From an uncultured Alphaproteobacteria bacterium (GTDB lineage Bacteria > Pseudomonadota > Alphaproteobacteria > HIMB59 > GCA-002718135), in NCBI GenBank assembly GCA_902588745.1, contig CACIQI010000001.1, positions 13,924 to 77,923 on the forward strand: a stretch of 64,000 nt of DNA. The letters run 5' to 3'. The position numbers were made by a program, and so were the translations under genes. The first letter of the stretch is position 1, and each line of letters starts with the position of its first letter. Positions 1-64,000 of this stretch are shown one piece after another. A model generated the notes under the pieces. The model was not told the origin of the DNA. It saw nothing but the letters and a program-made list of their open reading frames with translations, and searched no databases.

Positions 1-974
1 AGATTAGTATTAAAATTATTTTTAGATTTATAGTTAATTAATTTAATTATTTTTTTATTATCTATTCCATATCTAAAATCATGCGCTAGTCTGTCCGGAA
101 CATGTAAAATTAAATCTTCAAAATTTACATTTTTCAAATGATTTTTTTTAAAAATTTTTTTTAAAATTTTTATTATCATATATATCAAATCCATATTAGT
201 TATTTCGCAATTATTACCAATATTGTAACTATGCCCTTCTTCTCCCTTTTGAACAAGTTGCATTAAAATATTTACATGGTCTTCCACAAAAATCCAGTCC
301 CTAATTTGATTACCTTTTCCATATACTGGTATTTGTTTATTTGTAATACAATTTAAAATTACCTTTGGTATTAACTTTTCTTTATGCTGAAATGGGCCGA
401 AGTTATTTGAACAATTGGTAATAATTATTGGCATATTATAAGTTTTATACCAAGAGTAAGCTAAAAGATCGCTTGATGCCTTTGTAGCAGAGTAAGGTGA
501 ACTAGGAAAATATTTATTTTGTTCTGTAAATTTTTTTTCATTTAATTTGAGAAAACCATAAACTTCATCAGTAGAAACATGGATAAATTTGCATTTATGA
601 TTATTAATTATTTTTTTGTTATTCCAAATAATTCTTAGTGACTCAAGTAAGTTATATGTTCCAAAAATATTGGTTTTAATAAATTTAACAGAATTTTTAA
701 TAGAATTATCAACATGGGACTCTGCAGCTAAATGAAAAACAGTATCTGGTTTGAAAATTTTTATTTCTTTAAAAAGTTTATTAAAATTATTTATATTTAG
801 TTTTAAAAACTTATAATTTTTTTTGTTTTTAAGTAATGACTTTTGATAATGTGAGCTATTTGCGTAAGTTAATGAATCTATATTAAGAATATTATATTTT
901 TTATTTCTAATTAACTTTCTAATTAATGAAGATCCTATAAAGCCTAATCCACCAGTAATTAAAATATTTTTCAT
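1..974 (-). CDS. rfbB: dTDP-glucose 4,6-dehydratase (partial; C-terminal end runs off window start)
   Basis: My own translation from ATG at 972-974 gives MKNILITGGLGFIGS, HLAAESHVDNSI, STDEVYG, SPYSATKASSD (YxxxK), NCSNNFGP, IRDWIFVEDH and HDFRYGID, all typical RmlB motifs. It is absent from the ORF track because there is no stop inside the window. Confidence 0.9.
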   Translation of the reverse strand, partial: MKNILITGGLGFIGSSLIRKLIRNKKYNILNIDSLTYANSSHYQKSLLKNKKNYKFLKLNINNFNKLFKEIKIFKPDTVFHLAAESHVDNSIKNSVKFIKTNIFGTYNLLESLRIIWNNKKIINNHKCKFIHVSTDEVYGFLKLNEKKFTEQNKYFPSSPYSATKASSDLLAYSWYKTYNMPIIITNCSNNFGPFQHKEKLIPKVILNCITNKQIPVYGKGNQIRDWIFVEDHVNILMQLVQKGEEGHSYNIGNNCEITNMDLIYMIIKILKKIFKKNHLKNVNFEDLILHVPDRLAHDFRYGIDNKKIIKLINYKSKNNFNTN

Positions 975-980
975 TTAAAT

Positions 981-1853
981 TTAATCTATTCTTATTTTAT
1001 TTAAAAAATTATTCAAAGAATTTTCCCATTCTAAAATATTTAAATTAAAATCTTTTTTAATTTTTTGACAATTTAGTTTAGAGAATAATGGTCTTTTTGC
1101 AGGCAAATTAAGACTAGTAGTATTTACTTTATTTATTTTCAAATCAGTTTGCATTTTTTTTGAAATTACATTTGCAATATCAAACCATGAGCAAAGTCCT
1201 TCATTGGTAAAGTGATATAGCTCAGGTTTATCTATTTTAGTTATATAATTATTATTTATAATGTATGACAACATCATAATGACATCTTCAGCATTTGTAG
1301 GAGATGAAATCTGATCATCAACAACATTCAATTCGTTATTATTTTTAATTTTTGAAATTATAGTTTTGATAAAATTTTTTCCATATTCTGAATACAATCC
1401 ACTAATCCTAAATATAATTGAGTTTGTATTTGAGTTTAATATGATATTTTCAGAATTTGATTTAGTTAGGCCATAATAATTTAATGGATTTTTTTTATCA
1501 GTTTCAGAATAAGGTTTATTAGTTTGTCCATCAAAAACATAATCAGTTGAAAAGTGTACGAATAACTTGTTACTGTGACGAATATACTGAATTATTTTTT
1601 CAATTAATAGTTCATTAATTTTATAAGCCTCATCATTATTTACTTCAGCTTCATCTACCTTTGTAAAAGCAATAAAATTTAAAATTATATCTGAATTTAA
1701 TTTTTCTAATTTATCAAATAAATTGTTATCACTTAAAAAATTAAAACTTCTTAAATTTAAATATTCAAAAATAGTATTTTTAAATACTTTACGATTTTTT
1801 TTAAGGGTTTTACCTAATTGACTTGTTTCTCCTAGTATTAAAACTTTTTTCAT
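981..1853 (-). CDS. rfbD: dTDP-4-dehydrorhamnose reductase
   Basis: 290 aa with the Rossmann start LILGETSQLG, STDYVFDG and YGLTK (YxxxK). It sits in the rfbA-C-D-B run. Confidence 0.85.
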   Translation of the reverse strand: MKKVLILGETSQLGKTLKKNRKVFKNTIFEYLNLRSFNFLSDNNLFDKLEKLNSDIILNFIAFTKVDEAEVNNDEAYKINELLIEKIIQYIRHSNKLFVHFSTDYVFDGQTNKPYSETDKKNPLNYYGLTKSNSENIILNSNTNSIIFRISGLYSEYGKNFIKTIISKIKNNNELNVVDDQISSPTNAEDVIMMLSYIINNNYITKIDKPELYHFTNEGLCSWFDIANVISKKMQTDLKINKVNTTSLNLPAKRPLFSKLNCQKIKKDFNLNILEWENSLNNFLNKIRID

Positions 1854-1857
1854 TAAA

Positions 1858-2409
1858 TTAAAACAATGGTTCTATATCTTTTAAATTACTTAAATTTTTA
1901 TCTTTATCAGAAATAATGATTTTATTTTTCTTTAAAAAATTACTAATTTTTAAATCTTGATCAAAAGGTGAAATACCTGAGTCATGTTTTTTTGAAAAAT
2001 AATTATTCACCTTATATCTTACTTTTGCATATTTGCTTTTTACGTAAAATCCATGAGCATATCCTTCAGGAACAAAAAGTTGTAATTTATTGTCATCTGA
2101 AAGTTCAATTTTTAAAAATTTTTTATAATTTTTACTATTCCTTCTTAAATCAACTACAAAATCAATTATTTTTCCTTCAATAACTTCAACTAATTTTGCT
2201 TGTGGAAAAGGGTTTTTTTGAAAATGAAGACCTCTAAATACATTTTTCTTAGATTTAGAGACATTTTCTTGTACTATCTTAAATGATTTATTTAATAATT
2301 TATTTAATAAATTAATTTTTAAATTCTCATAAAAGTATCCTCTTTTATCCTTAATTATTTGTGGTTTAATTATAATTACATCATAAAATTTAGTTCTCTT
2401 AAACAACAT
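1858..2409 (-). CDS. rfbC: dTDP-4-dehydrorhamnose 3,5-epimerase
   Basis: 183 aa with the RmlC cupin motifs RGYFYE, FRGLHFQ, AKLVEVIEGKIIDFVVDLR and GYAHGF. Confidence 0.9.
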   Translation of the reverse strand: MLFKRTKFYDVIIIKPQIIKDKRGYFYENLKINLLNKLLNKSFKIVQENVSKSKKNVFRGLHFQKNPFPQAKLVEVIEGKIIDFVVDLRRNSKNYKKFLKIELSDDNKLQLFVPEGYAHGFYVKSKYAKVRYKVNNYFSKKHDSGISPFDQDLKISNFLKKNKIIISDKDKNLSNLKDIEPLF

Positions 2410-3277
2410 TGTTAATAATTTTTTTTAAGTATTGAATATAAGAGCTATTCCCTTTTATTTTTTTAATATTTTTTATTAATTTATTAATATTTATAAAGTT
2501 ATTATTAAGTGCAATCTCTTCTAGACAGGCTATTTTTAAACCCTGTCTTTTTTCAATAGTATATATAAACGAAGATGCTTCGTTTAAATTTTCATGAGTA
2601 CCTGTATCAAGCCACGCAAAACCTCTGCTTAGTTTAATAATTTTAATTTTTTTTGTTTTTAAATAATAATTATTTATTGAAGTAATTTCAAATTCGCCTC
2701 TTTTTGATTTTTTAATTTTTTTCGCAATATCTGCTACACCTTTAGGGTAAAAGTATATTCCTGTAATAGCATAATTACCAATATGCTTTTTTGGTTTTTC
2801 AATAATTTTAATTGGAATATTTTTACTATTATATTTTACAACTCCATAAGATGATGGATTTGAAACCTGATACGCAAATAAAGATGCGTACTTGTTTGAA
2901 TTACTAATTGCTAATTTAAGATTTTTAACTAAATCACTCCCATAAAAAATATTATCTCCAAGAATAAGACAAACCGGATCATTTTTGATAAAATTTTTAC
3001 CTAATACTAATGCTTGAGCTATGCCTTCAGGCTTTGGTTGAATCTTGTATTGTATTTTAATACCAAACATAGAGCCATTTTTAAATAAATTTCTAAAATT
3101 TTTGATGTTATCTTTATCTGAGATAATTAATATATCTTTTATTCCTCCTAACATTAATACTGATAGAGGATAATATATCATTGGCTTATCATAAACAGGC
3201 AATAATTGTTTTGAAATTGAAAGAGTCAATGGGTATAATCTCGAACCCTCTCCACCTGCAAGAATTATTCCCTTCAT
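2399..3277 (-). CDS. rfbA: glucose-1-phosphate thymidylyltransferase
   Basis: 292 aa with MKGIILAGGEGSRLYPLT, LGDNIFYG and WLDTGT, typical of RmlA. Confidence 0.92.
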   Translation of the reverse strand: MKGIILAGGEGSRLYPLTLSISKQLLPVYDKPMIYYPLSVLMLGGIKDILIISDKDNIKNFRNLFKNGSMFGIKIQYKIQPKPEGIAQALVLGKNFIKNDPVCLILGDNIFYGSDLVKNLKLAISNSNKYASLFAYQVSNPSSYGVVKYNSKNIPIKIIEKPKKHIGNYAITGIYFYPKGVADIAKKIKKSKRGEFEITSINNYYLKTKKIKIIKLSRGFAWLDTGTHENLNEASSFIYTIEKRQGLKIACLEEIALNNNFININKLIKNIKKIKGNSSYIQYLKKIINNVV

Positions 3278-3278
3278 A

Positions 3279-4454
3279 TTAAATTCTATACAAAGTTAAA
3301 AAATAGAAAAGTATTAAATTATTAATTAACATAAAATAAAAAATTTTGTATTTATCATAATATATCATGGCAAAATTTATAAAAACTGGTAACAAAAAAA
3401 TTAGGTTTTTACCATTTGTATTTAAGGGAAATAATATAAAAAAATAAGATATAACAGTCATAGCTGAGATAAGCATATAAAATGATTTAGTATTTTCTAT
3501 GCTTAAGTTAATTAAATCTTGTCTCAGAAAAGATTTATATAAAATCAAAATAAAAACATAAAAATTTAATAAGTATAAAAGAGGAACTTTGATTTCTTGA
3601 GCAGAAAGAAAAATAAAACTCATTGTTGAATGAATAACTCTTAAAATTAATGGGTATTTTTCCATAGCTATTGTAAAATCATTATCTTTATTTACTCCCG
3701 CCATACCTTCTATAATGAAATTATATTTGAAACTAAAAATATTTGCTTCAAATATATATAAAAAAAAATAATTTTTGAAAATCAGAAGAAATACTATAGA
3801 AAATATTATCAAAAAAATTATTTTTTTTAAATTAAAATAATTATTCAAAAAAGTGACACTTAAATATATAAAATAAAAACTAAAAAGAAATAAAAAACTC
3901 CCAATATCTAATTGGAACAACAGAAGTAATAAAATTGAACATAGATAAAAATTGTTAATTATTAAAAAAAATGAGATTGACAAAATTAAAGAAATTTTTT
4001 CAGGCGAGAAAAGTCCAAGAAAATAAATAAAACTTCCATAGAGAAAAGTCAACAATACTGAATTCGATAGATTTTCTGATGATAATTTTTTTAATATAGA
4101 GATGTTCTCATCAATAAAAAGAATGTATATTAAAAGAAAAGTAGGTAAAGAGAACAAAATAGTTGTAATAAAATTTACCATAAAAATTTTAAAAGGTGGG
4201 TTGCAGAACATTTGATTTACAGATGCCCACAAAGATAATGTACTTGATTGTATACCGCAATTATTTGAAATATTGTAAGTTACAAAAAGTTCAGGATGTA
4301 GATATGAATCAAAATAATGATTTAAAAATTCTAAATAAAAAATTGATTTTAGAGTTAAATCAGGTTCATCACTGTAAGGAAATAAAAATCTAGAGAGTAT
4401 GAAAAAAAATAAAAAAAAAATTATATTATAAAAATAAAAATTAACTCGATTCAT
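3279..4454 (-). CDS. polytopic inner-membrane protein, possible Wzy-type polymerase or O-antigen-ligase-like protein
   Basis: 391 aa that is extremely hydrophobic, with about 10 predicted TM segments judged by eye. It is translationally coupled to the upstream rhamnosyltransferase. No diagnostic motif was recognised. Confidence 0.4.
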   Translation of the reverse strand: MNRVNFYFYNIIFFLFFFILSRFLFPYSDEPDLTLKSIFYLEFLNHYFDSYLHPELFVTYNISNNCGIQSSTLSLWASVNQMFCNPPFKIFMVNFITTILFSLPTFLLIYILFIDENISILKKLSSENLSNSVLLTFLYGSFIYFLGLFSPEKISLILSISFFLIINNFYLCSILLLLLFQLDIGSFLFLFSFYFIYLSVTFLNNYFNLKKIIFLIIFSIVFLLIFKNYFFLYIFEANIFSFKYNFIIEGMAGVNKDNDFTIAMEKYPLILRVIHSTMSFIFLSAQEIKVPLLYLLNFYVFILILYKSFLRQDLINLSIENTKSFYMLISAMTVISYFFILFPLNTNGKNLIFLLPVFINFAMIYYDKYKIFYFMLINNLILFYFLTLYRI

Positions 4455-5346
4455 AAGGTCCCATTTTTTTTAAAATAGAGTGCTTTAATGAATGAATGAA
4501 AGTATAAATGAAGTTTTTATCAAATTTTTCAATTATCATAAAACCAAAGAAATATTTTATTAAATTAATAAAAATATTTATTTTCCATAATAGGGGAATA
4601 TTTTTTGAGTATAACATCAAATAAAATCCATTTCTAAAAATGTAATAATATCTTTTTTTATTGTGTTTAGGATATTTACTTAAAAAACTATTTTTATTTT
4701 CAATACCAAGTTGATGATATATTATATTTGTAGGTATCATAAAAATGTAATATTGATTTTTTTTTGCTCTCCAGCACCATTCATAATCTACCCAATCTAT
4801 AAATAGTTTTTCGTTCATATAACCAATTTTTTCAAATGCATCTAAATTTACAAACAGGCCGGATGATATTGTTTCTGAAACAATTATATCTTTTTTATGA
4901 TTATTATACTTAATTCTTAAAAAACCTTTTCTAATAATTGCTGGATATACCACTTTATTGTTAATATTATGAAATTTAGGAGTAAGTGCAGCTATCTTAT
5001 TAGTTTTACTTAATTCTTTATATTTTGAAATCATTTTGGATGAATATTTATTAGTAAAATTAGTATCTTGGTCAGATAAAATGACAAACTTGTATTTTTT
5101 TTTTCTAATAATTTTTATTCCTACATTCTGTGCTTCGGCAATACCTAAATTTTTATTCATAAATTGATAGTTTATTTTTTTATTATTTATGAAATATTTT
5201 TTATGATTATTTTTAGAATTATCTATAATGAAAATTTCATTAACTTGACTAGATAATGAATTAATACATTGATTAATTTTATTTAGATCTGGTTGATAAA
5301 GAATTATTAGTGAGCAAATAGATTGATAATCACTATTTTTTGACAT
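4441..5346 (-). CDS. family-2 glycosyltransferase, rhamnosyltransferase-like (WbbL/RfbF type)
   Basis: 301 aa with IILYQPD, IIDNS, NLGIAEAQNVGI, SDQD and FIDWVDYEWCWRA, a pattern typical of dTDP-rhamnosyl transferases. It is adjacent to the rfb genes. Confidence 0.7.
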   Translation of the reverse strand: MSKNSDYQSICSLIILYQPDLNKINQCINSLSSQVNEIFIIDNSKNNHKKYFINNKKINYQFMNKNLGIAEAQNVGIKIIRKKKYKFVILSDQDTNFTNKYSSKMISKYKELSKTNKIAALTPKFHNINNKVVYPAIIRKGFLRIKYNNHKKDIIVSETISSGLFVNLDAFEKIGYMNEKLFIDWVDYEWCWRAKKNQYYIFMIPTNIIYHQLGIENKNSFLSKYPKHNKKRYYYIFRNGFYLMLYSKNIPLLWKINIFINLIKYFFGFMIIEKFDKNFIYTFIHSLKHSILKKMGPYESS

Positions 5347-7154
5347 TATTTAATACCGGCAATAATCAGATTATTTTTATCAAAACTGTATTGAATAATA
5401 TTAATTTCACAATACTCAAAAATTTTTCTCAATAATTTTTCACTAAATACGTGATGATGTAGATGTCTATTATTTAAATTATCATAAGATCTAATTTTAA
5501 AATTTTCAAAATTTCCAGCAGGTAGATCTTTTTTCAGATCGTGTTTCTCTAAAATTTCTTTAACATGAAAAAGATCTGACTCTTCAGTATTATTTTTAAA
5601 ATCATTTAGTATATGATCAAATGTCGTATATTCTCTCTTATGATCAAAATTATTTTTTTTATTTGGTAAAATTAAAAAAATACAACCACCTTTTTTCACT
5701 ACCCTTTTCCATTCAAGAACTGCTTTAATAGGGTTTGCAATATGTTCAAGGGTATGACTTGATATAACAAAATCAAATTGATCCTTCTTTAGTTTATTTA
5801 AATTTGTTGCTTCAAGTATAAATTGATTACCAATTTTGTTACCAAAATATCTAAAATTTTTACCATCAATAATTTCACCTTCCCAAAATGTTTGAGTACT
5901 AAAATTTATATTAGTAATTGAATTGACATCTTTATATACTGGAAATAAATTTTGAAAAATCCTACTTGGGCCTCCAATTTCTACTCCACTTTTATTATGA
6001 AAATAATTTTTTACAGAATCATAACTATAACTTTTTATAGTCAAAATATCTTTTATATTCCTAACAGCCTTTCTTAGATAAGAAGGGGAGTATGTAAAAT
6101 ATTCTGAAGTGTTATAGTACGTTCTATTTGTAATAATTTTATTAGTTTTAATATTAAAATTATTTAATACATTTGCATGTGGAGTATTAGCGGGTTGATC
6201 ATCAAAATACAAAGCTTCATTATGATGATTAATTAATTTTGAATATATAAGAGTAGAGCTAAGACATCCAATAACAGAAACTTTTACATTTTTGTTAATA
6301 TAATATTCTGCAGGTATACTATTACTAGCTAAAATAACTTTATTTTTAATCTTCAATTTATTTATTTGATTATTTGTCATATTTGGATGAGGTTTATGTA
6401 TAATAATTTTATTAGGGTATTGTCTTAAATAATTAATTATTAGTTTCTCAACAACAATGTTTTTATTCACTGGTGAATGAAGTTCTTCTAAATATAAAAT
6501 ATAATCTTCTTGTGGAAGATTTTTATTTTCAAATTCAATTTTTACAACTTTATCATTTTTAGTTTTTGTAACTAAATTTTGTAAAGAAAAAAAATAACCA
6601 GAGTCAAAATTGATACGATTAAAGTTACTAGAATGTGAATAATTAATATCATAAATGTGTCCTGCTACAAGTAGTTGTATAAATTGTTTAAATACAGTTA
6701 GATAATGATAGTAATAAATATTTATTATATCAAATATTTTAAAATGAGTATTAGCATAAGTTCTACTGTTAAAATCTTCACCAGCTTTAACATAATTAGA
6801 TATTCCATGGGAAAGTAGAACTTTATTCACTTTTTTTCTAAAAAAATAATTGCTAACAAAATTTACATAAGTTGAAGCATAAAAAAAAATTTCTTTATGA
6901 TTATTATTTGCTACTTCTTTTTTTATAAGATTAAAAAACTTTATTCTAGAATAGAAATTAGTGTCATCCATATATTGAATTTTATCATTGATATTACCTA
7001 ACCATTCAAAATGCTCTTTGTTTTTTTCTCCCATAAAAAATATTTTAATATCTTTATTTGCAAGATATTGATTTACAATAGACTTTGTAATTAAAAGATC
7101 ATGAATATTAAAAAGATAAAATATATGAAATTCTTTTTTTTTAAATTTGTTCAT
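5346..7154 (-). CDS. two-domain protein: unassigned Rossmann-like domain (putative glycosyltransferase) fused to a class I SAM methyltransferase
   Basis: 602 aa. Residues ~1-340 are paralogous to the ORF at 9715-10740 (shared FFAS.Y.NF.SNYFFR, LLSHG.SNY, IIHKPH, IPAE.YI). The C-terminal part has VEIGGPS and DFVISSHTLEHIANP...GGCIFLILP, which are Methyltransf_11-like. Confidence 0.55.
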   Translation of the reverse strand: MNKFKKKEFHIFYLFNIHDLLITKSIVNQYLANKDIKIFFMGEKNKEHFEWLGNINDKIQYMDDTNFYSRIKFFNLIKKEVANNNHKEIFFYASTYVNFVSNYFFRKKVNKVLLSHGISNYVKAGEDFNSRTYANTHFKIFDIINIYYYHYLTVFKQFIQLLVAGHIYDINYSHSSNFNRINFDSGYFFSLQNLVTKTKNDKVVKIEFENKNLPQEDYILYLEELHSPVNKNIVVEKLIINYLRQYPNKIIIHKPHPNMTNNQINKLKIKNKVILASNSIPAEYYINKNVKVSVIGCLSSTLIYSKLINHHNEALYFDDQPANTPHANVLNNFNIKTNKIITNRTYYNTSEYFTYSPSYLRKAVRNIKDILTIKSYSYDSVKNYFHNKSGVEIGGPSRIFQNLFPVYKDVNSITNINFSTQTFWEGEIIDGKNFRYFGNKIGNQFILEATNLNKLKKDQFDFVISSHTLEHIANPIKAVLEWKRVVKKGGCIFLILPNKKNNFDHKREYTTFDHILNDFKNNTEESDLFHVKEILEKHDLKKDLPAGNFENFKIRSYDNLNNRHLHHHVFSEKLLRKIFEYCEINIIQYSFDKNNLIIAGIK

Positions 7155-9009
7155 TTTTTTGAAACCAAAGCTCTAAATTAACTAATTGCCATAAAAACAT
7201 CATATGATTATCTTTTATCTCATTATTTTTAATTATATTTAAATGCTCATTAATAACATAATTTACATTGTTTAAGTTATAAATCCCTCTTTCTTTAAAT
7301 TTTTGAGAATTAACTAAATCCATTAAAAAACTTAAACTTGTTTGCGAAAACCACAAATGAGCAGGCGCATTCCATCCAGTTTTTTTAATTCTTTTTCTTG
7401 TTTCGTCAGGTAAAATATTTTTCATAGATTTCCTTAATAATATTTTAGTAACTCCATTTTTAATTTTAAGTATATTAGGAACTTTAAACATGAACTCAAC
7501 CAATCGATAATCAAAAAAAGGAAGAAAGTTATCAATATTATAATAATTTGCATTCCTTAGTTGTGCTCTAACGCTGCAAGGAACGGTTTCGTAAAATATA
7601 TCTTGGTAGGTTCTATTCTTTAAATAAGAATTATATGGATGTTTCATAAATGGTTGTTTTTTCTCATCAAAAATAGGTTCTAAAATTGTATTTGAATATC
7701 TATATAATCTCTCTTGATCAGCTTTGCATCTACCAGCTGTGTTTGGATCAATATTCTTAGCAATATATTCATTTGCAATTTTCAAACTCTTTTTAAATAT
7801 AGGATGGTCATGATTTTTTACCCAAAAATTTACCTCTTCATTGAATGTATTAAAATTATTTTCTGAATAAAGTAAGTCAGCAAAATAGTAAAAAAAATAT
7901 TCATATTCACCAGCATTCAATTCATCGCCACCCAAGCCTCCAAATAAATTTGAATAACCTAATTTATTAATTTCTCTACACATAATAAAGTTTGATAGCC
8001 AAGTAGCAGTAGCTATTGGTTCGTCATTTGCTTCAATCATTTTATCTAAATCAGCTTGTAAATTTGGTTTTTCTATTTCAATTGCATGCCATTTTGAAAC
8101 AAATTTATCTAGCATTGAAGATATTTCTTCACTTTCATCATATGTTTTATCTTTATAAATAGTTGAAAAGGCTGGCTGTTTATTCCCAGTTGCTTTTACT
8201 GCATTAGCCAGTACTGTTGAAGAATCCATACCTCCTGAGAGTGTAAAGGAGGGTTTCTCAACATCATTTAATCTTATCTTAACTGAGTCGAGTAATAACT
8301 CTTTATATTTTTCAACTAAATCATTTTCATTTTCTTTAAAATTTTCCTGGGTATTTTCTTCAAGTTTCCAATAACTTTCCAAAGTTAAATTTTGAATATT
8401 AATTTTTTTTTCTGAATTAAGACTTAATTTTAAAAATTTTGATGCTGGTATTTGAAATATGTTTTTATAAGGTGAATATTCAGGCTCATTATCAATATAC
8501 CTATAATGATATCCAGCAAATCTTTTTATAAAATTTATATCATAATCACTATCGTGTATAAATTTAGAAATAATTGAAGATCTGGAGGAAAACAAAAAGG
8601 ATCCATTACTTATTGAATAATAGATTGGCCTTAATCCAAATCTATCTCTACATAAAAATAATTTTTTTAATTCACTATCATAAATTGATAAAATAAAATC
8701 CCCATTAAGTTTGCATAGCATTTTAGAAATTCCAATTTCTTTGTAAAGAAAAATTAATAAGTTTCTTTTACTTTGCCTGTATTCATTAGCAATTTGATTA
8801 AGATTATAAATCTTTCCATATACAGAAAGTGTAATTTTATTTTCAAAATTTATGAAGTGATTATTATTATTATAAATTAAATTATAATCTCCATTTTTGA
8901 ATTCATTATAATCATCATATCTGCAGTTTACATTGATTAGTTTTTTTTTAAATAATTGTGTTAATCTCTCTGTATCTTTTATAAACAAGTGGCCTAGTAA
9001 TTCAGACAT
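7141..9009 (-). CDS. asparagine-synthetase-family amidoligase with degenerate glutaminase domain
   Basis: 622 aa with LCRDRFGLRPIYY and an intact PP-loop, FTLSGGMDSST. The N-terminus is MSELLG (no Cys2), and NGE is replaced by YGK. Confidence 0.75.
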   Translation of the reverse strand: MSELLGHLFIKDTERLTQLFKKKLINVNCRYDDYNEFKNGDYNLIYNNNNHFINFENKITLSVYGKIYNLNQIANEYRQSKRNLLIFLYKEIGISKMLCKLNGDFILSIYDSELKKLFLCRDRFGLRPIYYSISNGSFLFSSRSSIISKFIHDSDYDINFIKRFAGYHYRYIDNEPEYSPYKNIFQIPASKFLKLSLNSEKKINIQNLTLESYWKLEENTQENFKENENDLVEKYKELLLDSVKIRLNDVEKPSFTLSGGMDSSTVLANAVKATGNKQPAFSTIYKDKTYDESEEISSMLDKFVSKWHAIEIEKPNLQADLDKMIEANDEPIATATWLSNFIMCREINKLGYSNLFGGLGGDELNAGEYEYFFYYFADLLYSENNFNTFNEEVNFWVKNHDHPIFKKSLKIANEYIAKNIDPNTAGRCKADQERLYRYSNTILEPIFDEKKQPFMKHPYNSYLKNRTYQDIFYETVPCSVRAQLRNANYYNIDNFLPFFDYRLVEFMFKVPNILKIKNGVTKILLRKSMKNILPDETRKRIKKTGWNAPAHLWFSQTSLSFLMDLVNSQKFKERGIYNLNNVNYVINEHLNIIKNNEIKDNHMMFLWQLVNLELWFQKNEQI

Positions 9010-9013
9010 ATAT

Positions 9014-9694
9014 CTATTTAGTTATTTTTAAAAATTTCCAATAATGATCATGATCAATAACATTTTGTGGTTTTCCACCTGTAAATTGATCCTGAATAAA
9101 TTCATATTTACATTTAAAAAGTTTTAGAAATTTTTTTATTTCATTTAAGTTATATGTGTTGATATAAGTTCTAATATCAACATTTTCGTCAAGATAATTA
9201 TCCTTAACATATTTAGATAAACTTTTATTTGAAATTGACTCTCTTAAAATAATTGATTTTCTAGCATATTTTAAAAATATATCCAAAGGCTTATAAATAT
9301 TATCATGATAAGTTAAAACATTGATACAAATAATATGATCAAAATATGAAGATAAATCTTCTAGCCTTCCATTTATTAGTCTTTCTTTCGGAAGTCCAAA
9401 TCGTGGAAGATATTTCTTTCCTATTTTAAGAAGTTTTTTGGAAGCATCTAAACCAAAGTAGTTTTTATGAAGATTTTGGGATTTTAGAGAGTGATATAAA
9501 TAACCTGATCCACAACCGATATCTAAAATGGTATCCCCTTTTTTATAAATTTTACTTAATATGGTTGTGACTTGTTTATGAGCAGTCATTTCAACAACTT
9601 TTTTTAAACATCTTTGCCTATATAATATTTCTAAATTTTTAGTGTTATCCCATGCTGAATTTTCCATCCATCCATCTAATTGTATTTTTTTCAT
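9014..9694 (-). CDS. class I SAM-dependent methyltransferase
   Basis: 226 aa with the motif I ILDIGCGSGYL and a downstream acidic residue pattern. Confidence 0.75.
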   Translation of the reverse strand: MKKIQLDGWMENSAWDNTKNLEILYRQRCLKKVVEMTAHKQVTTILSKIYKKGDTILDIGCGSGYLYHSLKSQNLHKNYFGLDASKKLLKIGKKYLPRFGLPKERLINGRLEDLSSYFDHIICINVLTYHDNIYKPLDIFLKYARKSIILRESISNKSLSKYVKDNYLDENVDIRTYINTYNLNEIKKFLKLFKCKYEFIQDQFTGGKPQNVIDHDHYWKFLKITK

Positions 9695-9714
9695 AAAATT
9701 TTTAAACTCATTTA

Positions 9715-10740
9715 TTAATTGACATCTATTATGTCTATTGAATATTTTAAATATATATTTCTATATATTTTATCTACTTTGAAGATATTATCATAACAAA
9801 TCACAATATTTTTTTTATTAATTATTTTAGCATGTATCATCACAGAACTTTCAGAACCTAATAAATGAACTTTTCTATGAGGTGGAATATAAAATTCTGC
9901 AGGAATTCTTGGATCAACAACTATTACTTTTTTTTTTGTTTTCAATTTTTTAATTTTTTTACCTAGTAAATTCAGATGAGGCTTATGAATAATAGTATCA
10001 CAATTTATTGAGTTTAATTTTTCTTCAATTAATTTTCTTGTATTAGAATAATTATAAGATGGAGAATTAAAATTTTCAATAAATAATATATAATCTTGAT
10101 TTGGTAAATTTATAAATTTTAATGATGGAAATTTTAAAAGAATATCATTTTTTGTCTTAGTATATAAATTTTCTAATGAATAAAAAAAACCATTATCAAA
10201 TTTAATTTTATCAGCACCACTGTTATGTAAAAAAAAAGGATCATAAATTTTAAAACACATTAAAAGTAAAAGTGACTGTCTTAATCTGAAATAGATTTTG
10301 TCATATATTTTAAAAAATTTAAGAATTAATATATTTTTTCTATAAAAATTTTTTGCATCATGATCAGAATTATATTTATCTATATAGTTTGAGTTACCAT
10401 GTGATAATAAATTTTTTTTTATATAATTTTGTCTAAAGAAATAGTTGCTAATAAAATTTAAATAATCAGAAGCAAAAAAATTAATTTCATTATTATTTTT
10501 TTTAAACTTACTAATCTCTTTATGAATAATATTAAAATATTTTATTTTCTTTAAAATACTTTTACCTTCTAAATATATTATATCTTTATATTCCGATAAC
10601 ATTAGTTTGTATTTTTTGTCATATGTATTAAATACAAATAGTTTTAAGTTTGTTTTATTAATATAATTTTGATTTATGAGTGAATGGAAAAGTAAAATAT
10701 CATGAGAGGAGTGAATAAAAATAAAATTTATTTTTTTCAT
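9715..10740 (-). CDS. unassigned Rossmann-like protein, putative glycosyltransferase (paralog of the N-domain of 5346-7154)
   Basis: 341 aa, alignable by eye along its full length to residues 1-340 of the 602-aa protein. It has IHKPHLN and IPAEFYI. Confidence 0.45.
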   Translation of the reverse strand: MKKINFIFIHSSHDILLFHSLINQNYINKTNLKLFVFNTYDKKYKLMLSEYKDIIYLEGKSILKKIKYFNIIHKEISKFKKNNNEINFFASDYLNFISNYFFRQNYIKKNLLSHGNSNYIDKYNSDHDAKNFYRKNILILKFFKIYDKIYFRLRQSLLLLMCFKIYDPFFLHNSGADKIKFDNGFFYSLENLYTKTKNDILLKFPSLKFINLPNQDYILFIENFNSPSYNYSNTRKLIEEKLNSINCDTIIHKPHLNLLGKKIKKLKTKKKVIVVDPRIPAEFYIPPHRKVHLLGSESSVMIHAKIINKKNIVICYDNIFKVDKIYRNIYLKYSIDIIDVN

Positions 10741-10751
10741 AAATATAATAA

Positions 10752-11444
10752 TTAATTAACTTTAATTACTAAATGATAAAATTCGTTAACTATATTTGCT
10801 CCAGTTAAAATAATTCTTTTATTTTTATTAGTTTTTACAGTATAACTTCTAATTGGGTTGGGGCTTTTTTTAATATCTATAGGTAAATTAAATTTTAAAA
10901 ATTTATAACTCAATCCTAATTTTTCAATATATTTTCCTATTGTCGTAATTGAATATAATGTTAAACCATTTTCCCACCCAGAATTATTATAATTATTTCT
11001 CATTTTTGTTATTGTATCTATATTACTGCTATTAAAACATCCAAATATTATCAAAATTCCATCTTTTTTTACTAGCTTAATCCATTTTTTTAATGGAATT
11101 TTGAAATCTTCATAGTTAGTCAACATGCCAGAAGCATTAACAATATCAAATTTTTTATTTGGTTTATAATAATCAATATTTGCTTTTTCGAAATAAATAT
11201 TATCATTTGTATTATTGGTTTTTGCGATATTCAAAAGTTTTTTTGAAATATCTACACCGTAATATTTAATATTATTATTTTTTTTTTGTAAATTAAATAT
11301 AAAGTTTCCATTCGCACAACCTATATCTAAAAAGGATTTTGAGTTTTTTAATTTTTTAGAAATTAATTTTATTGTTTTAATTTCATGAAATTTTAGTTTT
11401 TTTCTGTTTATGTATGCATCATTTTGAGTACTAGGTTTATTCAT
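10752..11444 (-). CDS. class I SAM-dependent methyltransferase
   Basis: 230 aa with the motif FLDIGCANGNF and GILIIFG. Confidence 0.75.
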   Translation of the reverse strand: MNKPSTQNDAYINRKKLKFHEIKTIKLISKKLKNSKSFLDIGCANGNFIFNLQKKNNNIKYYGVDISKKLLNIAKTNNTNDNIYFEKANIDYYKPNKKFDIVNASGMLTNYEDFKIPLKKWIKLVKKDGILIIFGCFNSSNIDTITKMRNNYNNSGWENGLTLYSITTIGKYIEKLGLSYKFLKFNLPIDIKKSPNPIRSYTVKTNKNKRIILTGANIVNEFYHLVIKVN

Positions 11445-11488
11445 ATTTAATTTTCTAATATATTAAAACCTTTGTAGAAACTTGTAAA

Positions 11489-12307
11489 CTATAATGAAGC
11501 AAATAAATAGATCGTATACTTACCTGAAGGCTCAATAATACGTTCTATTTTTATTATTTTAAAACCTAATTTTTCAATAAGTATTGATGCGGAAGAAATA
11601 CTAAAAACATGATGGTGATCAATATAAAACTCTTCTCTTTGTTTACCTTTTTTATATGCTATCATATCAGGCACCTCTAAATATAAAATACTTTTTTTAG
11701 TCATAAACTTTTTGATAGCAAATAATAATTCATATGGTTTTTCAACGTGTTCTAGAACTTTATTAAATGTAATAAGGTTATATTTTTTATTATTTTTATA
11801 TTTTGTTATATCTGCATAGGTTGATTTTATTCCTAAATCATTTAGATATTGAACCATCCTTTTATCAGTTTCTATTGCTTGTACATCCCACTTTTTATTT
11901 ATAAATGATTTTGCAAAAACACCAGTTCCAGCACCCACATCTAAAAGATTTTTTACTTTGAATTGTGAATGAATTTTTAAAAAATTTAATATTCTTTTTA
12001 CTCTTTGTTTATTATCAGATTTTTTATAAGGTAAATTCATTACATACAAAAAACGTTTTTTCATTCCCTCAATATCGTTATATGTTGAGTTAAGATATTC
12101 TGAATTGTATAAATTTTTTAAATTAATATTATGTTCTCCATAAACGTGTTTACAAATTTTACATATTTTGTATTTTCTAAAGTATTCTTTTTTTTTAATT
12201 TTGAAGTCTGTCTCTTTATTTGGTTTCTTTTTATAATAAAATAATAACTTACTATTTTTTGATTCACAAAAACAATTTAATTTCAGTTTATATTTTTTAT
12301 TCATCAA
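11489..12307 (-). CDS. SAM-dependent methyltransferase with N-terminal Cys-rich (zinc-ribbon-like) segment
   Basis: 272 aa with CFCES...CKICKH near the N-terminus, then LLDVGAGTGVF and FNKVLEHVEKP. Confidence 0.7.
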   Translation of the reverse strand: MMNKKYKLKLNCFCESKNSKLLFYYKKKPNKETDFKIKKKEYFRKYKICKICKHVYGEHNINLKNLYNSEYLNSTYNDIEGMKKRFLYVMNLPYKKSDNKQRVKRILNFLKIHSQFKVKNLLDVGAGTGVFAKSFINKKWDVQAIETDKRMVQYLNDLGIKSTYADITKYKNNKKYNLITFNKVLEHVEKPYELLFAIKKFMTKKSILYLEVPDMIAYKKGKQREEFYIDHHHVFSISSASILIEKLGFKIIKIERIIEPSGKYTIYLFASL

Positions 12308-12677
12308 AATATTGTTTTATTTTATTTAAATTTTTTGTATCATCCATCCAAATAATAATTTCACAACTTTCAGATTTTAAATAGCTATAAAAATCATCTT
12401 CATGATTTTTTTCTACAACAAGTATAAAATATCTATTTGATAACTTATTTCTTATTAAACACGCCCTATAATCAAAGGTAATTAATCTTCCATTTAATGA
12501 AGGTGATGCGTAATATCCCCAGCTTTTTTTTGCAAAATCATATTCATTTCCATTATTTGTTTTAAATGTTACTTGTTCATCATCTTCTAAAATTATTTCA
12601 GCGCAATCCTTCATAGGAAACTTTTCATGTGTTCCAACCATAAACTCTCTTGGAGGATTTTTATTAATTACTTTCAT
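12297..12677 (-). CDS. hypothetical protein
   Basis: 126 aa that is not low-complexity, with no motif recognised. It overlaps the downstream methyltransferase start by 11 nt, which suggests translational coupling. Confidence 0.4.
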   Translation of the reverse strand: MKVINKNPPREFMVGTHEKFPMKDCAEIILEDDEQVTFKTNNGNEYDFAKKSWGYYASPSLNGRLITFDYRACLIRNKLSNRYFILVVEKNHEDDFYSYLKSESCEIIIWMDDTKNLNKIKQYFDE

Positions 12678-12725
12678 ATTTTCTCCTATAATTTATTAAT
12701 AAATTATAAATTTTATTTATAAAAT

Positions 12726-13838
12726 TTAAATTAAATAATTTTTAATATACCAAGAATTTTTTTTATTTTTTTTCCAAATTTTTTTATTTCTGTGTTTTTC
12801 AATAATTTCAAAGAATTCTTTAGTTGTTATATTAGTAAACTTACAAAATTTTTTGATATCATCAATTGGTGGTAAATTCTTATCTTTCTCGATAATTTTT
12901 ATTGCTTTTTCTCTTGATATTCTTCCATTTCTTATTTCTATTGATAAATTATCAAATAATCTAGTAAATCCAAATTTATACCATTTCAACCAATGATGAA
13001 TTGAAATAAAATCATCATCAATATCTGCATAATTATAGTATCCTGTTCTTGGTTTTTTTGGAAATTTAAAACCATATTTCTCTGAAAAATTTTTGGTTTC
13101 ATTAGGATCCCATTTCAAATAGTGACCTAGAAAGATAGCTTTGACATTACTTTTTTTTAGATCGACTTTGTTGGGAGGTAAATAACTCAACATATCTTTT
13201 TTTTTCATGGTATTGTCTATCCATGAATCTATTGATGTTCCTTGAGTAACACCATATTTTTTTATCCAGTTATGATTTAATTCAAATCCTAAATCTCTTT
13301 TATCACTGTTACCATATTCAAAAGCTGAATTTTCACCATAAATTACATATGGTATATTTAAATTTACAGCAATTCTAATAGGGATATTAAAAATTGAAAA
13401 ATGCATGGGTATTGCTGTGCTTCCATATTTTTTTAATGCCTTGAGCATAAATTGTGATTCAATTTTAGGATTGATTTGCCAATCAATATGATCAACTCCC
13501 TGAGAAATTAAATTTATTAAATTTTTAGAACCTATTTCTGTTCTAGCAGGAGTTTTCCAAGTAACTGCAAGAGGTTTTAAGCCCAACTGAATGCATTTAA
13601 TAATTTGCCAAGTACTATCTTTGCCTCCAGAAACCGGAACAACACAATCATAATTATTATTTCCTGATATTGTTTTAGCTTTTTTTACAATTTGTTTTAA
13701 TTGTTTTTTTCTTTCACTCCAATTAATATTTTTTTTTGTTTTGTGATTTTCACATGCATTGCATATACCTTTAGTATTAAAGACAAGATTTGGCCTACTA
13801 TTAGGTAGAACACATTTTATACACCATTTTAACTTCAT
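12726..13838 (-). CDS. N-acetyl sugar amidotransferase (PP-loop ATP pyrophosphatase, WbpG/PseA/WbuX type)
   Basis: 370 aa with an N-terminal zinc-ribbon-like CIKC...CNAC and the PP-loop VPVSGGKDST. This architecture is typical of LPS and flagellin acetamidino-forming enzymes. Confidence 0.75.
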   Translation of the reverse strand: MKLKWCIKCVLPNSRPNLVFNTKGICNACENHKTKKNINWSERKKQLKQIVKKAKTISGNNNYDCVVPVSGGKDSTWQIIKCIQLGLKPLAVTWKTPARTEIGSKNLINLISQGVDHIDWQINPKIESQFMLKALKKYGSTAIPMHFSIFNIPIRIAVNLNIPYVIYGENSAFEYGNSDKRDLGFELNHNWIKKYGVTQGTSIDSWIDNTMKKKDMLSYLPPNKVDLKKSNVKAIFLGHYLKWDPNETKNFSEKYGFKFPKKPRTGYYNYADIDDDFISIHHWLKWYKFGFTRLFDNLSIEIRNGRISREKAIKIIEKDKNLPPIDDIKKFCKFTNITTKEFFEIIEKHRNKKIWKKNKKNSWYIKNYLI

Positions 13839-15667
13839 ATAACTTCAGTATCTAGAAAAATTTTAGCATTTATAAATGAAAATAAAAATTTACTATAATG
13901 GTTTGGTATAACATCAAGATAAAATAGTTTCTCTATTTTTTTTAAGTTTATATAATCAAATATTTTTGAATTTTTATCTAATAAATATTCTTTTATTTTA
14001 TTGTCATTAAAATTAATCATAGAATTAATTGAGGCATTAAAACCTCTTTTTCTTCTATCAAGTCTTACATGATCATTTAATATATTTTTCATAGATTCTC
14101 TTAATATATATTTACCATAACCATTTTGAATTAAGTATTCAGATGGTATTTGTAATGAAAATTCAAATAAATTTTTATCTAAATATGGACTTCTATTTTC
14201 GATAGAAAAAAACATTGCATTTAGATCATCTTCATTAAGAATTAAAGGGGTAGTTTCGTAAAATAATTCATTTAACATTCTATTTCTAAGAATATCTTCT
14301 GAAAAATTTTTTTCAAAAAAATTATCTTTTTTTATATTGATTAAATAATTTTCTAATAATTCACTTTTGTCATAGATATGTTCTCTAAATTTAGGATTTT
14401 CTATAAATGAATCAGGATTTTTCAATAAAGGGTTTCTTACATAATTATAGATATATTTTTTCCAATATTCTAAATTTTTTTTGAAATGATTGCTGTGTTT
14501 AATTTGATTTAAATGGAAAAGAAAATGATCATAATAACCAGTAAATATTTCATCTGCTGCAGTTCCAGATATTGAAACCTTAAATCCTTGCTTTGATACT
14601 TCTTTGTATAAAAGTGACTGAATATAATATGAAATAGTTGCAACTGGTGCATCATGATAATTAATTAATTTCTGCAAATTACTAATAACGTCATCGTGAC
14701 TAAGATAAATATACTCATGTTTACAGCTAAGATCTTTAACAGTTGCATCCATATTATCCTTTTCATTATATCTTTCATCTGAGTCGAGTATTGAAAATGT
14801 TTTAAATTCACAATTTAGTTTTTTAGATGCAATGGAAACTAGTGAAGAAGAATCAATACCTCCACTTAGGCAAAATGCTAGAGGTACATCTGAACGTATT
14901 CTGAGTTTCATACTATCAATTAATAATGCTCTAACTTGCTCTATACAATCTTGTAATGATAATTTATTGTTTGGTTGGTATTTTGGATTAAAGAATGTTT
15001 CTTTTTTTAACTCTTTTTTATAATTAATTAAAATATTTGAACCAGATTCAATTTTTAAAATATTTTTATAAAATGTCTGATTTTTTTTATTGAGTGACTT
15101 GTATCCATTATTTAAATAATTTCCAATTTGTAAAGGATTAATTTCTATTTTATTTTTTAAAATACTTTTCAAATATTTAGTCTCAGAAAAAAAATAAAAA
15201 CCATTGTTATCTTCATAAATATAAAGGGGCTTTTCTCCAAATCTATCTCTTGATAGAAAGATATCATTAGTTTCAGTATTTAATATTGCAAAAGTCCACA
15301 TTCCTTCAAAATATTGTACGCAATCTTTTCCATATTTTATATAGTATTGAAGTAAAACCTCAGTATCAGAATTTGTTTTGAAAATGTATCCTTCTGAAAT
15401 TAAATTATTTCGTAATTCTAAATAATTATAAATCTCACCATTAAAAATTAAAACAAAATTTCCAATTTTGAAAGGTTGATTTGACCTTTCTTCAAGATCT
15501 ATTATTGATAGCCGAGAATGAAATAAATAAATATTAGAATTATCATTACAGACTTTATGAAAATATGAGAAGTTGTCAGGTCCTCTATTTTTCATTGATC
15601 TAGATAAAATATCTATTTTCTTTCGGTCAATTTGATTTTTGCCTATATAACCTGCGATTCCACACAT
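13835..15667 (-). CDS. asparagine synthetase (glutamine-hydrolysing) family amidotransferase
   Basis: 610 aa with canonical MCGIAGY (Cys2), RLSIIDL, FNGEIYN, SRDRFGEKPLY and the PP-loop CLSGGIDSS. Confidence 0.85.
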   Translation of the reverse strand: MCGIAGYIGKNQIDRKKIDILSRSMKNRGPDNFSYFHKVCNDNSNIYLFHSRLSIIDLEERSNQPFKIGNFVLIFNGEIYNYLELRNNLISEGYIFKTNSDTEVLLQYYIKYGKDCVQYFEGMWTFAILNTETNDIFLSRDRFGEKPLYIYEDNNGFYFFSETKYLKSILKNKIEINPLQIGNYLNNGYKSLNKKNQTFYKNILKIESGSNILINYKKELKKETFFNPKYQPNNKLSLQDCIEQVRALLIDSMKLRIRSDVPLAFCLSGGIDSSSLVSIASKKLNCEFKTFSILDSDERYNEKDNMDATVKDLSCKHEYIYLSHDDVISNLQKLINYHDAPVATISYYIQSLLYKEVSKQGFKVSISGTAADEIFTGYYDHFLFHLNQIKHSNHFKKNLEYWKKYIYNYVRNPLLKNPDSFIENPKFREHIYDKSELLENYLINIKKDNFFEKNFSEDILRNRMLNELFYETTPLILNEDDLNAMFFSIENRSPYLDKNLFEFSLQIPSEYLIQNGYGKYILRESMKNILNDHVRLDRRKRGFNASINSMINFNDNKIKEYLLDKNSKIFDYINLKKIEKLFYLDVIPNHYSKFLFSFINAKIFLDTEVI

Positions 15668-15669
15668 AT

Positions 15670-16680
15670 TTATTTATAAAAATAATTTTTCTTTAAAATA
15701 GTTCTTGCACTGATATTTTTTTTTAGAATTTTATTAATTACTAAATTTTCTTTGCCTGGAGATAAACCATTACCAGGTCTTACCCAAATTAAATCTGATA
15801 TTTTTACTTTATGTCCTTTCTTCAGATTTCTTTTTACTGCAATTGACCTTTTGTAATCTATTATTGATTTCTTTTCAGATACATTTACTATTTTTTCTTC
15901 GTTACCTAGTATAGTTTCAATTTCTCTTATTTTATTTACTAATTTTTTCATTTCTTTAGGGTCAGATGATATTTTATGATCTCTAAAATTTGAGAAATTT
16001 TTGTCCAAAGTAAAATGCTTTTCAATAATTTCTGCTCCACATACAACTGACAATGCAGCAGCCTCAATACCAAGTGTATGATCAGAGAATCCAATTGAAG
16101 TATCTTTGAAATTTTTCTTTAAAAACTTAATAGAGTTTAAATTAATTTTATCAATTTTAGTTGGATAAGAGGATATGCAATGTAAGAGAGCTAGTTTATT
16201 TTTTTGGTTATTATTATTGTCATAAATGAATTTTACAATTTTCTTTATTTTTTTTATATCAATTAAGCCAGTAGACAATATGATTGGTTTATTAAATTTA
16301 CATACCTGCTCTAATAAAGGATAGAATTCATTATCACCAGATGAAATTTTAAAGAAACTTTGAATATTGTTTAAAAATTTTGCCGATTCTAAATCAAAAG
16401 GTGTAGAACAAAAATATAATCCTTTCTTTTCTGCATATAGAGCAAGTTTTTCGTAATTATTATATGTTAGTTGAAACTCTTTTAGTTTATTAAATCTATC
16501 TTTATCTTCTATATTTACAAATAATTCTGGTACTATTGTTTGAAATTTTACTGCATCAACACCTGTATCTGCAGCGGCACTAATCATTTTCTTAGCATTT
16601 GCAAAACTTCCTTCATGGTTATTACCAATTTCTGCAACTATAAAAACTTTTTTAGAAGTATCTAAGTTTTTAATTATCAT
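15670..16680 (-). CDS. nonulosonic acid synthase (NeuB / PseI / LegI family)
   Basis: 336 aa with IVAEIGNNHEGS, DAVKFQT and a C-terminal SAF-like segment, IWVRPGNGLSPG. Confidence 0.85.
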   Translation of the reverse strand: MIIKNLDTSKKVFIVAEIGNNHEGSFANAKKMISAAADTGVDAVKFQTIVPELFVNIEDKDRFNKLKEFQLTYNNYEKLALYAEKKGLYFCSTPFDLESAKFLNNIQSFFKISSGDNEFYPLLEQVCKFNKPIILSTGLIDIKKIKKIVKFIYDNNNNQKNKLALLHCISSYPTKIDKINLNSIKFLKKNFKDTSIGFSDHTLGIEAAALSVVCGAEIIEKHFTLDKNFSNFRDHKISSDPKEMKKLVNKIREIETILGNEEKIVNVSEKKSIIDYKRSIAVKRNLKKGHKVKISDLIWVRPGNGLSPGKENLVINKILKKNISARTILKKNYFYK

Positions 16681-16774
16681 AGTTTAATTAATTTTATATT
16701 ATATTTTTTTATAAATAGATCCATTTTCATTTAATATAGATAATTTAAGATTTTGATAAAATATAAAAATTAAA

Positions 16775-17806
16775 TTACTTATTTTTAAACAAATCTACAT
16801 TTTTATTTGCAAAATCTTTATACCAATTTATGTACTGCTCAAGTCCTCTTTCAATAGGAAAATCAGGTTCAAAGCCAATTTTTGTTTTTGCTTTATCAAT
16901 GTTTAAAGTTCCTCTCATAGGCATTAAGTTATCTCTTTTTTTATAAACTAGTTTAGAATTTGGAAATGAATTTTTTATGATATCAGCTAATTCATTTAGT
17001 TTTCTTCCTTTTCCATAAGTAATGTTAAAAATCTCATTTTTAGCTTCTTTTGCATTAATACATTTAATAATACCTTGTATTAAATCTTGAATATATGTAA
17101 AATCTAGTTCTTCCTCACCATCTCCATTAATTGTTAATTCCTTACCCATCAAAGCATTTTCAATTAGAGCTTGACTAACTCTTCTACTAACACACCTCTC
17201 ACCATACAAAGCAGAAGGTCTTATAATGCTATAAATTGTATCAAAAACTTGACTATATGAAATAACTAGTTTTTCAGCTCCATATTTTAAAGCACCGTAT
17301 ATTCCAAGAGGTGAGCAGTTATCATCTTCAGAAGCTACGCCATTTTTAAAATTACCATAAACCATTGATGAAGAAAAATATATTAGATGTATATTTTTGA
17401 AATTTTTTAGTGTGTCTAAGACATTTTCTAATGTTCTTAAGCTATGATCAAATGTAGAAAATGGATCTTTATTTGATCTATTTGCATGAGCAACTGCTGC
17501 AAGATGGATAACAACATCAGGATTAATTGTAGAAATATTTTGGCTTACTAAATTGTAATCTCTAATGTCAAATACATTTATTGGTATTTTATTAGCTCTT
17601 AAAACTTTTAATCTTTCATTGATAAATGAGATATATAATTCGGAATTAAATTCAGTTTGTGAGGTATAATACCCAAGATTATTTACTTGCAGTCCATCTG
17701 AAATAAAAGGAAGTCCGCCAAGTTCTTTGATCTTTAATGCCAGATTATGCCCGATGAAGCCTGCCCCACCCATAATTAAAATTTTTTTTCCTAAAATATC
17801 AACCAT
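16775..17806 (-). CDS. NAD-dependent nucleotide-sugar epimerase/dehydratase (extended SDR)
   Basis: 343 aa with GGAGFIGHNL and YGALKYGAEK (YxxxK). Confidence 0.8.
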   Translation of the reverse strand: MVDILGKKILIMGGAGFIGHNLALKIKELGGLPFISDGLQVNNLGYYTSQTEFNSELYISFINERLKVLRANKIPINVFDIRDYNLVSQNISTINPDVVIHLAAVAHANRSNKDPFSTFDHSLRTLENVLDTLKNFKNIHLIYFSSSMVYGNFKNGVASEDDNCSPLGIYGALKYGAEKLVISYSQVFDTIYSIIRPSALYGERCVSRRVSQALIENALMGKELTINGDGEEELDFTYIQDLIQGIIKCINAKEAKNEIFNITYGKGRKLNELADIIKNSFPNSKLVYKKRDNLMPMRGTLNIDKAKTKIGFEPDFPIERGLEQYINWYKDFANKNVDLFKNK

Positions 17807-17808
17807 TT

Positions 17809-18954
17809 TTAATATCTATTTAAGATATCTAATACTTTATCTGCAATAAATTTCATATCTTTTTTATTTAAATGAGGCCCAATAGGTAAACAAATTGAGG
17901 AATCACTAAAATTAAGAGCATTCAAAAAATTATCTTTTTTTAAATTATATTTTTTTTTATAGTAGGTCATTAAGGGAACAGGTATTGGATAATAAATGCT
18001 TGTCCCAATTCCAGTTTTATTGATTTTGTTTATTATTTCGGTTCTAAATTTTACAATATTTTTCTTTAATAAAAATGAAAAGCAATAATACGAATACGTT
18101 TTACCTTTTTCCTCTCTCGGTGGTAAAATTATATTTTTCGATTTTTCCAAATTTTTCCATAAAAACAAATAATTATTTTTCCTAATCTTAAGAAAATTTT
18201 TTAATTTTTTTAATTGCTCTATTCCTATTGCACAACTTATTTCATTTATCCTATAATTAAATCCTAGTTCTGTTGTATCATACATACCTGGTACTGTTCT
18301 TTCGTTAAAATTTTTATTTACACCAAATGCTTTTTTTAATTTTAATTTTTCATATAATTTTTTATTCTTTAAAATAATTATTCCCCCTTCAGTTGTAGTT
18401 ATATGTTTGACAGGATAAAATGAAAATACTCCTGCATCACCAATCAAACCTGTATGAATATTTCCAAAATATGCACCTGGAGATAATGCACAATCTTCAA
18501 GTAAAAATAAATTATATTTCCTTGCAATCATTTTTATTTTATTCATATCTGCGGGAACACCTAAATAATGAACGATACTTATAGCTTTTGTTCTTTTTGT
18601 AATTTTTTTTTCAATTAATTCTGGATTAATATTTCCATCGTAATTGTTTGAATCTATAAATATTGGTTTTGCTCCATTTAGTTCTATTGCGTGAGCAGTA
18701 GCAACATGTGTTTGGGAAGATACAATAACTTCATCTCCTTTTTTGAGACCTATTGTAAATAAAACTAAGTGTAAACCAGCTGTACAAGATGAAACTGAAA
18801 CTGCATATGGAGCTCCTGTAAATTCTTTAAATTTATTTTCAAAGTTTACAGAATTAGGACCATGAACTAAAATTGGATTGTTCAGTACATTATTTACAGC
18901 ATTTATTTCATTTTTATCAATCAAAGGTTTACCGAAAGGAATTTTTCTAGTCAT
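17809..18954 (-). CDS. DegT/DnrJ/EryC1/StrS-family sugar aminotransferase
   Basis: 381 aa with the PLP-lysine context FSFYPVKHITTTEGG. Confidence 0.85.
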   Translation of the reverse strand: MTRKIPFGKPLIDKNEINAVNNVLNNPILVHGPNSVNFENKFKEFTGAPYAVSVSSCTAGLHLVLFTIGLKKGDEVIVSSQTHVATAHAIELNGAKPIFIDSNNYDGNINPELIEKKITKRTKAISIVHYLGVPADMNKIKMIARKYNLFLLEDCALSPGAYFGNIHTGLIGDAGVFSFYPVKHITTTEGGIIILKNKKLYEKLKLKKAFGVNKNFNERTVPGMYDTTELGFNYRINEISCAIGIEQLKKLKNFLKIRKNNYLFLWKNLEKSKNIILPPREEKGKTYSYYCFSFLLKKNIVKFRTEIINKINKTGIGTSIYYPIPVPLMTYYKKKYNLKKDNFLNALNFSDSSICLPIGPHLNKKDMKFIADKVLDILNRY

Positions 18955-20635
18955 ACTTAACTCTCTCTATTTTTTTAGATTTATTAGATTTTGTTATAGC
19001 TAATGCAATTGACATTACTTGTAAAATTTGATTTTTACTAATAATTGATTCAACTTTGTTTACAACAACATTTATAAAATTGTTAAGAATTTTTTCCTTA
19101 TAGTTTTTATTAACTTTAAAATTAATAATTTTTTTTGAAATGCCATTTTTATTTTTTAGATATAAAATGGATATTTCTTTGTTATGTATTATAGAACCTT
19201 TTGTTCCATAAATTGAAATTGTATGATGATGAGGAGTTTGTGAGCTAAAATTTGATGTTATTTTGCCTGTAACATTATTTTTAAACTTAAAAATTGAAAC
19301 TATATTATCATCAAATTTTATATTTTTTTTTGATTTTGTGGATATATTATTTCCTATTGCATATACGGTTTCTATTTTTGAATTAATATACCATAAAAAC
19401 AAATCAATTATATGAACTCCACCACCATTTACAACAGAATAATCAGTAATTTTACCTCTCCATCCTGATGTTATCTTTTCTAATCTTCCATAGTTATATT
19501 CACCCTCAATATGATAGATTGTTCCAATTATATGATTATTAATAATTTTTTTATAGTATTTAAAATATGGATTTTCTCTTAGGACAAAATTGCAAGAAAT
19601 ATTATTTTGAAAATTTCTTTTTAATACTTTCTTTATTTGAGTTAATTCTTTTTCATTTGTACAAATAGGTTTTTCAATAAAAATATTTTTTTTATAATTT
19701 AATGCTTTTATAATTTGCTGAGCATGATAATTATCGTATGAAGCAATTGACAGGATATTAATATCTTTATCTTGTATTAAATCATCAGCACTATTTTCAT
19801 ATTTAATATTTTTTTTACTTGAAGTAATATCTTTGTATTTTCTTTTATTAAAATCACATACAGAAACTGTATTAATCTTATTATTAGATAGATATGTATC
19901 TAAATGTCTTTTACCAACTCCTAATCCTATTACTCCTGCATTAATAATACTTTTGTTTATAAAGTTAGTCTTTTTATTTAATTTCAAGATATCTTTTAAT
20001 AAAATTTTTTTATTTTTATAACCCAATAAATTTATTATTTTTTTGATTCTATAAAAATCATCTCTTGTATCAATACTAAGATTAATATTACTGTAATTTT
20101 TTTTTAAGGAAAAATTTTTTATGTTAAATTTTTTATAGTTTTTGTAAAAGTGTGATGTAACATGCTCTTTTTCTAAAGAGTCAAATTTAGAGTAATTATC
20201 GATTAATATTTTTTTTTTGATTATCTCTACAGACATTCCTTTTGGATATGATCTTGGAAAAACATTTGTAACAATATCATAATTACCATCATTAAATATT
20301 CTTATTGCTTTTGCTATAATTTTTGGATCAGTTAGTGGGCTATCACCATTTATCCTTATAAAAGAATCATGTTTATACTTTTCTAATACTTTAATAAATC
20401 TTTTTGAAACATCATTTAATGACCCTTTAATGCAATTAATTGAGTTTTTTTTACAATAATTGTAAACTTTAACATCATCTTTATTATTTGATGTAGCAAC
20501 TATTAAATTTGAAATGTTTATTATATTTAGAACTTGATCGATAACATGTTGAATAATTTTTTTTCCATTTATTTCCATCAAAACTTTATTTGGTAATCTC
20601 TTAGAAGATGATCTTGCCTGAATAATACAAAGCAT
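18947..20635 (-). CDS. fusion of a SpsF/NeuA-like cytidylyltransferase with a Gfo/Idh/MocA oxidoreductase
   Basis: 562 aa. The N-terminus MLCIIQARSSSKRLPNKVL resembles COG1861-type CMP-sugar synthetases. From ~aa 225, NAGVIGLGVGKRH...FIEKP is the Gfo/Idh/MocA Rossmann signature. Confidence 0.7.
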   Translation of the reverse strand: MLCIIQARSSSKRLPNKVLMEINGKKIIQHVIDQVLNIINISNLIVATSNNKDDVKVYNYCKKNSINCIKGSLNDVSKRFIKVLEKYKHDSFIRINGDSPLTDPKIIAKAIRIFNDGNYDIVTNVFPRSYPKGMSVEIIKKKILIDNYSKFDSLEKEHVTSHFYKNYKKFNIKNFSLKKNYSNINLSIDTRDDFYRIKKIINLLGYKNKKILLKDILKLNKKTNFINKSIINAGVIGLGVGKRHLDTYLSNNKINTVSVCDFNKRKYKDITSSKKNIKYENSADDLIQDKDINILSIASYDNYHAQQIIKALNYKKNIFIEKPICTNEKELTQIKKVLKRNFQNNISCNFVLRENPYFKYYKKIINNHIIGTIYHIEGEYNYGRLEKITSGWRGKITDYSVVNGGGVHIIDLFLWYINSKIETVYAIGNNISTKSKKNIKFDDNIVSIFKFKNNVTGKITSNFSSQTPHHHTISIYGTKGSIIHNKEISILYLKNKNGISKKIINFKVNKNYKEKILNNFINVVVNKVESIISKNQILQVMSIALAITKSNKSKKIERVKYD

Positions 20636-20636
20636 T

Positions 20637-21926
20637 CTAAAGACTCCAGTAGTATGTTTTGTTTTTTATAAAATAATCCTTATTTAAAATAGATTTAATA
20701 TCAAAAATTATCGGCTTTTTCTTACCAAAAAATCCTAAGATTTTTTTATTAGAAAATTTCAGAAAATGCTTATGAGGTACGGCAAATATTAATAAATCTA
20801 TATTATTAAAGTTAACAACAATTTTTGATTTGATATTATTATTCTTAAATGATTTTATATCCAAATAAGGATCAATGACATTTATATTAATGTCATTATT
20901 TAAAAGATATTCAATTATTTCAATTACTTGACTATTTCTAGTGTCAGCACAATTTTCCTTAAATGTTATTCCTAAAACTCCTATTTTTGCGTTTTTAAAT
21001 TTTATATTATTAATCCTAAGAGCATTCTTTACTTCTTTATATATATGTAAAGACATGTTTGAATTAACTTTTCTACCAGATAAAATTATCTTTGGGTTAT
21101 ATCCGACTAATTTTGATTTATGAGTTAAATAATATGGATCTACACCAATACAATGTCCACCGACTAGGCCAGGTTTAAAATCTAAAAAATTCCATTTGGT
21201 TTTCGATGCTGATAATACATCATTAGTATTAATTTTTAATTTATTAAATATAAAGCTTAATTCATTCATAAGAGATATATTTAAATCTCTTTGAACATTT
21301 TCAATTATTTTTGAAGCTTCAGCAACTTTTATACTTGGGGCTAAATGCGTACCTTTTTTAATAATTAATCTATAAAGATCATTAACTTTTTTAGCAGTTT
21401 TTTTATTTGAACCACTTGTTACCTTAGTTATATTAGATATTGTATTTTTTGTATCACCTGGATTAATTCTTTCAGGACTATAACCAACCCCAAATGAAAC
21501 ATTAACTTTTAAACCAGAGTTTTTTTCAAGAAGTGGTATCAAGAATTCTTCAGTTAAGCCCGGATAAACAGTAGATTCAAGTATAACTAAATCATCTTTT
21601 TTTAATATTTTTCCAATCATTATACCGGCATCTTTTATAAATTTAAGATCTGGTTTGTTATTTTTATTAATAGGTGTTGGAACAGTTATTATATATATAC
21701 TACATTTTTCTAAATCTTTTATTTTATAAGTAAATGAAATATTATTGATTTTTGATAATTTATTTTTCGAAATTTCTCCAGTTTTATCAATATTTTTTAT
21801 TAACTGATTTATTCTATTTTTATCTACATCAAATGCAATTACTTGTTTTTTATTTGTAAATTCGATTGCCAAAGGTAAGCCTACATAGCCGAGACCAATA
21901 ACACCAAGATAATTATTTTTTTTCAT
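20637..21926 (-). CDS. UDP-N-acetylhexosamine 6-dehydrogenase (WbpO/TviB/CapL type)
   Basis: 429 aa with GLGYVGLPLA and the catalytic-Cys motif GLVGGHCIGVDPYY. Confidence 0.85.
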   Translation of the reverse strand: MKKNNYLGVIGLGYVGLPLAIEFTNKKQVIAFDVDKNRINQLIKNIDKTGEISKNKLSKINNISFTYKIKDLEKCSIYIITVPTPINKNNKPDLKFIKDAGIMIGKILKKDDLVILESTVYPGLTEEFLIPLLEKNSGLKVNVSFGVGYSPERINPGDTKNTISNITKVTSGSNKKTAKKVNDLYRLIIKKGTHLAPSIKVAEASKIIENVQRDLNISLMNELSFIFNKLKINTNDVLSASKTKWNFLDFKPGLVGGHCIGVDPYYLTHKSKLVGYNPKIILSGRKVNSNMSLHIYKEVKNALRINNIKFKNAKIGVLGITFKENCADTRNSQVIEIIEYLLNNDININVIDPYLDIKSFKNNNIKSKIVVNFNNIDLLIFAVPHKHFLKFSNKKILGFFGKKKPIIFDIKSILNKDYFIKNKTYYWSL

Positions 21927-21934
21927 ATTATAAT

Positions 21935-22393
21935 TTAAATAAATTTTTCATTTTTTGTTGAATGCAACCATATAGCAAAAGCATCTAAAGGGACTAGCTT
22001 ACTCATATTTAAAAAATCAGATGCTTGTAAAAATTTGTACTTTATTCCTTCATTAAGTTTAATATTTTTAATCATTTCTTTATTAATTTTATATTCAAAA
22101 TAAGAGACAAAAATTTTATTTAATTTTTTAAATGATAAGTCAAAAGTAAATTTTGTAAAATAAGATAATTCTTTTTCTTCAATTGAAATTGACAATTCTT
22201 CATTTATTTCTCTTCTCAAGCAATTTTGTTCTGTTTCATTACTTTCAATCCCACCTCCAAAAACCCCCCAGTGTAATGGGTAAAAAATATTTCGCTTATC
22301 ATCTCTAAGTTGAAACAAATAATTATTATTTTCATCGTAAATTATTGCATGCACAGCATTTTTAGAGGCTACTAAATAATCTTCTTCTGACAT
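21935..22393 (-). CDS. NUDIX hydrolase
   Basis: Nudix box GGGIESNETEQNCLRREINEEL. I prefer the internal start MSEEDY (ATG at 22391-22393). The track start at 22468 would overlap the transketolase gene by 71 nt. Confidence 0.7.
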   Translation of the reverse strand: MSEEDYLVASKNAVHAIIYDENNNYLFQLRDDKRNIFYPLHWGVFGGGIESNETEQNCLRREINEELSISIEEKELSYFTKFTFDLSFKKLNKIFVSYFEYKINKEMIKNIKLNEGIKYKFLQASDFLNMSKLVPLDAFAIWLHSTKNEKFI

Positions 22394-22397
22394 GAAA

Positions 22398-23309
22398 TTA
22401 TTTATAATTTTTAATAATATATGAAAAAGAAAAATTATGTTTTTCAAGAAGTTCTTGATGATTGCCATAAAAATTTATAAACTTATCTCTTAAAGTATAG
22501 CAATCCAATTTAGAAATAATTCCATTATCATAAGCAATTTCTTTAAGTCTTGAGCTTAAACCTCCATGAGGAATTGACTCTTCAAGAACTATAATTTTTT
22601 CATAATTTTTTAGTGTCTTTGTTAATCCATTTACATCTAAAGGCTTAATAGTATGATTACTTATTAGTGATGGATTAAGTCCATTATCATTAAAATATTT
22701 TTTTATTTGATTTGCTAAATTCATAGTAATTCCATAAGTAATTATTGCAATTTTGCTGCCTTTATATAAGTACCTAATTTTACCAAATTCAAAATTGTCT
22801 GCATTTTGAGTAAAATCTGGCTCTCCTGCTTTTCCAAGTCTCATATAAACTGGGCCTTTACTATCTTTAGCGCACCAAGTAGTTGCTAATTTCATCTCGG
22901 AGGGGTCACAAGGAGCTATAACTTGCATATTTGGTAATGTACTAGCTATAGCAATATCTTCGGCTGAATGATGAGTTGAGCCAAGTGTTGAATATATTAA
23001 ACCAGCCCCCATTCCTATTACTGTGACAGGTAAATTTTGATAACATAGATCTACTCTAATAAATTCAAAAGGCCTAAAAAGAGAAAAGGAAGCAATTGTA
23101 TAACAAAAAGGCCTCATACCTCTAAGCGCAAGACCTGCAGCTATTCCTATCATTGATTGTTCAGAAACACCTGTGTTTATGAATCTATTTGGAAAATCCT
23201 TTTGAAAGTCAAGCATTGAACCTGCTGGAGATATATCAGCAACAAGAGCACATATCTTAGAGTCTTTCTTTCCAATTTCATATATCGCTTCAGCAAATTT
23301 ATTTCTCAT
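22398..23309 (-). CDS. transketolase, C-terminal (pyrimidine-binding) subunit
   Basis: 303 aa with FINTGVSEQSMIGIAAGLA, typical of split transketolase subunit B. It has a 4-nt overlap with subunit A. Confidence 0.85.
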   Translation of the reverse strand: MRNKFAEAIYEIGKKDSKICALVADISPAGSMLDFQKDFPNRFINTGVSEQSMIGIAAGLALRGMRPFCYTIASFSLFRPFEFIRVDLCYQNLPVTVIGMGAGLIYSTLGSTHHSAEDIAIASTLPNMQVIAPCDPSEMKLATTWCAKDSKGPVYMRLGKAGEPDFTQNADNFEFGKIRYLYKGSKIAIITYGITMNLANQIKKYFNDNGLNPSLISNHTIKPLDVNGLTKTLKNYEKIIVLEESIPHGGLSSRLKEIAYDNGIISKLDCYTLRDKFINFYGNHQELLEKHNFSFSYIIKNYK

Positions 23310-24115
23310 GATTGTATTTCAAGTTCTTTCATTGCGATTTTATATTCTTCTTCATTTGGCGATCTGTAATGCCAAATTGGTTTATTTTCCATGTATGAAA
23401 CGCCCTTACCTTTAGTTGTATTACAGATAATTATAAAAGGTTTTTTAGTTTTTCTACTATTATATTTCTTTATTATATCCTCCTGATCATGACCATCAGC
23501 TTCAAAAGTTTCCCATCCAAAAGACTCTAATTTTGATTTGATTGGATAAAATTTAGGATGAACTTCTCTTGTAACTCCAAATGATTGCGAGCCGTTGTGA
23601 TCTAAAAAGCAAATTAAATTTTCACAATTTAAATTAGCAGCCATCATTAAAGCCTCCCATGTAGATCCCTCTTGTAATTCGCCATCACTGATCACAATAA
23701 AAATTTTTCTTTCTTCACTATTTATCTTATCAGCAGTATGCATTCCCACCGCTAAAGCCATACCATGACCAAGTGAACCTGTTGATGCTTCAATTCCTGG
23801 ATTTCCATAATCTGGATGAGCACCTAAAATTCCTCCGGGCTTACAATATTCATCAATTTGTTTATCAGAAATTATGCCAAGATAATTTAATACTACATAC
23901 TGCATTATACAGCTATGCCCTTTTGACATAATAAATGTATCATTAAATTTTTTTTCAGAAGTTTTAGACATTAATTCATTGTAAATTAAATCTACTATTT
24001 CAGTAGAAGAAAAAGCACCTCCAATATGTAAAGCAGGGACATTTTGAGAAATTTGAAGTATTTTTCTTCTAAAAAATAAACATCTATCTTTGTTATTATT
24101 TATTTTATTTTGCAT
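23306..24115 (-). CDS. transketolase, N-terminal (ThDP-binding) subunit
   Basis: 269 aa with SKGHSC, GSLGHGMALAVGM and ISDGELQEGSTWEA. Confidence 0.85.
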   Translation of the reverse strand: MQNKINNNKDRCLFFRRKILQISQNVPALHIGGAFSSTEIVDLIYNELMSKTSEKKFNDTFIMSKGHSCIMQYVVLNYLGIISDKQIDEYCKPGGILGAHPDYGNPGIEASTGSLGHGMALAVGMHTADKINSEERKIFIVISDGELQEGSTWEALMMAANLNCENLICFLDHNGSQSFGVTREVHPKFYPIKSKLESFGWETFEADGHDQEDIIKKYNSRKTKKPFIIICNTTKGKGVSYMENKPIWHYRSPNEEEYKIAMKELEIQS

Positions 24116-24116
24116 T

Positions 24117-24767
24117 TTATATAATTGTCCAATAATAATTACCTGTATATCCAGCTTTATTAAAAAGTTTTATCCAGTTTTCAGGATAGTCATGATAATA
24201 AGCAGTTAAAACCCAGCTCTCAAAAACCTTTTTTTCGTATTCGTTTCTATAAGAATCAACTTGTATAAAACTTTTTCCTTTAGAAACTCGCTCAATCTCT
24301 GTAAGACATTTAATTACACCATTTTGATCATAATTATGGATTGTATTTATAGAAATAACAAAATCAAAACATTTGTCAGGAAAAGGAAGTCTATCAGCTT
24401 TTCCTAAATGTAGTCGACCAATAGTTTCTTTTTCTGATTTTGAAATAGCATATTCTGAAATATCTATTCCATATGCGTCAATACCCAAGTTATGAAGATC
24501 TTTAACCAAAAACCCTTTTGCACAACCAATGTCTAAAACTTTATCACCTTTTTTTAAGTCGTAATGATTTATAATATCTTTGGCAACTGGCACCCATCGA
24601 CCATCATATTTATACCCCCCATATCCATACTCTCTTGGTCCGTCAAAGTACATCTCACCATATTCTCTTGAAATTCTTATAACTTCATCAGATTTATGTG
24701 TTTCTCTACTTTTAATGTCTCTTTTTTTTGGTTTAGGCAAAGATTTAAGTAGGTCAAGCTCAGACAT
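24117..24767 (-). CDS. class I SAM-dependent methyltransferase (paralog of 41348-42025)
   Basis: 216 aa with YGYGGYKYDGRWVPVAKDI and VLDIGCAKGFL. The same motifs occur in the 225-aa ORF at 41348-42025. Confidence 0.75.
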   Translation of the reverse strand: MSELDLLKSLPKPKKRDIKSRETHKSDEVIRISREYGEMYFDGPREYGYGGYKYDGRWVPVAKDIINHYDLKKGDKVLDIGCAKGFLVKDLHNLGIDAYGIDISEYAISKSEKETIGRLHLGKADRLPFPDKCFDFVISINTIHNYDQNGVIKCLTEIERVSKGKSFIQVDSYRNEYEKKVFESWVLTAYYHDYPENWIKLFNKAGYTGNYYWTII

Positions 24768-24783
24768 TTTGGAATTTGATATA

Positions 24784-25929
24784 TTATTTATCTAATAGTA
24801 TAAACCTTTTTTTTGCTAATTTTAGGCTTTTTATTATTTTTAAAGATAAGTCTCTTCTGAAAGGCATAATTATATTTTCAAATTTATGTATATCTTTGAC
24901 TGAAAGTATTTTTTTCTTCATGTGATAATTACCTATCTTATTAATATCTTGATCTATAAATTTATAATCCTTATTTTTTATTGATTGAGCAACCCATGTT
25001 GCTGCTATTGAAGTTCCAAAAATAGCTATATCACCCTTCAATTTTGTTATTTTGTTTAAAAAATTTTTATAAGAATTAAAATAAATATTTAATTTTATTT
25101 TTTTATTTATAAAATCATTATAATTGTATAGATTTTTATTTAAAATTTTATTTTCATTTCTCATTTTTAATAAAAAAGATATCTCTTTAGGTATTTTTTT
25201 ATTAAATAAAAATATTTTATTTAAATTTAGTTTTTTATTATAATTTCTAAAATCACTTTTAGCAAAATGAGAGCTATGATCCGCAACAAGAATATCAAAA
25301 GGAGAGTTCTCAAAATCTGGAACTTGAATAAAAAGATATCCAGTTTTTTTAAGTAAATATTTAATTTTTTCTAAAAATAAAACAGGATTTGGAACATGTT
25401 CCAATGTATGAATTAAAACAATTAAATCAAATTTTTTATCAATCTTATCAAGATTTAAAAAAAGTTTTTTAAAATTTTTAATTTTTTCTAATTTTTTTTT
25501 AAATCTTTTATCTTGCTCTAATCCATATAATTCCCAATTAGAATATTCTTTAGAAAATGATTTAAGAAATGGACCAGTTCCACATCCAATATCTAAAACA
25601 CTTCCATTTTTTTTAAATTTTATTTTAGAATTTATTAGATTTAAAATTTCCGAAGATCTATCATTCTGATCATTGTTATTAGAAGTAAATAATTTTTGAT
25701 CCTCACCCCTAGCACTTTTGAACATTTCATAATTTTTATAAATAGAATTTACTCTTTTTTTCCATTTTGCATCAATAGGTTTTTGGATTAAAAAACAATT
25801 AGAACATATTGATAAATCCCCTTTATAAAAAGTAGGTTTACAATCTGAACTAACTAAATAATAATTTGAAAATTTTTTAATTTTTATTAGTTTAGCTTCA
25901 CAGTTATGACAGATTAATTTTTTGCTCAT
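24784..25929 (-). CDS. three-part methyltransferase (zinc ribbon + class I MT + C-terminal domain), sugar C-methyltransferase-like architecture
   Basis: 381 aa with CHNC...CSNC at the N-terminus, VLDIGCGTGPF, LIHTLEHVPNP and an extra ~130-aa C-terminal domain. Confidence 0.6.
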   Translation of the reverse strand: MSKKLICHNCEAKLIKIKKFSNYYLVSSDCKPTFYKGDLSICSNCFLIQKPIDAKWKKRVNSIYKNYEMFKSARGEDQKLFTSNNNDQNDRSSEILNLINSKIKFKKNGSVLDIGCGTGPFLKSFSKEYSNWELYGLEQDKRFKKKLEKIKNFKKLFLNLDKIDKKFDLIVLIHTLEHVPNPVLFLEKIKYLLKKTGYLFIQVPDFENSPFDILVADHSSHFAKSDFRNYNKKLNLNKIFLFNKKIPKEISFLLKMRNENKILNKNLYNYNDFINKKIKLNIYFNSYKNFLNKITKLKGDIAIFGTSIAATWVAQSIKNKDYKFIDQDINKIGNYHMKKKILSVKDIHKFENIIMPFRRDLSLKIIKSLKLAKKRFILLDK

Positions 25930-27470
25930 AATAAGTTTTTGTATTTCTCTAAAAAATAATTTGGTATATTCGCTTCGAATTGTATATCATCAGTAAGAAG
26001 CGTATTATTATTTTTTATTATATTATTAATTTTTATTTGATTTTTTGAAATTTTTAAAATTTTTTTATTAGTATTATTTAATTTTTTTATCATTGTTGAA
26101 ACCAAATCTTTGATTTCATCTGAAGAATTCTCAACAAATTCTACTTCTAGCAAATTTTTATAAATTCCATCAAGGGCACCCATTGAAAATTTTTTTTCAA
26201 ACAAAGTATTAAAATCTAGCAAATTTCCGTTTTTATATTTTAATAAGCCCGGTAAGTATAAATCCTTTGAACCAAAATATAAAGTTGATAAAGGTCTATA
26301 ATTAGTCATTGCTATAGGAACATTCGCTATGTGAGATATTGCGGACATACCAGAGGATGTTCCTATCATGAACTTACATTGAGTAGATAAAAAGATATCC
26401 ATGAAATCTGATTTAATATTACTAAAAGGATAATCTATTATATTTTTTATATTTGGCATTCTTTTATTATTATCTTTTCCAATTCTAATAACCCAGCCGC
26501 CTGCATTTATAATTTCTTCAAAAGCAGGAAAATAATCCCTAATGTTTGCATCTCTATGATTTTCTCTACCTTTAAATGAATCATCTCTTACATGTACACA
26601 TACAAACCAATCATTTTTTTTAATCCCTATTTTATTTAATTTTTTCCAACCTAATTTTTTTTCATTTTCACTTAATTGAAAGAGAGGTTTTTTATTTTGA
26701 TTTTGCCAAATTTTGTTTACAAGAATTCCAGTAGATTGAGTATATAAATATAAGTTATTTTCAAACTTATAAAATTCATTTTGATGTATATCAAAAAGAC
26801 TTTCATACTTCTTATATTTTTTTATTAAATTTTCATCATAGATAAAATTAATATATTTTGATATTTTTTTAATATAAAAATCATTGATTGCTTTATTCTT
26901 AAATTCATTATGAACTAGACATATAAATTTATAATTTGGAATTAATCCTAGCTTGCATGACTTTAACGTAATATCAGTGATATATGATAAACCTATAGTA
27001 TTAAAAATATCTTTCGCTCGAATAAATCTAATGTTTTTTCTATTAAAATCATTACTATTTTGCATTTTGCTTAATATTTCAAAATACTTTTTCTTCAATA
27101 AAAAATAATTTTCTAAATCCAATGTATTATTTTTTATTTGAATATATTTCTGATAAAAATTAAAAGGATTTTTATTAATAGCTTCTATATTATCTAAGTA
27201 AAGTATATCAGATTTTTTTACTAGCAAATTTAGTTTTTTAAAATCAAATTTAATTTCATTTTCAATTATAAAATTGATTGTTTCTAAATAATAATCAATA
27301 AGAGAATTAAAGTTAAATTTATGAGGAAAATATTTTTCAATAAATGAAAAAACAATAAAATTAATTTTATTTTTCGAAATTACATATGATCTATAAAAAC
27401 TAAATAACCATTTTAACCTACCACCTTTTTTTAAAGGATAAAAAATATAATTAATTAAACTTCGCATCAT
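25926..27470 (-). CDS. uncharacterised protein, putative glycosyltransferase (possibly the TIGR04372-type family; paralog of 38416-39624)
   Basis: 514 aa. The C-terminal half shares W(F/I)C(V/I)H.RD, IR(I/V)G, D.(F/Y)L...CKF.IG..SG with the 402-aa ORF. The family assignment is from memory only. Confidence 0.4.
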   Translation of the reverse strand: MMRSLINYIFYPLKKGGRLKWLFSFYRSYVISKNKINFIVFSFIEKYFPHKFNFNSLIDYYLETINFIIENEIKFDFKKLNLLVKKSDILYLDNIEAINKNPFNFYQKYIQIKNNTLDLENYFLLKKKYFEILSKMQNSNDFNRKNIRFIRAKDIFNTIGLSYITDITLKSCKLGLIPNYKFICLVHNEFKNKAINDFYIKKISKYINFIYDENLIKKYKKYESLFDIHQNEFYKFENNLYLYTQSTGILVNKIWQNQNKKPLFQLSENEKKLGWKKLNKIGIKKNDWFVCVHVRDDSFKGRENHRDANIRDYFPAFEEIINAGGWVIRIGKDNNKRMPNIKNIIDYPFSNIKSDFMDIFLSTQCKFMIGTSSGMSAISHIANVPIAMTNYRPLSTLYFGSKDLYLPGLLKYKNGNLLDFNTLFEKKFSMGALDGIYKNLLEVEFVENSSDEIKDLVSTMIKKLNNTNKKILKISKNQIKINNIIKNNNTLLTDDIQFEANIPNYFLEKYKNLL

Positions 27471-28284
27471 TTAAAAAATGTCTCAAATTTTGAATATTAT
27501 CTAGGTTATTATACTTAGATGATAATGCGCAATATTTTGGTTTATATAGTATTTTTTTATCTGATTTTTTATAACTTATTTTTTTTACTAGATGATTATT
27601 TATATTATTAATCTTTAAAATTTTATTAATTAAATTGAAATAAGAAATTTTAGATTTTCCTGATAAATGATATATTCCTTTTTTTTCAATGCTAATTACA
27701 AACTTTACAACAAATTCAATAGATATAGGTGATATATATAGATCATGAAAAACATTAATTTCTTTATTCTTAATTATTAAATTTTTCCACTCATACAACA
27801 AACCATCATTTATTGATAAAATTTTTGTTGGACGAATAATGATAGTATTCTGTAGTTTTATTAGTTCTTTTTCTACAGAGTATTTAAATTTACCATAATT
27901 GCAGGTAGGATTTAACTCATCATTTTCAACACAATTTTTTTTCTTTCCATCAAAAACAGCCTGAGATGAAAAATATATAATTTTACAATTATTCTTAGAT
28001 AAATTTTTTATAATTTTAAGAGTATTTTTTACATTAATTAATTTACTTTTTTCTGGGTATGCCTCACAATTCGGTATACTTGTTATAGAAGCACAAAAAA
28101 AAACCTTTGAATCATATATATTTAATTTTTTTGGTTTTTTAAGGTCTAAATAAATAGAGTTAATTTTAGAGTTTTTTTTTCGTGAAGTACAAATTACATT
28201 TTTTTTATTTTTTTTTAAAAATTTATAAATATATGAACCAACTAAGCTATCTCCACCTATAATAAGATACTTTTCATTACGCAT
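27451..28284 (-). CDS. RmlD-like NAD(P)-dependent sugar reductase (SDR)
   Basis: 277 aa with IIGGDSLVGS, SSQAVFDG and YGKFK (YxxxK). Confidence 0.65.
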   Translation of the reverse strand: MRNEKYLIIGGDSLVGSYIYKFLKKNKKNVICTSRKKNSKINSIYLDLKKPKKLNIYDSKVFFCASITSIPNCEAYPEKSKLINVKNTLKIIKNLSKNNCKIIYFSSQAVFDGKKKNCVENDELNPTCNYGKFKYSVEKELIKLQNTIIIRPTKILSINDGLLYEWKNLIIKNKEINVFHDLYISPISIEFVVKFVISIEKKGIYHLSGKSKISYFNLINKILKINNINNHLVKKISYKKSDKKILYKPKYCALSSKYNNLDNIQNLRHFLNDAKFN

Positions 28285-28288
28285 TAAA

Positions 28289-29137
28289 TTAGTAGTGTTT
28301 ATATATTTTCTTTAGAACAATATCAATTTGGTTAAATTTAAAATTTGGGATTATATTTTGTATTCTTGATTTTTGAAAAGCTCGATATCCATTATGAGGC
28401 ATCTTTCCAGATCTCTTAGTAAAAATAATATTAATGTTTTTATTTGAAGTTTTTTTAATTATTTTAGCTATTTGAAAAAAAGAAAAAACTTTCCCAGAAG
28501 TTGCATTAATTTTTCCATAAATATTTTTTTTGATAATAATAAATATAATTTTAGCCAGATCATTTACCCAAATGTGATCTCTTTTTTCTTCACCTTTTCC
28601 AAAAAGAACAATATCTGAATTTTGTTTTGCTAATCTCACAAACTTATTAGGGCCATAACCATTATGAGGATCTTTGCTTCCATAAACAAGTGTTGGCCTA
28701 ACTATAGTTAATTTAATATTTAGAGTTTCTAATAATTTCTCTCTAGTCAAATGCATTATACCATGCAAAGAATCTGGATCTGTGATTGATCTTTCATTAA
28801 TTTTTTTAGAAGAATCTGCATATACTGCGTCAGAACTCACATATATTAAATGTTTAATTTTTTTATTATCTATACCAGCTATAAAGTTATTTAACATTGT
28901 TAAATTTTCATTAAACATTTTTAAATTTTTAACAGGTGCTTTTGCTGAAATAAAAATAATTACATCATTTTCATAAATTGTTTCTTTAATCTTTTTAATT
29001 GAAGATTTTTTAAGTAAATTTAGGTTTTGACTAGATAATGCTTTGTTTTGAATTTTTTTTTTATTTAACAAACTAATTATATTTTCAGCAATAAATCCAT
29101 TTTTACCAAAAATAACAACTCTTGATTTTTTATTCAT
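28289..29137 (-). CDS. atypical SDR-fold protein (epimerase/dehydratase-like, YxxxK replaced)
   Basis: 282 aa with IFGKNGFIAENI and SSDAVYA. The expected P.YG..K..E site reads SLHGIMHLTRE (His/His instead of Tyr/Lys). Confidence 0.6.
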   Translation of the reverse strand: MNKKSRVVIFGKNGFIAENIISLLNKKKIQNKALSSQNLNLLKKSSIKKIKETIYENDVIIFISAKAPVKNLKMFNENLTMLNNFIAGIDNKKIKHLIYVSSDAVYADSSKKINERSITDPDSLHGIMHLTREKLLETLNIKLTIVRPTLVYGSKDPHNGYGPNKFVRLAKQNSDIVLFGKGEEKRDHIWVNDLAKIIFIIIKKNIYGKINATSGKVFSFFQIAKIIKKTSNKNINIIFTKRSGKMPHNGYRAFQKSRIQNIIPNFKFNQIDIVLKKIYKHY

Positions 29138-29140
29138 AAT

Positions 29141-30388
29141 TTAAATAATTCTATATACTTCAATAGATTGATTTTTTGTTGGTTTAACAACAGAAAAAGG
29201 GTCTATTATTATTTTTTTATCTTTAATCATTATATTATTTAAGTCTATTTTTTTATATTCATTTAAATCTAACATTACAAATATAATATTTGATTTTTTA
29301 ATTAGATCTTTAATATTTTTAATTGATACACCATGAATATTTTTGATATTTTCACTTAATATAGAATCATGAACAAAAATTTTATTTGTTTTATTTTTTA
29401 TTTTTTTAATAAGATTTATTGAGGGGCTATTTTTTATTGAATTTGTATTTTTTTTATATGTAAGGCCAAGAACACCGACATGCAATTTATTTAAATTTTT
29501 ATTTTTTGAAACTTTAGAGAAAATATTATAACACCAATTTTTATAATAATTTGATAAATATTCAAAAGTTTGAAAAAGATGGATAGCTGATTTATTTTTT
29601 TTGCCTAAAGAAATTATGGAGTTTAAATCTCTCTCCAAATTTCCACCTGATATTCCAAGACCAGGATTTAAATATGCATCTTTGCCAATTCTAGAATCTA
29701 GATTTAAAGCTAATTTGATATCATTCCAATTAGCCCCTATTTTTTTTGATATTTCAGCAATTGAATTAGTGGTTGTAACTTGAGAAATTAAATACAAATT
29801 TATTGCAATTTTGCATAATTCAGCACTTTCATAATTCATATATAAAATTGGACACTTAAACTTTTTTAAAAAAGAATTATAGATTGTTGGAATTTTATTA
29901 TTATTATTCTTTCCAACTATAATTCTTTCTGGATTTAAAGCTCTTTGAAAGGCTTTGCCAAAAATTAAAGTTTCAACTTGATAAAATAGTTTATTTTTTG
30001 GCCAGTTTATTCTTCTTGTGAAACCCGGCGGTATTTGACATAAAATAATTAATATAATATTTTTGTTTAAATTTTTGATAATCTTTTTTAGTATGTTATT
30101 TATTTCTGAATAATTACTTTTGCCCTTGCTATTTGTTTTAATATCTATTGAAATATAAACAATACTGGCTTTATTCATATGAAGAATATTATTTGTAAAA
30201 AATATTTTGTTACTATTTTTTTTATAAAGCTTATTTAAGTTTGGCTCCTTAATATCAAAATTAGATTTTTTAAAATTATCAATTTTTTTAATGTCATTAT
30301 CGTAACAAATTACATCGTATTTTTTTTCAGCTGCAGAAATTGAAGACACTATACCTAAATGTGTCATACCTATAAAACCAATTTTCAT
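29141..30388 (-). CDS. UDP-glucose/GDP-mannose dehydrogenase-family protein lacking the catalytic cysteine
   Basis: 415 aa with three-domain family colinearity (IGFIGMTHLG, AELCKIAIN, DSRIG). The catalytic motif reads NPGLGISGGNLERD where family members have ..GGxCLPKD. Confidence 0.7.
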   Translation of the reverse strand: MKIGFIGMTHLGIVSSISAAEKKYDVICYDNDIKKIDNFKKSNFDIKEPNLNKLYKKNSNKIFFTNNILHMNKASIVYISIDIKTNSKGKSNYSEINNILKKIIKNLNKNIILIILCQIPPGFTRRINWPKNKLFYQVETLIFGKAFQRALNPERIIVGKNNNNKIPTIYNSFLKKFKCPILYMNYESAELCKIAINLYLISQVTTTNSIAEISKKIGANWNDIKLALNLDSRIGKDAYLNPGLGISGGNLERDLNSIISLGKKNKSAIHLFQTFEYLSNYYKNWCYNIFSKVSKNKNLNKLHVGVLGLTYKKNTNSIKNSPSINLIKKIKNKTNKIFVHDSILSENIKNIHGVSIKNIKDLIKKSNIIFVMLDLNEYKKIDLNNIMIKDKKIIIDPFSVVKPTKNQSIEVYRII

Positions 30389-31290
30389 TTGAGACTTTTT
30401 ATTATCTTATAATTATTGATTTGCTCACTCAAATCTAAAATTCTTCTTTTCTTTACTAAATTAAAAAAATGCTTATGTTCAATTTTCCAAGTAGGATCAC
30501 CAAATGGTTCAATAAATTTTTTTTCCTTTGGTATACCAGAGGGCAATATTCTTTTCCTTAAATACAAAGTCGAATCAGACCATTTACATAGATTATGTAC
30601 ATGTATTGAGCCTTTTTGCCCAACAATTTCACAACTAAAGTTATTTTTCCATGATGTTAAACTCATATCAAGATAATATTTAATTTTTGTATTATCTGAA
30701 ACTATAAAAGCATTATCGTAAGAATTGTTTTCAAATTTTGAAAAATTTATTTTTCTAAATTTTAATTTGTAATCTTTAAACCAAAAATAAATTAAATCAA
30801 TGAGATGTGAGCCAAGATCAGATAAAACACCATCTCCTTTATCTCTCCATAAACTTTGTTTTACTAATCTAGCTGTTCCATTACCATAGAATATTTTACA
30901 GTAATAAATCTTTCCTAATATTTTTTTATCTATATATTTTTTTACTCTAAGAAGATTAGGTTCAAATCTGTGATTGTAAGCAACATATAATACAATTTTT
31001 TTTTGTATAATTTGAGTGTTTATTCTTTGAAGTATTTTTTCATTTTTGAAATAAAGAGGTTTTTCTATTAAAATATGTTTTGAAAATTTTATACAAAAAT
31101 TAATTAATTCAAATTTATTATAGTCAGGGGTACAAATAAAAACAGAATTATAATCGTTTATTGGCACATCATTAATTTTTTTATAATTTGCTTTTTTGTT
31201 TATTGGATCAACAGTAGCTACTACATACTTCTTTAAAAATTTTAACCTTTTTAATCCTTGAGTGCCAAGACCTACAATAATTATTTTCAT
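30385..31290 (-). CDS. Gfo/Idh/MocA-family oxidoreductase
   Basis: 301 aa with MKIIIVGLGTQG and LIEKP. It has a 4-nt overlap with the downstream dehydrogenase homolog. Confidence 0.75.
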   Translation of the reverse strand: MKIIIVGLGTQGLKRLKFLKKYVVATVDPINKKANYKKINDVPINDYNSVFICTPDYNKFELINFCIKFSKHILIEKPLYFKNEKILQRINTQIIQKKIVLYVAYNHRFEPNLLRVKKYIDKKILGKIYYCKIFYGNGTARLVKQSLWRDKGDGVLSDLGSHLIDLIYFWFKDYKLKFRKINFSKFENNSYDNAFIVSDNTKIKYYLDMSLTSWKNNFSCEIVGQKGSIHVHNLCKWSDSTLYLRKRILPSGIPKEKKFIEPFGDPTWKIEHKHFFNLVKKRRILDLSEQINNYKIIKSLK

Positions 31291-32837
31291 TAACTTGAAT
31301 AATTAACTTTTTTTTCAATCTCATTTAATTTGGTAAGTACATGGGAAGTTTTTACAGGAATATTACCATCGTACTCGCATTCACATGCAGCTGCAATAGA
31401 GCCTAGAATGGAGGAAATAACAAGTGATTTTGACGATAACATAGATAGTGTTGAGTATGCTAATAATGCATCTCCAGCACCAACAGGATCAACAATATTA
31501 TTTACAAATGAATCTAGCGAGAAATATGAATTGTTAGACTTATTTTTGTATGTATTACAAAATACACCCTTAGAACCTAATTTTAAAATTAAATGTTTGT
31601 ATTTGCAATTATCATACAATAACTGTGATAGCTGACCGACTGTTGCATCTTGGTTTGCAAGTGCAAATCTTGATTCCCTTTCATTTGGCGTAATAAGATC
31701 AAATCCTTTAAAATCAGTTATATTACCCCATCGACTTGCTACTTGACTATCTGCAACCTTAAAGGTTTTTTTTGATATAGCTTTTGTTAATTTATTTGTA
31801 CTTATTTGATTAAAGATCCCATGTCTAAAATCACTAAAAACAACAGCATTAGATTTATCTTTTTTTAAAGATGAACATAAGAAATCAATAATTTCACTTG
31901 AAATTGGCCTGTTATCAAGTGTGTCGACCTTTAATAGTCTATAATCTGAAGCAATAAAGACATTTTTATTTGTTGTAGGTCTTGTATTATCTATGTAAAA
32001 ATTAGTAATAATTTTAGTTTTTTTAAATTGATTTAAAACAAATTTTTTTAGATTATCGTTACCTAAAACTGTTGAGAAAATTACTTTTGCCCCAGCAGAG
32101 TCTAAATGTTTTGATACTATTCCTGCGCCACCAACATAATCTTCTTTACTGTTGAAATGAAGACTGAATGTAGGTGTTTTAGTTTGACCACCAATTAAAG
32201 TGGTTCTAGTATAAGTGTCTACAATTGTATCCCCAATGACATGTACCTTTAGTTTTTTGAAATCCATTAAAGTTTTTTTTAAAGTTTCAAAATTAATTTT
32301 CTCTTTATGCATTAACATTATTAATTTTTCTAATCCAACTTCAGGAAGTGACTTATTTAAAAATTTTGAGGATGAATAAACAACATCTCCAGGTGTAAAA
32401 ATAATATTTCCACCGTATGATTTTAAGGCCTTAATTTCTTCTTGTGTTGCTTTAGGTAATCCAGCTGATGAATATTCAAATCCTTTTGCAAAATAATTTG
32501 GTCTTATTAATTTTATATTATTAATAGGGGTCGAATTTTTATCTATAACAACGTAATCAACCATTTCAAATGCTGCTAAATTTAAAGCTCTTAAATTTTC
32601 AGGAATATGAGGTCTATAGGTGCCTTTTTTTATATGTTTGTCACATGTAAGCGAAACTATTAGTTTATCAGCTTTAGTTTTAGCATACGTTAAATGTCTT
32701 ACATGCCCTGGATGAACTACATCAAATACGCCATGACACATTATGAAATTAAAATTTTTATTATTCTTTACAATTTTTTTTAATTGGCTTGAAGTTTTTA
32801 TCTTGTAGCTATATTTTTTTATTAATTCAGAAGACAT
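31290..32837 (-). CDS. bifunctional sugar-phosphate nucleotidyltransferase / PfkB sugar kinase (HldE-like with swapped domain order)
   Basis: 515 aa. The N-terminal CHGVFDVVHPGHVRHL is the HxGH cytidylyltransferase fold. The C-terminal VIGDTIVDTY..GGAGIV...DPVGAGDALLA is the PfkB kinase. Confidence 0.8.
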   Translation of the reverse strand: MSSELIKKYSYKIKTSSQLKKIVKNNKNFNFIMCHGVFDVVHPGHVRHLTYAKTKADKLIVSLTCDKHIKKGTYRPHIPENLRALNLAAFEMVDYVVIDKNSTPINNIKLIRPNYFAKGFEYSSAGLPKATQEEIKALKSYGGNIIFTPGDVVYSSSKFLNKSLPEVGLEKLIMLMHKEKINFETLKKTLMDFKKLKVHVIGDTIVDTYTRTTLIGGQTKTPTFSLHFNSKEDYVGGAGIVSKHLDSAGAKVIFSTVLGNDNLKKFVLNQFKKTKIITNFYIDNTRPTTNKNVFIASDYRLLKVDTLDNRPISSEIIDFLCSSLKKDKSNAVVFSDFRHGIFNQISTNKLTKAISKKTFKVADSQVASRWGNITDFKGFDLITPNERESRFALANQDATVGQLSQLLYDNCKYKHLILKLGSKGVFCNTYKNKSNNSYFSLDSFVNNIVDPVGAGDALLAYSTLSMLSSKSLVISSILGSIAAACECEYDGNIPVKTSHVLTKLNEIEKKVNYSS

Positions 32838-32842
32838 AATTT

Positions 32843-33838
32843 TTAAGACATATATTTAAACCATGATTTTGTAGCTTTATCTATATTTTTTTTATTCCAC
32901 AAGGGTGCATCTTGCCATTTATTAATTTCCTTGAGCATATTTTTAACACCTTTTTCAAACTTTACTTTAGGTTTCCATTTTAAAAATTTAGATATTTTTT
33001 CATTAGATGACCATGTACAATCTGGCTCACCTGGTCTTTTAGGTAAATAAGTTTTTTCCCCGCCTATGATATCTGCTAAGAGATTGATACTTTGAGGATT
33101 ATTTGCTCCTAAGTTAAAAATTTGATTATTTACTCTACTTTCTGCAGCTTTCACAAAAGCGTTTGCAACATCAGTAACATAAACAAAATCTCTTTTTTGT
33201 TCTCCATTTCCAACTATTGTTAAGGGTTTACCAGAAAGTTTTTGTTTAAAGAAAACACCAAAAACAGCACCATAAACTCCAGTTGTCCTAACTCTTGTTC
33301 CATAAGCGTTAAATATTCTAAGGGATATGTAATTCTGTTTATAAACTTTATGATAATGAATTATCAATTGTTCTCCCTGATATTTACTTAAAGCATAAGG
33401 ATACAATGGGTTGATTTTATGGCCTTCATTTGTTGGCGTTTTTGCTAAACCATAGCATGAAGATGAGGCGGCATATATTATTTTTTTAATATTATTGTTT
33501 CTTGCAGATTCAAGAATATTTAATGTTCCAAAAACATTAGTATTAAAGTATTTTTTTGGATTTTCGATTGAGGGTACAATATCTCCTTTCCCAGCAAAAT
33601 GAAAAACATAATCTACATCCTTAAAAAAACTACTGTTTGGTGAAATATTAATAATATTTTTTTTTTCTAACAATAGATTTTTGTTTCTTTTATGGTGAAT
33701 TAAATTATTTTCATGACCACCCGACAAATCATCTAATATTCTTACTTTATAATTTTTTTTTAATAATAAATCCACTGTATGACTGCCAATAAATCCAGCT
33801 CCTCCTGTAACGACAGCAGTCTTTTTTCTATTTGGCAT
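32843..33838 (-). CDS. NAD-dependent nucleotide-sugar epimerase/dehydratase (extended SDR)
   Basis: 331 aa with VTGGAGFIGSH and YALSKYQGE (YxxxK). Confidence 0.8.
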   Translation of the reverse strand: MPNRKKTAVVTGGAGFIGSHTVDLLLKKNYKVRILDDLSGGHENNLIHHKRNKNLLLEKKNIINISPNSSFFKDVDYVFHFAGKGDIVPSIENPKKYFNTNVFGTLNILESARNNNIKKIIYAASSSCYGLAKTPTNEGHKINPLYPYALSKYQGEQLIIHYHKVYKQNYISLRIFNAYGTRVRTTGVYGAVFGVFFKQKLSGKPLTIVGNGEQKRDFVYVTDVANAFVKAAESRVNNQIFNLGANNPQSINLLADIIGGEKTYLPKRPGEPDCTWSSNEKISKFLKWKPKVKFEKGVKNMLKEINKWQDAPLWNKKNIDKATKSWFKYMS

Positions 33839-34829
33839 TAATTTTTAGTAATTTTTTGACATTAAAATAATTTTCATTTTCAAATGTATCTATAGCAACT
33901 TGTTTCTTAAAATTTAAACATAATTCTTCTATTGCATTTTCTAATGTATATTGTGGAGAATATCCTAATATTTCCTTAATTTTGTCAGAATTAATGTGAT
34001 ACGACCTATTATCATCACTTGGAGTTTTAATCATTTCAATTTCAAAGCCAGGGAAAAATTTATTTTCAACTACATTTTTTACTTTTTGTGCAATTTCATT
34101 AATAGATAGATTTTGATATCCAACATTGAAAATCTGATTTTCTATAAGATGTTTAGGAGCTTCTAATAATAATTTTACAGCATTACAATAATCTTTAACA
34201 TGTAAGTTTGGTCTTAGTTGGTCACCACCAAAAATTTTAATGAATTTTTTATTGTACGCAAAATTTGTTAGTATATTTACAGATAGATCTAGTCTTAACC
34301 TAGGAGCGTATCCACATACAGTTGCGGGTCTAAATATTACTCCTTCGAATTTGTCATCTGTATGTTTAAGTAGAATTGGTTCACATAAACCTTTAAATTT
34401 ATTATAAAGAGTAAGAGGAAGTAAAGGATGATCCTCTTTAACATCTTTTTTATCGGAAACACCATAAACAGAACTAGATGAAGCATATATAAATCTTTTA
34501 ATACCTGCTTTCTTAGCTGCAAGAACCATTGGTTCAAAGGCATCATAATTAACGCTTGTAGATAAATTTTCATCTAATTCAAAACTCGCATCATTTGAAA
34601 TACATGCAAGGCTGACAAAATAATCATGATCTTTTGCGCATTCATTTATTTTATTACTGTCTCTTATATCGCCTTTTATTATTTTTAAGTTTTGATTTTT
34701 TTTTGGCAGGAATTCATCCCCAAAATACATAATATCATAAACTGTTACAAAGTATCCTGAATCTAGCAACAATGGTACTAGTTGACTTCCGCAATATCCT
34801 GCACCACCTGTAATGAAAACTTTTTTCAT
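33828..34829 (-). CDS. NAD-dependent nucleotide-sugar epimerase/dehydratase (extended SDR)
   Basis: 333 aa with ITGGAGYCGS, SSSSVYG and YNKFK (YxxxK). Confidence 0.8.
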   Translation of the reverse strand: MKKVFITGGAGYCGSQLVPLLLDSGYFVTVYDIMYFGDEFLPKKNQNLKIIKGDIRDSNKINECAKDHDYFVSLACISNDASFELDENLSTSVNYDAFEPMVLAAKKAGIKRFIYASSSSVYGVSDKKDVKEDHPLLPLTLYNKFKGLCEPILLKHTDDKFEGVIFRPATVCGYAPRLRLDLSVNILTNFAYNKKFIKIFGGDQLRPNLHVKDYCNAVKLLLEAPKHLIENQIFNVGYQNLSINEIAQKVKNVVENKFFPGFEIEMIKTPSDDNRSYHINSDKIKEILGYSPQYTLENAIEELCLNFKKQVAIDTFENENYFNVKKLLKINAK

Positions 34830-34831
34830 AA

Positions 34832-35557
34832 TTATTTTATTTTATATCCAGCATTAGAAGCATCATTAAAAAACATTTTAACAGTATCTAGAGAAAATTC
34901 GTTCAAATCTTTTCCTATAGATTCTAACTTAGAAAGTAAATTTATTGGTACTGTGATAATATCGGTTTTAGTCTCTATTGCTTGAAAAATATTTAATAGC
35001 TCTCTAGGACTGGCCCATAGTAATTCACAATTTTTATTTAAATTTGTTCTATCTGAACATTCTTTCATTATCGTCATTGGATCAATTCCTGTATCAGCTA
35101 TTCTTCCTGCAAAAACTGATAGAATCAATGGCGTATCTACCTCACCAATTTCTTTCAACAAGGTATTTAATTGATTAAAAGTAAAAATTGCAGTTACATT
35201 ACATTTAACACCACTAAGAAGAAGATCTTTTACTAGATTATTGGTCGATATCCCTTTTGTATTTGTGATAGGAATTTTGACATATACATTTTCACCCCAA
35301 CTAGAAATTATTTTTGCTTGTTCATTCATTTCATCAATATCGTCAGCAAATACTTCAAAAGAAATTGATTTTTCATTACTAATGTTTTTAATTAATTTTT
35401 TAGCAAAATCGTTATAATCTTCAACTCCGGCATTCTTCATAAGAGTTGGATTTGTTGTAAAACCTTTTATCAATTTATTTTCATTTAACTCTAACATGCC
35501 TTTAAAATCGGCGCCATCAGCAAAAATTTTGATATTATCTAGATTATCTACCATCAA
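34832..35557 (-). CDS. transaldolase / fructose-6-phosphate-aldolase-family enzyme
   Basis: 241 aa with FADGADF, GFTTNPTLM and VYVKIP (Schiff-base Lys context). Confidence 0.8.
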   Translation of the reverse strand: MMVDNLDNIKIFADGADFKGMLELNENKLIKGFTTNPTLMKNAGVEDYNDFAKKLIKNISNEKSISFEVFADDIDEMNEQAKIISSWGENVYVKIPITNTKGISTNNLVKDLLLSGVKCNVTAIFTFNQLNTLLKEIGEVDTPLILSVFAGRIADTGIDPMTIMKECSDRTNLNKNCELLWASPRELLNIFQAIETKTDIITVPINLLSKLESIGKDLNEFSLDTVKMFFNDASNAGYKIK

Positions 35558-36086
35558 ATTTTAAAATAAAGTTTGTTGCGTCAAATAAATTTTTAAATGT
35601 TTTATAGTTATTTATATTCGATTCCTCAATTAAATCATTTTTAATAAATATTGGAGTGCATCCAGCTTTTCTTCCTGCAACCATATCAGAATGCCTATCT
35701 CCAATCATGAAACTTCGTTTTAAATTGATTTGATACTTTCTGGCTAGATCAGTAATCATTTTTGGCTTAGGTTTTCTACAATCACAATTTGCAGTTTGAC
35801 TATGAAAGCAATATTTTATTTCATCTATTTTTACTTCTTTTAATATTTTGGCATTCATTTTAAAAATAATTTCTTTTTTAATTTTTTTATTTCCAACATC
35901 TGGCTGATTACTTACTATAAAAATTTTATATTTTTTTTTTTTTAATTTAATTATTGCATCAATAGATCTATTTATAAATTTAAAATCTGAGATATTTTTT
36001 GGAGCAAAGCATTTATTATTAATGTATATACATTCATTTACTACACCATCGCGATCTAAAAAAACAGCGATATTATTTTCTACCAT
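35544..36086 (-). CDS. gmhB: D,D-heptose 1,7-bisphosphate phosphatase-type HAD phosphatase
   Basis: 180 aa with FLDRDGVVN, the zinc motif CFH...CDCRKPKP and GDRHSD. Confidence 0.85.
   Translation of the reverse strand: MVENNIAVFLDRDGVVNECIYINNKCFAPKNISDFKFINRSIDAIIKLKKKKYKIFIVSNQPDVGNKKIKKEIIFKMNAKILKEVKIDEIKYCFHSQTANCDCRKPKPKMITDLARKYQINLKRSFMIGDRHSDMVAGRKAGCTPIFIKNDLIEESNINNYKTFKNLFDATNFILKFDGR
35931..35943. repeat. 13-nt A/T homopolymer inside the gmhB coding sequence
   Basis: Read directly: T13 on the plus strand (A13 in the mRNA sense, encoding LKKKKY). It is the longest homopolymer I noticed in the window. Confidence 0.9.
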
Positions 36087-36676
36087 TTAGTTTTATTAGC
36101 TTGTAGCAAGGGATGAGATACAAGACAATGCCAAACAACAGATTGAAATGACTCTGATATAGGTGTAATTAATTTTTGATCTTGTGATTCTATCAAAATA
36201 GAAACATTAGAATTTTTTGCAGCATATCCATTTTTTTTTCCAATAATTGAGAAAATCTTGGATTTTTTCAATTTTGCAAACTTTATAGCGTTTACAATAT
36301 TAATACTAACTCGTTTTTTTATATTTCCTCCTCCAACAGAAAAAATTAATATGGCATCCTTATTATTTAATTTACTAATTTTTAACCATTCTGAAATACT
36401 ACTATCCCATCCTTCATCATTAATTCTTGCTGTTAATTCGGATACATTATCAATTGGAGAATAAGTTTCAATTTTGCATAATTTTCTAAAATCATTTACT
36501 GCATGTGATGCATTTCCCGCACTTCCTCCTACACCTATAATAAAAAGTCTTCCATTTTTTTTTCTCAAATTAGAAAGTTGATAAGCTAATTTTTCAATTT
36601 TATTATAATCAATATTTTTAGAAGAAAGAATAATATTGCTAAAATAATTTTCTATGTGGTTAGTCATTATGATCAC
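36080..36676 (-). CDS. gmhA: SIS-domain sugar-phosphate isomerase (phosphoheptose isomerase type)
   Basis: 198 aa with GVGGSAGNASHAVNDF and FSVGGGN. It is translationally coupled to gmhB. Confidence 0.8.
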   Translation of the reverse strand: MIIMTNHIENYFSNIILSSKNIDYNKIEKLAYQLSNLRKKNGRLFIIGVGGSAGNASHAVNDFRKLCKIETYSPIDNVSELTARINDEGWDSSISEWLKISKLNNKDAILIFSVGGGNIKKRVSINIVNAIKFAKLKKSKIFSIIGKKNGYAAKNSNVSILIESQDQKLITPISESFQSVVWHCLVSHPLLQANKTKW

Positions 36677-38423
36677 TTATATTAATATTTGATAGTTTTC
36701 TATTTTTAATTTCATAAACTTGATCACATCTGTTTAATAAATCTTTATCATGGGATATAATTAACAAAGTTTTTGTATTTTTTAAACTTACCAAAATATT
36801 AATTAGTTCAGTTTTAGTATTTGAATCTAAAGCACTAGTTGGTTCATCTAAAATTAATAAATCAGCAGATTTATATAAAGATCTTGCAATTCCAATTCTT
36901 TGAATTTGTCCTCCTGATAGGTTAGATGCATCTTCTTCAACATTAGTCTCTATTCCATCTGGTAAAGATTCAATAAATTCAGTTAATTGTGAAGCTGATA
37001 TAGCAAAATTTAGTTTATCTTCATCAAAATTTTTTTCAAAATCAAAAGTTATATTCTGAAGAATTGAAGCTTCAAATAATGTATTTCTTTGAGAAACCAT
37101 TCCGATTTTGTTATGCCATATACTAATAATATCGTTTAAGTTATATTTATCATTTAATATAATATTATTATAATCAACAACTATTAAACCTGATAATATA
37201 TTTATTAAGCTAGTTTTTCCTATACCGCTTTTACCAGTAATAGCTACCATACTATTTTTTTTAAGTTCCAGTTCAAGATTATCAAAAATAAGGTCTTTGC
37301 TTTCTTCAAATTTAAATGTTAAATTTTTTATTTTAAGATTTTTAAATTTAAAATCTGAGACTTTATTTATTGATTGAAGTTCTGATTTATCAAAATTATT
37401 GTTTAAATAGATATTTTCTTCGAAAATTTTTAAAAGTGATGCCTTTCCAAATCTTAATTGCTGAGTATTTGTTACAATTCTGTTTACAGACGGAAGGAGT
37501 CTAAATCCTGCAACAGCAAACATTGCTACAGTAGATACTATTTCTGAGGAGTCTAGAGAATTGAATAAAAAAACTGTAATTATCACCATAAACAAAAGAG
37601 AAATAAACTCTAACCAAAATCTTGGCTGCTGATCTAATACAGATTGTTTTGCCGCAGCATGTGCAGATAGATTAATATTTCTAAAATAATTTTGTACAAA
37701 AATCGGTTTTTTTTTATTCAATTTTATTTCTTTAAAATTTGTGAATGATTGATAAATATTTTTAATTGATCTTTCAGAGTATTCTAAATTTAATCTACCC
37801 CATGAAATATTAAATCTTCTAGCAATGGATAAGTAAATTAAAGAAATAATTAAAATAAAAGCAATTAAAATGAAGGAGACATAAGTATACAAATAGAATA
37901 ATAAAGATAATATCAATAACGAAACAAAAACTTCACTCACCAGAATAGTAAGTGGAACTAAATAGTTTGAACAAAAAACATCAACTTGTTTTAAAATAGT
38001 ATTATAAGCAATATTACTGCTTCTTTGAATCATTGAGGTGTAGTTAAGTGAAAGATATTTGTTTAAAAGATTTTTACTTAAATTTACCTTCATATCTTTA
38101 ACAAACATAGCGAGAATATATGATAGTAAAGTTAGATATAGTGATTTGAATCCATACATTGCAATAATAATAATTAAAAAGATTAATACTAAATCAGAAC
38201 GATTTGAAATATCATACTGAAGATAAGTTGAAATTATTCTTAAAAAATTGTTATCAGATTCAACAACTAAATTTAGAAATGGGAAAATGATACCTATACT
38301 CAACATCTCAAAAACTGCACCAAGAAATGTGAGAATTATTATAATTATAATTGTTATTATTTTCTTATCAGAAAGATTTAGCAATACATTTACGAATTTA
38401 TTTAAACCAAAAATACTAAGCAT
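36660..38423 (-). CDS. fused TMD-NBD ABC exporter (MsbA/PglK-like)
   Basis: 587 aa with an N-terminal 6-TM-type domain, Walker A GKSGIGKTS, signature LSGGQIQR and Walker B LLILDEPTS. Confidence 0.85.
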   Translation of the reverse strand: MLSIFGLNKFVNVLLNLSDKKIITIIIIIILTFLGAVFEMLSIGIIFPFLNLVVESDNNFLRIISTYLQYDISNRSDLVLIFLIIIIAMYGFKSLYLTLLSYILAMFVKDMKVNLSKNLLNKYLSLNYTSMIQRSSNIAYNTILKQVDVFCSNYLVPLTILVSEVFVSLLILSLLFYLYTYVSFILIAFILIISLIYLSIARRFNISWGRLNLEYSERSIKNIYQSFTNFKEIKLNKKKPIFVQNYFRNINLSAHAAAKQSVLDQQPRFWLEFISLLFMVIITVFLFNSLDSSEIVSTVAMFAVAGFRLLPSVNRIVTNTQQLRFGKASLLKIFEENIYLNNNFDKSELQSINKVSDFKFKNLKIKNLTFKFEESKDLIFDNLELELKKNSMVAITGKSGIGKTSLINILSGLIVVDYNNIILNDKYNLNDIISIWHNKIGMVSQRNTLFEASILQNITFDFEKNFDEDKLNFAISASQLTEFIESLPDGIETNVEEDASNLSGGQIQRIGIARSLYKSADLLILDEPTSALDSNTKTELINILVSLKNTKTLLIISHDKDLLNRCDQVYEIKNRKLSNINISDHND

Positions 38424-39624
38424 TGATCAAGTGTAGATTATTTTTTAAGAAATTGTTACCAATAAAAATATTTTTATAATTAACAATACTATACTTGTCA
38501 TAATATTTTACAATATTCCAAAATTCTCTATGATATTCCCTATCTGTTTGGTTATATTCATAGGTAAAATCATTTTTATTACTTCTTAATAGTAATTCAT
38601 TTGCAAAGTTTTTAATTTCTTCAGGAGTATTATTTATACATTCTATATTTAAATTATAAAACTCATTAAAAGTAGTTAAAATATGAAATTTATTTTCAAA
38701 TATTTCGTTTAATGATAGAAATCTATCTTTATCTTTCGAAAAAAATTTTTTAAATATTACACCTCTTTTAAAATTTTGTATCATTATGTTATTATAATAT
38801 GTGGAATTAATTATACCGACTAATTTATTAGATATAACACTAACATTTCCTATTCCTGAATCACTGCCAATATAAAATTTACAATTTGAAAGAAAATATA
38901 AATCAAGAATGTCATCTTTGATTTTTGAAAACGAGTAATCAAATAAATAAGAAAATTTTTTTTTAATTGGAAATTCTTGAATAGAGCCAACTCTAATTAT
39001 ATTTATTTTTTTATTTTTAAAATATTCAATAGTAGGTAAAAAATCGTCAATTGTAAAATTTCTTTGAGTATTATTATTTATGATCTTACTTGATACAAAT
39101 TTAAAATTCTTTTTCATAAATGCACTATCTCTATTATGAATACAAATCCAGTTACTGTAATTAAAATTTATTTTTTTTAAAAGAAAATCTAATTTAAATT
39201 TGGATTTAGTATCAAATTTTATAAAATTTTTATTTAATAATAAATGAGACTCTTTTTCTAATGAGTATAATTTAAGAATATGTCGGCTATCTTTATTAAT
39301 AAGTTTAAATGAACTAATTATAATATCTGAAAATATAGGTAAATTAACTATTAAAAATTTTGTTTTCCAAATTTTTATTAATTCTTTATTAGAGACATTA
39401 AAATTTGAGTAAAATAAAATGTCAAATGTTTTGTTATATTTATTAATTTGTTTTTTTTCATAAAAAATTGCAGTATCTAATGCCAAATGACCTATTCTTT
39501 TATATTCAAGAATACCAAATCTTATAAATAAAAAAGGTCTAAACAAAATTACAAATAAAATAAAAGGTAGAAGCAAAATTGATGATAAAAATAGAAAAAT
39601 ATTATAAATTTTTTTTAAAAACAT
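38416..39624 (-). CDS. uncharacterised protein, putative glycosyltransferase (paralog of 25926-27470)
   Basis: 402 aa with an N-terminal TM segment and the C-terminal motifs shared with the 514-aa ORF (WICIHNRD, IIRVGS, DLYFLSNCKFYIGSDSG). Confidence 0.4.
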   Translation of the reverse strand: MFLKKIYNIFLFLSSILLLPFILFVILFRPFLFIRFGILEYKRIGHLALDTAIFYEKKQINKYNKTFDILFYSNFNVSNKELIKIWKTKFLIVNLPIFSDIIISSFKLINKDSRHILKLYSLEKESHLLLNKNFIKFDTKSKFKLDFLLKKINFNYSNWICIHNRDSAFMKKNFKFVSSKIINNNTQRNFTIDDFLPTIEYFKNKKINIIRVGSIQEFPIKKKFSYLFDYSFSKIKDDILDLYFLSNCKFYIGSDSGIGNVSVISNKLVGIINSTYYNNIMIQNFKRGVIFKKFFSKDKDRFLSLNEIFENKFHILTTFNEFYNLNIECINNTPEEIKNFANELLLRSNKNDFTYEYNQTDREYHREFWNIVKYYDKYSIVNYKNIFIGNNFLKNNLHLINA

Positions 39625-40500
39625 TTAACTAGACAAATAATTTTCTATAATTTTTTTTGTTGTAAAATTTTTATATAATAATTTTTTTTCAATTTTTTTA
39701 GTGTCAAATACTGGAGTTATCTTATTTGAATTAATATATTTTATTTTAGACTTTGAATTATAATGCTTAATAATAAAATTAATTATTTCATATATTTTTA
39801 TGGGATTACGAGCTGCAAATAAATATGTTCCAAAATTGATTTTCTTTTTATTTACTAAAGTATCACAAAAACTGTAAATATCTTTAGGAGTAATTATTCC
39901 ATTAAATTTCTCATTCTTATTAAAAATAATTAAATTTTTTGAGTTCTTTATATCATTAATTATTTTTTTTAACCAGGGCCTTCGATTTTCAGATGATTTT
40001 GTCAGCACCCCAGGAAGTCTTAAATTAATTAATTCTTTTTTATTTATAGTAAAATACTTTTCAGAAATTAATTTAGTTAAGCCAAGTATTTCTTGGTTTT
40101 TAAAATTACTATTTTCATCTATTGTTTTAGTCATAAATTCACCATAAACAGCTACACTTGAAAGATTGATTAATATAGTTTTTTTATTTTTAGATAACTC
40201 TAAAATATTTTTTAAACAATTAACGTTTTTTTTTATAATTTCATCATAAGAACTTTTCTTAGAAAATTCATGTGTTACGATACAATTAATAATAATATTG
40301 GGAATTTTATTTATCTTGATATTTTTTTCAAAATTATGCTTTATAAATTTTAAGTTTTTATTTTTTTTAAAATTATTCAAATTAAATTTATTTCTAGCAA
40401 AAGCATATACACTATATTTTTTGCTAAAATTGTTACATAATTCTCTTCCAACTTCTCCTGCTGCTCCGAGAATAAAAATTACAGGTTTATTTTTTTTCAA
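39625..40500 (-). CDS. atypical SDR-fold protein (epimerase-like, catalytic Tyr replaced)
   Basis: 291 aa with ILGAAGEVGREL and SSVAVYG. The expected YxxxK reads ILGLTK (Leu for Tyr). Confidence 0.6.
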   Translation of the reverse strand: MKKNKPVIFILGAAGEVGRELCNNFSKKYSVYAFARNKFNLNNFKKNKNLKFIKHNFEKNIKINKIPNIIINCIVTHEFSKKSSYDEIIKKNVNCLKNILELSKNKKTILINLSSVAVYGEFMTKTIDENSNFKNQEILGLTKLISEKYFTINKKELINLRLPGVLTKSSENRRPWLKKIINDIKNSKNLIIFNKNEKFNGIITPKDIYSFCDTLVNKKKINFGTYLFAARNPIKIYEIINFIIKHYNSKSKIKYINSNKITPVFDTKKIEKKLLYKNFTTKKIIENYLSS

Positions 40501-41351
40501 TTTTCTATTTTTACTGGATTACTTGTATGCCTATCTTTATTATGGTCACTTTCTGGGCTATACAAACCAATCCACCATCTGCCACTTAAGTCTTGATCAT
40601 TATAATTATTACATGAATTGTCTACAGTAACACTATCAACACCATGTTTCATAGTTGCATAGAATATTCCTACGTCACCAGCGTTAATTTTGTTTTCACA
40701 ATTAATTTTATTCTCATTTTTATCTACAAAATAAGTACCCCCATTGGTAAAATCCTGATTTTGTTCTGACATATATATAGAAATAATTAATCTTTGATTA
40801 ATTGGATGATGTTGATGTGGTTCAATAAAACCTGTTTTATTTGGATATCTAACAATTTGAATTCTATCTACAATTTTATCTTTGGGTGTATTGTTTTTAA
40901 ATGTATCAAAATCTAATCCACCTAAAAATTTGATTGACGACCAATAAGGATCAAATTTACTAAATAAAGAAAAATCATCATCATTCCAACGAAAAAAATA
41001 AAACGAATGTCTTATGGCATTAATTGAATATTTGTTGAGAGTTGACTCATCTTGAATTCTATGAAAATTTGGACATCCCTCTTTCATTTTATGAAAACTA
41101 CTCTTCGTATTTTTTGAATATTCAGTTAATTGTAATTTTAAATTATCGATAAAATATTGATTGAAACAATTTTTGATTAAAATAAAATTACCTTCGTAAA
41201 GATTATCAATCAATTTATACATTTCGTTAAAATTTTTTTTATCAAAAATATTTAAAAATTCTTGAGAATCAATATTTGATATATCTCTAAAATAATTTGG
41301 ATAATTTTTTGAATTTTCTATTTTTTTCCAGTACTCATCTATACTTATCAT
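40497..41351 (-). CDS. hypothetical protein, possible metal-dependent dioxygenase/cupin-like
   Basis: 284 aa with a His-rich segment IEPHQHHP followed ~45 aa later by MKHGVD. It is coupled by 4-nt overlaps on both sides. The fold assignment is speculative. Confidence 0.3.
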   Translation of the reverse strand: MISIDEYWKKIENSKNYPNYFRDISNIDSQEFLNIFDKKNFNEMYKLIDNLYEGNFILIKNCFNQYFIDNLKLQLTEYSKNTKSSFHKMKEGCPNFHRIQDESTLNKYSINAIRHSFYFFRWNDDDFSLFSKFDPYWSSIKFLGGLDFDTFKNNTPKDKIVDRIQIVRYPNKTGFIEPHQHHPINQRLIISIYMSEQNQDFTNGGTYFVDKNENKINCENKINAGDVGIFYATMKHGVDSVTVDNSCNNYNDQDLSGRWWIGLYSPESDHNKDRHTSNPVKIEN

Positions 41352-42025
41352 TTTGATACTAAGGCCAATGTTTTTGAATTAGTGAAATAATAATCACTAT
41401 TATATCTAGTATGCTTTAGAACTTCAAGCCATTCATTTTCTAAAAGTATTGTAGATCCTAATAACGTCCAATTTTTAAACATCCAATATTCTTTAGGTGT
41501 GCTATATGAAGCTAAATTAATGAAACTTTTATTATTACTTACTCTAACAATTTCTTTTAGAGATCTAATAGCATCTCTAAGATTTAATGAGTAAACAACT
41601 CCTATCGCAATAACAAAGTCAAAATAAGAATCCTGATAGTTTATTTCAGTAAATGATCCAATTTTAATATTTTTTTTAATTGATTTCATAGAATTATTAA
41701 CTGCGTAATTTGAAACTTCTATCCCATAAACTTCAGAATTAGGATAAAGTAACTTTATATCATGGAGAAGAAAACCTTTTTCACATCCTATTTGTAAAAT
41801 TCTGGCATTTTTTTTTAATTTGTATTTTTTAAAAATCCTTTTTGCAACAGGTATCCATCTTCCATCATATTTAAAGCCCCCATATCCATATTTTCTATTT
41901 CCATCATATAAATTTTTATCTCTATAGGAAGAAATTATTCTTTCTTTAATAGTTCTAGTTTTGGTATTAGCGACTCTTTTAATTTTTGATTTTGGTAAAT
42001 CTTTTAACAAATTGTATTTTCTCAT
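41348..42025 (-). CDS. class I SAM-dependent methyltransferase (paralog of 24117-24767)
   Basis: 225 aa with YGYGGFKYDGRWIPVAKRI and ILQIGCEKGFL. Confidence 0.75.
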   Translation of the reverse strand: MRKYNLLKDLPKSKIKRVANTKTRTIKERIISSYRDKNLYDGNRKYGYGGFKYDGRWIPVAKRIFKKYKLKKNARILQIGCEKGFLLHDIKLLYPNSEVYGIEVSNYAVNNSMKSIKKNIKIGSFTEINYQDSYFDFVIAIGVVYSLNLRDAIRSLKEIVRVSNNKSFINLASYSTPKEYWMFKNWTLLGSTILLENEWLEVLKHTRYNSDYYFTNSKTLALVSK

Positions 42026-42028
42026 TAC

Positions 42029-42685
42029 TCACTTAAATTCTAATAAATTTTGAATAAATAAATCTTGAAAATTATCAATGATAAAATCAGCATCTTTTAA
42101 AATAAATCTATTATTTGTATTTGTAATTGCTATACATCTCATTTTAGCTTTTTTTGCAGATATTATACCCAATGGAGCATTTTCTATAACTAAACAATTA
42201 TCGTAACCAATATTAAGTTTTTTTGAAGCCATTAAAAATGGTTCTGGATGGGGTTTATTATTAGTGACCACATCTCCTGAAATTATAACATCAAATAATT
42301 TAATTAATTTTTTAGGCAGTGAATGATTAACTTGTATTGAGTGACTAGAAGTAACTAATCCTAAATAAAAATTCTTTTCTTTAATTTTAACTAAAGTTTT
42401 TTCTACAAAAGGATATAATTTAATCTTATTAACTTTACTTAGGTAAATTTCTTTTTTTTTTTTAACTATACTTGATACTATTCTTTCATTATATTTTATA
42501 TTATTTTTATCAAAAAAAAATTGAGTTATTTTATCAAGAGACATTCCTTCAAGTGGATAATAATCAGTTTCATTTATATTTATATTGAAATTTTTAAGGA
42601 CTTCCTTCCAAGACAAAAAATGTAGCTTCATACTTTTTATCAAAGTACCATCTAAATCAAAAAGTATTAATCTATTATTTTGCAA
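42029..42685 (-). CDS. HAD-superfamily hydrolase (beta-phosphoglucomutase/phosphatase subfamily IA)
   Basis: 218 aa with LFDLDGTLI, VTSS, NKPHPEPF and a C-terminal acidic motif. Confidence 0.8.
   Translation of the reverse strand: MQNNRLILFDLDGTLIKSMKLHFLSWKEVLKNFNININETDYYPLEGMSLDKITQFFFDKNNIKYNERIVSSIVKKKKEIYLSKVNKIKLYPFVEKTLVKIKEKNFYLGLVTSSHSIQVNHSLPKKLIKLFDVIISGDVVTNNKPHPEPFLMASKKLNIGYDNCLVIENAPLGIISAKKAKMRCIAITNTNNRFILKDADFIIDNFQDLFIQNLLEFK
42452..42463. repeat. 12-nt A/T homopolymer inside the HAD hydrolase coding sequence
   Basis: Read directly: T12 on the plus strand (A12 in the mRNA sense, encoding KKKK). Confidence 0.9.
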
Positions 42686-43199
42686 ATTTTGAAAGAATTA
42701 ATTTCATCCAATCGCCAAGATATTTATAGTGAGGTGAGGTAATAATTTTTTTATCTTCAACAACTGGTCCCTTATAATAATAAGCTCCAGAATTATTTAT
42801 ATCATCTTCAATGCTATAGTACCCAGAAATTTTTGTATTCTTTACTATTTTTGCACTAATTAAAAGTTGAGCTCCATGACATATACTGCCAATATAAATT
42901 TTGTTTTTGTAAAAATCCTTAATTATTGAAAGTGTTTTTTTATCTTGTCTTAAATACTCCATAGCTTTTGCACCACCTGGTAATATTAATAAATCATAAT
43001 TTTTGGTTTTTACTTTACTCATTTTAATTAGTTTATGATCTTTGTTTGGTGGAATTTGCGTACCTAATATACCTTTAACAGGAGCATCACCAAGTAAACA
43101 AACGTCTACTTTAAATTTTTCTTCTAAAAGCCTATAATATGGATATATAAATTCATGATCTTGTACTAAATTTCCTGAAAGCATTAGTGCTTTATTCAT
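42675..43199 (-). CDS. DJ-1/PfpI-family protein
   Basis: 174 aa with EFIYPYYRL, LILPGG and the nucleophile elbow SICHGAQLL. Confidence 0.8.
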   Translation of the reverse strand: MNKALMLSGNLVQDHEFIYPYYRLLEEKFKVDVCLLGDAPVKGILGTQIPPNKDHKLIKMSKVKTKNYDLLILPGGAKAMEYLRQDKKTLSIIKDFYKNKIYIGSICHGAQLLISAKIVKNTKISGYYSIEDDINNSGAYYYKGPVVEDKKIITSPHYKYLGDWMKLILSKFAK

Positions 43200-45009
43200 A
43201 TCTTTTCATATAATTTTTAAAACTTAAATTTTCAATGATTTTTTTATCTATAAATGGATATAAATCCTCATAAGAAGTGTAGATACTTTTACCATCCTTA
43301 TCTCTTCTATTAATCATTTTTGGCTCTTGTGGCTGCTCATCATCCATGATCAATTCACAAATAAAAGGTGATTTTGAATTAATAATTTTTTTTATATATT
43401 TGTTTAAATCTTTGTGGTGTTTTATTTTTAAATAAGAAATCTTATGTGATTTGGCTATTAAAGAGAAGTTTGGAAATGAAAGACCTGATGATGAATTAGA
43501 TCCCATTATTCGACCTTTAAAGCCAAGTTGCTGGGTCTGTTTAATAGTTAAATAACCCTTGTTGTTATAAATAAAAATCTTTATCGGTAATTTATTATGC
43601 ATAACTGTAGCTAGTTCTTGAATATTCATTTGCAAACCGCCATCGCCAGTTACACATATAATGTTATTTTTTGGATTAGCATAATATGCCCCAATTGCTG
43701 CTGGTAGGCCCCAACCCATTGGTGCATGACCTGAGTTTGTATAAATTTTTTGTCCAAGCTTATTTTTAAAAGATTGATATGTGCCAACAAAAGAAAGGCC
43801 CATATCTGTAACAATAGTAGAATTTTTGTTTAATTTTGAACTTAAGACATCAATAAAATAATATGAATTTACATATTTTTTTTGATTGATAATTTTTTTA
43901 TTAAGAATAGGAAATTTTTCTCTTATAAATCTACAATAATTAAGCCAATTTTTATTATAAAAAAACTTTTTATTTATAATTTTATTATGTAAGATTTTAA
44001 AAAATTCGTAAGCATCAGAATTAATTTTTAAATCAAAATTAAGGAAATGGTTTTTTAATTCAAAGCTATCAACATCAATTGAAACTTTTTTTGCATTTCT
44101 TGCAAAGTCTGAAAAGTTATAGCCAGTTACCATATAGGGCAATCTACTACCAACTGATATGAATAAATCACAGTTCTGAACAATAAAATTTGATCCCCTT
44201 TCGGCAAAAGCACCTGGTCTACCAAGATTCATTTTATCTTTTGATTCAAATAGATCTATCGCATTCCAAGAAAGACAATAAGGTATTTTAGTTTTTTTGA
44301 TAATTTTTTTTACTAATAATTGAGAGTTAGATATTCTTACACCTTGACCAAAATAAAATAATGGCCTTTTAGAATTTTCTATCATTTTTAATAACTTGTT
44401 AATTTTCATAGAAATAGAACTATTATTTATTTTTGATAATTTATTTCCTATTGAGATTTTTTTATTTCTTTGGTTTATTTCTGAGTTTTGAATATCAGCA
44501 GGAATATCAATTAAAGCTGGTCCAGGTCTACCATTATTAGTTTCATAATAAGCTTTTTCTAATGTCTCATAAACTTCACTTGGAGAAGTAATCATTTTTG
44601 AATACTTTGTTATTGGTTTAGAAAGAGAAACTATATCTATTTCTTGAACACCTTTTTGTCTAATTTTTAAATTACTTATGGTTTGATTTAAAAATACTTG
44701 TCCAGATAAAACTAACAAAGGCACAGAGTCTATCCAGGCACTAGCAATTCCTGTAAGGGCGTTTGTACCTCCAGGTCCAGTTGTTACTAAAGCACATCCA
44801 GTCATATTTTTTGATCTCGCATAACTCTCAGCAGCAAAAACAGAAGCTTGTTCATGATGATTACAAATATATTTGAGATTAGATCTAAAAAGAGCATCAC
44901 ATAAGAAAATTGACCCACCACCTGAAACAGTAAATACTGTTTTAATTTTTTTTGATTTAAGAAAATCAATTACATAATCAGATACAGTATAACGAGAATT
45001 AGGTTTCAT
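43192..45009 (-). CDS. thiamine-diphosphate-dependent enzyme, acetolactate-synthase-like (intact motifs)
   Basis: 605 aa with the HHEQ catalytic-Glu motif, TTGPGGTN, GRPGP and the ThDP/Mg motif GDGGLQMN...IYNNKGY. Confidence 0.85.
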   Translation of the reverse strand: MKPNSRYTVSDYVIDFLKSKKIKTVFTVSGGGSIFLCDALFRSNLKYICNHHEQASVFAAESYARSKNMTGCALVTTGPGGTNALTGIASAWIDSVPLLVLSGQVFLNQTISNLKIRQKGVQEIDIVSLSKPITKYSKMITSPSEVYETLEKAYYETNNGRPGPALIDIPADIQNSEINQRNKKISIGNKLSKINNSSISMKINKLLKMIENSKRPLFYFGQGVRISNSQLLVKKIIKKTKIPYCLSWNAIDLFESKDKMNLGRPGAFAERGSNFIVQNCDLFISVGSRLPYMVTGYNFSDFARNAKKVSIDVDSFELKNHFLNFDLKINSDAYEFFKILHNKIINKKFFYNKNWLNYCRFIREKFPILNKKIINQKKYVNSYYFIDVLSSKLNKNSTIVTDMGLSFVGTYQSFKNKLGQKIYTNSGHAPMGWGLPAAIGAYYANPKNNIICVTGDGGLQMNIQELATVMHNKLPIKIFIYNNKGYLTIKQTQQLGFKGRIMGSNSSSGLSFPNFSLIAKSHKISYLKIKHHKDLNKYIKKIINSKSPFICELIMDDEQPQEPKMINRRDKDGKSIYTSYEDLYPFIDKKIIENLSFKNYMKRYE

Positions 45010-47575
45010 ATTTAATTTTTTCTATTATCATATTTTTTTCTAAAATACTTTCATTGAAGTATGGATCCATATCTTCTAATGGTCTAGGAATCCACTCATT
45101 TTTGTCATTAATATAAAAACCTTGTTTTGAAATTATATCTTGATCATCTTTAATTTTGACAGCTAATATTGATGAAGTTTTCTCGCTTAAGAATTGTTTT
45201 AATGTTTTTAAATAATTTTTTTTATTTGTTATTTTAAAAACTTTTAGACCAAAGTAATTACAAATTTTAAATAATGAGTTAAAATTATATTTACTAGAAT
45301 AGTCTGTAGTTACAAACCTTTCACCAAAAAATTTTTTTTGAGATACTTTTAAAATAAAATTATCATCTTTAATCATTAATAAAATTTTTAAATTTATATT
45401 ATATTTTTTTATGAATTCTAAATCATAAATATTTTTTTGAAAACCAGCTATTTCAGTTATGCAAACAATATTTTTATTCTTAATTCCAACACCTAATGAT
45501 AGTGGAATTGCAAATCCTCTTGTTTCAATACCAGGAGAGCAAATTAATCTATGATTTTTTTTATATTTAAATGCTAACGTTGAATAAAGATGAGGGCCAT
45601 AATTATCCGCTATAATTATATAGTCATCTTTTAAATTTTCTGAAAAATCACTAAACAATTTTAATGGAAAAATATCTTTTTTGTTATCTATTATTTTACT
45701 ACCATCAGAATTATAATAATGCAGTCCATTAAAATTTTTTTTCAATCTATTACAATAATTTAACCAATCTTTAATATTATTATTACATTTTATCCTATTT
45801 TTATATTTGATTAAAATTGTTAGATAGGCATTTAAGTCAAAATTAGCCTTATAATGAATTTCAATATTATTTTTTTTTAATTCATTTAAATCAATATCAA
45901 CAGAAAAAATTTTTGCTTTTCTTGCAAAGTTTTTAGTTGCTCTTCCTGTCACAGTTTGACTTAGTCTGCATCCTAGAGAGATTATAAGATCACAATTTTG
46001 AATAATAAAATTTGAGCTCCTTTGACCAAAAGGACCAGGAACGCCATAATTATTTTTATTATAATAATTTAATAAATCAGGAACCTTACTACTAAGTAAA
46101 ATTGGAATATCTAAATTTTTTAAAAAATCATTTAATAATAATTTTGAAGATGATATTTTTATACCATTTCCTAGAATTATAACTGGCTTTTTTGAAATAT
46201 TAATTAATGAGATTAATTTTTTTACAGATGCTATTATTTTTTTATTATCTGACTTTTTTTTCGAAATTTTATAATTCACAAGATTGTTTTCATTAATAAT
46301 CTTTGATTGGATATTAATTGGCACTTCTATTATTGAAGGACCTGGCCTTCCCTCAGATGCAAAATGAAAAGCTTTCATTAAGTCATATTTTATTGATAAT
46401 TCATTGTTAACAATTTTAGTGAACTTAGAAATTTTTTTTATATTATTTGATAATCTAAACTCTTTTATGCCAAATTGTCTTACATTTTTATTTTTTATAA
46501 TTGATTGACCAATAATAAAGACTATTGGGATAGATTCTATCCAGCAATTTAAAATAGATGAAAATACTTCAGCAGATGCGCTTCCAGAAGAAAGTATCAC
46601 TACTGCTGGTTTTTTATGTATTAAAGAATATCCTTCAGCAGCTTTTGATGATGTTGCCGAATTATAACTATAAATTAAATTAATGCTTTCAGATCTTCCT
46701 AGTGAATCTAAAATATGTAAGTTTTGTGATCCTGGGGTAACAAAAATCTCTGTATATTTATTTTTTTCTAAAAACTTTACTAAAAAATCTGAAACTTTAA
46801 TATTACTGCTATTTTTACTAATTAATAAATAATTAAATTCTTTTAAGTTCGATTTATTAATAAAATATTTAAAATCCTTATATGAAAGAAAATTGTTAAA
46901 GTTAAAATTTTTAAAAATTTTATTAATTTTACTAAAATTATTTAGTATCATAAATAAATCATTGTTATTAAAGTTACGATAATTAGAATCATCTTTTTGA
47001 AATTTTTTGAAACTCAGTGTGGTTTCTCCAAAAATCTTTTTAAGATTATTTTCATTTGATGTCTTATTATACGACAGATAATTATAATTATTAGTCTTAT
47101 AAGAATAACTATTATTATTTTCATAACCTTTACCTTTTCTACCGTAACTATCTTTTAATCTAACTAAATCTTGTTTATTTACAGGCGTTTCAATCTCCAA
47201 TAAGTAAGAACCATTATCTGAAATAGATTTAGATCTATGAAAAACTTTTTTATCAATATAGCATCCATTACTAGATTTAATTTTTATTTTTTTTTCAAGA
47301 GTATTGAATAAGATTTCACCAGATAAAACAAATAAAGCAGTAGATTTATTTGGATGACAGTGCAGAGAGGTTTTTTCACCTTTTTTGATATACAAAATAG
47401 TCATTGCAAAATATCTATTAGAAAACAGTAGATATTCATAACCCCATGGTTTTTTTACTACTATTTTTGAGTAATCTTGTTTAGTTTTTTTTATATCTGC
47501 GTAGTTTGTAAAGTTAAGGAGAGTATCAATATCTTTTTTTTTTATAACAAAATTATTAAAATTATTAGTTTGCAT
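44999..47575 (-). CDS. cupin domain fused to a degenerate ThDP-enzyme-like module
   Basis: 858 aa. Residues ~40-135 (KKPWGYEYLL...SLHCHPNKSTALFVLSGE) form a cupin. Residues ~255-858 are colinear with the 605-aa neighbour, but HHEQ is replaced by SYNS and GDG..NN by EIAG..KDDN. Confidence 0.7.
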   Translation of the reverse strand: MQTNNFNNFVIKKKDIDTLLNFTNYADIKKTKQDYSKIVVKKPWGYEYLLFSNRYFAMTILYIKKGEKTSLHCHPNKSTALFVLSGEILFNTLEKKIKIKSSNGCYIDKKVFHRSKSISDNGSYLLEIETPVNKQDLVRLKDSYGRKGKGYENNNSYSYKTNNYNYLSYNKTSNENNLKKIFGETTLSFKKFQKDDSNYRNFNNNDLFMILNNFSKINKIFKNFNFNNFLSYKDFKYFINKSNLKEFNYLLISKNSSNIKVSDFLVKFLEKNKYTEIFVTPGSQNLHILDSLGRSESINLIYSYNSATSSKAAEGYSLIHKKPAVVILSSGSASAEVFSSILNCWIESIPIVFIIGQSIIKNKNVRQFGIKEFRLSNNIKKISKFTKIVNNELSIKYDLMKAFHFASEGRPGPSIIEVPINIQSKIINENNLVNYKISKKKSDNKKIIASVKKLISLINISKKPVIILGNGIKISSSKLLLNDFLKNLDIPILLSSKVPDLLNYYNKNNYGVPGPFGQRSSNFIIQNCDLIISLGCRLSQTVTGRATKNFARKAKIFSVDIDLNELKKNNIEIHYKANFDLNAYLTILIKYKNRIKCNNNIKDWLNYCNRLKKNFNGLHYYNSDGSKIIDNKKDIFPLKLFSDFSENLKDDYIIIADNYGPHLYSTLAFKYKKNHRLICSPGIETRGFAIPLSLGVGIKNKNIVCITEIAGFQKNIYDLEFIKKYNINLKILLMIKDDNFILKVSQKKFFGERFVTTDYSSKYNFNSLFKICNYFGLKVFKITNKKNYLKTLKQFLSEKTSSILAVKIKDDQDIISKQGFYINDKNEWIPRPLEDMDPYFNESILEKNMIIEKIKYET

Positions 47576-47578
47576 AAA

Positions 47579-48700
47579 TTACTGATAGAATTTTTTTATA
47601 CATTCGAACATATAATTAATTTGTTTTTTTGATATAAACTGATGTATTGGTAATGTGATTAAATGTTTAGCTTGATACTCAGCAATAGGAAAATCATTTT
47701 TTTTATAACCATATTTTAAGGAAGCACTCTGAAGATGTAAAGGTTTAGGATAATGAATTTTTGCCTCAATATTTAAATTACTTAGATATTTTAATAATTT
47801 ATTTCTATCTTTTACAAGAACCATATATAATGCAAATGTTTCAATATAACCTTTTGGTCTAGGAGGTACCGATACATTATTTTCTAAACTAGATAGTAAA
47901 CTATCAAAGTATTTTGCATTGATATTTCTCTTATTAATAACTTGGTCTAGTTTTTTTAATTGATTACTGGCAACTACAGCTTGAAGAGGCTGAAGTCTAA
48001 AATTTTCACCATAAAATTCAATATTATCTCTGTTAATCATCCCATGATTTCTGTATTTTTTCATCCAATTATATAATTTATAATTATTAGTAACTACCAT
48101 TCCGCCATCTCCCATCACATTTAAAGACTTTAAGGGATGCATACTGAATGCATTAACTATGCCGAAAGTTCCTGGTTTTTTATTTTTGATTTTAGCACCT
48201 ATGCCCATACACGCATCTTCAACTACATGTATATTATACTTTTTTGCAATCTTAACGATTTTAAACATATTTGGAGAAGCTCCACCCCAATGTACAGGAA
48301 TTATTGCTTTTGTTTTGTTACTTATTTTTTTTTCTATTTGATCTATATCAATTTGATATCTTGAGTCACAATCGATAAAGATAGGTCTTGCACCACAACT
48401 AACAATTGCACCTACTGTAGCATAAAAAGTATTAGTAACTGTAATAACCTCATCACCATTTTTTATTCCTAGAGATTTAAGAGATAAAATTAGAGCATCA
48501 GTTCCATTATTTGTACCAATACAGTATTTAACACCAAGATATTTTGAGAATTGTTTCTCAAAATTCTCCATAAATTTTCCAAGTGTAAAATCAGTAGATA
48601 AAATTAGTTTCTTCCAAGCTTTAAAAATATCTTTAGTATTACTAAATTCAAAAGGTAAATAATTATATGGAACTTTAATCTTCTCAGTCATAAAAATCAT
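47579..48700 (-). CDS. DegT/DnrJ/EryC1/StrS-family sugar aminotransferase
   Basis: 373 aa with the PLP-lysine context FSMHPLKSLNVMGDGG. Confidence 0.85.
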   Translation of the reverse strand: MIFMTEKIKVPYNYLPFEFSNTKDIFKAWKKLILSTDFTLGKFMENFEKQFSKYLGVKYCIGTNNGTDALILSLKSLGIKNGDEVITVTNTFYATVGAIVSCGARPIFIDCDSRYQIDIDQIEKKISNKTKAIIPVHWGGASPNMFKIVKIAKKYNIHVVEDACMGIGAKIKNKKPGTFGIVNAFSMHPLKSLNVMGDGGMVVTNNYKLYNWMKKYRNHGMINRDNIEFYGENFRLQPLQAVVASNQLKKLDQVINKRNINAKYFDSLLSSLENNVSVPPRPKGYIETFALYMVLVKDRNKLLKYLSNLNIEAKIHYPKPLHLQSASLKYGYKKNDFPIAEYQAKHLITLPIHQFISKKQINYMFECIKKFYQ

Positions 48701-49781
48701 TTACACAATCTGATACATATTTAATTTGTTCTTCACTTAAGTATTGATGATGAGGAAATGATAAAACTTTACTAGCTAATCTTTCTGCATTTTTAAAATC
48801 TCCCTTTTTATATCCAATATTTATTGAAGCCTTGTGTAGATGCAAAGGAGTTCCATAATATACTAAAGATTGAATATCTTTAGAAGTTAAATAAGATTGT
48901 AATTTATCCCTCTGATCACATAGAGAAATCATCATTACATATGAATCATGTGTATTCAAGGAATCTTCAGGCAATATAACTTTATCAGTTTTAATATATT
49001 TTTTATATAAGGAGATATTATTTCTTCTTTTATTTATAACTTCTTTCAACCTTGTTAATCTATAAGATAATATCTCAGCATTTAATGAATCTAGTCTAGA
49101 ATTGACTCCAAATATTTTAACATTATCTCTACTTTCCATTCCATGATTTCTAAATAGTTTTATTGAGTTATATAAGTCTTCATTATCAGTAACTACAAAA
49201 CCAGAATCACCAACTGCATTTAAATTTTTCAAAGGGTGTGCTGAAAAAGCGGCAATATCACCAAAAGTTCCTGCATGTTTATTATTATAGTAAGATCCCA
49301 TTCCTTGTGCAGAATCTTCAATTACAAATAAATTATATTTATTTGCAATTTCCATTATTTTTTCCATATTGCAAACTTTACCACTCCAATGAACTGGCAT
49401 AATAGCTTTTGTTCTATCAGTTATTGCTTCTTCAATTAATTCTTCATTTATATTTAAATCATCTTTAACATCTACAAAAACTGTTTTAGCACCTGTATGA
49501 ACTATAGATCCAACAGAAGCAACAAATGATAGAGGAGAAGTAATTACTTCATCTCCTTTTTTAATTCCTAAAGACCATAGAGCCATCATTAAGGCATCTG
49601 TTCCAGAATTCAAACCTAGGCAAAATTTTGAATTTACAAAGTTACAAACATTATTTTCAAAATTTGCAACCTCATCAGTCATAATAAGAGAGCCATTTTT
49701 TAAAACATTATCAAAACATTTTATTAAATGTTCTTTTTCATCTTCATATCTTTTTTTTAAATCGATTAATTCAACTTTCAT
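48684..49781 (-). CDS. DegT/DnrJ/EryC1/StrS-family sugar aminotransferase
   Basis: 365 aa with FSAHPLKNLNAVGDSG. It is a close paralog of 47579-48700. Confidence 0.85.
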   Translation of the reverse strand: MKVELIDLKKRYEDEKEHLIKCFDNVLKNGSLIMTDEVANFENNVCNFVNSKFCLGLNSGTDALMMALWSLGIKKGDEVITSPLSFVASVGSIVHTGAKTVFVDVKDDLNINEELIEEAITDRTKAIMPVHWSGKVCNMEKIMEIANKYNLFVIEDSAQGMGSYYNNKHAGTFGDIAAFSAHPLKNLNAVGDSGFVVTDNEDLYNSIKLFRNHGMESRDNVKIFGVNSRLDSLNAEILSYRLTRLKEVINKRRNNISLYKKYIKTDKVILPEDSLNTHDSYVMMISLCDQRDKLQSYLTSKDIQSLVYYGTPLHLHKASINIGYKKGDFKNAERLASKVLSFPHHQYLSEEQIKYVSDCVNDFYD

Positions 49782-49854
49782 ATTTGGTACTTACAATAAC
49801 ATCTAAATAAATAACTAGCAAATTTTTAAAATAAAAATATACATTTTATAAAAT

Positions 49855-51159
49855 TTAAAGTTTATTTAAATTTATTTTATTACTTCTCAATATACTAAAT
49901 ACTTTTGAAAAACACTTTATATAAGATTCAATTAACTTCTTATCTTCAAAGGTAAAAGTTGGTATCGATATAGTTGAGTCATAAAATTTTTCTGCTTTAG
50001 GTAAATCGCCCTTATAATATAAAACACTATTTTTTGATTTTATTTTTTGTATTTTTTCTAAGTTTTTTGTAGATTTAAACAGATGCAAAAGATGAAGTGG
50101 TTGATGTGAAGCTCTTCTTACTTCCATACCTTCAGCCTGAAGAATTTCAATAAGATCATCTAAATGTATATTGTTTAGAGTGTCCAGTTGCACAAATGGC
50201 CTATATCCAAAGTAGGCCCCTCTATGACATTTATTTCTGGTAATTGGAGGAGATATACCCTTAATATCACTTATTTTTTTTGAAAATTGGTTCAAAATTT
50301 TATTCCTTTTATTAATATATTTTTTTAGATTTTTTAATTCAAAGTTTGCAATAGCTGCAGATACTGGGTGAATACGATGTTTGAAACCAAAACCAGTGAC
50401 CAAGAATTTTTTTAATTCTTTCTGAGTTATTTGTGTGTTAACTCTTTGACTAAAATCACTAATTAAAAGAGCCTTTTGAAAAAAACTTTTTTTGTTTGTT
50501 ATTAAAATACCTCCTTCACCCGAAGGGAGCATTTTCTGATTACCTAAACTAAAGCAGGCAATATCACCGAAGGTGCCTACTAGCTTATTATTATATTTTG
50601 AGCCATGAGCATGAGAGCAATCTTCAATTAATGCAAGATTATATTTTTTTTTAATTTTTAATATTTTTTTCATATCACATGGATGACCACAAAGATGTGT
50701 AATTACTATAGCTTTAGTTTTTGATGTTATTTTACTTTCAATAGAAACAGGATCAATATTACCAGTATCTTCTTCAATATCGCACACTATAGGAATTGCC
50801 TTGAGTTGTTTAAGTGGCGAAGCTGTTGCGTGAAAAGTCAAAGCTGGGACAAGAACTTCATCATACTCTCTAATACCTACAGCAAAGAATGCCGCATGCA
50901 AAGAAGATGTCCCTGAATTAGTTGTAAGAGAATACTTTGAGTTGTGAAATTTAGCAAAAGCCTTTTCAAAATCTTCAACTATTTGAGGATATCCATATCT
51001 ATTATATTTTTCATTTTTATAATAGTTGTTAATAGCCTTATTTTTACCTGAAGATTGTGGGGGCCACTTCCAATGGGGTTGTTTAAAAATAATTGATTTT
51101 TGACCTCCAAATATTGCTAAGTTTTTTATTTCTAATTTTTTATTTTTACTTTTTTTCAT
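49855..51159 (-). CDS. DegT-family PLP enzyme (longer, divergent member)
   Basis: 434 aa with TNSGTSSLHAA and FSLGNQKMLPSGEGG. Confidence 0.8.
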   Translation of the reverse strand: MKKSKNKKLEIKNLAIFGGQKSIIFKQPHWKWPPQSSGKNKAINNYYKNEKYNRYGYPQIVEDFEKAFAKFHNSKYSLTTNSGTSSLHAAFFAVGIREYDEVLVPALTFHATASPLKQLKAIPIVCDIEEDTGNIDPVSIESKITSKTKAIVITHLCGHPCDMKKILKIKKKYNLALIEDCSHAHGSKYNNKLVGTFGDIACFSLGNQKMLPSGEGGILITNKKSFFQKALLISDFSQRVNTQITQKELKKFLVTGFGFKHRIHPVSAAIANFELKNLKKYINKRNKILNQFSKKISDIKGISPPITRNKCHRGAYFGYRPFVQLDTLNNIHLDDLIEILQAEGMEVRRASHQPLHLLHLFKSTKNLEKIQKIKSKNSVLYYKGDLPKAEKFYDSTISIPTFTFEDKKLIESYIKCFSKVFSILRSNKINLNKL

Positions 51160-51217
51160 TAATGTTTAAATAGTATCAATATTGTAAATATCTAATACTA
51201 ATATCAAAGATAAATAA

Positions 51218-51973
51218 ATGAAAAAAGACTTTTTAGCAGAATATTTTTCCGAAGGTTTTACAATTATAAAATTATTTTCATTAAATGATTTAGAAATTTT
51301 AAAAAAAAATATTTTTAAAAAAATAAATAATGAATTTAAAATTAAATATAATAATTTAGATAATTATCACCTATTTGCTAATAAAAAGAATCATATAAAT
51401 ATATGTGCAAGACGAAACAGATATATAAAGTTAGATTCCAAGACATTAGGTAAAATAAAAAAGAACAGTAAATTTAATAAAATTCTATTAAATGATTGGG
51501 GTCATAAAAAATATTCAATTCTAAGAATTGGAGCTTTAGTTGAAAAAAAAGACCCTCTTATAAAAGATGCATGCGTATTTAGAATAGCAAGACCATATAA
51601 ATTATTTAAGGATGATGTTGGAGGTGTACATTTTGATTTAAATTATGGTGGCAGGATTAATTATAATTTGGATTCTTTTTTAACAATATGGATACCATTG
51701 ATTGGATTTGATAAAAGATATACTTTAGGGTTATATCCAAAAACACACAAGTTAATTCACCCAAACAATCTTCTTGCTGATAATAATAATTACATATCTC
51801 CTGTTTTTAAAAAACAATATACAGATAAGTTTAATCTTTATAGGCCAAATTTAAAACCAGGTCAGGCGATCATATTTAATTCAAATTTACTTCATGGTTC
51901 AAGTTTTAATTTAGGTTTAAAATCAAGATTTAGTATTGAATTAAGAATATGTAATGATTTAAAATTTAAATAA
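51218..51973 (+). CDS. Fe(II)/2-oxoglutarate dioxygenase, PhyH-like
   Basis: 251 aa with the HxD motif in GGVHFDLNY and the distal His in FNSNLLHGS. It is the only plus-strand CDS within the island. Confidence 0.6.
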   Translation: MKKDFLAEYFSEGFTIIKLFSLNDLEILKKNIFKKINNEFKIKYNNLDNYHLFANKKNHINICARRNRYIKLDSKTLGKIKKNSKFNKILLNDWGHKKYSILRIGALVEKKDPLIKDACVFRIARPYKLFKDDVGGVHFDLNYGGRINYNLDSFLTIWIPLIGFDKRYTLGLYPKTHKLIHPNNLLADNNNYISPVFKKQYTDKFNLYRPNLKPGQAIIFNSNLLHGSSFNLGLKSRFSIELRICNDLKFK

Positions 51974-52035
51974 TAAAAAACATTAGAAATAATTTATTAA
52001 ACAAAGCAAACATTATAGATTTTTAAATAAATATA

Positions 52036-52962
52036 CTAATAGAAAAAATAATCTTTTAATTTTCTAATTTCATTGTCATTATCAAAATTTAACTTCTTTG
52101 ATATTAATTTTAGTAGTTCAATTTGACCAAAGATTAATAATAGAAAAATAAATCTATCTTGTCTTTGCAGAATAGTTTTTATCCCTTCCTTATTTAAAAA
52201 ATTAGGGATATAAAGCATATATTTCTGAAAAGGTTCTTGAGTTATCTGGGGGCCAATATCTTCCGAGCTTATTAAAATGTAATTCTTTGAATATAAATAA
52301 TCAACCAATTTAGTCCAATGAGGTAAATTTTTGTATAATGGAAATATAAAAGCTTGTATTTTTATTAATAAAGGTTGAAAATTATTCATACCTTTTAATA
52401 TTTCTAGTTCAGAACCTTGTGTAATTATATTTAAGTAGTCTAAAACTTTAATATTATTTTTTTTTAATATATTATTAACAGTATCACAATCAGCTTTTAC
52501 TACTTTTTTAATTAAAAATTCATTCACTAATTTAGGATTTTTATTGTAAGCTATTTTAAAATTTTCGATATTTGGCTCATAAAGAGAGGATGCATTTATA
52601 TCTTTTAATATATAGAAATTCTTAGAACACTTTTTACTCCATAATGCTTTGTATTTTTTTTTTAATTTACCTTCACTAGAATTTGGTTCAATTAAAATTG
52701 ATTTAAAAAATTTATTATACTTACTGTTAAAATCTGCACTTGAATTAAATCCACCTGCGCTCCCTACATCTAATGCGTTTAATTTTTTATTTTCTTGATT
52801 AATATTTAAATTATTAATAATTCGGGAATAATTTTTACTAAAATTAGAATATATGATATTTTTTTTAATATATTTTAATAGAACAAATCTTATTTTGAAA
52901 TAGCTCAATCTCAAAAAAAAAGAAGCTACTATATTGATTATTGCTGTTTTAATAATTATCAC
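52036..52962 (-). CDS. FkbM-family methyltransferase-like protein
   Basis: 308 aa with LDVGSAGGFNS and LNIITQGSELEILKG. It is a paralog of 53291-54124. Confidence 0.6.
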   Translation of the reverse strand: MIIIKTAIINIVASFFLRLSYFKIRFVLLKYIKKNIIYSNFSKNYSRIINNLNINQENKKLNALDVGSAGGFNSSADFNSKYNKFFKSILIEPNSSEGKLKKKYKALWSKKCSKNFYILKDINASSLYEPNIENFKIAYNKNPKLVNEFLIKKVVKADCDTVNNILKKNNIKVLDYLNIITQGSELEILKGMNNFQPLLIKIQAFIFPLYKNLPHWTKLVDYLYSKNYILISSEDIGPQITQEPFQKYMLYIPNFLNKEGIKTILQRQDRFIFLLLIFGQIELLKLISKKLNFDNDNEIRKLKDYFFY

Positions 52963-52992
52963 TATTGTAATTATATTTGTCTATAAGTATTT

Positions 52993-53069
<77 letters not shown>

Positions 53070-53290
53070 TTAGTTTACCTTGATAATATTTGTATTTATT
53101 AAATACAAGAAAAAAATTTAAAAAATTCTTTTTGTCCTTAATATTTCAAAATTTACCATAAATCCTTCTTTGGTATGTGAACATTTTTAGAATTATTACT
53201 AATTTTATCATTCAGATTTATGGAACTAATATAAAGTTGATATTTTGAATAATTTATTAAACAAATTAAATAAAATTTTGTGAAGATAAT

Positions 53291-54124
53291 TTATAAATTA
53301 TATAAGTGTAAGTACTTTTGTAATGAAAAGATTTTAAGCAGTGCTACAAACTTATCTTTTCTGTTTTTTATAATTACACTATTTAAATAATTCTCAAATT
53401 TTGGAATAAAAATTATATCTACAAAAATTGGCATTTTTAGAACTGAACTATCTAATTGATCAAAATTTAAAGCAACATATCCAAATTGATCTAAAAGATC
53501 TATCACTTTTTCAAAAGTACTCATATTTTTATAACAACTTATTGTTTGAGTTTCAGCTCTTATTAGTAATGGTCTATATTTACCCAATCCAGATAAAATG
53601 TCATATTCAGAACCCTGAGTATCAATTTTTATGAAATCAATATTGTCAATATTTAATGCTCTACAATAGTTATCAATTCTAGTACACTTTATTTTTTCAA
53701 TATTTTTTACTTCTACATTTTTTAAGCTTTGAGCATCGTTATAAATAAACTGAAAATTTTCTAAGTTTGGCTCGAAGACTGAAGTAGCCCCAAAATCATT
53801 TGTGATATAAAGATTTAAATCTTTATCTTCAGACCAAAAGCCTAAGTTAGACTTGTTTGAACTTTTAATTTTATCAAATTCTTTTTTTATTGGCTCAATT
53901 GCATTTACTTTAAAATATTTATTATATTTTTTATTAAATACTTCTTCTGTATTAAATCCGCCTGATGCTCCAATATCTAGAGTTACAATAGGTTTATTTT
54001 TTAACATTTGATCTATTTTTTTATAAAATTTTAATGAATTGTTTTTTTCCTCATTTCTTTTAAATTCTTTTAAAATAAAAAATACTTCATTTAATAAATT
54101 TAATTTTTTTAAGTATCCAAGCAT
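53291..54124 (-). CDS. FkbM-family methyltransferase
   Basis: 277 aa with LDIGASGGFNT and FIKIDTQGSEYDILSG, the typical FkbM signature. Confidence 0.7.
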   Translation of the reverse strand: MLGYLKKLNLLNEVFFILKEFKRNEEKNNSLKFYKKIDQMLKNKPIVTLDIGASGGFNTEEVFNKKYNKYFKVNAIEPIKKEFDKIKSSNKSNLGFWSEDKDLNLYITNDFGATSVFEPNLENFQFIYNDAQSLKNVEVKNIEKIKCTRIDNYCRALNIDNIDFIKIDTQGSEYDILSGLGKYRPLLIRAETQTISCYKNMSTFEKVIDLLDQFGYVALNFDQLDSSVLKMPIFVDIIFIPKFENYLNSVIIKNRKDKFVALLKIFSLQKYLHLYNL

Positions 54125-54126
54125 AT

Positions 54127-54963
54127 TTAATTTTTATTTATCTGTTTTGAATAAATTTTAATAAAATCATGATATCCATATAAAGAGAGCACTGAAACAG
54201 TATTACTCAAAACTTTATTACTTATTTTTTTGTTCTCTCTTTTATCAATCAAAAAAGTGTAGTTTACAAAAGGATTTAAAGTATTTATATTTTGCTCATT
54301 ATTCATTCCTATCAAAATATATTTTTCTTTTTTCATAAATTCAATGAAATCTACGCTGGTAATTACATTGTCTATAATTTGATAAGTTTGAAGCGTTATA
54401 TTTACTAAGATTGGCTTATAAGAAATAACTAAATTTTTAATTTTATTCTCAAAACCAATTACATTTGACTCAATTACTTCTAATCTATCAGAAAAATTTA
54501 AATTTTGACTAAAGCTATTAAAATTAATATTTAATTTTTTATTGTTTATTTTGGTAAAAAAGTATTTTGAATAATAATACCAGTTGATATTATATAAAGA
54601 AAAAACATTAAAATCCTCAAAATAGTAAATACAATTATGTAAAGAATTTTTATCACTGTCAATTATCTTAGATAATTTATTAATACTTAAATTGATTTTT
54701 TTTTTATGTTTATCTTTAAAGTTAAAATTTGAAGAATTAATTTTATCAAATAAAAATTCTGATATTTGCAAAAATTTAATATTTTTATTTAATAAGGATT
54801 TATATATTTTACTATTACTATCTATTGTTTTATAATTTTTTTTTAAATAGTAAATTTTATGAAGTATTTTTTCACTTTTATAAAAACAACATATTATTTT
54901 TAAAATTATTTTTATTATAATTCTATAAAAAAATAAGGTTATTTTTTTTAAATTACTTTTCAT
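54127..54963 (-). CDS. hypothetical protein
   Basis: I trimmed the track ORF 54127-55044 to the internal ATG at 54961-54963 (MKSNLKK...). The upstream 27 codons (MMSGVQIPPPLP...) read through the tRNA gene at 55009-55085. No motif was recognised. Confidence 0.4.
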   Translation of the reverse strand: MKSNLKKITLFFYRIIIKIILKIICCFYKSEKILHKIYYLKKNYKTIDSNSKIYKSLLNKNIKFLQISEFLFDKINSSNFNFKDKHKKKINLSINKLSKIIDSDKNSLHNCIYYFEDFNVFSLYNINWYYYSKYFFTKINNKKLNINFNSFSQNLNFSDRLEVIESNVIGFENKIKNLVISYKPILVNITLQTYQIIDNVITSVDFIEFMKKEKYILIGMNNEQNINTLNPFVNYTFLIDKRENKKISNKVLSNTVSVLSLYGYHDFIKIYSKQINKN

Positions 54964-55008
54964 TATTCTTATGTATAATAAATTAAAATATTTTGGACCA
55001 TTAATAAT

Positions 55009-55085
55009 TGGTAGCGGAGGAGGGATTTGAACCCCCGACATCACGAATATGAGCCGTGCGCTCTGACCAACTGAGCTACTCCGCC
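55009..55085 (-). tRNA. tRNA with CAU anticodon (elongator Met or lysidine-dependent Ile2; not resolved)
   Basis: The reverse complement reads GGCGGAGTAGCTCAGTTGGTCAGAGCGCACGGCTCATATTCGTGATGTCGGGGGTTCAAATCCCTCCTCCGCTACCA. It forms a 77-nt cloverleaf with the loop CTCATAT and an encoded CCA. Position 1-72 is a G-U wobble. Confidence 0.85.
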
Positions 55086-55097
55086 AAAAATCAGTTT

Positions 55098-55433
55098 TTA
55101 AATACTAAAAGACTCTCCACATCCGCAAGTATTTTTTTCATTTGGATTATCAAAAACAAATCTTGAGGCCAGTTTATCTGTTCTAAAATCCATTACAGAT
55201 CCTAATAAAAACATCGTAGCTTTTGGATCTATTAAAATTTTTACTCCATCATGATCAATAGATTCATAATTTTTTAAATCAGATGAATTTCCAAAATCTA
55301 ATTTGTAAGAATAACCACTACAACCTGATTTATCTATACCAATTACTAGAGAGTCAATTCCATCAGGAGCATTAGATAAAATTTTCTTTAACTGAGCAGA
55401 TGCATTCATAGTTATAGATAATAAATTATTCAT
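55098..55433 (-). CDS. A-type Fe-S cluster carrier (IscA/SufA/ErpA, HesB family)
   Basis: 111 aa with GCSGYSY and the C-terminal CGCGESFSI. Confidence 0.85.
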   Translation of the reverse strand: MNNLLSITMNASAQLKKILSNAPDGIDSLVIGIDKSGCSGYSYKLDFGNSSDLKNYESIDHDGVKILIDPKATMFLLGSVMDFRTDKLASRFVFDNPNEKNTCGCGESFSI

Positions 55434-55452
55434 ATCTACTCTATAAATTAAT

Positions 55453-55839
55453 TTAAAAGATATCTAAAGCAAGTTTTGCTTCTTCTGACATCAAATCTTT
55501 ATGCCACTTTGGATCCCAAACTAAGGAAACCTCAATAGAACTTAAGTTTGATATATTTTCAATTGATTTTCCAACACTTTTAGGCATAGTTCCTGCTACA
55601 GGGCAATTAGGATTAGTTAAAGTCATTTTAATTTTAACATCATTATTATCATTTATTAATATTTCGTATATCAATCCCAAATCATATAAATTAACAGGTA
55701 TTTCAGGATCCATAACTGTCTTTATACATTCAATTACTTCTTCTTCTTTAATTTTACTTACAGTATCTAAATTATTAAAATTTTTTTTGTAGCTTGAATT
55801 TTTATTTGGCAAAAAATCTTCTAATTTTTTTTCTTCCAT
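55453..55839 (-). CDS. sufT: SUF-associated Fe-S assembly protein, DUF59/SufT type
   Basis: 128 aa with VMDPEIPVNLYDLGLIY and NPNCPVAG. Confidence 0.75.
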   Translation of the reverse strand: MEEKKLEDFLPNKNSSYKKNFNNLDTVSKIKEEEVIECIKTVMDPEIPVNLYDLGLIYEILINDNNDVKIKMTLTNPNCPVAGTMPKSVGKSIENISNLSSIEVSLVWDPKWHKDLMSEEAKLALDIF

Positions 55840-55841
55840 TC

Positions 55842-57038
55842 TTAAATTAATATTTTGGTTATTTCATCTAAACTATCAATTAAATAGTCTACATCATCTA
55901 TCGTGTTATATACTCCAAATGAAATTCTAGAAGTTCCTGTAACTTTTAAGTGTTTCATAAGAGGTTGACAGCAATGATGCCCAGTTCTTATTGCTATGTT
56001 TTTTTTATCTAGCATCGCACCTAAATCAGAATTATGTACCCCCTTAATATTAAAGGAAATAATTGCACCTTTGTTATTATTTGAACCATATATTTTTATA
56101 TTATTGAATTTTGAAAGTTTTTCATAAGCATAATCATGAAGATTCATTTCATGATCATAAATAACATTTGGATCAACTTCATCCATAAAATTTAATGAAG
56201 AAGAGAAACCGATAACTGGTGCTATAGGAGGAGTACCTGCCTCAAATTTTTCGTAACCATTTGCATATGTACTTTTATCAATATCTACATCATGAATCAT
56301 CTGTCCTCCCCCTTGGTAAGGAGTAAATTCATCTATCCACCTATCTTTCATATACAATATGCCAAGACCTGAAGGGCCATACATTTTGTGAGCAGAAAAA
56401 ACATAAAAATCAGGGTCTAATTCTTTTAGATCAACTTTTTTGTGGGGAGCAAATTGACAACCATCTAATAGAAGAGGTATTTTCTGTTTTCTTGCAATTT
56501 CTTTTATTTTATCAAAATTAGTTATTGATCCTGTAACATTCGACATGTGGGTTAATGTAATTAATCTAGTTTTTGAATTAATTTTATTATTTAATTCATC
56601 GTAATTAATTTCATCATTATCGTTTAATCCAAGAGGAATAATTTTTATCTTTTTTTCAATTAAATGCCAAGGTATCAAATTAGCATGATGCTCAAGATAA
56701 CTTAAGATTATTTCATCACCATCTTCTAAAAATCTTTTAGTCATACAAGATGCAATTAAATTTATACCCTCAGTAGCACTTTTAACAAAAATAATATTTT
56801 TTTCAGATGTATTTAAATAATCTGCAACTTTTTTTCGAGCATCTTCAAATTTTTTTGTTAACTTTGAACTTAATTCATAATTACCTCTATGAATATTTGC
56901 ATATTCATTTGTGTAACAATTATTGGTGGCTTTAATCATTTCATCAACTTTTAATGCTGAAGCTGCGGTATCTAAAAAAACTAGATTAGGATTTTTTTTG
57001 AATACGGGAAATCTTGATTTTAAATTTGAAATATTCAT
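55842..57038 (-). CDS. sufS: cysteine desulfurase, SufS type
   Basis: 398 aa with the PLP Lys in FSAHKMYGPSG and the catalytic Cys in RTGHHCCQPLM. Confidence 0.9.
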   Translation of the reverse strand: MNISNLKSRFPVFKKNPNLVFLDTAASALKVDEMIKATNNCYTNEYANIHRGNYELSSKLTKKFEDARKKVADYLNTSEKNIIFVKSATEGINLIASCMTKRFLEDGDEIILSYLEHHANLIPWHLIEKKIKIIPLGLNDNDEINYDELNNKINSKTRLITLTHMSNVTGSITNFDKIKEIARKQKIPLLLDGCQFAPHKKVDLKELDPDFYVFSAHKMYGPSGLGILYMKDRWIDEFTPYQGGGQMIHDVDIDKSTYANGYEKFEAGTPPIAPVIGFSSSLNFMDEVDPNVIYDHEMNLHDYAYEKLSKFNNIKIYGSNNNKGAIISFNIKGVHNSDLGAMLDKKNIAIRTGHHCCQPLMKHLKVTGTSRISFGVYNTIDDVDYLIDSLDEITKILI

Positions 57039-58261
57039 TTAATTTTACTTAAGTATCTTACTAGTTTCTTTTGTATTATTTCAGACATTTGTGCATTATC
57101 AATACTACTTAATTCTTCATTAATAAATGATGATATCAGTATTTTAGTTGCTGCAATTTTACTCATACCTCTAGAACGAAGATAAAAAATAGCATTTTCG
57201 TCTATAGGTCCAATAGTAGAGCCATGACTACATTTCACATCATCAGCATATATTTTTAATTCAGGTTTAGAAAAATATGATGCATTATCAGATAAAAGTA
57301 TCCCTTTGCTGAGTTGATATCCCTCTGTTTTTTGTGCCACTTGATCAACATAAGTATTACTAAAATATGTTGCTTTAGAACGATCATTCAAAATACCTTT
57401 GTAAACTTGATTACTTTTGCAATCTTCAGCTAAATGCTTAACAAAAGTTTTGTTGTTAGATGTGTTATTATCTTTTAGAAAAAATATTCCTTGTAGATCC
57501 GCTTCTGAGTTAGCTTCTATTAACTCAGAATAATGAAAATTTCTTACGTAGCCTTCTGAAAAATTATATACTTTTTGGGTGTAGGTAGAATCTTTTTTAC
57601 ATGAAGAATGAGATGTTATTATTAAATTATGATTGGGAGAATTGTCTTGAATTAGAAAATGATTTAGCTGAGAATTTTTTTCTAATTTAATTACATTTAA
57701 TATATTTGATGTAGAATTATTTTTATTTTCATATTCTTCAATAAGATTTAGGGATGATCCCTCTTCACAAATATAATTATTTTTTTGAAAAATAGTTAAA
57801 TTATCATCAGTTATAATGTTTGATATTTTAATTTTTATATTGTTATTTTTTTTTATAACAATCTTAAAACCGCTATTTAAAAATAATGAATTTAAATTTA
57901 CAAAATGATCATTATTTTCAATCGTATTATTTTTAGAAAAATCATTATAATCTTCATCCAAAATTTTAGTAATTTCAATTTTATCATCTTTAAAACTTGA
58001 ACACTGTCCATTTACAGAAACTATTGAGTAGCTATTTTCCTGATTATTGTTTATTACTGATGTTTCTTCAGAGATCAGATATCTATACTTAAAATCAATA
58101 AAATTTTTTAGATTAATATTTTTAAGACTTTCATTATTTTTTTTATTAAATCCATCATTTTCAAAAATATTTATTAATTTCTTTCTATGAGTTTGAATAT
58201 CTTTATTTTCTGAAAAAAAAATATTTTTTTTATTTTTTTGATAATTGTCTTGGATATTCAT
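57035..58261 (-). CDS. sufD: Fe-S cluster assembly protein SufD
   Basis: 408 aa with the C-terminal VKCSHGSTIGPIDENAIFYLRSRGM. It lies between sufC and sufS. Confidence 0.8.
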   Translation of the reverse strand: MNIQDNYQKNKKNIFFSENKDIQTHRKKLINIFENDGFNKKNNESLKNINLKNFIDFKYRYLISEETSVINNNQENSYSIVSVNGQCSSFKDDKIEITKILDEDYNDFSKNNTIENNDHFVNLNSLFLNSGFKIVIKKNNNIKIKISNIITDDNLTIFQKNNYICEEGSSLNLIEEYENKNNSTSNILNVIKLEKNSQLNHFLIQDNSPNHNLIITSHSSCKKDSTYTQKVYNFSEGYVRNFHYSELIEANSEADLQGIFFLKDNNTSNNKTFVKHLAEDCKSNQVYKGILNDRSKATYFSNTYVDQVAQKTEGYQLSKGILLSDNASYFSKPELKIYADDVKCSHGSTIGPIDENAIFYLRSRGMSKIAATKILISSFINEELSSIDNAQMSEIIQKKLVRYLSKIK

Positions 58262-59001
58262 TACTGAAATTTTTGAAATCCATCTTTTTCTATTTCAGCA
58301 GCAATTTCAGATCCTCCTGATTTAACAATAGAACCATTTACCATAACATGTACATAATCTGGTTTAATATAATCCAAAAGTTTTTGATAATGGGTAATAA
58401 TTAAAAATGAATTATCTTTTGTTTTAAGTTTATTTACTCCATCGGTAACGATTTTAAGAGCATCAATATCCAGACCTGAGTCTGTTTCATCTAAAATAGC
58501 TAAATCTGGATTAAGAATACTCATTTGTAAAATTTCGTAACGTTTTTTTTCACCTCCAGAGAAGCCTGTATTAACTGATCGTTTAAGCATATCAATATTA
58601 ATACCTAAATCACTAGCTTTAGATTTTAAAAGCTTAGCAAATGATAAATTATCAATTTCTTCTTCGTTCATACGTTTTCTTTTTGAATTAATTGCAGAGT
58701 GTAAAAATGGAGTGATATTTACTCCAGGTATTTCAACAGGATATTGAAAAGCTAAAAACATTCCTTCTTGTGCTCTTTCTTCGATATTTAAATCAAATAA
58801 ATCATTATCTTTGAAATTAATTCTGCCATTTAAAATTTCGTAATCTTCTTTACCTGCTAGAACGTTTGCTAACGTACTTTTACCAGATCCATTTGGACCC
58901 ATAATTGCGTGAACTTCACCTTTATTAATATTTAAGTTAAGACTTTTAAGAATATTTTTATTTTCAATTTTTACCGATAGGTCTTTAATTTCTAAAAACA
59001 T
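58261..59001 (-). CDS. sufC: Fe-S cluster assembly ATPase SufC
   Basis: 246 aa with Walker A GPNGSGKST, FSGGEKKR and LAILDETDSGLD. Confidence 0.92.
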   Translation of the reverse strand: MFLEIKDLSVKIENKNILKSLNLNINKGEVHAIMGPNGSGKSTLANVLAGKEDYEILNGRINFKDNDLFDLNIEERAQEGMFLAFQYPVEIPGVNITPFLHSAINSKRKRMNEEEIDNLSFAKLLKSKASDLGINIDMLKRSVNTGFSGGEKKRYEILQMSILNPDLAILDETDSGLDIDALKIVTDGVNKLKTKDNSFLIITHYQKLLDYIKPDYVHVMVNGSIVKSGGSEIAAEIEKDGFQKFQ

Positions 59002-59002
59002 A

Positions 59003-60454
59003 CTAACCTACACTTCCCTCGAGAGATATGGATACTAGTTTTTGTGCTTCAACAGCGAATTCCATAGGAAGTTCTTGCAAAACTTGTTTGCAGAAACCAT
59101 TGACTATTAATGAAACTGCCTCTTCATGACTTAAACCTCTTTGTCTGCAGTAATAAAGTTGATCTTCGTTTATTTTAGAGGTCGAAGCTTCGTGCTCAAT
59201 AACAGCTGTATTATTTTTTGAGTCAATATAAGGAACTGTGTGCGCCCCACATTGGTTTCCTACTAACAATGAATCACATTGAGTATAGTTTCTTGCTTTA
59301 TCAGCTTTCCTTAAAAAAGAAACTTCACCCCTATAAGTATTTTGTGACTTACCTAAAGAAATACCTTTTGATATAATTTTACTTTTGGTATTTTTCCCAA
59401 TATGAGTCATTTTTGTACCAGTATCAGCTTGTTGAAAATTGTTTGTTATTGCTACCGAGTAAAACTCGCCTATAGAATTATCTCCTTTTAAAATGCAGCT
59501 AGGATATTTCCATGTAATAGCTGATCCAGTCTCTACTTGTGTCCATGATATCTTACTATTTTTACCTGCACAAAGACCTCTTTTAGTAACAAAATTATAA
59601 ATACCACCTTTTCCATCTTCATCTCCCGGGTACCAATTCTGAACAGTTGAATATTTTATTTCCGCATCTTCTAGAGCGATTAATTCTACGTTTGCTGCAT
59701 GCAATTGGTTGTCGTCTCTTTTAGGAGCAGTACATCCTTCAAGATAGCTAACATAACTACCTTTATCAGCAATAATAAGAGTCCTCTCAAATTGCCCAGT
59801 ATTTTCCGCGTTAATTCTAAAATAAGTAGATAGTTCCATTGGACATTTTACGCCCTCTGGTATGTATACAAAAGATCCATCAGTAAAAACAGCTGAGTTT
59901 AATGCTGAAAAAGAGTGATCGCCAGGGGGTATAACAGAGCCTAAATATTTTTTTATTAAATCAGGATGTTTCTGAATAGCTTCACCAATTGAACAGAAAA
60001 TTATACCAAGCTTTTCTAATTCACCTTTGTAAGTTGTAGCAACCGAAACACTATCAAATACAACATCTACAGCAACACCTGCTAGAACTTTTTGCTCCTC
60101 TAGAGGAATACCTAATTTATTATATGTATCTATGAGTTTAGGATCAACTTCGCTTAGATCTTTAGGTTTCTTCTCGAAACCTTTTGGCGCTGAATAATAA
60201 TAAATATCTTGATAATCAATTTCAGGAAAACTAAGATTTGCCCATTTAGGTTCTTTCATTTTTTTCCATTTTGAATAAGCTTTTAGTCTCCAGTCCAGCA
60301 TCCACTCTGGCTCGTTCTTTTTTAGTGAAATAAATTTAATTGTATCTTCGTTTAATCCTTTTTTTGGCTTTTCATCATCAATTTCAGTTACAAAGCCATA
60401 TTTGTATTTATTTTTACTGTAGGAGTCTAACGTATTTAAAGTTTCTGAATTCAC
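59003..60454 (-). CDS. sufB: Fe-S cluster assembly scaffold SufB
   Basis: 483 aa with long runs typical of SufB ([37 protein letters not shown]). It apparently starts with GTG. Confidence 0.92.
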
Positions 60455-60533
60455 ATTACTTCATCTAATTCATTAATTTAAAAAATCTAGTTATTTCAAC
60501 AAAAATTAACCAAATTTAGAATCTATTTTAAAT

Positions 60534-61628
60534 TTAAGCGGTTATCCAGCCACCGCCAAGTAATTGGTCATTTTTATAAAAAACACAAGCTTGTCCAGGA
60601 GAAGTTTTATCTAATTCTGTTTCAAAAGTAAAAGTGCCATAATCACTATTTATATCAAGAATTCCAGGGAGGTCTTCTTGAGTTGATCTTATTTTTGCTG
60701 AACAATCAAGTTTTTGAGGTAAAATGTTACCTCCCAACCAATTTATATTTTTAAAGTTAATTACATTTTTCCTCAATTTTTCTTTTGTACCTAGAGTTAT
60801 TGAGTTTTGGTTTTTATCTATATCAATTACATATAAAGCTTCTTTTGAACCACTAATACCAACACCTTTCCTCTGACCGATTGTATAATTACTTATTCCA
60901 TTATGAGTCCCAAGAATATTATTATCAATGTCATAGATTATTCCTTTTTTATTTACACTCGGATTTAAATTTTTGACCAGATCTCTATATGAGTCAGAAG
61001 TTACAAAACAAATATCTTGGCTATCAGGTTTGTCGCTAACATCGAGATCATATTTTTTAGCAAGTTGTCTAATTTCTAATTTTTTGTAATCGCCTAATGG
61101 AAACCTAACATAATTTAATTGATCTTGGAGTGTGGCAAAAAGAAAAAAACTTTGATCTTTTGTAAAATCTTTAGCTTTATGCAAACTTGCATTATTTAAA
61201 GAACCTTTTCTTATTGCATAATGACCTGTAGCAAGTGCATCAGCTCCAATTTTTTTTGCTTCACTAAGTAAATCTGTAAATTTTACTGTTTGATTACATT
61301 TAACACAAGGTAAAGGTGTTTCACCAGCAGAATAAGAATCAACAAAATTATTAATTACTCCATCAAAAAATTTATCTTGATAATCTAATACTATATGTTT
61401 GAAATCATTTTTTAGAGCAACTTTTCTTGCATCCTCAATGTCAGTACCTGCGCAACATGATTTACTCTTTGATACATCAGAATTATTATATAATTTAAGT
61501 GTAATACCAATTACGTCATAACCTTGTTTTTTAAGCATTACTGCTGCTACAGAACTATCTACACCGCCAGACATTGCTACTACTACTTTTGTGTCTTTTT
61601 CAGACTTATTAAAACCAAGAGAATTCAT
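60534..61628 (-). CDS. mnmA: tRNA 2-thiouridine(34) synthase
   Basis: 364 aa with the PP-loop VAMSGGVDSS, CCAGTD, PCVKCN and DSQDICF. Confidence 0.9.
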   Translation of the reverse strand: MNSLGFNKSEKDTKVVVAMSGGVDSSVAAVMLKKQGYDVIGITLKLYNNSDVSKSKSCCAGTDIEDARKVALKNDFKHIVLDYQDKFFDGVINNFVDSYSAGETPLPCVKCNQTVKFTDLLSEAKKIGADALATGHYAIRKGSLNNASLHKAKDFTKDQSFFLFATLQDQLNYVRFPLGDYKKLEIRQLAKKYDLDVSDKPDSQDICFVTSDSYRDLVKNLNPSVNKKGIIYDIDNNILGTHNGISNYTIGQRKGVGISGSKEALYVIDIDKNQNSITLGTKEKLRKNVINFKNINWLGGNILPQKLDCSAKIRSTQEDLPGILDINSDYGTFTFETELDKTSPGQACVFYKNDQLLGGGWITA

Positions 61629-61684
61629 ATATTTAAAACATCTATATTTACAAAATCATATAAGTTCAATATTAGCTTTATCAA

Positions 61685-62329
61685 ATGGTAGACTTATTAA
61701 TTCCTGGGCCTGAAGGTAAAATAGAGGCCAAATACTCACATAATAATAATAATGACTCACCAATAGTTATTTTATTACACCCAGATCCGTCAAGAGGTGG
61801 AACAATGCACACAAAAATAATATTTAAAATGTATAAAACTTTTATTAAAGCTGGTTTTTCTACGATAAGATTTAATTTTAGGGGTGTTGGAAAAAGTGAA
61901 GGTATATTTGATGATGGTGAAGGAGAGCTAAGCGATGCAGCCTGTATACTTGACTGGTTGCAACAATATAATACAAATTCTAAAATATGCTGGGTAGCTG
62001 GATTTTCATTTGGAGCATGGATAGCTATGCAACTTTTAATGAGAAGACCAGAAATAAATGGTTTTGTAAGTATTTCCCCTCCTGCAAATTTAAGAGATTT
62101 TAGTTTCTTAGCTCCATGTCCTTCTTCAGGTTTAATTATACACGGAGATAAAGATAATATTGCATCATTTGACTCTACAAAAATATTAGTTGAAAAACTA
62201 CAACAGCAAAAAAAAGTTGACATAAAATTTAAACCTATAAAGGGTGCAGATCATTTTTATGAAAACTATTCTGATGAATTTGAAAAATCAATTAATGACT
62301 ATATTAATGAAACATTAGAAACAAAATAA
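61685..62329 (+). CDS. alpha/beta-fold hydrolase
   Basis: 214 aa with LLHPDPSRGGTMH, the nucleophile elbow GFSFG and GDKDNI. I chose it over the fully overlapping low-complexity minus-strand ORF 61681-62223. Confidence 0.75.
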   Translation: MVDLLIPGPEGKIEAKYSHNNNNDSPIVILLHPDPSRGGTMHTKIIFKMYKTFIKAGFSTIRFNFRGVGKSEGIFDDGEGELSDAACILDWLQQYNTNSKICWVAGFSFGAWIAMQLLMRRPEINGFVSISPPANLRDFSFLAPCPSSGLIIHGDKDNIASFDSTKILVEKLQQQKKVDIKFKPIKGADHFYENYSDEFEKSINDYINETLETK

Positions 62330-62335
62330 TTAATA

Positions 62336-63574
62336 ATGAAATTTAAATCTGAATTTATTAATGAGATAAAAGAAAGAGGATTTATTTATCAAGATATTGA
62401 AATTGAAAATCTTGATAGCATTATTTTAAAGAATAAAATATCTGGATACATTGGTTTTGATATAACAAGTGATAGTCTGCATGTTGGTAGTTTGATTCAA
62501 TTAATGTTACTTCACTGGCTTGATTTTTATGGTCATCAATCAATAGCTTTAATTGGTGGCGGCACAACACTAATTGGAGATCCTTCAGGTAAAGATGAAA
62601 CAAGAAAAATATTAACAAAAGAAGAAATTGATAAGAACATTAAAAATATTGAACAAATATTCAGTAGATTTATTAACCTTAACAAAGACTCGTTAATAAT
62701 TAATAACTATGATTGGCTATCTAAATTAAATTATATAGATTTTTTAAGAGAGTTTGGATCAAAAATCACCTTAAATAGAATGTTAACATTTGAATCAGTA
62801 AAAAGTAGGTTAGATCGTGAACAACCATTAACAATATTAGAATTTAATTATATGCTATTACAAGCATATGACTTCTTCTATCTTAACAAGCATCATAATT
62901 GTATTCTGCAAATGGGAGGATCAGATCAATGGGGAAATATTTTGAGCGGTGTAGAGTTTATAAGAAAGATAAATAAAAAAAATGCTTTTGGCATTACATC
63001 TCCATTAATAACTAATAGTGATGGTACTAAAATGGGCAAAACAACTGATGGCGCTATATGGTTAAATAAAGACAAAATATCTAGTTTAGATTTCTTTCAA
63101 TTTTGGAGAAATGTTAATGATAATGATGTATCCAAATTTTTAAATTTATTCACTAAACTTCCATTAAGAGAAATAAAAAAACTCTCTGAACTCAAAAATG
63201 AAGAAATAAATGAAGCAAAAAAAATTCTAGCTTATGAAGTAACGAAAATTGTAAGAGGCAAAGAAGATGCTGATGAAGCTATTGAAATAGCTAGTAATGT
63301 TTTTAATTCAAATATTATGGATGACAGATTACCAAATATTTCTCAAGCAAAATCTAATTTAAAAAATGATGAATTTACGATTCTAGATGCAATTGAAAAA
63401 CTTGAACTTGTTAAAAGTAGAAGTGAGATTAAAAGATTAATAAAATCTGATGGTGTACGAGTAAATGATAAATTATACAAAAATAGTAGTATGTCTTTAG
63501 AAGAATACTCAGATCTCCAAGAAATTAAAATAGCAGTAGGAAAAAAGAAAATTGGGATATTAAAGATTAAATAA
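62336..63574 (+). CDS. tyrS: tyrosyl-tRNA synthetase
   Basis: 412 aa with the HIGH-type SLHVGSL, GGSDQWGN, the KMSKS-type KMGKT and a C-terminal S4-like domain. Confidence 0.92.
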   Translation: MKFKSEFINEIKERGFIYQDIEIENLDSIILKNKISGYIGFDITSDSLHVGSLIQLMLLHWLDFYGHQSIALIGGGTTLIGDPSGKDETRKILTKEEIDKNIKNIEQIFSRFINLNKDSLIINNYDWLSKLNYIDFLREFGSKITLNRMLTFESVKSRLDREQPLTILEFNYMLLQAYDFFYLNKHHNCILQMGGSDQWGNILSGVEFIRKINKKNAFGITSPLITNSDGTKMGKTTDGAIWLNKDKISSLDFFQFWRNVNDNDVSKFLNLFTKLPLREIKKLSELKNEEINEAKKILAYEVTKIVRGKEDADEAIEIASNVFNSNIMDDRLPNISQAKSNLKNDEFTILDAIEKLELVKSRSEIKRLIKSDGVRVNDKLYKNSSMSLEEYSDLQEIKIAVGKKKIGILKIK

Positions 63575-63579
63575 TTTAA

Positions 63580-64000
63580 TTACAAAGTAAGAGAGTTTTC
63601 TAAAAAATTGTTTATTTTACCATCTAAAACATCATTTACATTTGAAGTCTCATATCCTGTTCTTAGATCTTTTATTAGTTTATAAGGATGCAAAACATAT
63701 GATCTAATTTGATTTCCCCAGCCAATGTCCTTTTTTTCTTTGTTTTTAATATTTTCATTTTCTTTTCTTTTTTGAAGTTCAGCTTCGTAAATTCTAGATT
63801 TTATCATTTTCATAGCATTTGCTCTATTTTTATGCTGTGATCTATCACTTTGACATTGAACTACAATATTTGTTGGAAGATGGGTAATTCTTACTGCACT
63901 ATCAGTTTTGTTAACGTGCTGACCACCTGCGCCAGATGCCCTGTACGTATCAATTCGCAAATCATTATCATTAATTTCAATATCTATTTTATCATCTATT
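63580..64000 (-). CDS. prfB: peptide chain release factor 2 (partial; N-terminal part beyond window end)
   Basis: [21 protein letters not shown] (GGQ), [11 protein letters not shown] and [21 protein letters not shown] are RF2-like. The frame stays open to position 64000 (..[17 protein letters not shown]), so the track start at 63960 is not the real start. Confidence 0.9.

Follow-up and report, generated by a model that had tools for sequence, protein, structure and literature searches.

Why does a surface-glycan island in a streamlined genome carry five sugar-pathway enzymes from which the textbook catalytic residues are missing? The first-pass annotation of the window (the whole 64,000-nucleotide stretch of DNA analysed here, from an uncultured alphaproteobacterium) pointed to these losses and proposed that the island systematically recruits degenerate paralogs as new-function enzymes or as non-catalytic subunits. 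Our alignments confirm the losses, and our sequence comparisons indicate that the five altered enzymes take an active part in uncharacterised sugar chemistry and are neither decaying nor locally recruited copies. We consider it quite likely that they are functional and belong to old conserved subfamilies, which their non-canonical residues define, that their genes arrived in the island as parts of cassettes, and that they serve as proposed below in a tailoring core, a cupin-ThDP complex, a ligase and an SDR.

Five enzymes with altered catalytic sites

7141..9009, minus strand: P0001, AsnB-like adenylating enzyme, 622 aa (Pfam Asn_synthase 5e-45)
28289..29137, minus strand: P0002, extended-SDR-fold protein with HxxxH (H125, H129) for YxxxK
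29141..30388, minus strand: P0003, UGDH-family protein with catalytic Cys replaced by Asn (N250); TIGR03026 score 202, cut-off 190
39625..40500, minus strand: P0004, extended SDR with Leu in place of the catalytic Tyr; GxxGxxG, Ser and Lys retained; TTG start
44999..47575, minus strand: P0005, cupin (~35-150), small middle domain (~175-255) and YerE-like ThDP scaffold (256-858) without Glu, GDG and NN
13835..15667, minus strand: canonical AsnB paralog, the comparator for P0001, with MCGIAG start and NGEIYN (GATase_7 4e-38, Asn_synthase 1e-57)

The family assignments, made with Pfam and NCBIfam, were upheld, and residue checks by HMMER pairwise alignment against solved structures found every substitution to be real and none artefactual. 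The SGGNLERD of P0003, part of the motif LGI[SA]GGN[LI]ERD, aligns with GGSCFPKD of 3gg2 and 4a7p, with the catalytic Lys, Asn and Asp kept; its N-terminal dinucleotide motif is GMTHLG. The HGIMH of P0002 aligns with YGVSK of 3m2p, and the LGLTK of P0004 with YGISK of 2yy7 and 5y1d. Residues 256-858 of P0005 align over their full length with JanthE 8rph (3e-60), with HHE changed to YNS (Glu to Ser), CDGG to EIAG and NN to IK. P0001 is 28% identical to the canonical AsnB paralog and begins MSELLG rather than MCGIAG, which replaces Cys1 with Ser, while YGKIYN stands for NGEIYN (NGE to YGK); it scores 197 on TIGR01536, under the cut-off of 267. These residues mark the glutaminase domain as dead, and the synthetase domain is highly conserved with an intact PP-loop (SGGMDSS). 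All five reading frames (282-858 codons, in 23% GC DNA) are uninterrupted, as had been claimed, and are tightly packed with their neighbours, with overlaps of 4-14 nt or gaps of 0-3 nt.

The substitutions are conserved-clade signatures

Comparison with relatives identifies the five substitutions as signatures of conserved clades that long predate the island and are found across phyla. Asn occupies the Cys site in all 121 of the database clusters nearest to P0003 (42-99% identity) and in 80 of 80 genomes of many phyla, and in this family N250 is invariant together with K193, N197 and D254. Relatives are encoded in at least 556 species genomes, among them those of Legionellales, Chlamydiales, Rickettsiales, Rhodospirillales, Burkholderiales, Nitrospirae and Acidobacteriota. 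Among 120 homologues of P0002, H125 and H129 are invariant, as are H158, H188 and H248, and S101 and D103 are invariant alongside; in a set of 83 orthologues HxxxH is found in 66 and YxxxH, FxxxH or YxxxQ in the other 17. The AF2 model of P0002 (pLDDT 94.9) has GDP-fucose synthase and UDP-sugar 4-epimerases as its nearest folds (TM 0.80-0.86). For P0004, Leu is present in the nearest 27 50%-identity clusters and Tyr in 104 remoter relatives, with Lys in 132 of 132; genomes G103, G012 and G024 encode canonical Tyr relatives, and G108 an orthologue of the Leu clade with the same neighbours.

Two orthologues of P0001 were found, 49% identical (L079, GC 46%, start MSRITG) and 45% identical (L080, GC 66%, start (V)ARIAG), and none among 115 related genomes. 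Position 1 is Ser, Ser and Ala in organisms of 23%, 46% and 66% GC. In both loci an orthologue of the adjoining methyltransferase (41-43% identical) lies directly upstream.

9014..9694, minus strand: class I methyltransferase (Pfam), conserved upstream partner of P0001
40497..42025, minus strand: 2OG-Fe(II) oxygenase-like gene and methyltransferase, partners of P0004, conserved in G108

We propose that P0001 would be an ATP-dependent carboxylate-amine ligase or an amidating enzyme not using glutamine, working with its conserved methyltransferase. P0004 would be an SDR that binds NAD(P) and has a Ser-Leu-Lys site, working with the 2OG-oxygenase-like protein and methyltransferase; its best PDB match has an E-value of 1e-4, and no close characterised member was found.

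P0003 and P0002 belong to a widespread operon, probably for a higher-carbon sugar

30385..31290, minus strand: Gfo/Idh/MocA oxidoreductase whose GxGxxG, EKP and NHRF motifs are canonical; 4-nt overlap of its stop with the P0003 start
31290..36676, minus strand: front half of the operon (cassette A): SIS isomerase, HAD phosphatase, transaldolase (TIGR02134), two SDRs, HldE-like nucleotidyltransferase-kinase
21935..24767, minus strand: tail of cassette A, with a methyltransferase, a transketolase split into N and C subunits, and NUDIX
20637..21926: canonical UGDH paralog in the island

P0003 and P0002 are neighbouring genes of a ~12-gene operon whose order is kept in five related genomes and whose synteny extends to 80 genomes across phyla. 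In the 80 loci, within 6-kb flanks, the Asn-type UGDH (80) is preceded by the Gfo/Idh/MocA gene in 72 and followed by the HxxxH SDR in 78; the HldE-like gene is present in 67, the methyltransferase in 62, the two SDRs in 61 and 59 and the transaldolase in 48.

The operon would build an NDP-activated 7- or 8-carbon sugar by way of its transaldolase, SIS isomerase, kinase/nucleotidyltransferase, phosphatase and epimerases, with P0003, the Gfo/Idh/MocA protein and P0002 as its tailoring core. C6 of such a sugar is a secondary alcohol, so that a UGDH-type enzyme would need only a single two-electron step and the thiol used for the second oxidation would be dispensable. The lmb and ccb genes encode a transaldolase (LmbR), isomerase, kinase, phosphatase, guanylyltransferase, epimerase, the dehydrogenase LmbL and the oxidoreductase LmbZ (PMC4351081), and GDP-octose is converted to GDP-lincosamide by LmbM, LmbL, CcbZ and CcbS (PMC12945683). 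The enzyme list of the operon parallels the lincomycin octose pathway, and by this analogy P0003 with its Gfo partner would most likely oxidise or dehydrate the side chain, like the LmbL/LmbZ pair. P0002, with its GDP-fucose-synthase-like fold and His/His pair, is probably an acid/base epimerase or isomerase acting on the resulting keto sugar.

It is also possible, if somewhat unlikely, that the operon makes an ordinary modified heptose by the GmhA/HldE/GmhB route, with P0003 as a C6 or C7 dehydrogenase functionally unrelated to LmbL. Heptose C6 is likewise a secondary alcohol, and the SIS, HldE-like and HAD proteins do match heptose-pathway models, but every one of these scores falls far under its curated cut-off. 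Moreover, most of the genomes carry a dedicated transaldolase in the operon (the 48 of 80 counted within short flanks), which the octose route requires (LmbR) and the classical heptose route does not.

A cupin-ThDP fusion beside a canonical carboligase

42029..43199, minus strand: DJ-1/PfpI protein and HAD hydrolase, which always accompany the ThDP gene(s)
43192..45009, minus strand: canonical YerE-like ThDP carboligase (HHEQ, GDGG, NN), overlapping P0005 by 11 nt
47579..49781, minus strand: two DegT aminotransferases upstream of P0005, position conserved

The cupin model of P0005 most resembles small metal cupins, phosphomannose isomerase and KdgF among them, and the domain keeps an invariant His-His-His-Glu motif. 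Among 63 fusions with a dead ThDP site, Glu is kept in 52 and GDG and NN are lost in all; the Asp position is D, G, E, A, K or I. In a quick tree with long branches these fusions group as one clade (SH-aLRT 100) that lies within the canonical fusions, which suggests that the ThDP site was lost once, long before the genome of the window arose. A separate canonical YerE-like gene adjoins the dead fusion in nine of nine contexts, and the three canonical-motif fusions for which DNA was available all lack such a neighbour.

We propose that in P0005 a metal-cupin enzyme is joined to a ThDP scaffold no longer able to bind its cofactor. The gene adjacency, the retention of Glu and the same long-branch tree suggest that fusion and active carboligase probably form a heterodimer; its one working site would combine the PP domain of the active subunit with the PYR domain of the fusion, and the complex would link the cupin reaction with C-branching of an amino keto-sugar. 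The argument from a Glu supplied in trans is weaker for P0005 itself, because the fusion in the window has lost this residue too.

Catalysis, decay and local recruitment

The proposal of new-function enzymes or non-catalytic subunits survives as an either/or that divides by protein: P0003, P0002 and the synthetase domain of P0001 appear to be new-function enzymes, P0004 is probably another, and the ThDP part of P0005 would be a non-catalytic module. That all five are purely scaffolds or regulators, with no new chemistry, we regard as improbable. The variable Asp position of the fusion clade is typical of a pseudoenzyme, and position 1 of the P0001 glutaminase domain varies as well; against this, the strict invariance of the replacement and active-site residues in P0003 (N250, K193, N197, D254) and P0002 (H125, H129, S101, D103, H158) suggests a working site, and P0001 retains its conserved PP-loop domain, P0005 its cupin motif and P0004 its GxxGxxG, Ser and Lys.

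Decay or recent inactivation, with the island tolerating five pseudogenes in waiting, is very improbable and largely refuted, in agreement with the first-pass annotation. P0005 shares only 35-37% identity with its orthologues, against 57-76% for neighbouring proteins (57-59% for the carboligase), but its dN/dS of 0.11 (cupin 0.05, PYR 0.09, PP 0.11) lies inside the neighbours' range of 0.03-0.20, these values being rough at a dS of ~1. Of five related draft genomes, G100 and G103 have a P0002 orthologue broken by frameshifts; assembly error and real decay are indistinguishable here because a neighbouring canonical DegT gene in G100 is also split. The lack of a P0001 orthologue in the 115 related genomes also speaks for decay; yet the reading frames are intact despite the low GC content, orthologues from distant phyla at 35-50% identity are still full length, and in hundreds of sequences the replacement residues do not vary. 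Under such purifying selection the presence of these genes in a streamlined genome, which had seemed unexpected, is not paradoxical.

Repeated duplication and degeneration within the island itself, although canonical paralogs of three families do lie there (AsnB, UGDH and ThDP), is equally hard to credit, since the altered copies are 25-30% identical to these paralogs against 40-50% to clade mates with the same substitution in other phyla, the ThDP-fusion loss occurred once and long ago, and the altered genes arrive with conserved partners as cassettes.

Nor are the five cases five independent events: P0003 and P0002 travel together, and the P0005 cassette is joined to their operon in other organisms. 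At least three of the five belong to one linked super-pathway, inherited as cassettes. With 2-3 of the 12 extended SDRs of the source genome atypical, the count of five is not clearly above what chance and linkage together would yield.

Comparison with known systems

The operon shares with lincomycin and celesticetin biosynthesis the pairing of a UGDH-family protein (LmbL, the "C8 dehydrogenase") with a Gfo/Idh/MocA protein (LmbZ/CcbZ), a likeness at the level of the enzyme list, together with the transaldolase, SIS isomerase, kinase, phosphatase, nucleotidyltransferase and SDR epimerases. It differs in its Gram-negative-type host and surface-glycan setting, in the fusion of kinase and nucleotidyltransferase, and in continuing with the HxxxH SDR, a methyltransferase and a split transketolase in place of lincosamide genes.

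The P0002 model is structurally closest to GDP-L-fucose synthase (GMER/FX) and the UDP-sugar 4-epimerases, and it keeps the triad Ser and RD motif; unlike them, P0002 has His/His for the Tyr/Lys pair and three more invariant His residues, and its family often has Ser for the second Gly of the Rossmann motif. Atypical SDRs without the catalytic Tyr include the NmrA-like and PIP-family reductases. P0004, too, has no Tyr and retains the Rossmann motif and Lys; it is in contrast of the extended, sugar-nucleotide type, and its nearest canonical relatives have YGxSK.

The YerE/JanthE carboligases, which branch keto-sugars, match the P0005 scaffold end to end, have a canonical member next door and fit the sugar-nucleotide context with its aminotransferases, whereas Glu, GDG and NN are missing from P0005, which has an extra N-terminal cupin; the words fusion, inactive and heterodimer are absent from a review of such enzymes (PMC12247030).

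P0001 shares its two-domain plan with AsnB homologues that have no glutaminase activity (beta-lactam synthetase, carbapenam synthetase and lasso-peptide cyclases): the ATP/PP-loop domain is intact and the N-terminal Cys nucleophile is missing. Among its NCBIfam matches a lasso-peptide cyclase model comes second (180 bits, cut-off 525), and none reaches a cut-off. P0001 differs from these enzymes in its glycan island and adjoining conserved methyltransferase, and its substrate is probably a sugar carboxylate rather than a peptide or beta-amino acid.

Five conserved non-canonical enzymes in a glycan-biosynthesis island

Almost all genes between 3 and 51159 lie on the minus strand, and the majority overlap or abut their neighbours. 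Pfam and NCBIfam assignments reveal a single very large glycan-biosynthesis island, which encodes rmlBDCA, a NeuB module, many methyltransferases, a heptose/octose-type activation module, a split transketolase, three DegT aminotransferases, two ThDP enzymes, an ABC exporter and glycosyltransferases. The GC content of the island is 23-25%, compared with 28.9% for the genome (G000), a 1.5-Mb assembly that is about 80% complete and has Candidatus Pelagibacter and 'Rickettsiales' MAGs as its nearest named relatives. A canonical dTDP-rhamnose set, rmlB-rmlD-rmlC-rmlA (3-3277), opens the island, with strong family scores for all four genes. The first-pass annotation described five enzymes of the island as lacking canonical catalytic residues, and alignments made independently of it confirm this for each:

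7141-9009: P0001, AsnB-like protein without Cys1
28289-29137: P0002, SDR with HxxxH
29141-30388: P0003, UGDH-like protein with Cys replaced by Asn
39625-40500: P0004, SDR with Tyr replaced by Leu
44999-47575: P0005, cupin-ThDP fusion without the Glu, GDG and NN motifs

Family membership is clear for all five from Pfam and NCBIfam profiles, and the substitutions are conserved in the orthologues of all five. The ORFs, which had been described as full-length and embedded in strings of overlapping genes, are indeed intact and tightly packed. A reading of the substitutions as alignment artefacts was rejected because the independent alignments confirm the residues, and a reading of the genes as pseudogenes because the ORFs are intact and the substitutions conserved. 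The five genes are most likely working parts of an uncharacterised sugar chemistry.

An asparagine-type UGDH in a widespread operon

P0003 has all three Pfam domains of its family and scores 202.1 bits with TIGR03026, above the cut-off of 189.8. Alignment with 3gg2 and 4a7p places GGSCFPKD opposite SGGNLERD, so that the Cys nucleophile is replaced by Asn, while the catalytic Lys, Asn and Asp are kept (SAELCKIAINL, ERD; K193, N197 and D254 are invariant). Six orthologues among 116 related genomes read GGN[LI]xRD, and the housekeeping UGDH of those genomes reads GGSCFPKD. The Asn is present in all 121 of the nearest database clusters (42-99% identity), within LGI[SA]GGN[LI]ERD. A survey restricted to one genome per species found relatives in at least 556 species; the best 80 of these all have Asn (80/80) and span Legionellales, Coxiellaceae, Chlamydiales, Rickettsiales, Rhodospirillales, Burkholderiales, Nitrospirae, Acidobacteriota, Leptospiraceae and a cultured Methylocystis. 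A distant UGDH-like relative with 33% identity (L043, G088:C19:9057-10280) has His at the nucleophile position (GGHIERG).

P0003 and P0002 belong to a conserved operon, probably for a higher-carbon sugar and here termed cassette A, with the order SIS isomerase, HAD, transaldolase, SDR, SDR, HldE-like, Gfo/Idh/MocA, UGDH(Asn), SDR(HxxxH), methyltransferase, split transketolase and NUDIX. Neighbours of the Asn-type UGDH were counted in 80 genomes from many phyla, within a flank of only 6 kb.

Genes neighbouring the Asn-type UGDH, as loci out of 80
SDR of the HxxxH type: 78/80
Gfo/Idh/MocA: 72/80
HldE-like: 67/80
Methyltransferase: 62/80
SDRs: 61/80 and 59/80
Transaldolase: 48/80
Transketolase: 25/80

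The Gfo/Idh/MocA partner of P0003 has canonical motifs. The operon of Asn-type UGDH, Gfo and HxxxH SDR occurs in at least 556 bacterial species, intracellular lineages included; a search of the Coxiella LPS literature found nothing on it.

Several further features of the cassette were also noted. A 3.5-kb insert (24784-28284) separates P0002 from its usual methyltransferase neighbour and carries a methyltransferase, a 514-aa protein with no Pfam match and an RmlD-like SDR with YxxxK; the equivalent site in G108 holds two copies of a homologue of the 514-aa protein. The domain order of the HldE-like protein (31290-32837) is reversed, with a cytidylyltransferase-like N-terminal and a PfkB kinase C-terminal domain, and its score of 142 is far below the HldE cut-off of 521. 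A MAG labelled 'uncultured Streptomycetaceae bacterium' (L126/G116) carries the Gram-negative-type cassette and not the lmb cluster; the genomes of its family measure 2-7 Mb, and thus the Streptomycetaceae label looks doubtful.

A putative histidine-rich site in the companion SDR

In P0002 the YGVSK motif of 3m2p is aligned to HGIMH, which replaces both Tyr and Lys with His, and the Ser is kept (SSDAVY). Among 120 homologues (48-100% identity), H125 and H129 never vary, nor do S101, S102, D103, D156, H158, R186, D187, H188 and H248. The Rossmann motif reads GKNGFIA against GxxGxxG/A, with only G11 and F15 invariant in the family. Of 83 proteins from across phyla that are encoded just downstream of an Asn-type UGDH, 66 have His at the Tyr position; the remaining 17 are YxxxH (14), FxxxH (2) and YxxxQ (1), and the Lys position is His in every case except the last. 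From these counts, the change of Lys to His is the signature of the family and the change of Tyr to His marks a large sub-branch. The Tyr-keeping sub-branch (L157 and 16 other loci) reads YGxMH apart from two cases of FGxMH and one of YGIMQ; its C-terminal His motif is shorter, and it includes a complete Candidatus Pelagibacter chromosome.

The predicted structure of P0002 (AF2, pLDDT 94.9) supports an extended-SDR fold, and its closest structural counterparts are GDP-L-fucose synthase and UDP-sugar 4-epimerases (TM 0.80-0.86). In GDP-fucose synthase, extra acid/base residues serve epimerisation. A His-rich site in such a fold would point to acid/base chemistry that epimerises or isomerises a keto sugar, rather than to hydride transfer.

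The gene of the window is unaffected by frameshifts; P0002 orthologues are interrupted by them in two other genomes, twice in G100 (L069/L070, G100:C7 ~19640-20480) and once in G103 (L073, C14 ~17580-18427). The adjacent canonical DegT gene of G100 is also split into two ORFs. These interruptions may stem from misassembly of AT-rich drafts or from genuine decay at this locus.

A ThDP fusion without cofactor motifs, paired with an active relative

The most original element of the island is the cofactor-less ThDP fusion, invariably accompanied by an active relative. The PYR, middle and PP domains of P0005 are all found by Pfam, and residues 257-850 match JanthE (8rph), a YerE-like carboligase (PMC12188165), end to end at 3e-60. 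Against 8rph, HHE is changed to YNS (the activating Glu to Ser), CDGG to EIAG and NN to IK. P0005 lies in a second conserved gene set, cassette B, with the order DegT, DegT, cupin-ThDP fusion, YerE-like (43192-45009), DJ-1/PfpI, HAD and methyltransferase, which recurs in G108, G100 and G050. All four genomes of the family with the fusion also carry the Asn-type UGDH, and cassette B lies directly 3' of the HldE-Gfo-UGDH-SDR block in an Elusimicrobia MAG and others; this physical joining indicates that the two cassettes serve one pathway.

The fusion architecture recurs in about 65 database clusters, whose members measure 820-895 aa and derive from Acidobacteria, Elusimicrobia, Deltaproteobacteria and marine bacteria. 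Five clusters keep HHEQ, GDGG and NN together (canonical fusions). Both GDG and NN are replaced in all 63 of the others, most often by EDRG and K/R/S-S; we refer to these as dead fusions. Their activating-Glu position is E in 52, D in 7 and S in 4, P0005 being among the last. A maximum-likelihood tree of the ThDP parts, which comes from a quick search with long branches and needs care, places the dead fusions in one clade (SH-aLRT 100) with the canonical fusions just outside, and the stand-alone neighbours in a separate clade. A separate canonical ThDP gene (~600 aa) accompanies nine of nine dead fusions, immediately downstream in eight. The three canonical fusions for which DNA could be inspected each have only one ThDP-like region, and a fourth has no separate ThDP gene within the visible 5 kb. 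Compared with an 80%-identical orthologue, at a dS of about 1 that leaves all values rough, dN/dS is 0.11 for the whole fusion (cupin 0.05, linker domain 0.07, PYR 0.09, middle 0.25, PP 0.11), 0.07 for the YerE-like neighbour, 0.03 for DJ-1, 0.20 for HAD and 0.14 for the methyltransferase.

Cupins of the P0005 type keep a His-x-His motif, one further His and two Glu without variation. In a structural search it resembles, generically, small metal cupins such as archaeal phosphomannose isomerase and KdgF, and its profile matches PDB sequences only weakly, all of them generic cupins.

In such enzymes the ThDP site forms where the PYR domain of one subunit meets the PP domain of its partner. Retention of the Glu without GDG and NN is what would be expected if the PYR domain of the fusion completes the site of its active partner. 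We tentatively propose, as a possible reading to which we would not yet commit, that the P0005-type fusion is an obligate partner of its YerE-like neighbour in an asymmetric heterodimer with one ThDP site (partner PP and fusion PYR), and that it passes a cupin-isomerised amino keto-sugar to C-branching. If true, this would provide the first example of a pseudoenzyme-assisted ThDP sugar carboligase, and it could account for the instability, or inactivity on ketones, of several YerE-like enzymes produced alone (PMC12247030); the words fusion, inactive and heterodimer are absent from that review of YerE-like enzymes. The pair lends itself to testing whether an enzyme has become the partner of an active relative, and may help biocatalysis groups struggling with YerE-like enzymes alone.

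Genes for DJ-1/PfpI and a HAD hydrolase (42029-43199 in the window; L162-L171) occur with every YerE-like or fusion gene seen, canonical or dead, and perhaps supply the donor keto acid. Two canonical-motif fusions (L162 and L167) are flanked by radical SAM, B12-binding and SPASM genes, which are absent from the cassette of the window.

A leucine-type SDR and an AsnB-like protein without its nucleophile

In P0004, LGLTK is aligned to the YGISK of 2yy7 and 5y1d; Tyr is replaced by Leu, Ser and Lys are kept, and the Rossmann motif GxxGxxG is present as GAAGEVG. In an exhaustive HMMER search, Leu occupies the position in each of the 27 nearest 50%-identity clusters, as it does in the G108 orthologue, which has the same 2OG-oxygenase-like and methyltransferase neighbours; 104 relatives further away have Tyr, and Lys is kept in 132/132. 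The forms in G103, G012 and G024 (31-35% identity to P0004) are canonical YGxSK. The ORF at 38416-39624, between P0004 and the ABC exporter, has no Pfam match and matches the glycosyltransferase domain model TIGR04372 (5.7e-42).

P0001 begins MSELLG, compared with MCGIAG in the canonical paralog of the island, and so lacks the Cys1 nucleophile. Its glutamine-site motif is YGKIYN in place of NGEIYN (DGAIYN and DGFAY in orthologues), while the PP-loop SGGMDSS is intact, with a Pfam Asn_synthase match of 5e-45; the TIGR01536 (AsnB) score of 196.9 bits is below the cut-off of 267.1. No orthologue was found in 115 related genomes. Metagenomic orthologues come from a 46% GC host (49% identity, starting MSRITG) and a 66% GC host (45%, (V)ARIAG); they lack the NGE motif, and their synthetase domain is very well conserved. 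Three widely differing organisms keep the pair formed by P0001 and the upstream methyltransferase (9014-9694). Beta-lactam synthetase, carbapenam synthetase and lasso-peptide cyclases likewise have lost the glutaminase nucleophile while their adenylating domain remains intact. Given its glycan-island setting, P0001 likely forms an amide on a sugar carboxylate with a nitrogen donor other than glutamine.

Discussion

The first-pass annotation inferred that the island systematically recruits degenerate paralogs as enzymes of new function or as non-catalytic subunits. Its view of the five genes as functional and free of decay is supported; island-specific recruitment is not, and synteny reveals conserved cassettes. 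Counted as acquisitions, the five cases amount to about three or four: cassette A brought two of the genes, cassette B one or perhaps two, and the P0001 pair makes up another. Since acquisitions are so few and these large families often include non-canonical members (2-3 of the 12 extended SDRs of G000 are atypical), there is no evidence for a process peculiar to the island. A third extended-SDR-like gene, outside the island (G000:C7:50611-51234, L184), also has no clear YxxxK in alignment.

Where glycan-island proteins lack textbook residues, the absence marks conserved, selectable subfamilies and does not point to decay. These residue changes define subfamilies, so automatic annotation misleads for thousands of database entries with names such as 'UDP-glucose 6-dehydrogenase', 'UDP-glucose 4-epimerase', 'acetolactate synthase' and 'asparagine synthase'.

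For P0003, a heptose or octose substrate would present a secondary alcohol at C6, allowing one two-electron oxidation only. With a single such oxidation possible, the thiohemiacetal-forming Cys of UGDH would be unnecessary, and the retained Lys, Asn and Asp would fit a single hydride transfer.

The lincosamide octose route provides a parallel, and comprises the transaldolase LmbR, isomerase LmbN, kinase LmbP, phosphatase LmbK, nucleotidyltransferase LmbO, epimerase LmbM, dehydrogenase LmbL and oxidoreductase LmbZ (PMC4351081; PMC12945683). The enzyme lists of this route and cassette A match in gene content, and the LmbL/LmbZ-type arrangement is found in the cassette, where the UGDH-like gene adjoins Gfo/Idh/MocA amid transaldolase, isomerase, kinase, phosphatase and nucleotidyltransferase genes. 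In the lincosamide system, LmbL and CcbZ reportedly carry out a 6,8-dehydration, according to a 2020 PNAS study.

What the first reader, a model, noticed from the sequence alone, without database searches (positions are those of the whole stretch)
29141..31290. UDP-sugar dehydrogenase homolog with catalytic Cys replaced by Asn, coupled to a Gfo/Idh/MocA oxidoreductase
Seen: the 415-aa protein is colinear with the UDP-glucose/GDP-mannose dehydrogenase family. At the conserved active-site motif (..PG.G.GG.CLPKD) it reads NPGLGISGGNLERD, so Cys is Asn, Pro is Glu and Lys is Arg. The N-terminal dinucleotide motif is also unusual (GMTHLG). The island's other family member (20637-21926) keeps GGHCIGVD. 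The gene overlaps by 4 nt a Gfo/Idh/MocA oxidoreductase. Established: the Cys forms the thiohemiacetal/thioester needed for the second oxidation to the uronic acid. Inference: this enzyme cannot perform the normal four-electron oxidation. It may stop at the 6-aldehyde, act as a two-electron oxidoreductase or epimerase, or be a non-catalytic partner of the neighbouring oxidoreductase. A 6-aldehyde would be a handle for transamination or chain extension, which suits an island rich in aminotransferases and ThDP enzymes.
Basis: partly seen in the sequence, partly recalled or inferred. Interest (0 to 1): 0.62.

Follow-up and report, generated by a model that had tools for sequence, protein, structure and literature searches.

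The report
Cysteine-less sugar dehydrogenase with oxidoreductase partner
A SAR11 ocean bacterium carries an intact relative of UDP-glucose dehydrogenase that long ago swapped its catalytic cysteine for asparagine, is always coupled to a second oxidoreductase, and sits in a widely shared operon that probably builds a seven- or eight-carbon keto/deoxy sugar for the cell surface rather than a sugar acid.

Summary
ORF 29141-30388 (-) has all three UDP-glucose/GDP-mannose dehydrogenase domains. Asn250 sits at the catalytic Cys position (GLGISGGNLERD versus GCGYGGSCFPKD), and the dinucleotide motif reads GMTHLG. The gene overlaps a Gfo/Idh/MocA gene by ATGA.

This is a clade signature, not a lesion. 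Of 509 full-length relatives, 500 have Asn, 8 His, 1 Gln and none Cys. About 586 clusters at 50% identity exist, across many phyla. The residues for the first hydride transfer (Lys193, Asn197, Asp254, Glu139) are invariant.

The gene order SIS-HAD-transaldolase-SDR-SDR-(nucleotidyltransferase+kinase)-Gfo-CyslessUGDH-SDR recurs from SAR11 to Bacteroidota, Actinomycetota and Acidobacteriota.

Best reading: the enzyme performs a two-electron oxidation of the secondary C6 alcohol of a nucleotide-activated octose (or heptose). With its Gfo partner it would yield a keto/deoxy sugar, as reported for LmbL plus LmbZ/CcbZ in lincomycin biosynthesis.

"6-aldehyde" and "non-catalytic" are unlikely. I could not retrieve the LmbL sequence, so membership in its clade is untested.

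The parts
29141..30388 (-). Cys-less UDP-glucose/GDP-mannose-dehydrogenase-family protein, 415 aa. Motifs: G7-M-T-H10-L-G12 (30353-30370); Q118 in QIPPGFT; YQVE139TLIFG (29957-29983); ESAELCK193IAIN197 (29798-29830); GLGISGGN250LER253D254 (29627-29662).
   Evidence: AlphaFold2 model has pLDDT 94.7. Foldseek top hit is 3gg2 with TM 0.87.
30385..31290 (-). Gfo/Idh/MocA oxidoreductase partner, 301 aa. It has GLGTQG, EKP and DLGSH motifs. Its stop overlaps the start of the dehydrogenase homologue by 4 nt (ATGA).
   Evidence: It lies directly upstream of the homologue in most of 71 evaluable loci and in L001 and L242-L245.
28289..29137 (-). Extended-SDR-fold protein, 282 aa, 3 nt downstream. The YxxxK dyad is replaced by H125-G-I-M-H129. 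It is conserved in this position in the cassette.
   Evidence: In 63 orthologues the motif is xHGxMHxxRE; none keeps the Lys.
31290..32837 (-). Bifunctional protein with an N-terminal cytidylyltransferase-like nucleotidyltransferase and a C-terminal PfkB sugar kinase. It is HldE-like but with the domain order swapped. It shares 1 nt with the Gfo gene.
   Evidence: (HldE model 142 bits against a cut-off of 521). Present upstream in 41 of 49 evaluable loci.
32843..33838 (-). GalE-like extended SDR (SDR_A) with a canonical YxxxK.
33828..34829 (-). Second GalE-like extended SDR (SDR_B).
34832..35557 (-). Small transaldolase/Fsa-family enzyme. It matches TIGR02134 at 301 bits, above the cut-off.
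   Evidence: Found in 16 of 22 loci with at least 6 kb of upstream sequence.
35544..36086 (-). GmhB-like HAD-IIIA sugar-bisphosphate phosphatase. It scores 125 bits, below the equivalog cut-off of 178.
36080..36676 (-). SIS-domain isomerase, distantly GmhA-like. It scores about 40 bits against cut-offs of 209-265.
21935..28284 (-). Accessory genes of the same co-directional string: RmlD-like SDR (27451-28284), TIGR04372 glycosyltransferase (25926-27470), two methyltransferases (24117-25929), split transketolase-like ThDP enzyme (22398-24115) and Nudix (21935-22468).
   Evidence: The same accessory types follow the core elsewhere.

Best explanation
The 415-aa protein is a catalytically active, neofunctionalised member of the UDP-glucose dehydrogenase fold.

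**Shown**
- It keeps the NAD domain, the nucleotide-sugar domain and the residues that drive the first hydride transfer (Lys193, Asn197, Asp254, Glu139).
- It has replaced the residues I recall as serving the second, thioester-dependent half-reaction: Cys->Asn250, the Tyr of GxGYVG->His10, and Thr->Gln118.

**Inferred**
- Its substrate is a nucleotide-activated higher-carbon sugar made by the upstream genes. The proposed route is: the transaldolase builds a ketose phosphate, most likely octulose-8-P from a pentose phosphate. The SIS isomerase then gives the aldose phosphate. The PfkB kinase phosphorylates C1, the HAD phosphatase removes the terminal phosphate, and the nucleotidyltransferase activates the sugar. 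The two GalE-like SDRs epimerise it.
- In such a sugar C6 carries a secondary alcohol. The enzyme would oxidise it with NAD+ to a 6-ketone and stop there.
- The translationally coupled Gfo/Idh/MocA partner, and probably the Tyr/Lys-less SDR just downstream, would process this keto intermediate. The process would be elimination of the terminal hydroxyl and re-reduction, a net 6,8-dehydration. LmbL plus LmbZ/CcbZ are, as I recall, credited with this step in the reported conversion of GDP-octose to GDP-lincosamide.
- The resulting keto/deoxy sugar would then be reduced, methylated, C2-branched by the split ThDP enzyme or (in other genomes) transaminated, and finally transferred to a SAR11 surface glycan.
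For: **Fold and family.** All three Pfam domains are present, and TIGR03026 scores 202 bits against a cut-off of 190. The AlphaFold2 model has pLDDT 94.7, and its best PDB match is a UDP-glucose dehydrogenase at TM 0.87.

**Cys position.** Alignment to solved enzymes puts Asn250 on the catalytic Cys.

**Clade signature.** Of 509 full-length relatives, 500 have Asn, 8 His, 1 Gln and 0 Cys. There are 586 representatives at E<=1e-30; the 150 listed score at least 224 bits, whereas the best canonical PDB enzyme scores 117 bits. Invariant columns include K193, N197, D254, E139, G7, H10, L11, G12, Q118, N250 and R253.

**Gfo coupling.** A Gfo gene lies within 1.2 kb upstream in at least 56 of 71 evaluable loci, and is directly adjacent in 47. 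Several of the remainder are truncation artefacts. The 4-nt overlap recurs in Bacteroidota, Tardiphaga, Plantibacter and another actinobacterial contig. The Gfo partner keeps GxGxxG, EKP and DLGSH.

**Cassette.** SIS-HAD-TAL-SDR-SDR-NT/kinase-Gfo-UGDH-SDR recurs across phyla. The SIS and HAD proteins score far below the GmhA and GmhB equivalog cut-offs, so this is not the housekeeping heptose pathway.

**Literature.** LmbL ('dehydrogenase'), LmbZ/CcbZ ('NAD(P)-dependent oxidoreductase'), LmbM and LmbS/CcbS convert GDP-octose to GDP-lincosamide. LmbR is a transaldolase, LmbN an isomerase, LmbK a phosphatase, LmbP a kinase and LmbO a nucleotidyltransferase (PMC12945683; PMC4351081).
Against: - No biochemical data exist for this clade, and the substrate is inferred from gene context only.
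- I could not retrieve the LmbL or LmbZ sequences. So it is untested here whether LmbL is Cys-less or belongs to this clade. That LmbL is a UGDH-family protein, that LmbZ is a Gfo/Idh/MocA protein, and that they perform the 6,8-dehydration all rest on my recollection of Wang et al. 2020 and older cluster annotations.
- The activation enzymes differ in family. Here they are HldE-type; in lmb, as I recall, they are a GHMP kinase plus an NTP-transferase.
- No aminotransferase sits next to the pair in this window.
- A heptose substrate is not excluded.
- The altered dinucleotide loop (Gly->Thr9) has not been shown to bind NAD.
- The division of labour between the three oxidoreductase-fold proteins is unknown.
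Confidence: 0.55

Rival explanations
1. The chemistry is the same but the substrate is a heptose. The cassette would make an ADP- or CDP-activated glycero-manno-heptose. The Cys-less enzyme would oxidise its secondary C6-OH to a 6-keto-heptose for epimerisation, amination or ThDP-dependent branching, with no 8-deoxygenation.
For: The SIS, HAD and kinase/nucleotidyltransferase proteins have GmhA, GmhB and HldE as their best named matches. The transaldolase could simply supply sedoheptulose-7-P. The Tardiphaga locus lacks the TAL, SIS and HAD genes next to the core.
Against: All three heptose-type matches fall far below the equivalog cut-offs: 40 against 209, 125 against 178, and 142 against 521. 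The HldE domain order is reversed. Sedoheptulose-7-P is a common metabolite, so by inference a dedicated transaldolase in most cassettes (16 of 22) is more easily explained if it builds an unusual ketose. As I recall, LmbR does this for octulose-8-P. A heptose offers no obvious role for a second and third oxidoreductase after C6 oxidation.
Confidence: 0.2
2. The enzyme acts on an ordinary UDP-/GDP-hexose and stops at the 6-aldehyde, which is then transaminated or chain-extended.
For: Loss of the Cys nucleophile with retention of the first-step residues. ThDP enzymes and aminotransferases are present in the island.
Against: The gene is locked into an operon whose first five genes build and activate a non-hexose sugar. 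Free sugar aldehydes are reactive, and canonical enzymes avoid releasing them. Many other active-site residues are remodelled as well (Thr->Gln118, Glu->Phe143, Pro->Glu252, Lys->Arg253, and TDDxR->TxSxK). That suggests a different substrate rather than only a truncated reaction.
Confidence: 0.07
3. The protein is a non-catalytic pseudoenzyme. It would act as a scaffold or substrate-binding subunit for the Gfo/Idh/MocA enzyme.
For: The catalytic Cys is lost and the second Gly of GxGxxG is replaced. The gene is tightly coupled to a partner that looks catalytically complete.
Against: K193, N197, D254 and E139 are invariant, and the changed cofactor loop G-x-[ST]-H-L-G is itself invariant. The conserved acidic residue at the end of beta-2 (Asp30) is kept. 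In a related branch the partner type changes: one homologue is fused to a classical adh_short domain instead of pairing with Gfo. That argues the UGDH-like part carries its own function.
Confidence: 0.05
4. The pair is WbpA/WbpB-like. A 6-dehydrogenase would make a UDP-HexNAc uronic acid, the Gfo enzyme would oxidise C3, and DegT enzymes would then aminate it to a 2,3-diamino uronic acid.
For: The gene types match superficially: UGDH family plus Gfo/Idh/MocA, with DegT genes downstream in some cassettes.
Against: As I understand the WbpA-type reaction, uronic acid formation requires the Cys, and none of the 509 clade members has it. The window has a separate, canonical TviB/WbpO-like enzyme with the Cys. 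The upstream SIS/HAD/TAL/kinase genes have no place in that route. DegT follows the core in only 6 of 30 loci.
Confidence: 0.03

Closest known systems
LmbL + LmbZ/CcbZ (with LmbM and LmbS/CcbS) of lincomycin/celesticetin biosynthesis in Streptomyces lincolnensis and S. caelestis
   Same: A 'dehydrogenase' and an 'NAD(P)-dependent oxidoreductase' act together on a nucleotide-activated octose. That octose is made by a transaldolase, an isomerase, a kinase, a phosphatase and a nucleotidyltransferase, with an epimerase alongside (PMC12945683, PMC4351081). The window's cassette has a counterpart for every one of these roles. As I recall, LmbL is a UGDH-family protein, LmbZ is a Gfo/Idh/MocA protein, and the pair performs a 6,8-dehydration.
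   Different: - Here the genes lie in a cell-surface glycan island of a SAR11 bacterium, and the cassette occurs in many phyla rather than in an antibiotic cluster.
- The kinase and nucleotidyltransferase are an HldE-type fusion with swapped domain order.
- There is an extra Tyr/Lys-less SDR.
- The Gfo gene directly abuts the UGDH-like gene, whereas the lmb order is Z-N-M-L.
- No aminotransferase is adjacent.
- Sequence relatedness to LmbL and LmbZ could not be tested.
Canonical UDP-glucose / UDP-ManNAc / GDP-mannose 6-dehydrogenases (e.g. PDB 3gg2, 4a7p, 2q3e, 2y0c, 1mv8)
   Same: The three-domain fold is the same (TM 0.85-0.88). The central-helix Lys and Asn, the loop Asp and the first Glu of NPEFLxEG are retained.
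   Different: - The catalytic Cys is replaced by Asn.
- GxGYVG becomes Gx[ST]HLG.
- STVPVGT becomes [SC]QVPPGFT.
- NPEFLxEG becomes YQVETLxFG.
- PKD becomes ERD.
- Sequence identity is about 20%.
- A four-electron oxidation to a uronic acid is not expected.
ADP-glycero-manno-heptose pathway (GmhA, HldE, GmhB)
   Same: These are the best named matches for the SIS, kinase/nucleotidyltransferase and HAD genes of the cassette. The logic is the same: isomerise, phosphorylate C1, dephosphorylate the terminal carbon, then activate.
   Different: All scores fall well below the equivalog cut-offs. The HldE domain order is reversed. A dedicated transaldolase and three extra oxidoreductases are attached.

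Membership tests
UDP-glucose/GDP-mannose dehydrogenase family (PF03721/PF00984/PF03720; TIGR03026) | Three-domain architecture: NAD-binding, central helical and NDP-sugar-binding domains | tested here: met
   All three Pfam domains are above their cut-offs, and TIGR03026 scores 202 bits against 189.8. The predicted fold matches 3gg2 at TM 0.87.
UDP-glucose/GDP-mannose dehydrogenase family (PF03721/PF00984/PF03720; TIGR03026) | Catalytic Cys in GGxCxPKD, which forms the thiohemiacetal/thioester | tested here: not met
   Asn250 aligns with the Cys of 3gg2, 4a7p and 3vtf. None of 509 clade members has Cys there.
UDP-glucose/GDP-mannose dehydrogenase family (PF03721/PF00984/PF03720; TIGR03026) | Central-helix Lys and Asn, and the loop Asp | tested here: met
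   K193, N197 and D254 align with the canonical residues and are invariant in the clade.
UDP-glucose/GDP-mannose dehydrogenase family (PF03721/PF00984/PF03720; TIGR03026) | GxGxxG dinucleotide-binding motif | tested here: not met
   The motif reads G7-M-T9-H10-L-G12. The second Gly is Thr/Ser and the Tyr is His throughout the clade. Whether NAD still binds was not testable.
UDP-glucose/GDP-mannose dehydrogenase family (PF03721/PF00984/PF03720; TIGR03026) | Match to a named equivalog (TuaD, AglM, WecC, Ugd) | tested here: not met
   The best is TuaD at 156 bits against a cut-off of 700. The others score 57-117 bits against cut-offs of 459-757.
LmbL/LmbZ-type octose-modifying pair | A UGDH-like dehydrogenase working with a Gfo/Idh/MocA-type oxidoreductase | tested here: met
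   The genes are adjacent with a 4-nt overlap here, and this is conserved across phyla. The protein families of LmbL and LmbZ themselves are from my own knowledge. The papers I could read call them 'dehydrogenase' and 'NAD(P)-dependent oxidoreductase'.
LmbL/LmbZ-type octose-modifying pair | Sequence membership in the same clade as LmbL/CcbL, including the state of the Cys position | not testable with these tools
   LmbL was never retrieved. It was absent from the top 120 hits of three protein searches.
LmbL/LmbZ-type octose-modifying pair | Co-located genes that build and activate the octose: transaldolase, isomerase, kinase, phosphatase and nucleotidyltransferase | tested here: inconclusive
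   All five roles are present and conserved. However, the kinase and nucleotidyltransferase are HldE-type, and carbon number cannot be read from sequence.
LmbL/LmbZ-type octose-modifying pair | A 6-aminotransferase (LmbS/CcbS type) acting on the keto product | tested here: not met
   There is no DegT gene next to the pair in this window; the nearest are at 17809-18954 and 47579-51159. DegT follows the core in L001, L242 and L245 and in 6 of 30 scanned loci.
Gfo/Idh/MocA oxidoreductases (the partner, 30385-31290) | N-terminal Rossmann GxGxxG, EKP motif and C-terminal alpha/beta domain with the conserved Asp/His | tested here: met
   PF01408, PF02894 and PF22725 all hit. GLGTQG, IEKPL and DLGSH are present and conserved in 68 orthologues. 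The closest solved structures are DgpA and YvaA, at about 1e-10.
WbpA/WbpB-type UDP-HexNAc uronic acid route | A 6-dehydrogenase with a catalytic Cys that produces the uronic acid substrate of the Gfo-type 3-dehydrogenase | tested here: not met
   The Cys is absent. The operon context is higher-sugar assembly.
ADP-heptose pathway (GmhA/HldE/GmhB) | Scores above the equivalog cut-offs, and HldE domain order kinase then adenylyltransferase | tested here: not met
   GmhA scores 40 bits against 209, GmhB 125 against 178 and HldE 142 against 521. The nucleotidyltransferase domain is N-terminal.

The most novel reading that the evidence does not exclude
The Cys-less G-x-[ST]-H-L-G / GGN[LI]ERD dehydrogenase, its Gfo/Idh/MocA partner and the HxxxH 'SDR' would form the core of an undescribed and very widespread primary pathway. 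That pathway would make a nucleotide-activated 8-deoxy (or further C2-branched or methylated) octose for cell-surface glycans. It would be present in SAR11, the most abundant marine bacteria, and in Bacteroidota, Actinomycetota, Acidobacteriota, Verrucomicrobiota, Nitrospirota and many Proteobacteria. On this reading the lincosamide octose route is a specialised offshoot of it. The enzyme class would be a 'split' NAD-dependent dehydratase built from three oxidoreductase folds.
Probability: 0.4. Interest if true: 0.75.

Novelty: new variant of a known kind. Interest (0 to 1): 0.6.

Why it matters
If the reading is right, a textbook four-electron dehydrogenase fold has been repurposed, once and anciently, into a ketone-forming enzyme. 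This enzyme works in a three-protein oxidoreductase team on 7- or 8-carbon nucleotide sugars.

As far as I know, nucleotide-activated straight-chain octoses are known only from lincosamide antibiotics. Finding the same logic in a conserved operon of SAR11 and many other phyla would add a new class of monosaccharide to bacterial surface glycans. For SAR11 such glycans are thought to shape phage and grazer recognition.

It would also correct a large body of automatic annotation. In the sources I saw, these genes are labelled 'UDP-glucose 6-dehydrogenase', 'TuaD' or 'GDP-mannose dehydrogenase'.

Cultured carriers make the hypothesis directly testable. They include Tardiphaga robiniae, Azospirillum spp., Bradyrhizobium guangdongense and B. 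manausense, and Rhodopseudomonas sp. B29.

Tried and rejected
**1. Retrieving LmbL/CcbL to test clade membership (failed).**
- Wang et al. 2020 (PMC7547251) and the two JACS papers (PMC3932030, PMC3486926) are not held.
- Three protein searches, seeded with the window protein, an Acidimicrobiales member and an actinobacterial member, listed no Streptomyces LmbL among their top 120 hits.
Its Nocardiopsis and Glycomyces hits were chance matches in an unrelated protein.
- tblastn against plasmids found nothing at 1e-60.

**2. Literature searches found nothing.** Searches for an octose/transaldolase polysaccharide cluster, or for the named lincosamide steps, returned no papers.

**3. A viral origin was rejected.** The loop motif has no match in viral contigs.

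**4. Gfo-UGDH fusions.** None occurs among 88 loci. One adh_short-UGDH fusion exists (P0166).

**5. My first adjacency count was an artefact.** It gave 26 of 70 because ORF starts were over-extended in high-GC DNA. I replaced it with a stop-codon-based count.

**6. SAR11 HVR2.** I considered whether the island is the classical HVR2, which is bounded by rRNA genes (PMC3448164). The window holds no rRNA, only two tRNA-Met genes at its right edge, so this is left open.
Full report
**Observation**

The finding spans two co-directional minus-strand genes: 29141-30388 (415 aa) and 30385-31290 (301 aa). The stop of the upstream gene overlaps the start of the downstream gene in ATGA.

The 415-aa protein carries all three domains of the UDP-glucose/GDP-mannose dehydrogenase family. 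It passes the general nucleotide-sugar dehydrogenase model TIGR03026 (202 bits, cut-off 190). It falls far short of every named equivalog; TuaD, for example, scores 156 against 700.

HMMER alignments to solved enzymes (3gg2, 4a7p, 3vtf) are gap-free around the active-site loop. They put GLGISGGNLERD on GCGYGGSCFPKD. That gives Cys->Asn250, Pro->Glu252 and Lys->Arg253, with Asp254 kept. They also put IGMTHLG on VGIGYVG (coordinates checked).

The same alignment shows three further points:
- Thr->Gln118 (STVPVG -> CQIPPG).
- NPEFLKEG -> YQVETLIFG, where the first Glu is kept as Glu139 and the second is Phe143.
- The central-helix Lys and Asn are retained (Lys193, Asn197).

The window's other family member (20637-21926) is a normal TviB-like enzyme with GLGYVG and Cys259.

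**Not a lesion but a clade**

- All 120 closest database proteins have GGN[LI]ERD.
- In an exhaustive search of 1.84 billion representatives, 586 clusters at 50% identity score E<=1e-30. The best 150 still score at least 224 bits, whereas the best canonical PDB enzyme scores 117 bits.
- Over 509 full-length relatives collected from three seeds, the Cys position is Asn in 500, His in 8, Gln in 1 and Cys in none. 494 have the G-x-x-H-L motif.
- A 41-sequence alignment spanning 30-71% identity has about 50 invariant columns. These include G7, H10, L11, G12, Q118, E139, K193, N197, N250, R253 and D254.
- An AlphaFold2 model is confident (pLDDT 94.7). It superposes on UDP-glucose dehydrogenases at TM 0.85-0.88 with about 20% identity. 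No member of this clade has a solved structure.

**What the substitutions mean**

The retained residues (Lys, Asn, Asp, first Glu) are, as I recall, those that canonical enzymes use for the first alcohol-to-carbonyl step.

The replaced residues are the thioester nucleophile, the Thr that corresponds to human Thr131, and the Tyr of GxGYVG. PDB entry titles for BceC (Y10S/Y10K mutants, 'the final step of UGDs reaction') point to that Tyr in the last, hydrolytic step. The role itself is my recollection of Rocha et al. 2011.

So the machinery of the second half-reaction has been removed and replaced by a new, strictly conserved residue set. This is direct sequence evidence for an active two-electron enzyme. 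It argues against a pseudoenzyme.

**Context**

Flanking MnmA and SufB fall in 90%-identity clusters named Pelagibacteraceae, so the organism is a SAR11 bacterium. The window is a glycan island of roughly 50 kb, almost wholly on one strand.

Upstream of the pair, with overlapping or nearly abutting junctions, lie:
- a SIS isomerase,
- a GmhB-like HAD phosphatase,
- a small transaldolase,
- two GalE-like SDRs,
- a 515-aa protein with an N-terminal cytidylyltransferase-like domain and a C-terminal PfkB kinase domain.

Downstream lie an SDR-fold protein, an RmlD-like SDR, a TIGR04372 glycosyltransferase, two methyltransferases, a split transketolase-like enzyme and a Nudix protein.

The same order, SIS/HAD-TAL-SDR-SDR-NT/kinase-Gfo-UGDH-like-SDR, is found in:
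- a Bacteroidota MAG at 45% identity,
- a marine alphaproteobacterial contig,
- a Plantibacter MAG and another actinobacterial contig,
- cultured Tardiphaga robiniae, without the first three genes and next to ABC-2 transporter and GT2 genes.

A motif scan of one genome per species returned 120 loci before hitting its limit. Of these, 87 are true members. They come from Alpha-, Beta- and Gammaproteobacteria, Acidobacteriota, Verrucomicrobiota, Nitrospira, Omnitrophota, Gemmatimonadota, Thermodesulfobacteriota and Actinomycetes. Cultured carriers include Azospirillum, Bradyrhizobium and Rhodopseudomonas.

Counts over those loci:
- A Gfo gene lies within 1.2 kb upstream in at least 56 of 71 evaluable loci and is directly adjacent in 47. 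Several apparent exceptions are locus-end truncations, and in 7 loci the SDR sits between the two genes.
- The NT/kinase gene is upstream in 41 of 49.
- Downstream within 4.5 kb, the most common genes are a methyltransferase (21 of 30) and split ThDP-enzyme halves (about 16 of 30). DegT aminotransferases follow in 6 of 30.

**An unplanned result**

An earlier first-reader note (e1-3625479) prompted a check of the SDR immediately downstream (28289-29137). Its YxxxK dyad is replaced by H-G-x-M-H. This holds in essentially all 63 orthologues examined.

The conserved core is therefore three atypical or specialised oxidoreductase-fold proteins: the Gfo protein, the Cys-less UGDH-like protein and the Tyr/Lys-less SDR.

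**Mechanism (inference)**

The upstream genes match, role for role, the only known route to a nucleotide-activated octose. In the lincosamide pathway, LmbR is a transaldolase, LmbN an isomerase, LmbP a kinase, LmbK a phosphatase and LmbO a nucleotidyltransferase. LmbM (epimerase), LmbL (dehydrogenase), LmbZ/CcbZ (NAD(P)-dependent oxidoreductase) and LmbS/CcbS then convert GDP-octose to GDP-lincosamide (PMC4351081; PMC12945683).

From my recollection of Wang et al. 2020, which is not held here, the steps are 6-epimerisation, 6,8-dehydration, 4-epimerisation and 6-transamination. The dehydration is assigned to LmbL plus CcbZ.

In a heptose or octose, C6 bears a secondary alcohol at the position where UDP-glucose has its primary one. 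A UGDH-fold enzyme would oxidise it to a ketone, and a second oxidation is chemically impossible. That explains why the Cys and its helpers became dispensable.

The 6-ketone acidifies H7 and allows elimination of the C8 hydroxyl. The Gfo partner, and perhaps the His/His SDR, would carry out the elimination and re-reduction. I formed this hypothesis, before opening the scan's earlier notes. Several of those notes reach the same idea, and I do not count them as evidence.

**Octose or heptose**

The SIS, HAD and kinase/nucleotidyltransferase proteins resemble GmhA, GmhB and HldE only remotely: 40 against 209 bits, 125 against 178, and 142 against 521, with the domain order reversed.

A dedicated transaldolase travels with the cassette in most genomes. 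This favours an unusual ketose phosphate over ordinary sedoheptulose-7-P. I put octose at roughly 2:1 over heptose. Sequence alone cannot settle it.

**Limits**

I could not obtain the LmbL or LmbZ sequences by any route; the attempts are listed under 'tried and rejected'. So the claim 'works like LmbL/LmbZ' rests on gene-role correspondence and the literature, not on demonstrated orthology.

The activation module is of a different family from the one I recall for lmb. No aminotransferase is adjacent here.

NAD binding by the altered loop, the position of the invariant Cys179, and the division of labour among the three proteins are all untested.

**Verdict**

The substrate and product are more likely a higher-carbon keto/deoxy sugar than a hexose 6-aldehyde.

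Relative to the literature I could search, the widespread primary-metabolism cassette appears undescribed. Its closest known analogue is the lincosamide LmbL/LmbZ step.

Noticed in passing
window 28289-29137 (-): The SDR-fold gene just downstream of the Cys-less dehydrogenase has its catalytic YxxxK replaced by HGxMH (SLHGIMHLTRE). In 63 orthologues from other genomes the Lys is never kept and the Tyr only rarely.
   Followed up: partly
window 31290-32837 (-): HldE-like bifunctional enzyme with the domain order reversed: HxGH nucleotidyltransferase first, PfkB kinase second. This order is conserved in every cassette inspected (L001, L242-L245).
   Followed up: partly
window 22398-24115 (-) and 21935-22468 (-): A split transketolase-like ThDP enzyme plus a Nudix protein lie in the same gene string. 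Similar ThDP halves (transketolase- or E1-like) follow the core cassette in about half of the loci that have enough downstream sequence. This suggests a C2 transfer onto the keto-sugar.
   Followed up: partly
window 25926-27470 (-) and 38416-39624 (-): Two TIGR04372-family putative glycosyltransferases (164 and 143 bits). One has no Pfam hit at all. They bracket the cassette.
   Followed up: no
window 15670-20635 (-): A nonulosonic-acid-type module: a NeuB synthase, an SDR, a DegT aminotransferase, and a 562-aa fusion of a CTP_transf_3 cytidylyltransferase with a Gfo/Idh/MocA oxidoreductase.
   Followed up: no
window 43192-47575 (-): Two tandem acetolactate-synthase-like ThDP enzymes, one of them 858 aa with about 250 extra N-terminal residues. 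They are followed by DJ-1/PfpI and HAD_2 genes. The same TPP-DJ1-HAD_2 trio precedes the cassette in the marine contig L242.
   Followed up: no
window 52993-53069 and 55009-55085 (-): Two tRNA-Met (CAT) genes lie at the right-hand edge of the island. Housekeeping genes (SufB, MnmA) begin beyond them. There is no rRNA in the window, so the island is not visibly bounded as the classical SAR11 HVR2 is.
   Followed up: partly
P0166 (metagenomic protein, 722 aa): One clade member is fused at its N-terminus to a classical adh_short SDR domain instead of pairing with a Gfo gene. Some scanned loci also carry an adh_short gene downstream.
   Followed up: partly
window 29852-29854 (Cys179 of the 415-aa protein): An invariant Cys (FxCPIL) lies on the strand preceding the central catalytic helix and is conserved across the Cys-less clade. 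Its distance to the active site could not be measured with the tools available.
   Followed up: no

Follow-up and report, generated by a model that had tools for sequence, protein, structure and literature searches.

Known Systems and the Locus Studied

To our knowledge, the known heptose clusters (LPS core, Campylobacter and Burkholderia capsules, septacidin and hygromycin B) draw on cellular sedoheptulose-7-phosphate (S7P) and carry no tal gene. The only characterised transaldolase we know of that is embedded in an NDP-sugar pathway is LmbR, which reportedly makes octulose-8-phosphate. Here we analyzed a 64,000-nucleotide stretch of DNA (the window) from an uncultured alphaproteobacterium, in which a transaldolase gene (TAL) lies among genes for GmhA-like (SIS), GmhB-like (HAD) and HldE-like proteins. 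We found no paper describing this cassette in the literature, and it is seemingly unstudied; no biochemical data were found for any of its members.

Gene Organization and Conservation

The core block is transcribed from 36676 to 31290 in the order SIS, HAD, TAL, SDR1, SDR2 and nucleotidyltransferase (NT)/kinase, and the six open reading frames that the initial annotation had placed here all hold (Table 1). According to the ORF coordinates, SIS and HAD overlap by 7 nt, HAD and TAL by 14 nt (11 nt if TAL starts at the ATG of codon 2), SDR1 and SDR2 by 11 nt, and NT/kinase and GFO by 1 nt. The ABC exporter gene overlaps the start of the SIS gene, and an ABC gene stands immediately upstream at six loci. 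A variable glycan island surrounds the genes and also encodes a flippase, glycosyltransferases and numerous tailoring enzymes.

Table 1. Genes of the cassette and its neighbour in the window, with their presence among 54 loci
Feature	Coordinates	Strand	Loci (of 54)	Remarks
PglK/MsbA-like ABC exporter	36660-38423	minus		Frequent neighbour, not core; NF050066 PglK 269 bits, below cutoff
SIS isomerase, GmhA-like but divergent	36080-36676	minus	47	198 aa; "long-loop" subtype
HAD-IIIA phosphatase, GmhB-like	35544-36086	minus	45	180 aa
Transaldolase, short type	34832-35557	minus	51	241 aa; TIGR02134
SDR1, extended SDR	33828-34829	minus	51	NDP-sugar dehydrogenase/epimerase type
SDR2, extended SDR	32843-33838	minus	51	GalE/WbpP-like 4-epimerase type
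Bifunctional NT (N-terminal) and PfkB sugar kinase (C-terminal)	31290-32837	minus		515 aa
GFO/IDH/MocA oxidoreductase (GFO)	30385-31290	minus	54	Sugar 3-oxidoreductase-like; Pfam; DgpA and related solved structures match weakly
NDP-sugar dehydrogenase family (UGDH-like)	29141-30388	minus	54	Catalytic Cys to Asn; TIGR03026 202 bits, cutoff 190
RmlD-like short SDR	28289-29137	minus	53	Probable keto-sugar reductase
TIGR04372-family glycosyltransferase	25926-27470	minus		Inside cassette; candidate transferase, variable; 164 bits, cutoff 45
Class I SAM methyltransferase (MT216)	24117-24767	minus	47
Split transketolase-like ThDP enzyme	22398-24115	minus	29	N subunit 23306-24115; C subunit 22398-23309
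NUDIX hydrolase	21935-22468	minus	12 (within 8-10 kb)	Variable cassette associate

The block had been proposed as self-contained between 31290 and 36676, but the conserved cassette runs on through GFO to the NUDIX gene. The order SIS-HAD-TAL-SDR-SDR-NT/kinase-GFO-UGDH-like-RmlD-like, followed by the methyltransferase and the split transketolase, recurs across phyla, and because this conserved order continues beyond the six genes, the unit spans 36676 to about 21935. The arrangement is far beyond chance: dozens of independent loci, drawn from different phyla, share this collinear order. The earlier idea that the genes make up a single functional module, directed at an activated higher-carbon sugar nucleotide, is supported. 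The GFO gene adjoins the fusion gene in all 54 loci, and methyltransferase orthologs (57 to 67% identical) come after the RmlD-like gene in 47. The NUDIX gene also occurs in the A. oryzae type-2 cluster (see below), and glycosyltransferase homologs are found at nine loci. The carriers, 418 species-representative genomes encoding the fusion, span Alpha-, Beta-, Gamma- and Deltaproteobacteria, Nitrospirota, Bacteroidota, Acidobacteria and Ignavibacteria, and include Burkholderiales, Bordetella and Enterobacteriaceae; Labrys miyagiensis NBRC 101365 and Nisaea denitrificans DSM 18348 are among the strains that have the cassette. Taken jointly, with about balanced confidence, we read these genes as a conserved cassette of 10 to 13 members that has spread horizontally, with the six core genes as its front end; it would convert central sugar phosphates into a nucleotide-activated sugar with at least seven carbons, destined for a surface glycan.

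Sequence Features of the Core Enzymes

In the 515-aa fusion protein, Pfam places CTP_transf_like at residues 34 to 145 and PfkB at 197 to 493, while the NCBIfam models rfaE_dom_II (adenylyltransferase) and rfaE_dom_I (kinase) cover residues 28 to 162 and 191 to 499, respectively. This is the reverse of HldE, as initially annotated: the nucleotidyltransferase comes first and the kinase last, and it is the C-terminal part of the full HldE model (positions 319 to 440) that aligns with fusion residues 10 to 127. The HldE model scores 142 against an equivalog cutoff of 521. HPGH (residues 42 to 45), a GG dipeptide, NxxE (N385/E388) and GAGD (D456) are invariant in 44 homologs. The AF2 model (pLDDT, 82.7) finds its best structural match in B. 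cenocepacia HldA, which is also among the closest characterised relatives by sequence, and the NT domain is closest in sequence to B. pseudomallei HldC (5X9Q). The reversed fusion is no rarity but a very large family, with more than 7,000 homologs of the same architecture at 60 to 88% identity. Public annotations of these homologs read "ADP-heptose synthase" or "rfaE bifunctional protein."

The SIS protein matches GmhA as its sole family, and weakly: 24.5 bits to Pfam SIS_2 (below the gathering score), 40 bits to NCBIfam gmhA (cutoff, 209) and 28 bits to C. jejuni GmhA (1TK9). An invariant Asp stands at the position of E. coli GmhA E65, and D94 and H180 are retained. Instead of the canonical SxSGxS phosphate loop, all 56 TAL-linked cassette homologs have a 12-residue "SVGGG....[VI]S" loop. 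A longer sugar does not follow from loop length alone. The HAD protein best matches the GmhB model NF006506 at 125 bits (cutoff, 178) and exceeds the cutoff of TIGR01656 at 120 bits; it shows the DRDGV nucleophile, SNQ, the CxH...CxC zinc motif, RKPKP and GDRxSD. The scores of SIS, HAD and NT/kinase lie well short of the respective NCBIfam equivalog cutoffs, and the sequences lean toward an isomerase substrate that differs from that of canonical GmhA.

The transaldolase scores 301 bits with TIGR02134 (cutoff, 282), and D14, TTNPT, E68, the Schiff-base K94, N120/T122 and the S/R phosphate site are conserved in 61 homologs, as is "FAGR," with Phe rather than Tyr. Judged by these residues, the enzyme is catalytically intact and of the Tal rather than the Fsa type. 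None of its active-site residues points to a new specificity in the alignment of the 61 homologs. NCBI treats TIGR02134 as the staphylococcal housekeeping transaldolase, and the copy in the window looks ordinary.

Co-Variation of Transaldolase, Isomerase, and Phosphatase

Cassettes without transaldolase house a second family of the fusion ("type 2"), TAL being present in only 1 of 82 such loci. Their SIS genes have the canonical 6-residue phosphate loop in 48 of 50 cases, and HAD occurs in 4 of the 82 loci, so that it is largely confined to TAL-containing cassettes. The sole type-2 locus with TAL (L166) carries the 12-residue SIS loop and HAD. The three genes thus stay together whichever NT/kinase type is present. 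In addition, 10 or more independent contigs encode 430-aa HAD-TAL fusion proteins, and a TAL-SIS fusion protein occurs once. The presence of TAL in 51 of the 54 loci with enough flank, these fusions and the strict co-variation with the isomerase subtype bear out the initial annotation in treating the transaldolase as integral to the module and not as a stray housekeeping gene. TAL, the long-loop SIS and HAD would all act on the distal phosphate end, by building, binding or removing it. There is about an even chance that they form one co-adapted unit, whose ketose phosphate would not be ordinary S7P and, by analogy with LmbR, most plausibly is octulose-8-phosphate. Against co-adaptation, the co-variation could reflect linked-block inheritance; the linkage is broken at just one hybrid locus, L166.

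The same pathway could also run on S7P. The transaldolase would then merely secure its supply, perhaps aided by the split transketolase (2 fructose-6-phosphate to S7P and xylulose-5-phosphate), and the product would be a modified NDP-D-glycero-D-manno-heptose derivative whose C7 backbone might bear a methyl group and a two-carbon branch. We regard this as a strong rival to a non-standard ketose phosphate and as a serious, if tentative, possibility. The transaldolase is a standard family member with an unaltered active site, and with erythrose-4-phosphate it would simply yield S7P, which speaks against octulose-8-phosphate. Among characterised proteins, those nearest to the four core activities (GmhA, the GmhB model, HldC and HldA) are all heptose enzymes and none an octose enzyme, and the nearest solved relative of SDR1 fits the same picture (see below); these relationships also count in favour of a pathway to a sugar of at least seven carbons. 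Also against octulose-8-phosphate, TAL is absent nearby in 3 of the 54 loci and SIS in 7, as if host enzymes could substitute, and spare genes for central enzymes are common in glycan clusters, mobile ones included. However, the heptose clusters named above use cellular S7P without a tal gene; the canonical loop of the TAL-less type-2 SIS, set against the 12-residue loop of every TAL-linked one, would be unexpected if both used S7P; and HAD, too, is largely confined to cassettes with TAL. The split transketolase (orthologs with 52 to 69% identity), which the initial annotation had mentioned as a possible S7P supplier, is also present in TAL-less type-2 cassettes and is replaced there at several loci by PDH-E1-type (alpha/beta) ThDP enzymes; it is therefore an unlikely S7P supplier and probably a tailoring enzyme. 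On the whole, the evidence leans toward a substrate other than S7P, and the C8 chain length is drawn from the analogy with LmbR.

SDRs and Tailoring Enzymes

SDR1 has its best solved relatives in 6VO6/6VO8 (140 bits; E, 1e-39; full-length alignment), of which 6VO6 is presumably the C. jejuni GDP-heptose C4 dehydrogenase; SDR2 has its own in 6DNT (176 bits), 4ZRM, WbgU and WbpP. Both contain the SSS...YxxxK motif, and on sequence inspection the TDE dehydratase motif is absent from SDR1. Neither reaches the HldD cutoff of 275 (124 and 75). In the UGDH-like enzyme, "SGGNLERD" aligns with "GGSCFPKD" of 3GG2, and all 56 homologs have Asn in place of the catalytic Cys, whereas the TviB-like paralog in the window keeps "GGHCIGVD." Because the Cys needed for the second oxidation is missing, an aldehyde is the likely product. 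Transaldolases and transketolases both take aldehydes as acceptor substrates, and the UGDH-like and GFO genes are present in 54 of 54 TAL-type cassettes and absent from type-2 cassettes; the transaldolase, the transketolase or both might thus act late, extending the NDP-sugar aldehyde by three or two carbons. We consider this improbable: the position of TAL between HAD and SDR1, its fusion to either HAD or SIS in some organisms and its co-variation with the type of SIS loop tie it to the sugar-phosphate stage; its phosphate-binding residues are conserved; and L166 has TAL, the long-loop SIS and HAD, while its 9.9-kb contig yielded neither a GFO nor a UGDH-like homolog. On the reading that the public annotations would suggest, the genes would be no more than the ADP-L-glycero-D-manno-heptose pathway of the organism, serving the LPS inner core, and the transaldolase beside them a housekeeping enzyme. 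This is highly improbable given the GmhA, GmhB and HldE scores far below their cutoffs, the SDR scores short of the HldD cutoff, the surrounding variable glycan island and the occurrence of the cassette in Burkholderiales, Bordetella and Enterobacteriaceae, which already have canonical gmhA, hldE, gmhB and tal.

Proposed Pathway and Comparison with Lincomycin Biosynthesis

The sequences directly show which genes are present and how conserved they are, their catalytic motifs, the fusions and the way TAL co-varies with loop type. The preferred scheme, in which the cassette builds a non-S7P ketose phosphate, is inferred in all its reactions, as are the chain length, the nucleotide and the end product. 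The transaldolase would join a dihydroxyacetone unit (from fructose-6-phosphate or S7P) to an aldose phosphate, and the long-loop SIS would isomerise the resulting ketose phosphate to an aldose phosphate. The C-terminal PfkB domain would then phosphorylate O-1, the GmhB-like HAD would take off the distal phosphate, and the N-terminal HxGH domain would couple the sugar-1-phosphate with an NTP. SDR1 and SDR2 would next oxidise or epimerise the sugar. Further tailoring may fall to GFO, the RmlD-like reductase, the methyltransferase, the ThDP enzyme and the Cys-less UGDH-like enzyme, whose reaction probably ends with an aldehyde or ketone; a two-carbon unit is probably added. The TAL/SIS/HAD front end of this scheme resembles the LmbR/LmbN/LmbK logic of lincomycin biosynthesis.

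The cassette extends beyond its six-gene front end

All six open reading frames of the front end described in the initial annotation are present: a GmhA-like isomerase (SIS), a GmhB-like phosphatase (HAD), a 241-aa transaldolase (TAL), two short-chain dehydrogenase-type proteins (SDR1 and SDR2) and a 515-aa nucleotidyltransferase (NT)/PfkB kinase fusion. The frames overlap or nearly abut, in line with the proposed linkage, and because of this spacing the genes form one operon with an ABC exporter upstream and a GFO/IDH/MocA oxidoreductase (GFO) downstream. However, the front end did not hold up as a self-contained module, since the window cassette spans 36676 to 21935. Gene neighborhoods and tblastn over 85 loci revealed the order SIS, HAD, TAL, SDR1, SDR2, NT/kinase, GFO, UGDH-like, RmlD-like, MT216, TK, where UGDH-like is a Cys-less dehydrogenase, MT216 a SAM methyltransferase and TK a split, ThDP-dependent transketolase. 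An extra, weakly similar SDR occasionally lies between MT216 and TK, and a NUDIX gene follows TK only sometimes. Among the 54 loci with sufficient flank for gene counts, GFO and UGDH-like were found in all 54, RmlD-like in 53, TAL, SDR1 and SDR2 in 51 each, SIS and MT216 in 47 each, HAD in 45, TK in 29 and NUDIX in 12.

In the window, three genes are inserted between RmlD-like and MT216, namely, a second RmlD-like SDR, a TIGR04372-family glycosyltransferase and a methyltransferase. Homologs of the glycosyltransferase recur near the cassette in other loci, which makes it a candidate for transferring the product. SIS and TAL appear to be the tightest pair, since they adjoin without an intervening HAD in several loci, including a complete Ca. 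Pelagibacter chromosome, and since the SIS-TAL-SDR1 block is kept in Nisaea, where it is inverted and lies downstream (loci concerned: L025, L037, L056, L058, L070, L071, L083 and L007). In two loci without TAL/SIS, L028 and L014, the regions upstream of the fusion gene were inspected; for the high-GC Azospirillum locus, the ORF lists added no information.

Coordinates of the cassette and of neighboring features (window positions)
Feature	Position	Strand	Remark
Six-gene front end, SIS to NT/PfkB fusion	36676-31290	-
UGDH-like dehydrogenase	29141-30388	-
TIGR04372-family glycosyltransferase	25926-27470	-	Inserted in the cassette; homologs near the cassette in at least 9 other loci
TviB-like paralog of UGDH-like	20637-21926		Keeps the catalytic Cys
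CTP_transf_3 CMP-sugar cytidylyltransferase + GFO/IDH/MocA protein, 562 aa	18947-20635	-	Domain fusion
NeuB-family synthase	15670-16680	-	Neighbor of the 562-aa fusion
SDR	16775-17806	-	Neighbor of the 562-aa fusion
DegT aminotransferase	17809-18954	-	Neighbor of the 562-aa fusion
Two asparagine-synthase-like amidotransferases	7141-9009 and 13835-15667	-	Within the glycan island, among many methyltransferases
Two adjoining acetolactate-synthase-type ThDP enzymes	43192-47575, with 42029-43199	-
Two tRNA genes	52996-53069 and 55012-55085	-	Close to the right-hand end of the island

SIS, HAD and the fusion are distant from the true heptose enzymes

SIS, HAD and the fusion match only the GmhA, GmhB and HldE models, yet all score well below the cutoffs and therefore fall outside the GmhA, GmhB and HldE equivalogs. 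SIS reached 40 against 209 bits (TIGR00441) and 41.5 against 265 bits (NF001628), and 28 bits with the best solved GmhA. It carries an invariant Asp in place of E. coli E65 and keeps D94 and H180 in 56/56 sequences; the roles of these three residues in E. coli GmhA, with E65 and H180 as the catalytic acid/base pair, we take to be those described by Taylor et al. in 2008. Instead of the canonical S-x-S-G-x-S phosphate loop (S119-S124 in E. coli GmhA, whose reference sequence matches PDB 2I22 over the region printed by HMMER, loop included), all 56 TAL-linked isomerases show the 12-residue motif 'SVGGG....[VI]S', which is 6 residues longer. HAD contains the HAD-IIIA motifs and a CxH...CxC zinc motif of the GmhB/HisB type (DRDGV, SNQ, CFH...CDC, RKPKP and GDRHSD) and exceeds the TIGR01656 and TIGR01662 cutoffs, but it stays below the GmhB equivalog cutoffs (125 versus 178 for NF006506 and 87 versus 150 for TIGR00213).

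In the fusion, NCBIfam matches place HldE domain II at residues 28-162 and domain I at residues 191-499, confirming the reversed order noted from the sequence, whereas HldE has the kinase N-terminal and the adenylyltransferase C-terminal. The scores fall short of the HldE cutoffs for the whole protein (142 versus 521, NF008454), for domain I (123.5 versus 345) and for domain II (91.6 versus 181.5). The catalytic motifs of both domains are nevertheless present (H42-P-G-H45, G236-G237, N385/E388 and G453-A-G-D456) and are invariant in 44 sequences. Among solved proteins, the fusion is closest in sequence to B. pseudomallei HldC and B. cenocepacia HldA, and of all PfkB kinases HldA gave the best match to the AlphaFold model (pLDDT 82.7). 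In the 'STTR5' motif, the arginine has been linked to NTP promiscuity (PMC11573728); in the alignment, its position in the fusion is the nearly invariant Tyr154.

TAL scored above the TIGR02134 equivalog cutoff (301 versus 281.95 bits). From the alignment with the T. acidophilum and T. maritima transaldolases, it keeps the catalytic D14 and E68, the Schiff-base K94, the Phe of 'FAGR' and the phosphate-binding Ser/Arg, all invariant in 61 cassette homologs. A Phe at this position reportedly marks transaldolases and a Tyr fructose-6-P aldolases, as Schneider et al. are said to have described in 2008; the transaldolase-type Phe and Glu led us to reject an Fsa-type aldolase. The exhaustive representative search returned 469 family representatives at E<1e-30. 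Identity (40-68%) draws no sharp line between cassette and noncassette transaldolases. Three relatives (P0180, P0233 and P0185) are themselves fusion proteins, two joined to a GIY-YIG/NUMOD3 homing-endonuclease module and one to a PDZ and radical-SAM-like domain; the endonuclease fusions suggest that some transaldolase genes are phage-borne.

The fusion family is large and widespread

Over 7000 homologs of the fusion (90% clusters) share its two Pfam domains, their order and its length, and identity is still 60-65% in Ignavibacteriales, Bacteroidota, Desulfobacteria and Gammaproteobacteria. With one genome scanned per species, relatives were found in 418 species, and the cultured carriers include Labrys miyagiensis, Nisaea denitrificans and Azospirillum sp. 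TSO22-1. The protein also occurs unchanged in TARA ocean metagenomes. A search of 5,426 E. coli genomes for a serogroup that carries the cassette, and whose known O-antigen structure could then have identified the sugar, returned zero matches, and a plasmid search returned only two homologs of the fusion, both distant (30% identity).

Public names of the homologs are generic ('PfkB family carbohydrate kinase') or borrowed from HldE, and we found no curated NCBIfam model named for the fusion, for the long-loop SIS or for the Cys-less dehydrogenase. A full-text literature search found the cassette, or a heptose enzyme with the NT preceding the PfkB domain, described nowhere. The heptose nucleotidyltransferase classes listed in the commentary PMC11573728 are mono-domain NT, kinase/NT and isomerase/kinase/NT, and the NT/kinase order is absent from that list.

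TAL travels with the long-loop isomerase

The embedded TAL had been proposed to serve the pathway itself, and three lines of evidence now sustain this view. First, it is retained in nearly all counted loci across phyla; some carrier orders have their own transaldolase anyway. Second, HAD-TAL and TAL-SIS fusion proteins exist: the former (430 aa) occur on at least 10 independent contigs in two clusters, while in the single TAL-SIS protein the SIS portion shares 45% identity with the SIS of the window and has the same hallmark motifs. Third, TAL co-varies with the isomerase subtype, as a comparison with a second group of cassettes shows.

These type-2 cassettes carry another family of NT/PfkB fusions, about 30% identical to that of the window. 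They were first seen on an Azospirillum oryzae plasmid (L086, NZ_CP054615) and the Solidesulfovibrio plasmid pDCAR1 (L087), and a metagenome scan with these fusions added 80 further loci (L092-L171). Their order is SDR2, NT/kinase, SIS, SDR1, then TK or PDH-E1 alpha/beta, often with an MT216-like methyltransferase, so that they share with the TAL cassettes the reversed fusion, SIS, the SDR1-like and SDR2-like proteins, a ThDP enzyme and the methyltransferase. In contrast, no GFO, UGDH-like or RmlD-like gene was found in type-2 cassettes, TAL occurs in 1/82 loci and a GmhB-like HAD in 4/82, and 48/50 of the isomerases have the canonical six-residue loop SSSGxS, like STSGNS of E. coli GmhA. The only type-2 locus with TAL, L166, encodes TAL, SIS, HAD, the type-2 fusion, SDR1 and TK, and its SIS has the 12-residue loop. 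Because loop, TAL and HAD co-vary, L166 included, the three components that would build the distal end of the sugar, bind it through the phosphate loop and dephosphorylate it travel together, whichever NT/kinase family accompanies them. Some type-2 loci also hold radical SAM genes, NeuB-family genes and CMP-sugar transferases.

Chain length of the sugar

Homology and conservation make it quite probable that the cassette follows the general course from ketose phosphate through aldose phosphate, 1,omega-bisphosphate and 1-phosphate to an NDP-sugar, followed by tailoring. A ketose other than sedoheptulose-7-P (S7P) is suggested by the co-variation of TAL, long loop and HAD and by the distance of SIS, HAD and the fusion from the true heptose enzymes, as well as by the fact that S7P already exists in every cell and that we know of no heptose cluster carrying a tal gene. 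To our knowledge, no transaldolase of an NDP-sugar pathway has been characterised besides LmbR, and the product of LmbR is octulose-8-P. If TAL makes something other than a central metabolite, the remaining simple acceptors would give C8 (pentose-5-P) or C9 (hexose-6-P). We hold the prospects to be evenly balanced that the TAL ketose phosphate is a non-S7P, C8-class substrate.

Alternatively, TAL may merely supply S7P, which we regard as possible but somewhat improbable; a small remainder of probability falls to other readings. Such a role would suit a transaldolase that looks entirely ordinary, in a cassette whose nearest characterised relatives are all heptose enzymes, and central enzymes are often duplicated in mobile glycan clusters. 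Inheritance as a block could even mimic co-adaptation. The co-variation with both the SIS loop and HAD, together with the general availability of S7P, speaks against mere supply.

Putative tailoring steps

SDR1 aligned over its full length with PDB 6VO6/6VO8 (140 bits), its closest solved relative; 6VO6 we take to be Cj1427. By sequence, SDR2 is a GalE/WbpP-type epimerase. A 4,6-dehydratase assignment was rejected for both, because they have no TDE motif. The UGDH-like protein contains the three domains PF03721, PF00984 and PF03720 and scored 202 bits against a TIGR03026 cutoff of 190, but an Asn in 'SGGNLERD', aligned to 3GG2, replaces the catalytic cysteine of GGxCxxKD, and a Cys was found at this site in 0/56 homologs. 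The catalytic Cys of UGDH is required for the second oxidation in the four-electron conversion to the acid; since it is missing, we infer that the UGDH-like enzyme goes no further than the aldehyde or catalyzes a different two-electron oxidation. Its N-terminal dinucleotide motif is also unusual (G-M/L-T-H-L-G), and the protein appears to represent a branch of the UGDH family that lacks the Cys and has so far escaped description.

TK had initially been considered as an S7P supplier or a maker of a C8 ketose. It occurs in TAL-less cassettes too, beside SDR1, and is interchangeable there with PDH-E1-type enzymes, so a tailoring role, in which TK would attach two carbons to a nucleotide sugar of the keto or aldehydo type, is the more likely one.

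Taking the C8-class substrate forward, the dedicated TAL would form octulose-8-P, which the long-loop SIS, the reversed HldE-like fusion and the dedicated phosphatase would convert to an NDP-octose; the Cys-less UGDH-like and ThDP enzymes would then oxidize this nucleotide sugar and add two carbons to it, as an extension or as a branch. That such a C8-or-longer NDP-sugar route is widespread in environmental bacteria and ends in a C10-class methylated sugar of surface glycans, in SAR11 and others, is a tentative model that we consider rather unlikely.

Genomic setting

The window has a G+C content of about 23%, and nearly all of its genes lie on the minus strand. The core genes sufB, sufC and mnmA at its right end share 90%-identity clusters with proteins labelled 'Pelagibacteraceae bacterium'; with the occurrence of the fusion in TARA metagenomes, this points to a SAR11-family genome. 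Its gene content from position 1 to about 55 kb forms a single large surface-glycan island, with rmlA/C/D-like genes, asparagine-synthase-like genes, many methyltransferases, a NeuB/CMP-transferase set, sugar aminotransferases, ThDP enzymes, glycosyltransferases and an ABC flippase. The island terminates at two tRNA genes beside the suf operon, and this pair likely marks an island boundary or integration region. Between the tRNA genes lie an FkbM-type methyltransferase and one further ORF; mnmA and tyrS follow beyond, together with suf.

Other groups of genes share the island. The 562-aa fusion, with its NeuB-family synthase, SDR and DegT neighbors, looks like a nonulosonic-acid pathway with an unusual domain fusion, and the asparagine-synthase-like proteins probably amidate a sugar acid. 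The acetolactate-synthase-type ThDP pair may belong to a second branched-sugar or other pathway. One of the two enzymes, 858 aa long, is extended at the N terminus by about 250 residues for which Pfam gives no match. The pair is preceded upstream by two DegT aminotransferases and followed by a DJ-1/PfpI protein and a HAD_2 hydrolase.

Biological implications

The enzyme families and the pathway logic were known already; what is new is how the front end is combined, how the fusion is built and which tailoring genes accompany them. If the product is C8 or longer, an octose-type pathway would for the first time be known to serve a cell-surface glycan, and the lincomycin strategy of a transaldolase plus heptose-like enzymes would be common in nature rather than one antibiotic's curiosity. 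If the product is heptose-derived, there would still be two large uncharacterised families of reversed NT/kinase enzymes, outside the three published types summarised in PMC11573728, as well as a Cys-less NDP-sugar dehydrogenase family and a recurrent ThDP-dependent tailoring step.

The cassette lies within a variable surface-glycan island, which we assign to SAR11. SAR11 is the most abundant marine bacterium, and such islands are thought to govern recognition by phages and grazers. Innate immunity responds to NDP-heptoses as agonists (ALPK1), so new metabolites resembling them are of interest in that field too. Because cultured carriers exist, the question is directly testable.

Comparison with known systems

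The cassette shares with the ADP-heptose pathway the superfamilies of SIS isomerase, PfkB anomeric kinase, zinc-motif HAD-IIIA phosphatase and HxGH nucleotidyltransferase, and HldA, HldC and GmhA are the closest solved matches of its enzymes. It differs in the reversed fusion, the longer SIS loop, scores far below all equivalog cutoffs, the change of the 'STTR5' arginine to Tyr154, a built-in TAL, no HldD ortholog and its place among the many tailoring genes of a variable glycan island. The capsular heptose modification of C. jejuni uses the C4-dehydrogenase Cj1427, C3/C5 epimerases and C4 reductases (PMC10680097). SDR1 is nearest to 6VO6/6VO8, which we take to be Cj1427, and the logic of that system, C4 oxidation followed by tailoring and reduction, fits the RmlD-like reductase. 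However, the cassette has no cupin-type epimerase, and has GFO, the Cys-less UGDH-like protein, a methyltransferase and a ThDP enzyme instead; the nucleotide and anomer probably differ as well.

A ThDP enzyme (TK or E1 alpha/beta) accompanies a C4-dehydrogenase-like SDR in both cassette types, as in systems for two-carbon branching. Keto-sugar nucleotides are branched in this way by YerE (yersiniose) and by PDH-E1-like pairs (aldgarose and avilamycin sugars). In the cassettes, the sugar would have at least the length of a heptose, and the ThDP family is mostly transketolase-like, not acetolactate-synthase-like.

In lincomycin and celesticetin biosynthesis, as Sasaki in 2012 and Lin in 2014 are said to have described, the corresponding enzymes are the transaldolase LmbR, the isomerase LmbN, the kinase LmbP, the phosphatase LmbK and the nucleotidyltransferase LmbO. 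The same five functions are all encoded in the front end of the conserved cassette, and the two pathways are alike in the logic of their order from ketose phosphate to NDP-sugar. The Lmb system, from an actinomycete antibiotic cluster, uses a separate GHMP kinase and an NTP_transferase-family enzyme (alpha-anomer, GDP branch), whereas the cassette uses a PfkB and HxGH fusion (beta-anomer-type branch) in a surface-glycan setting of Gram-negative and other bacteria.
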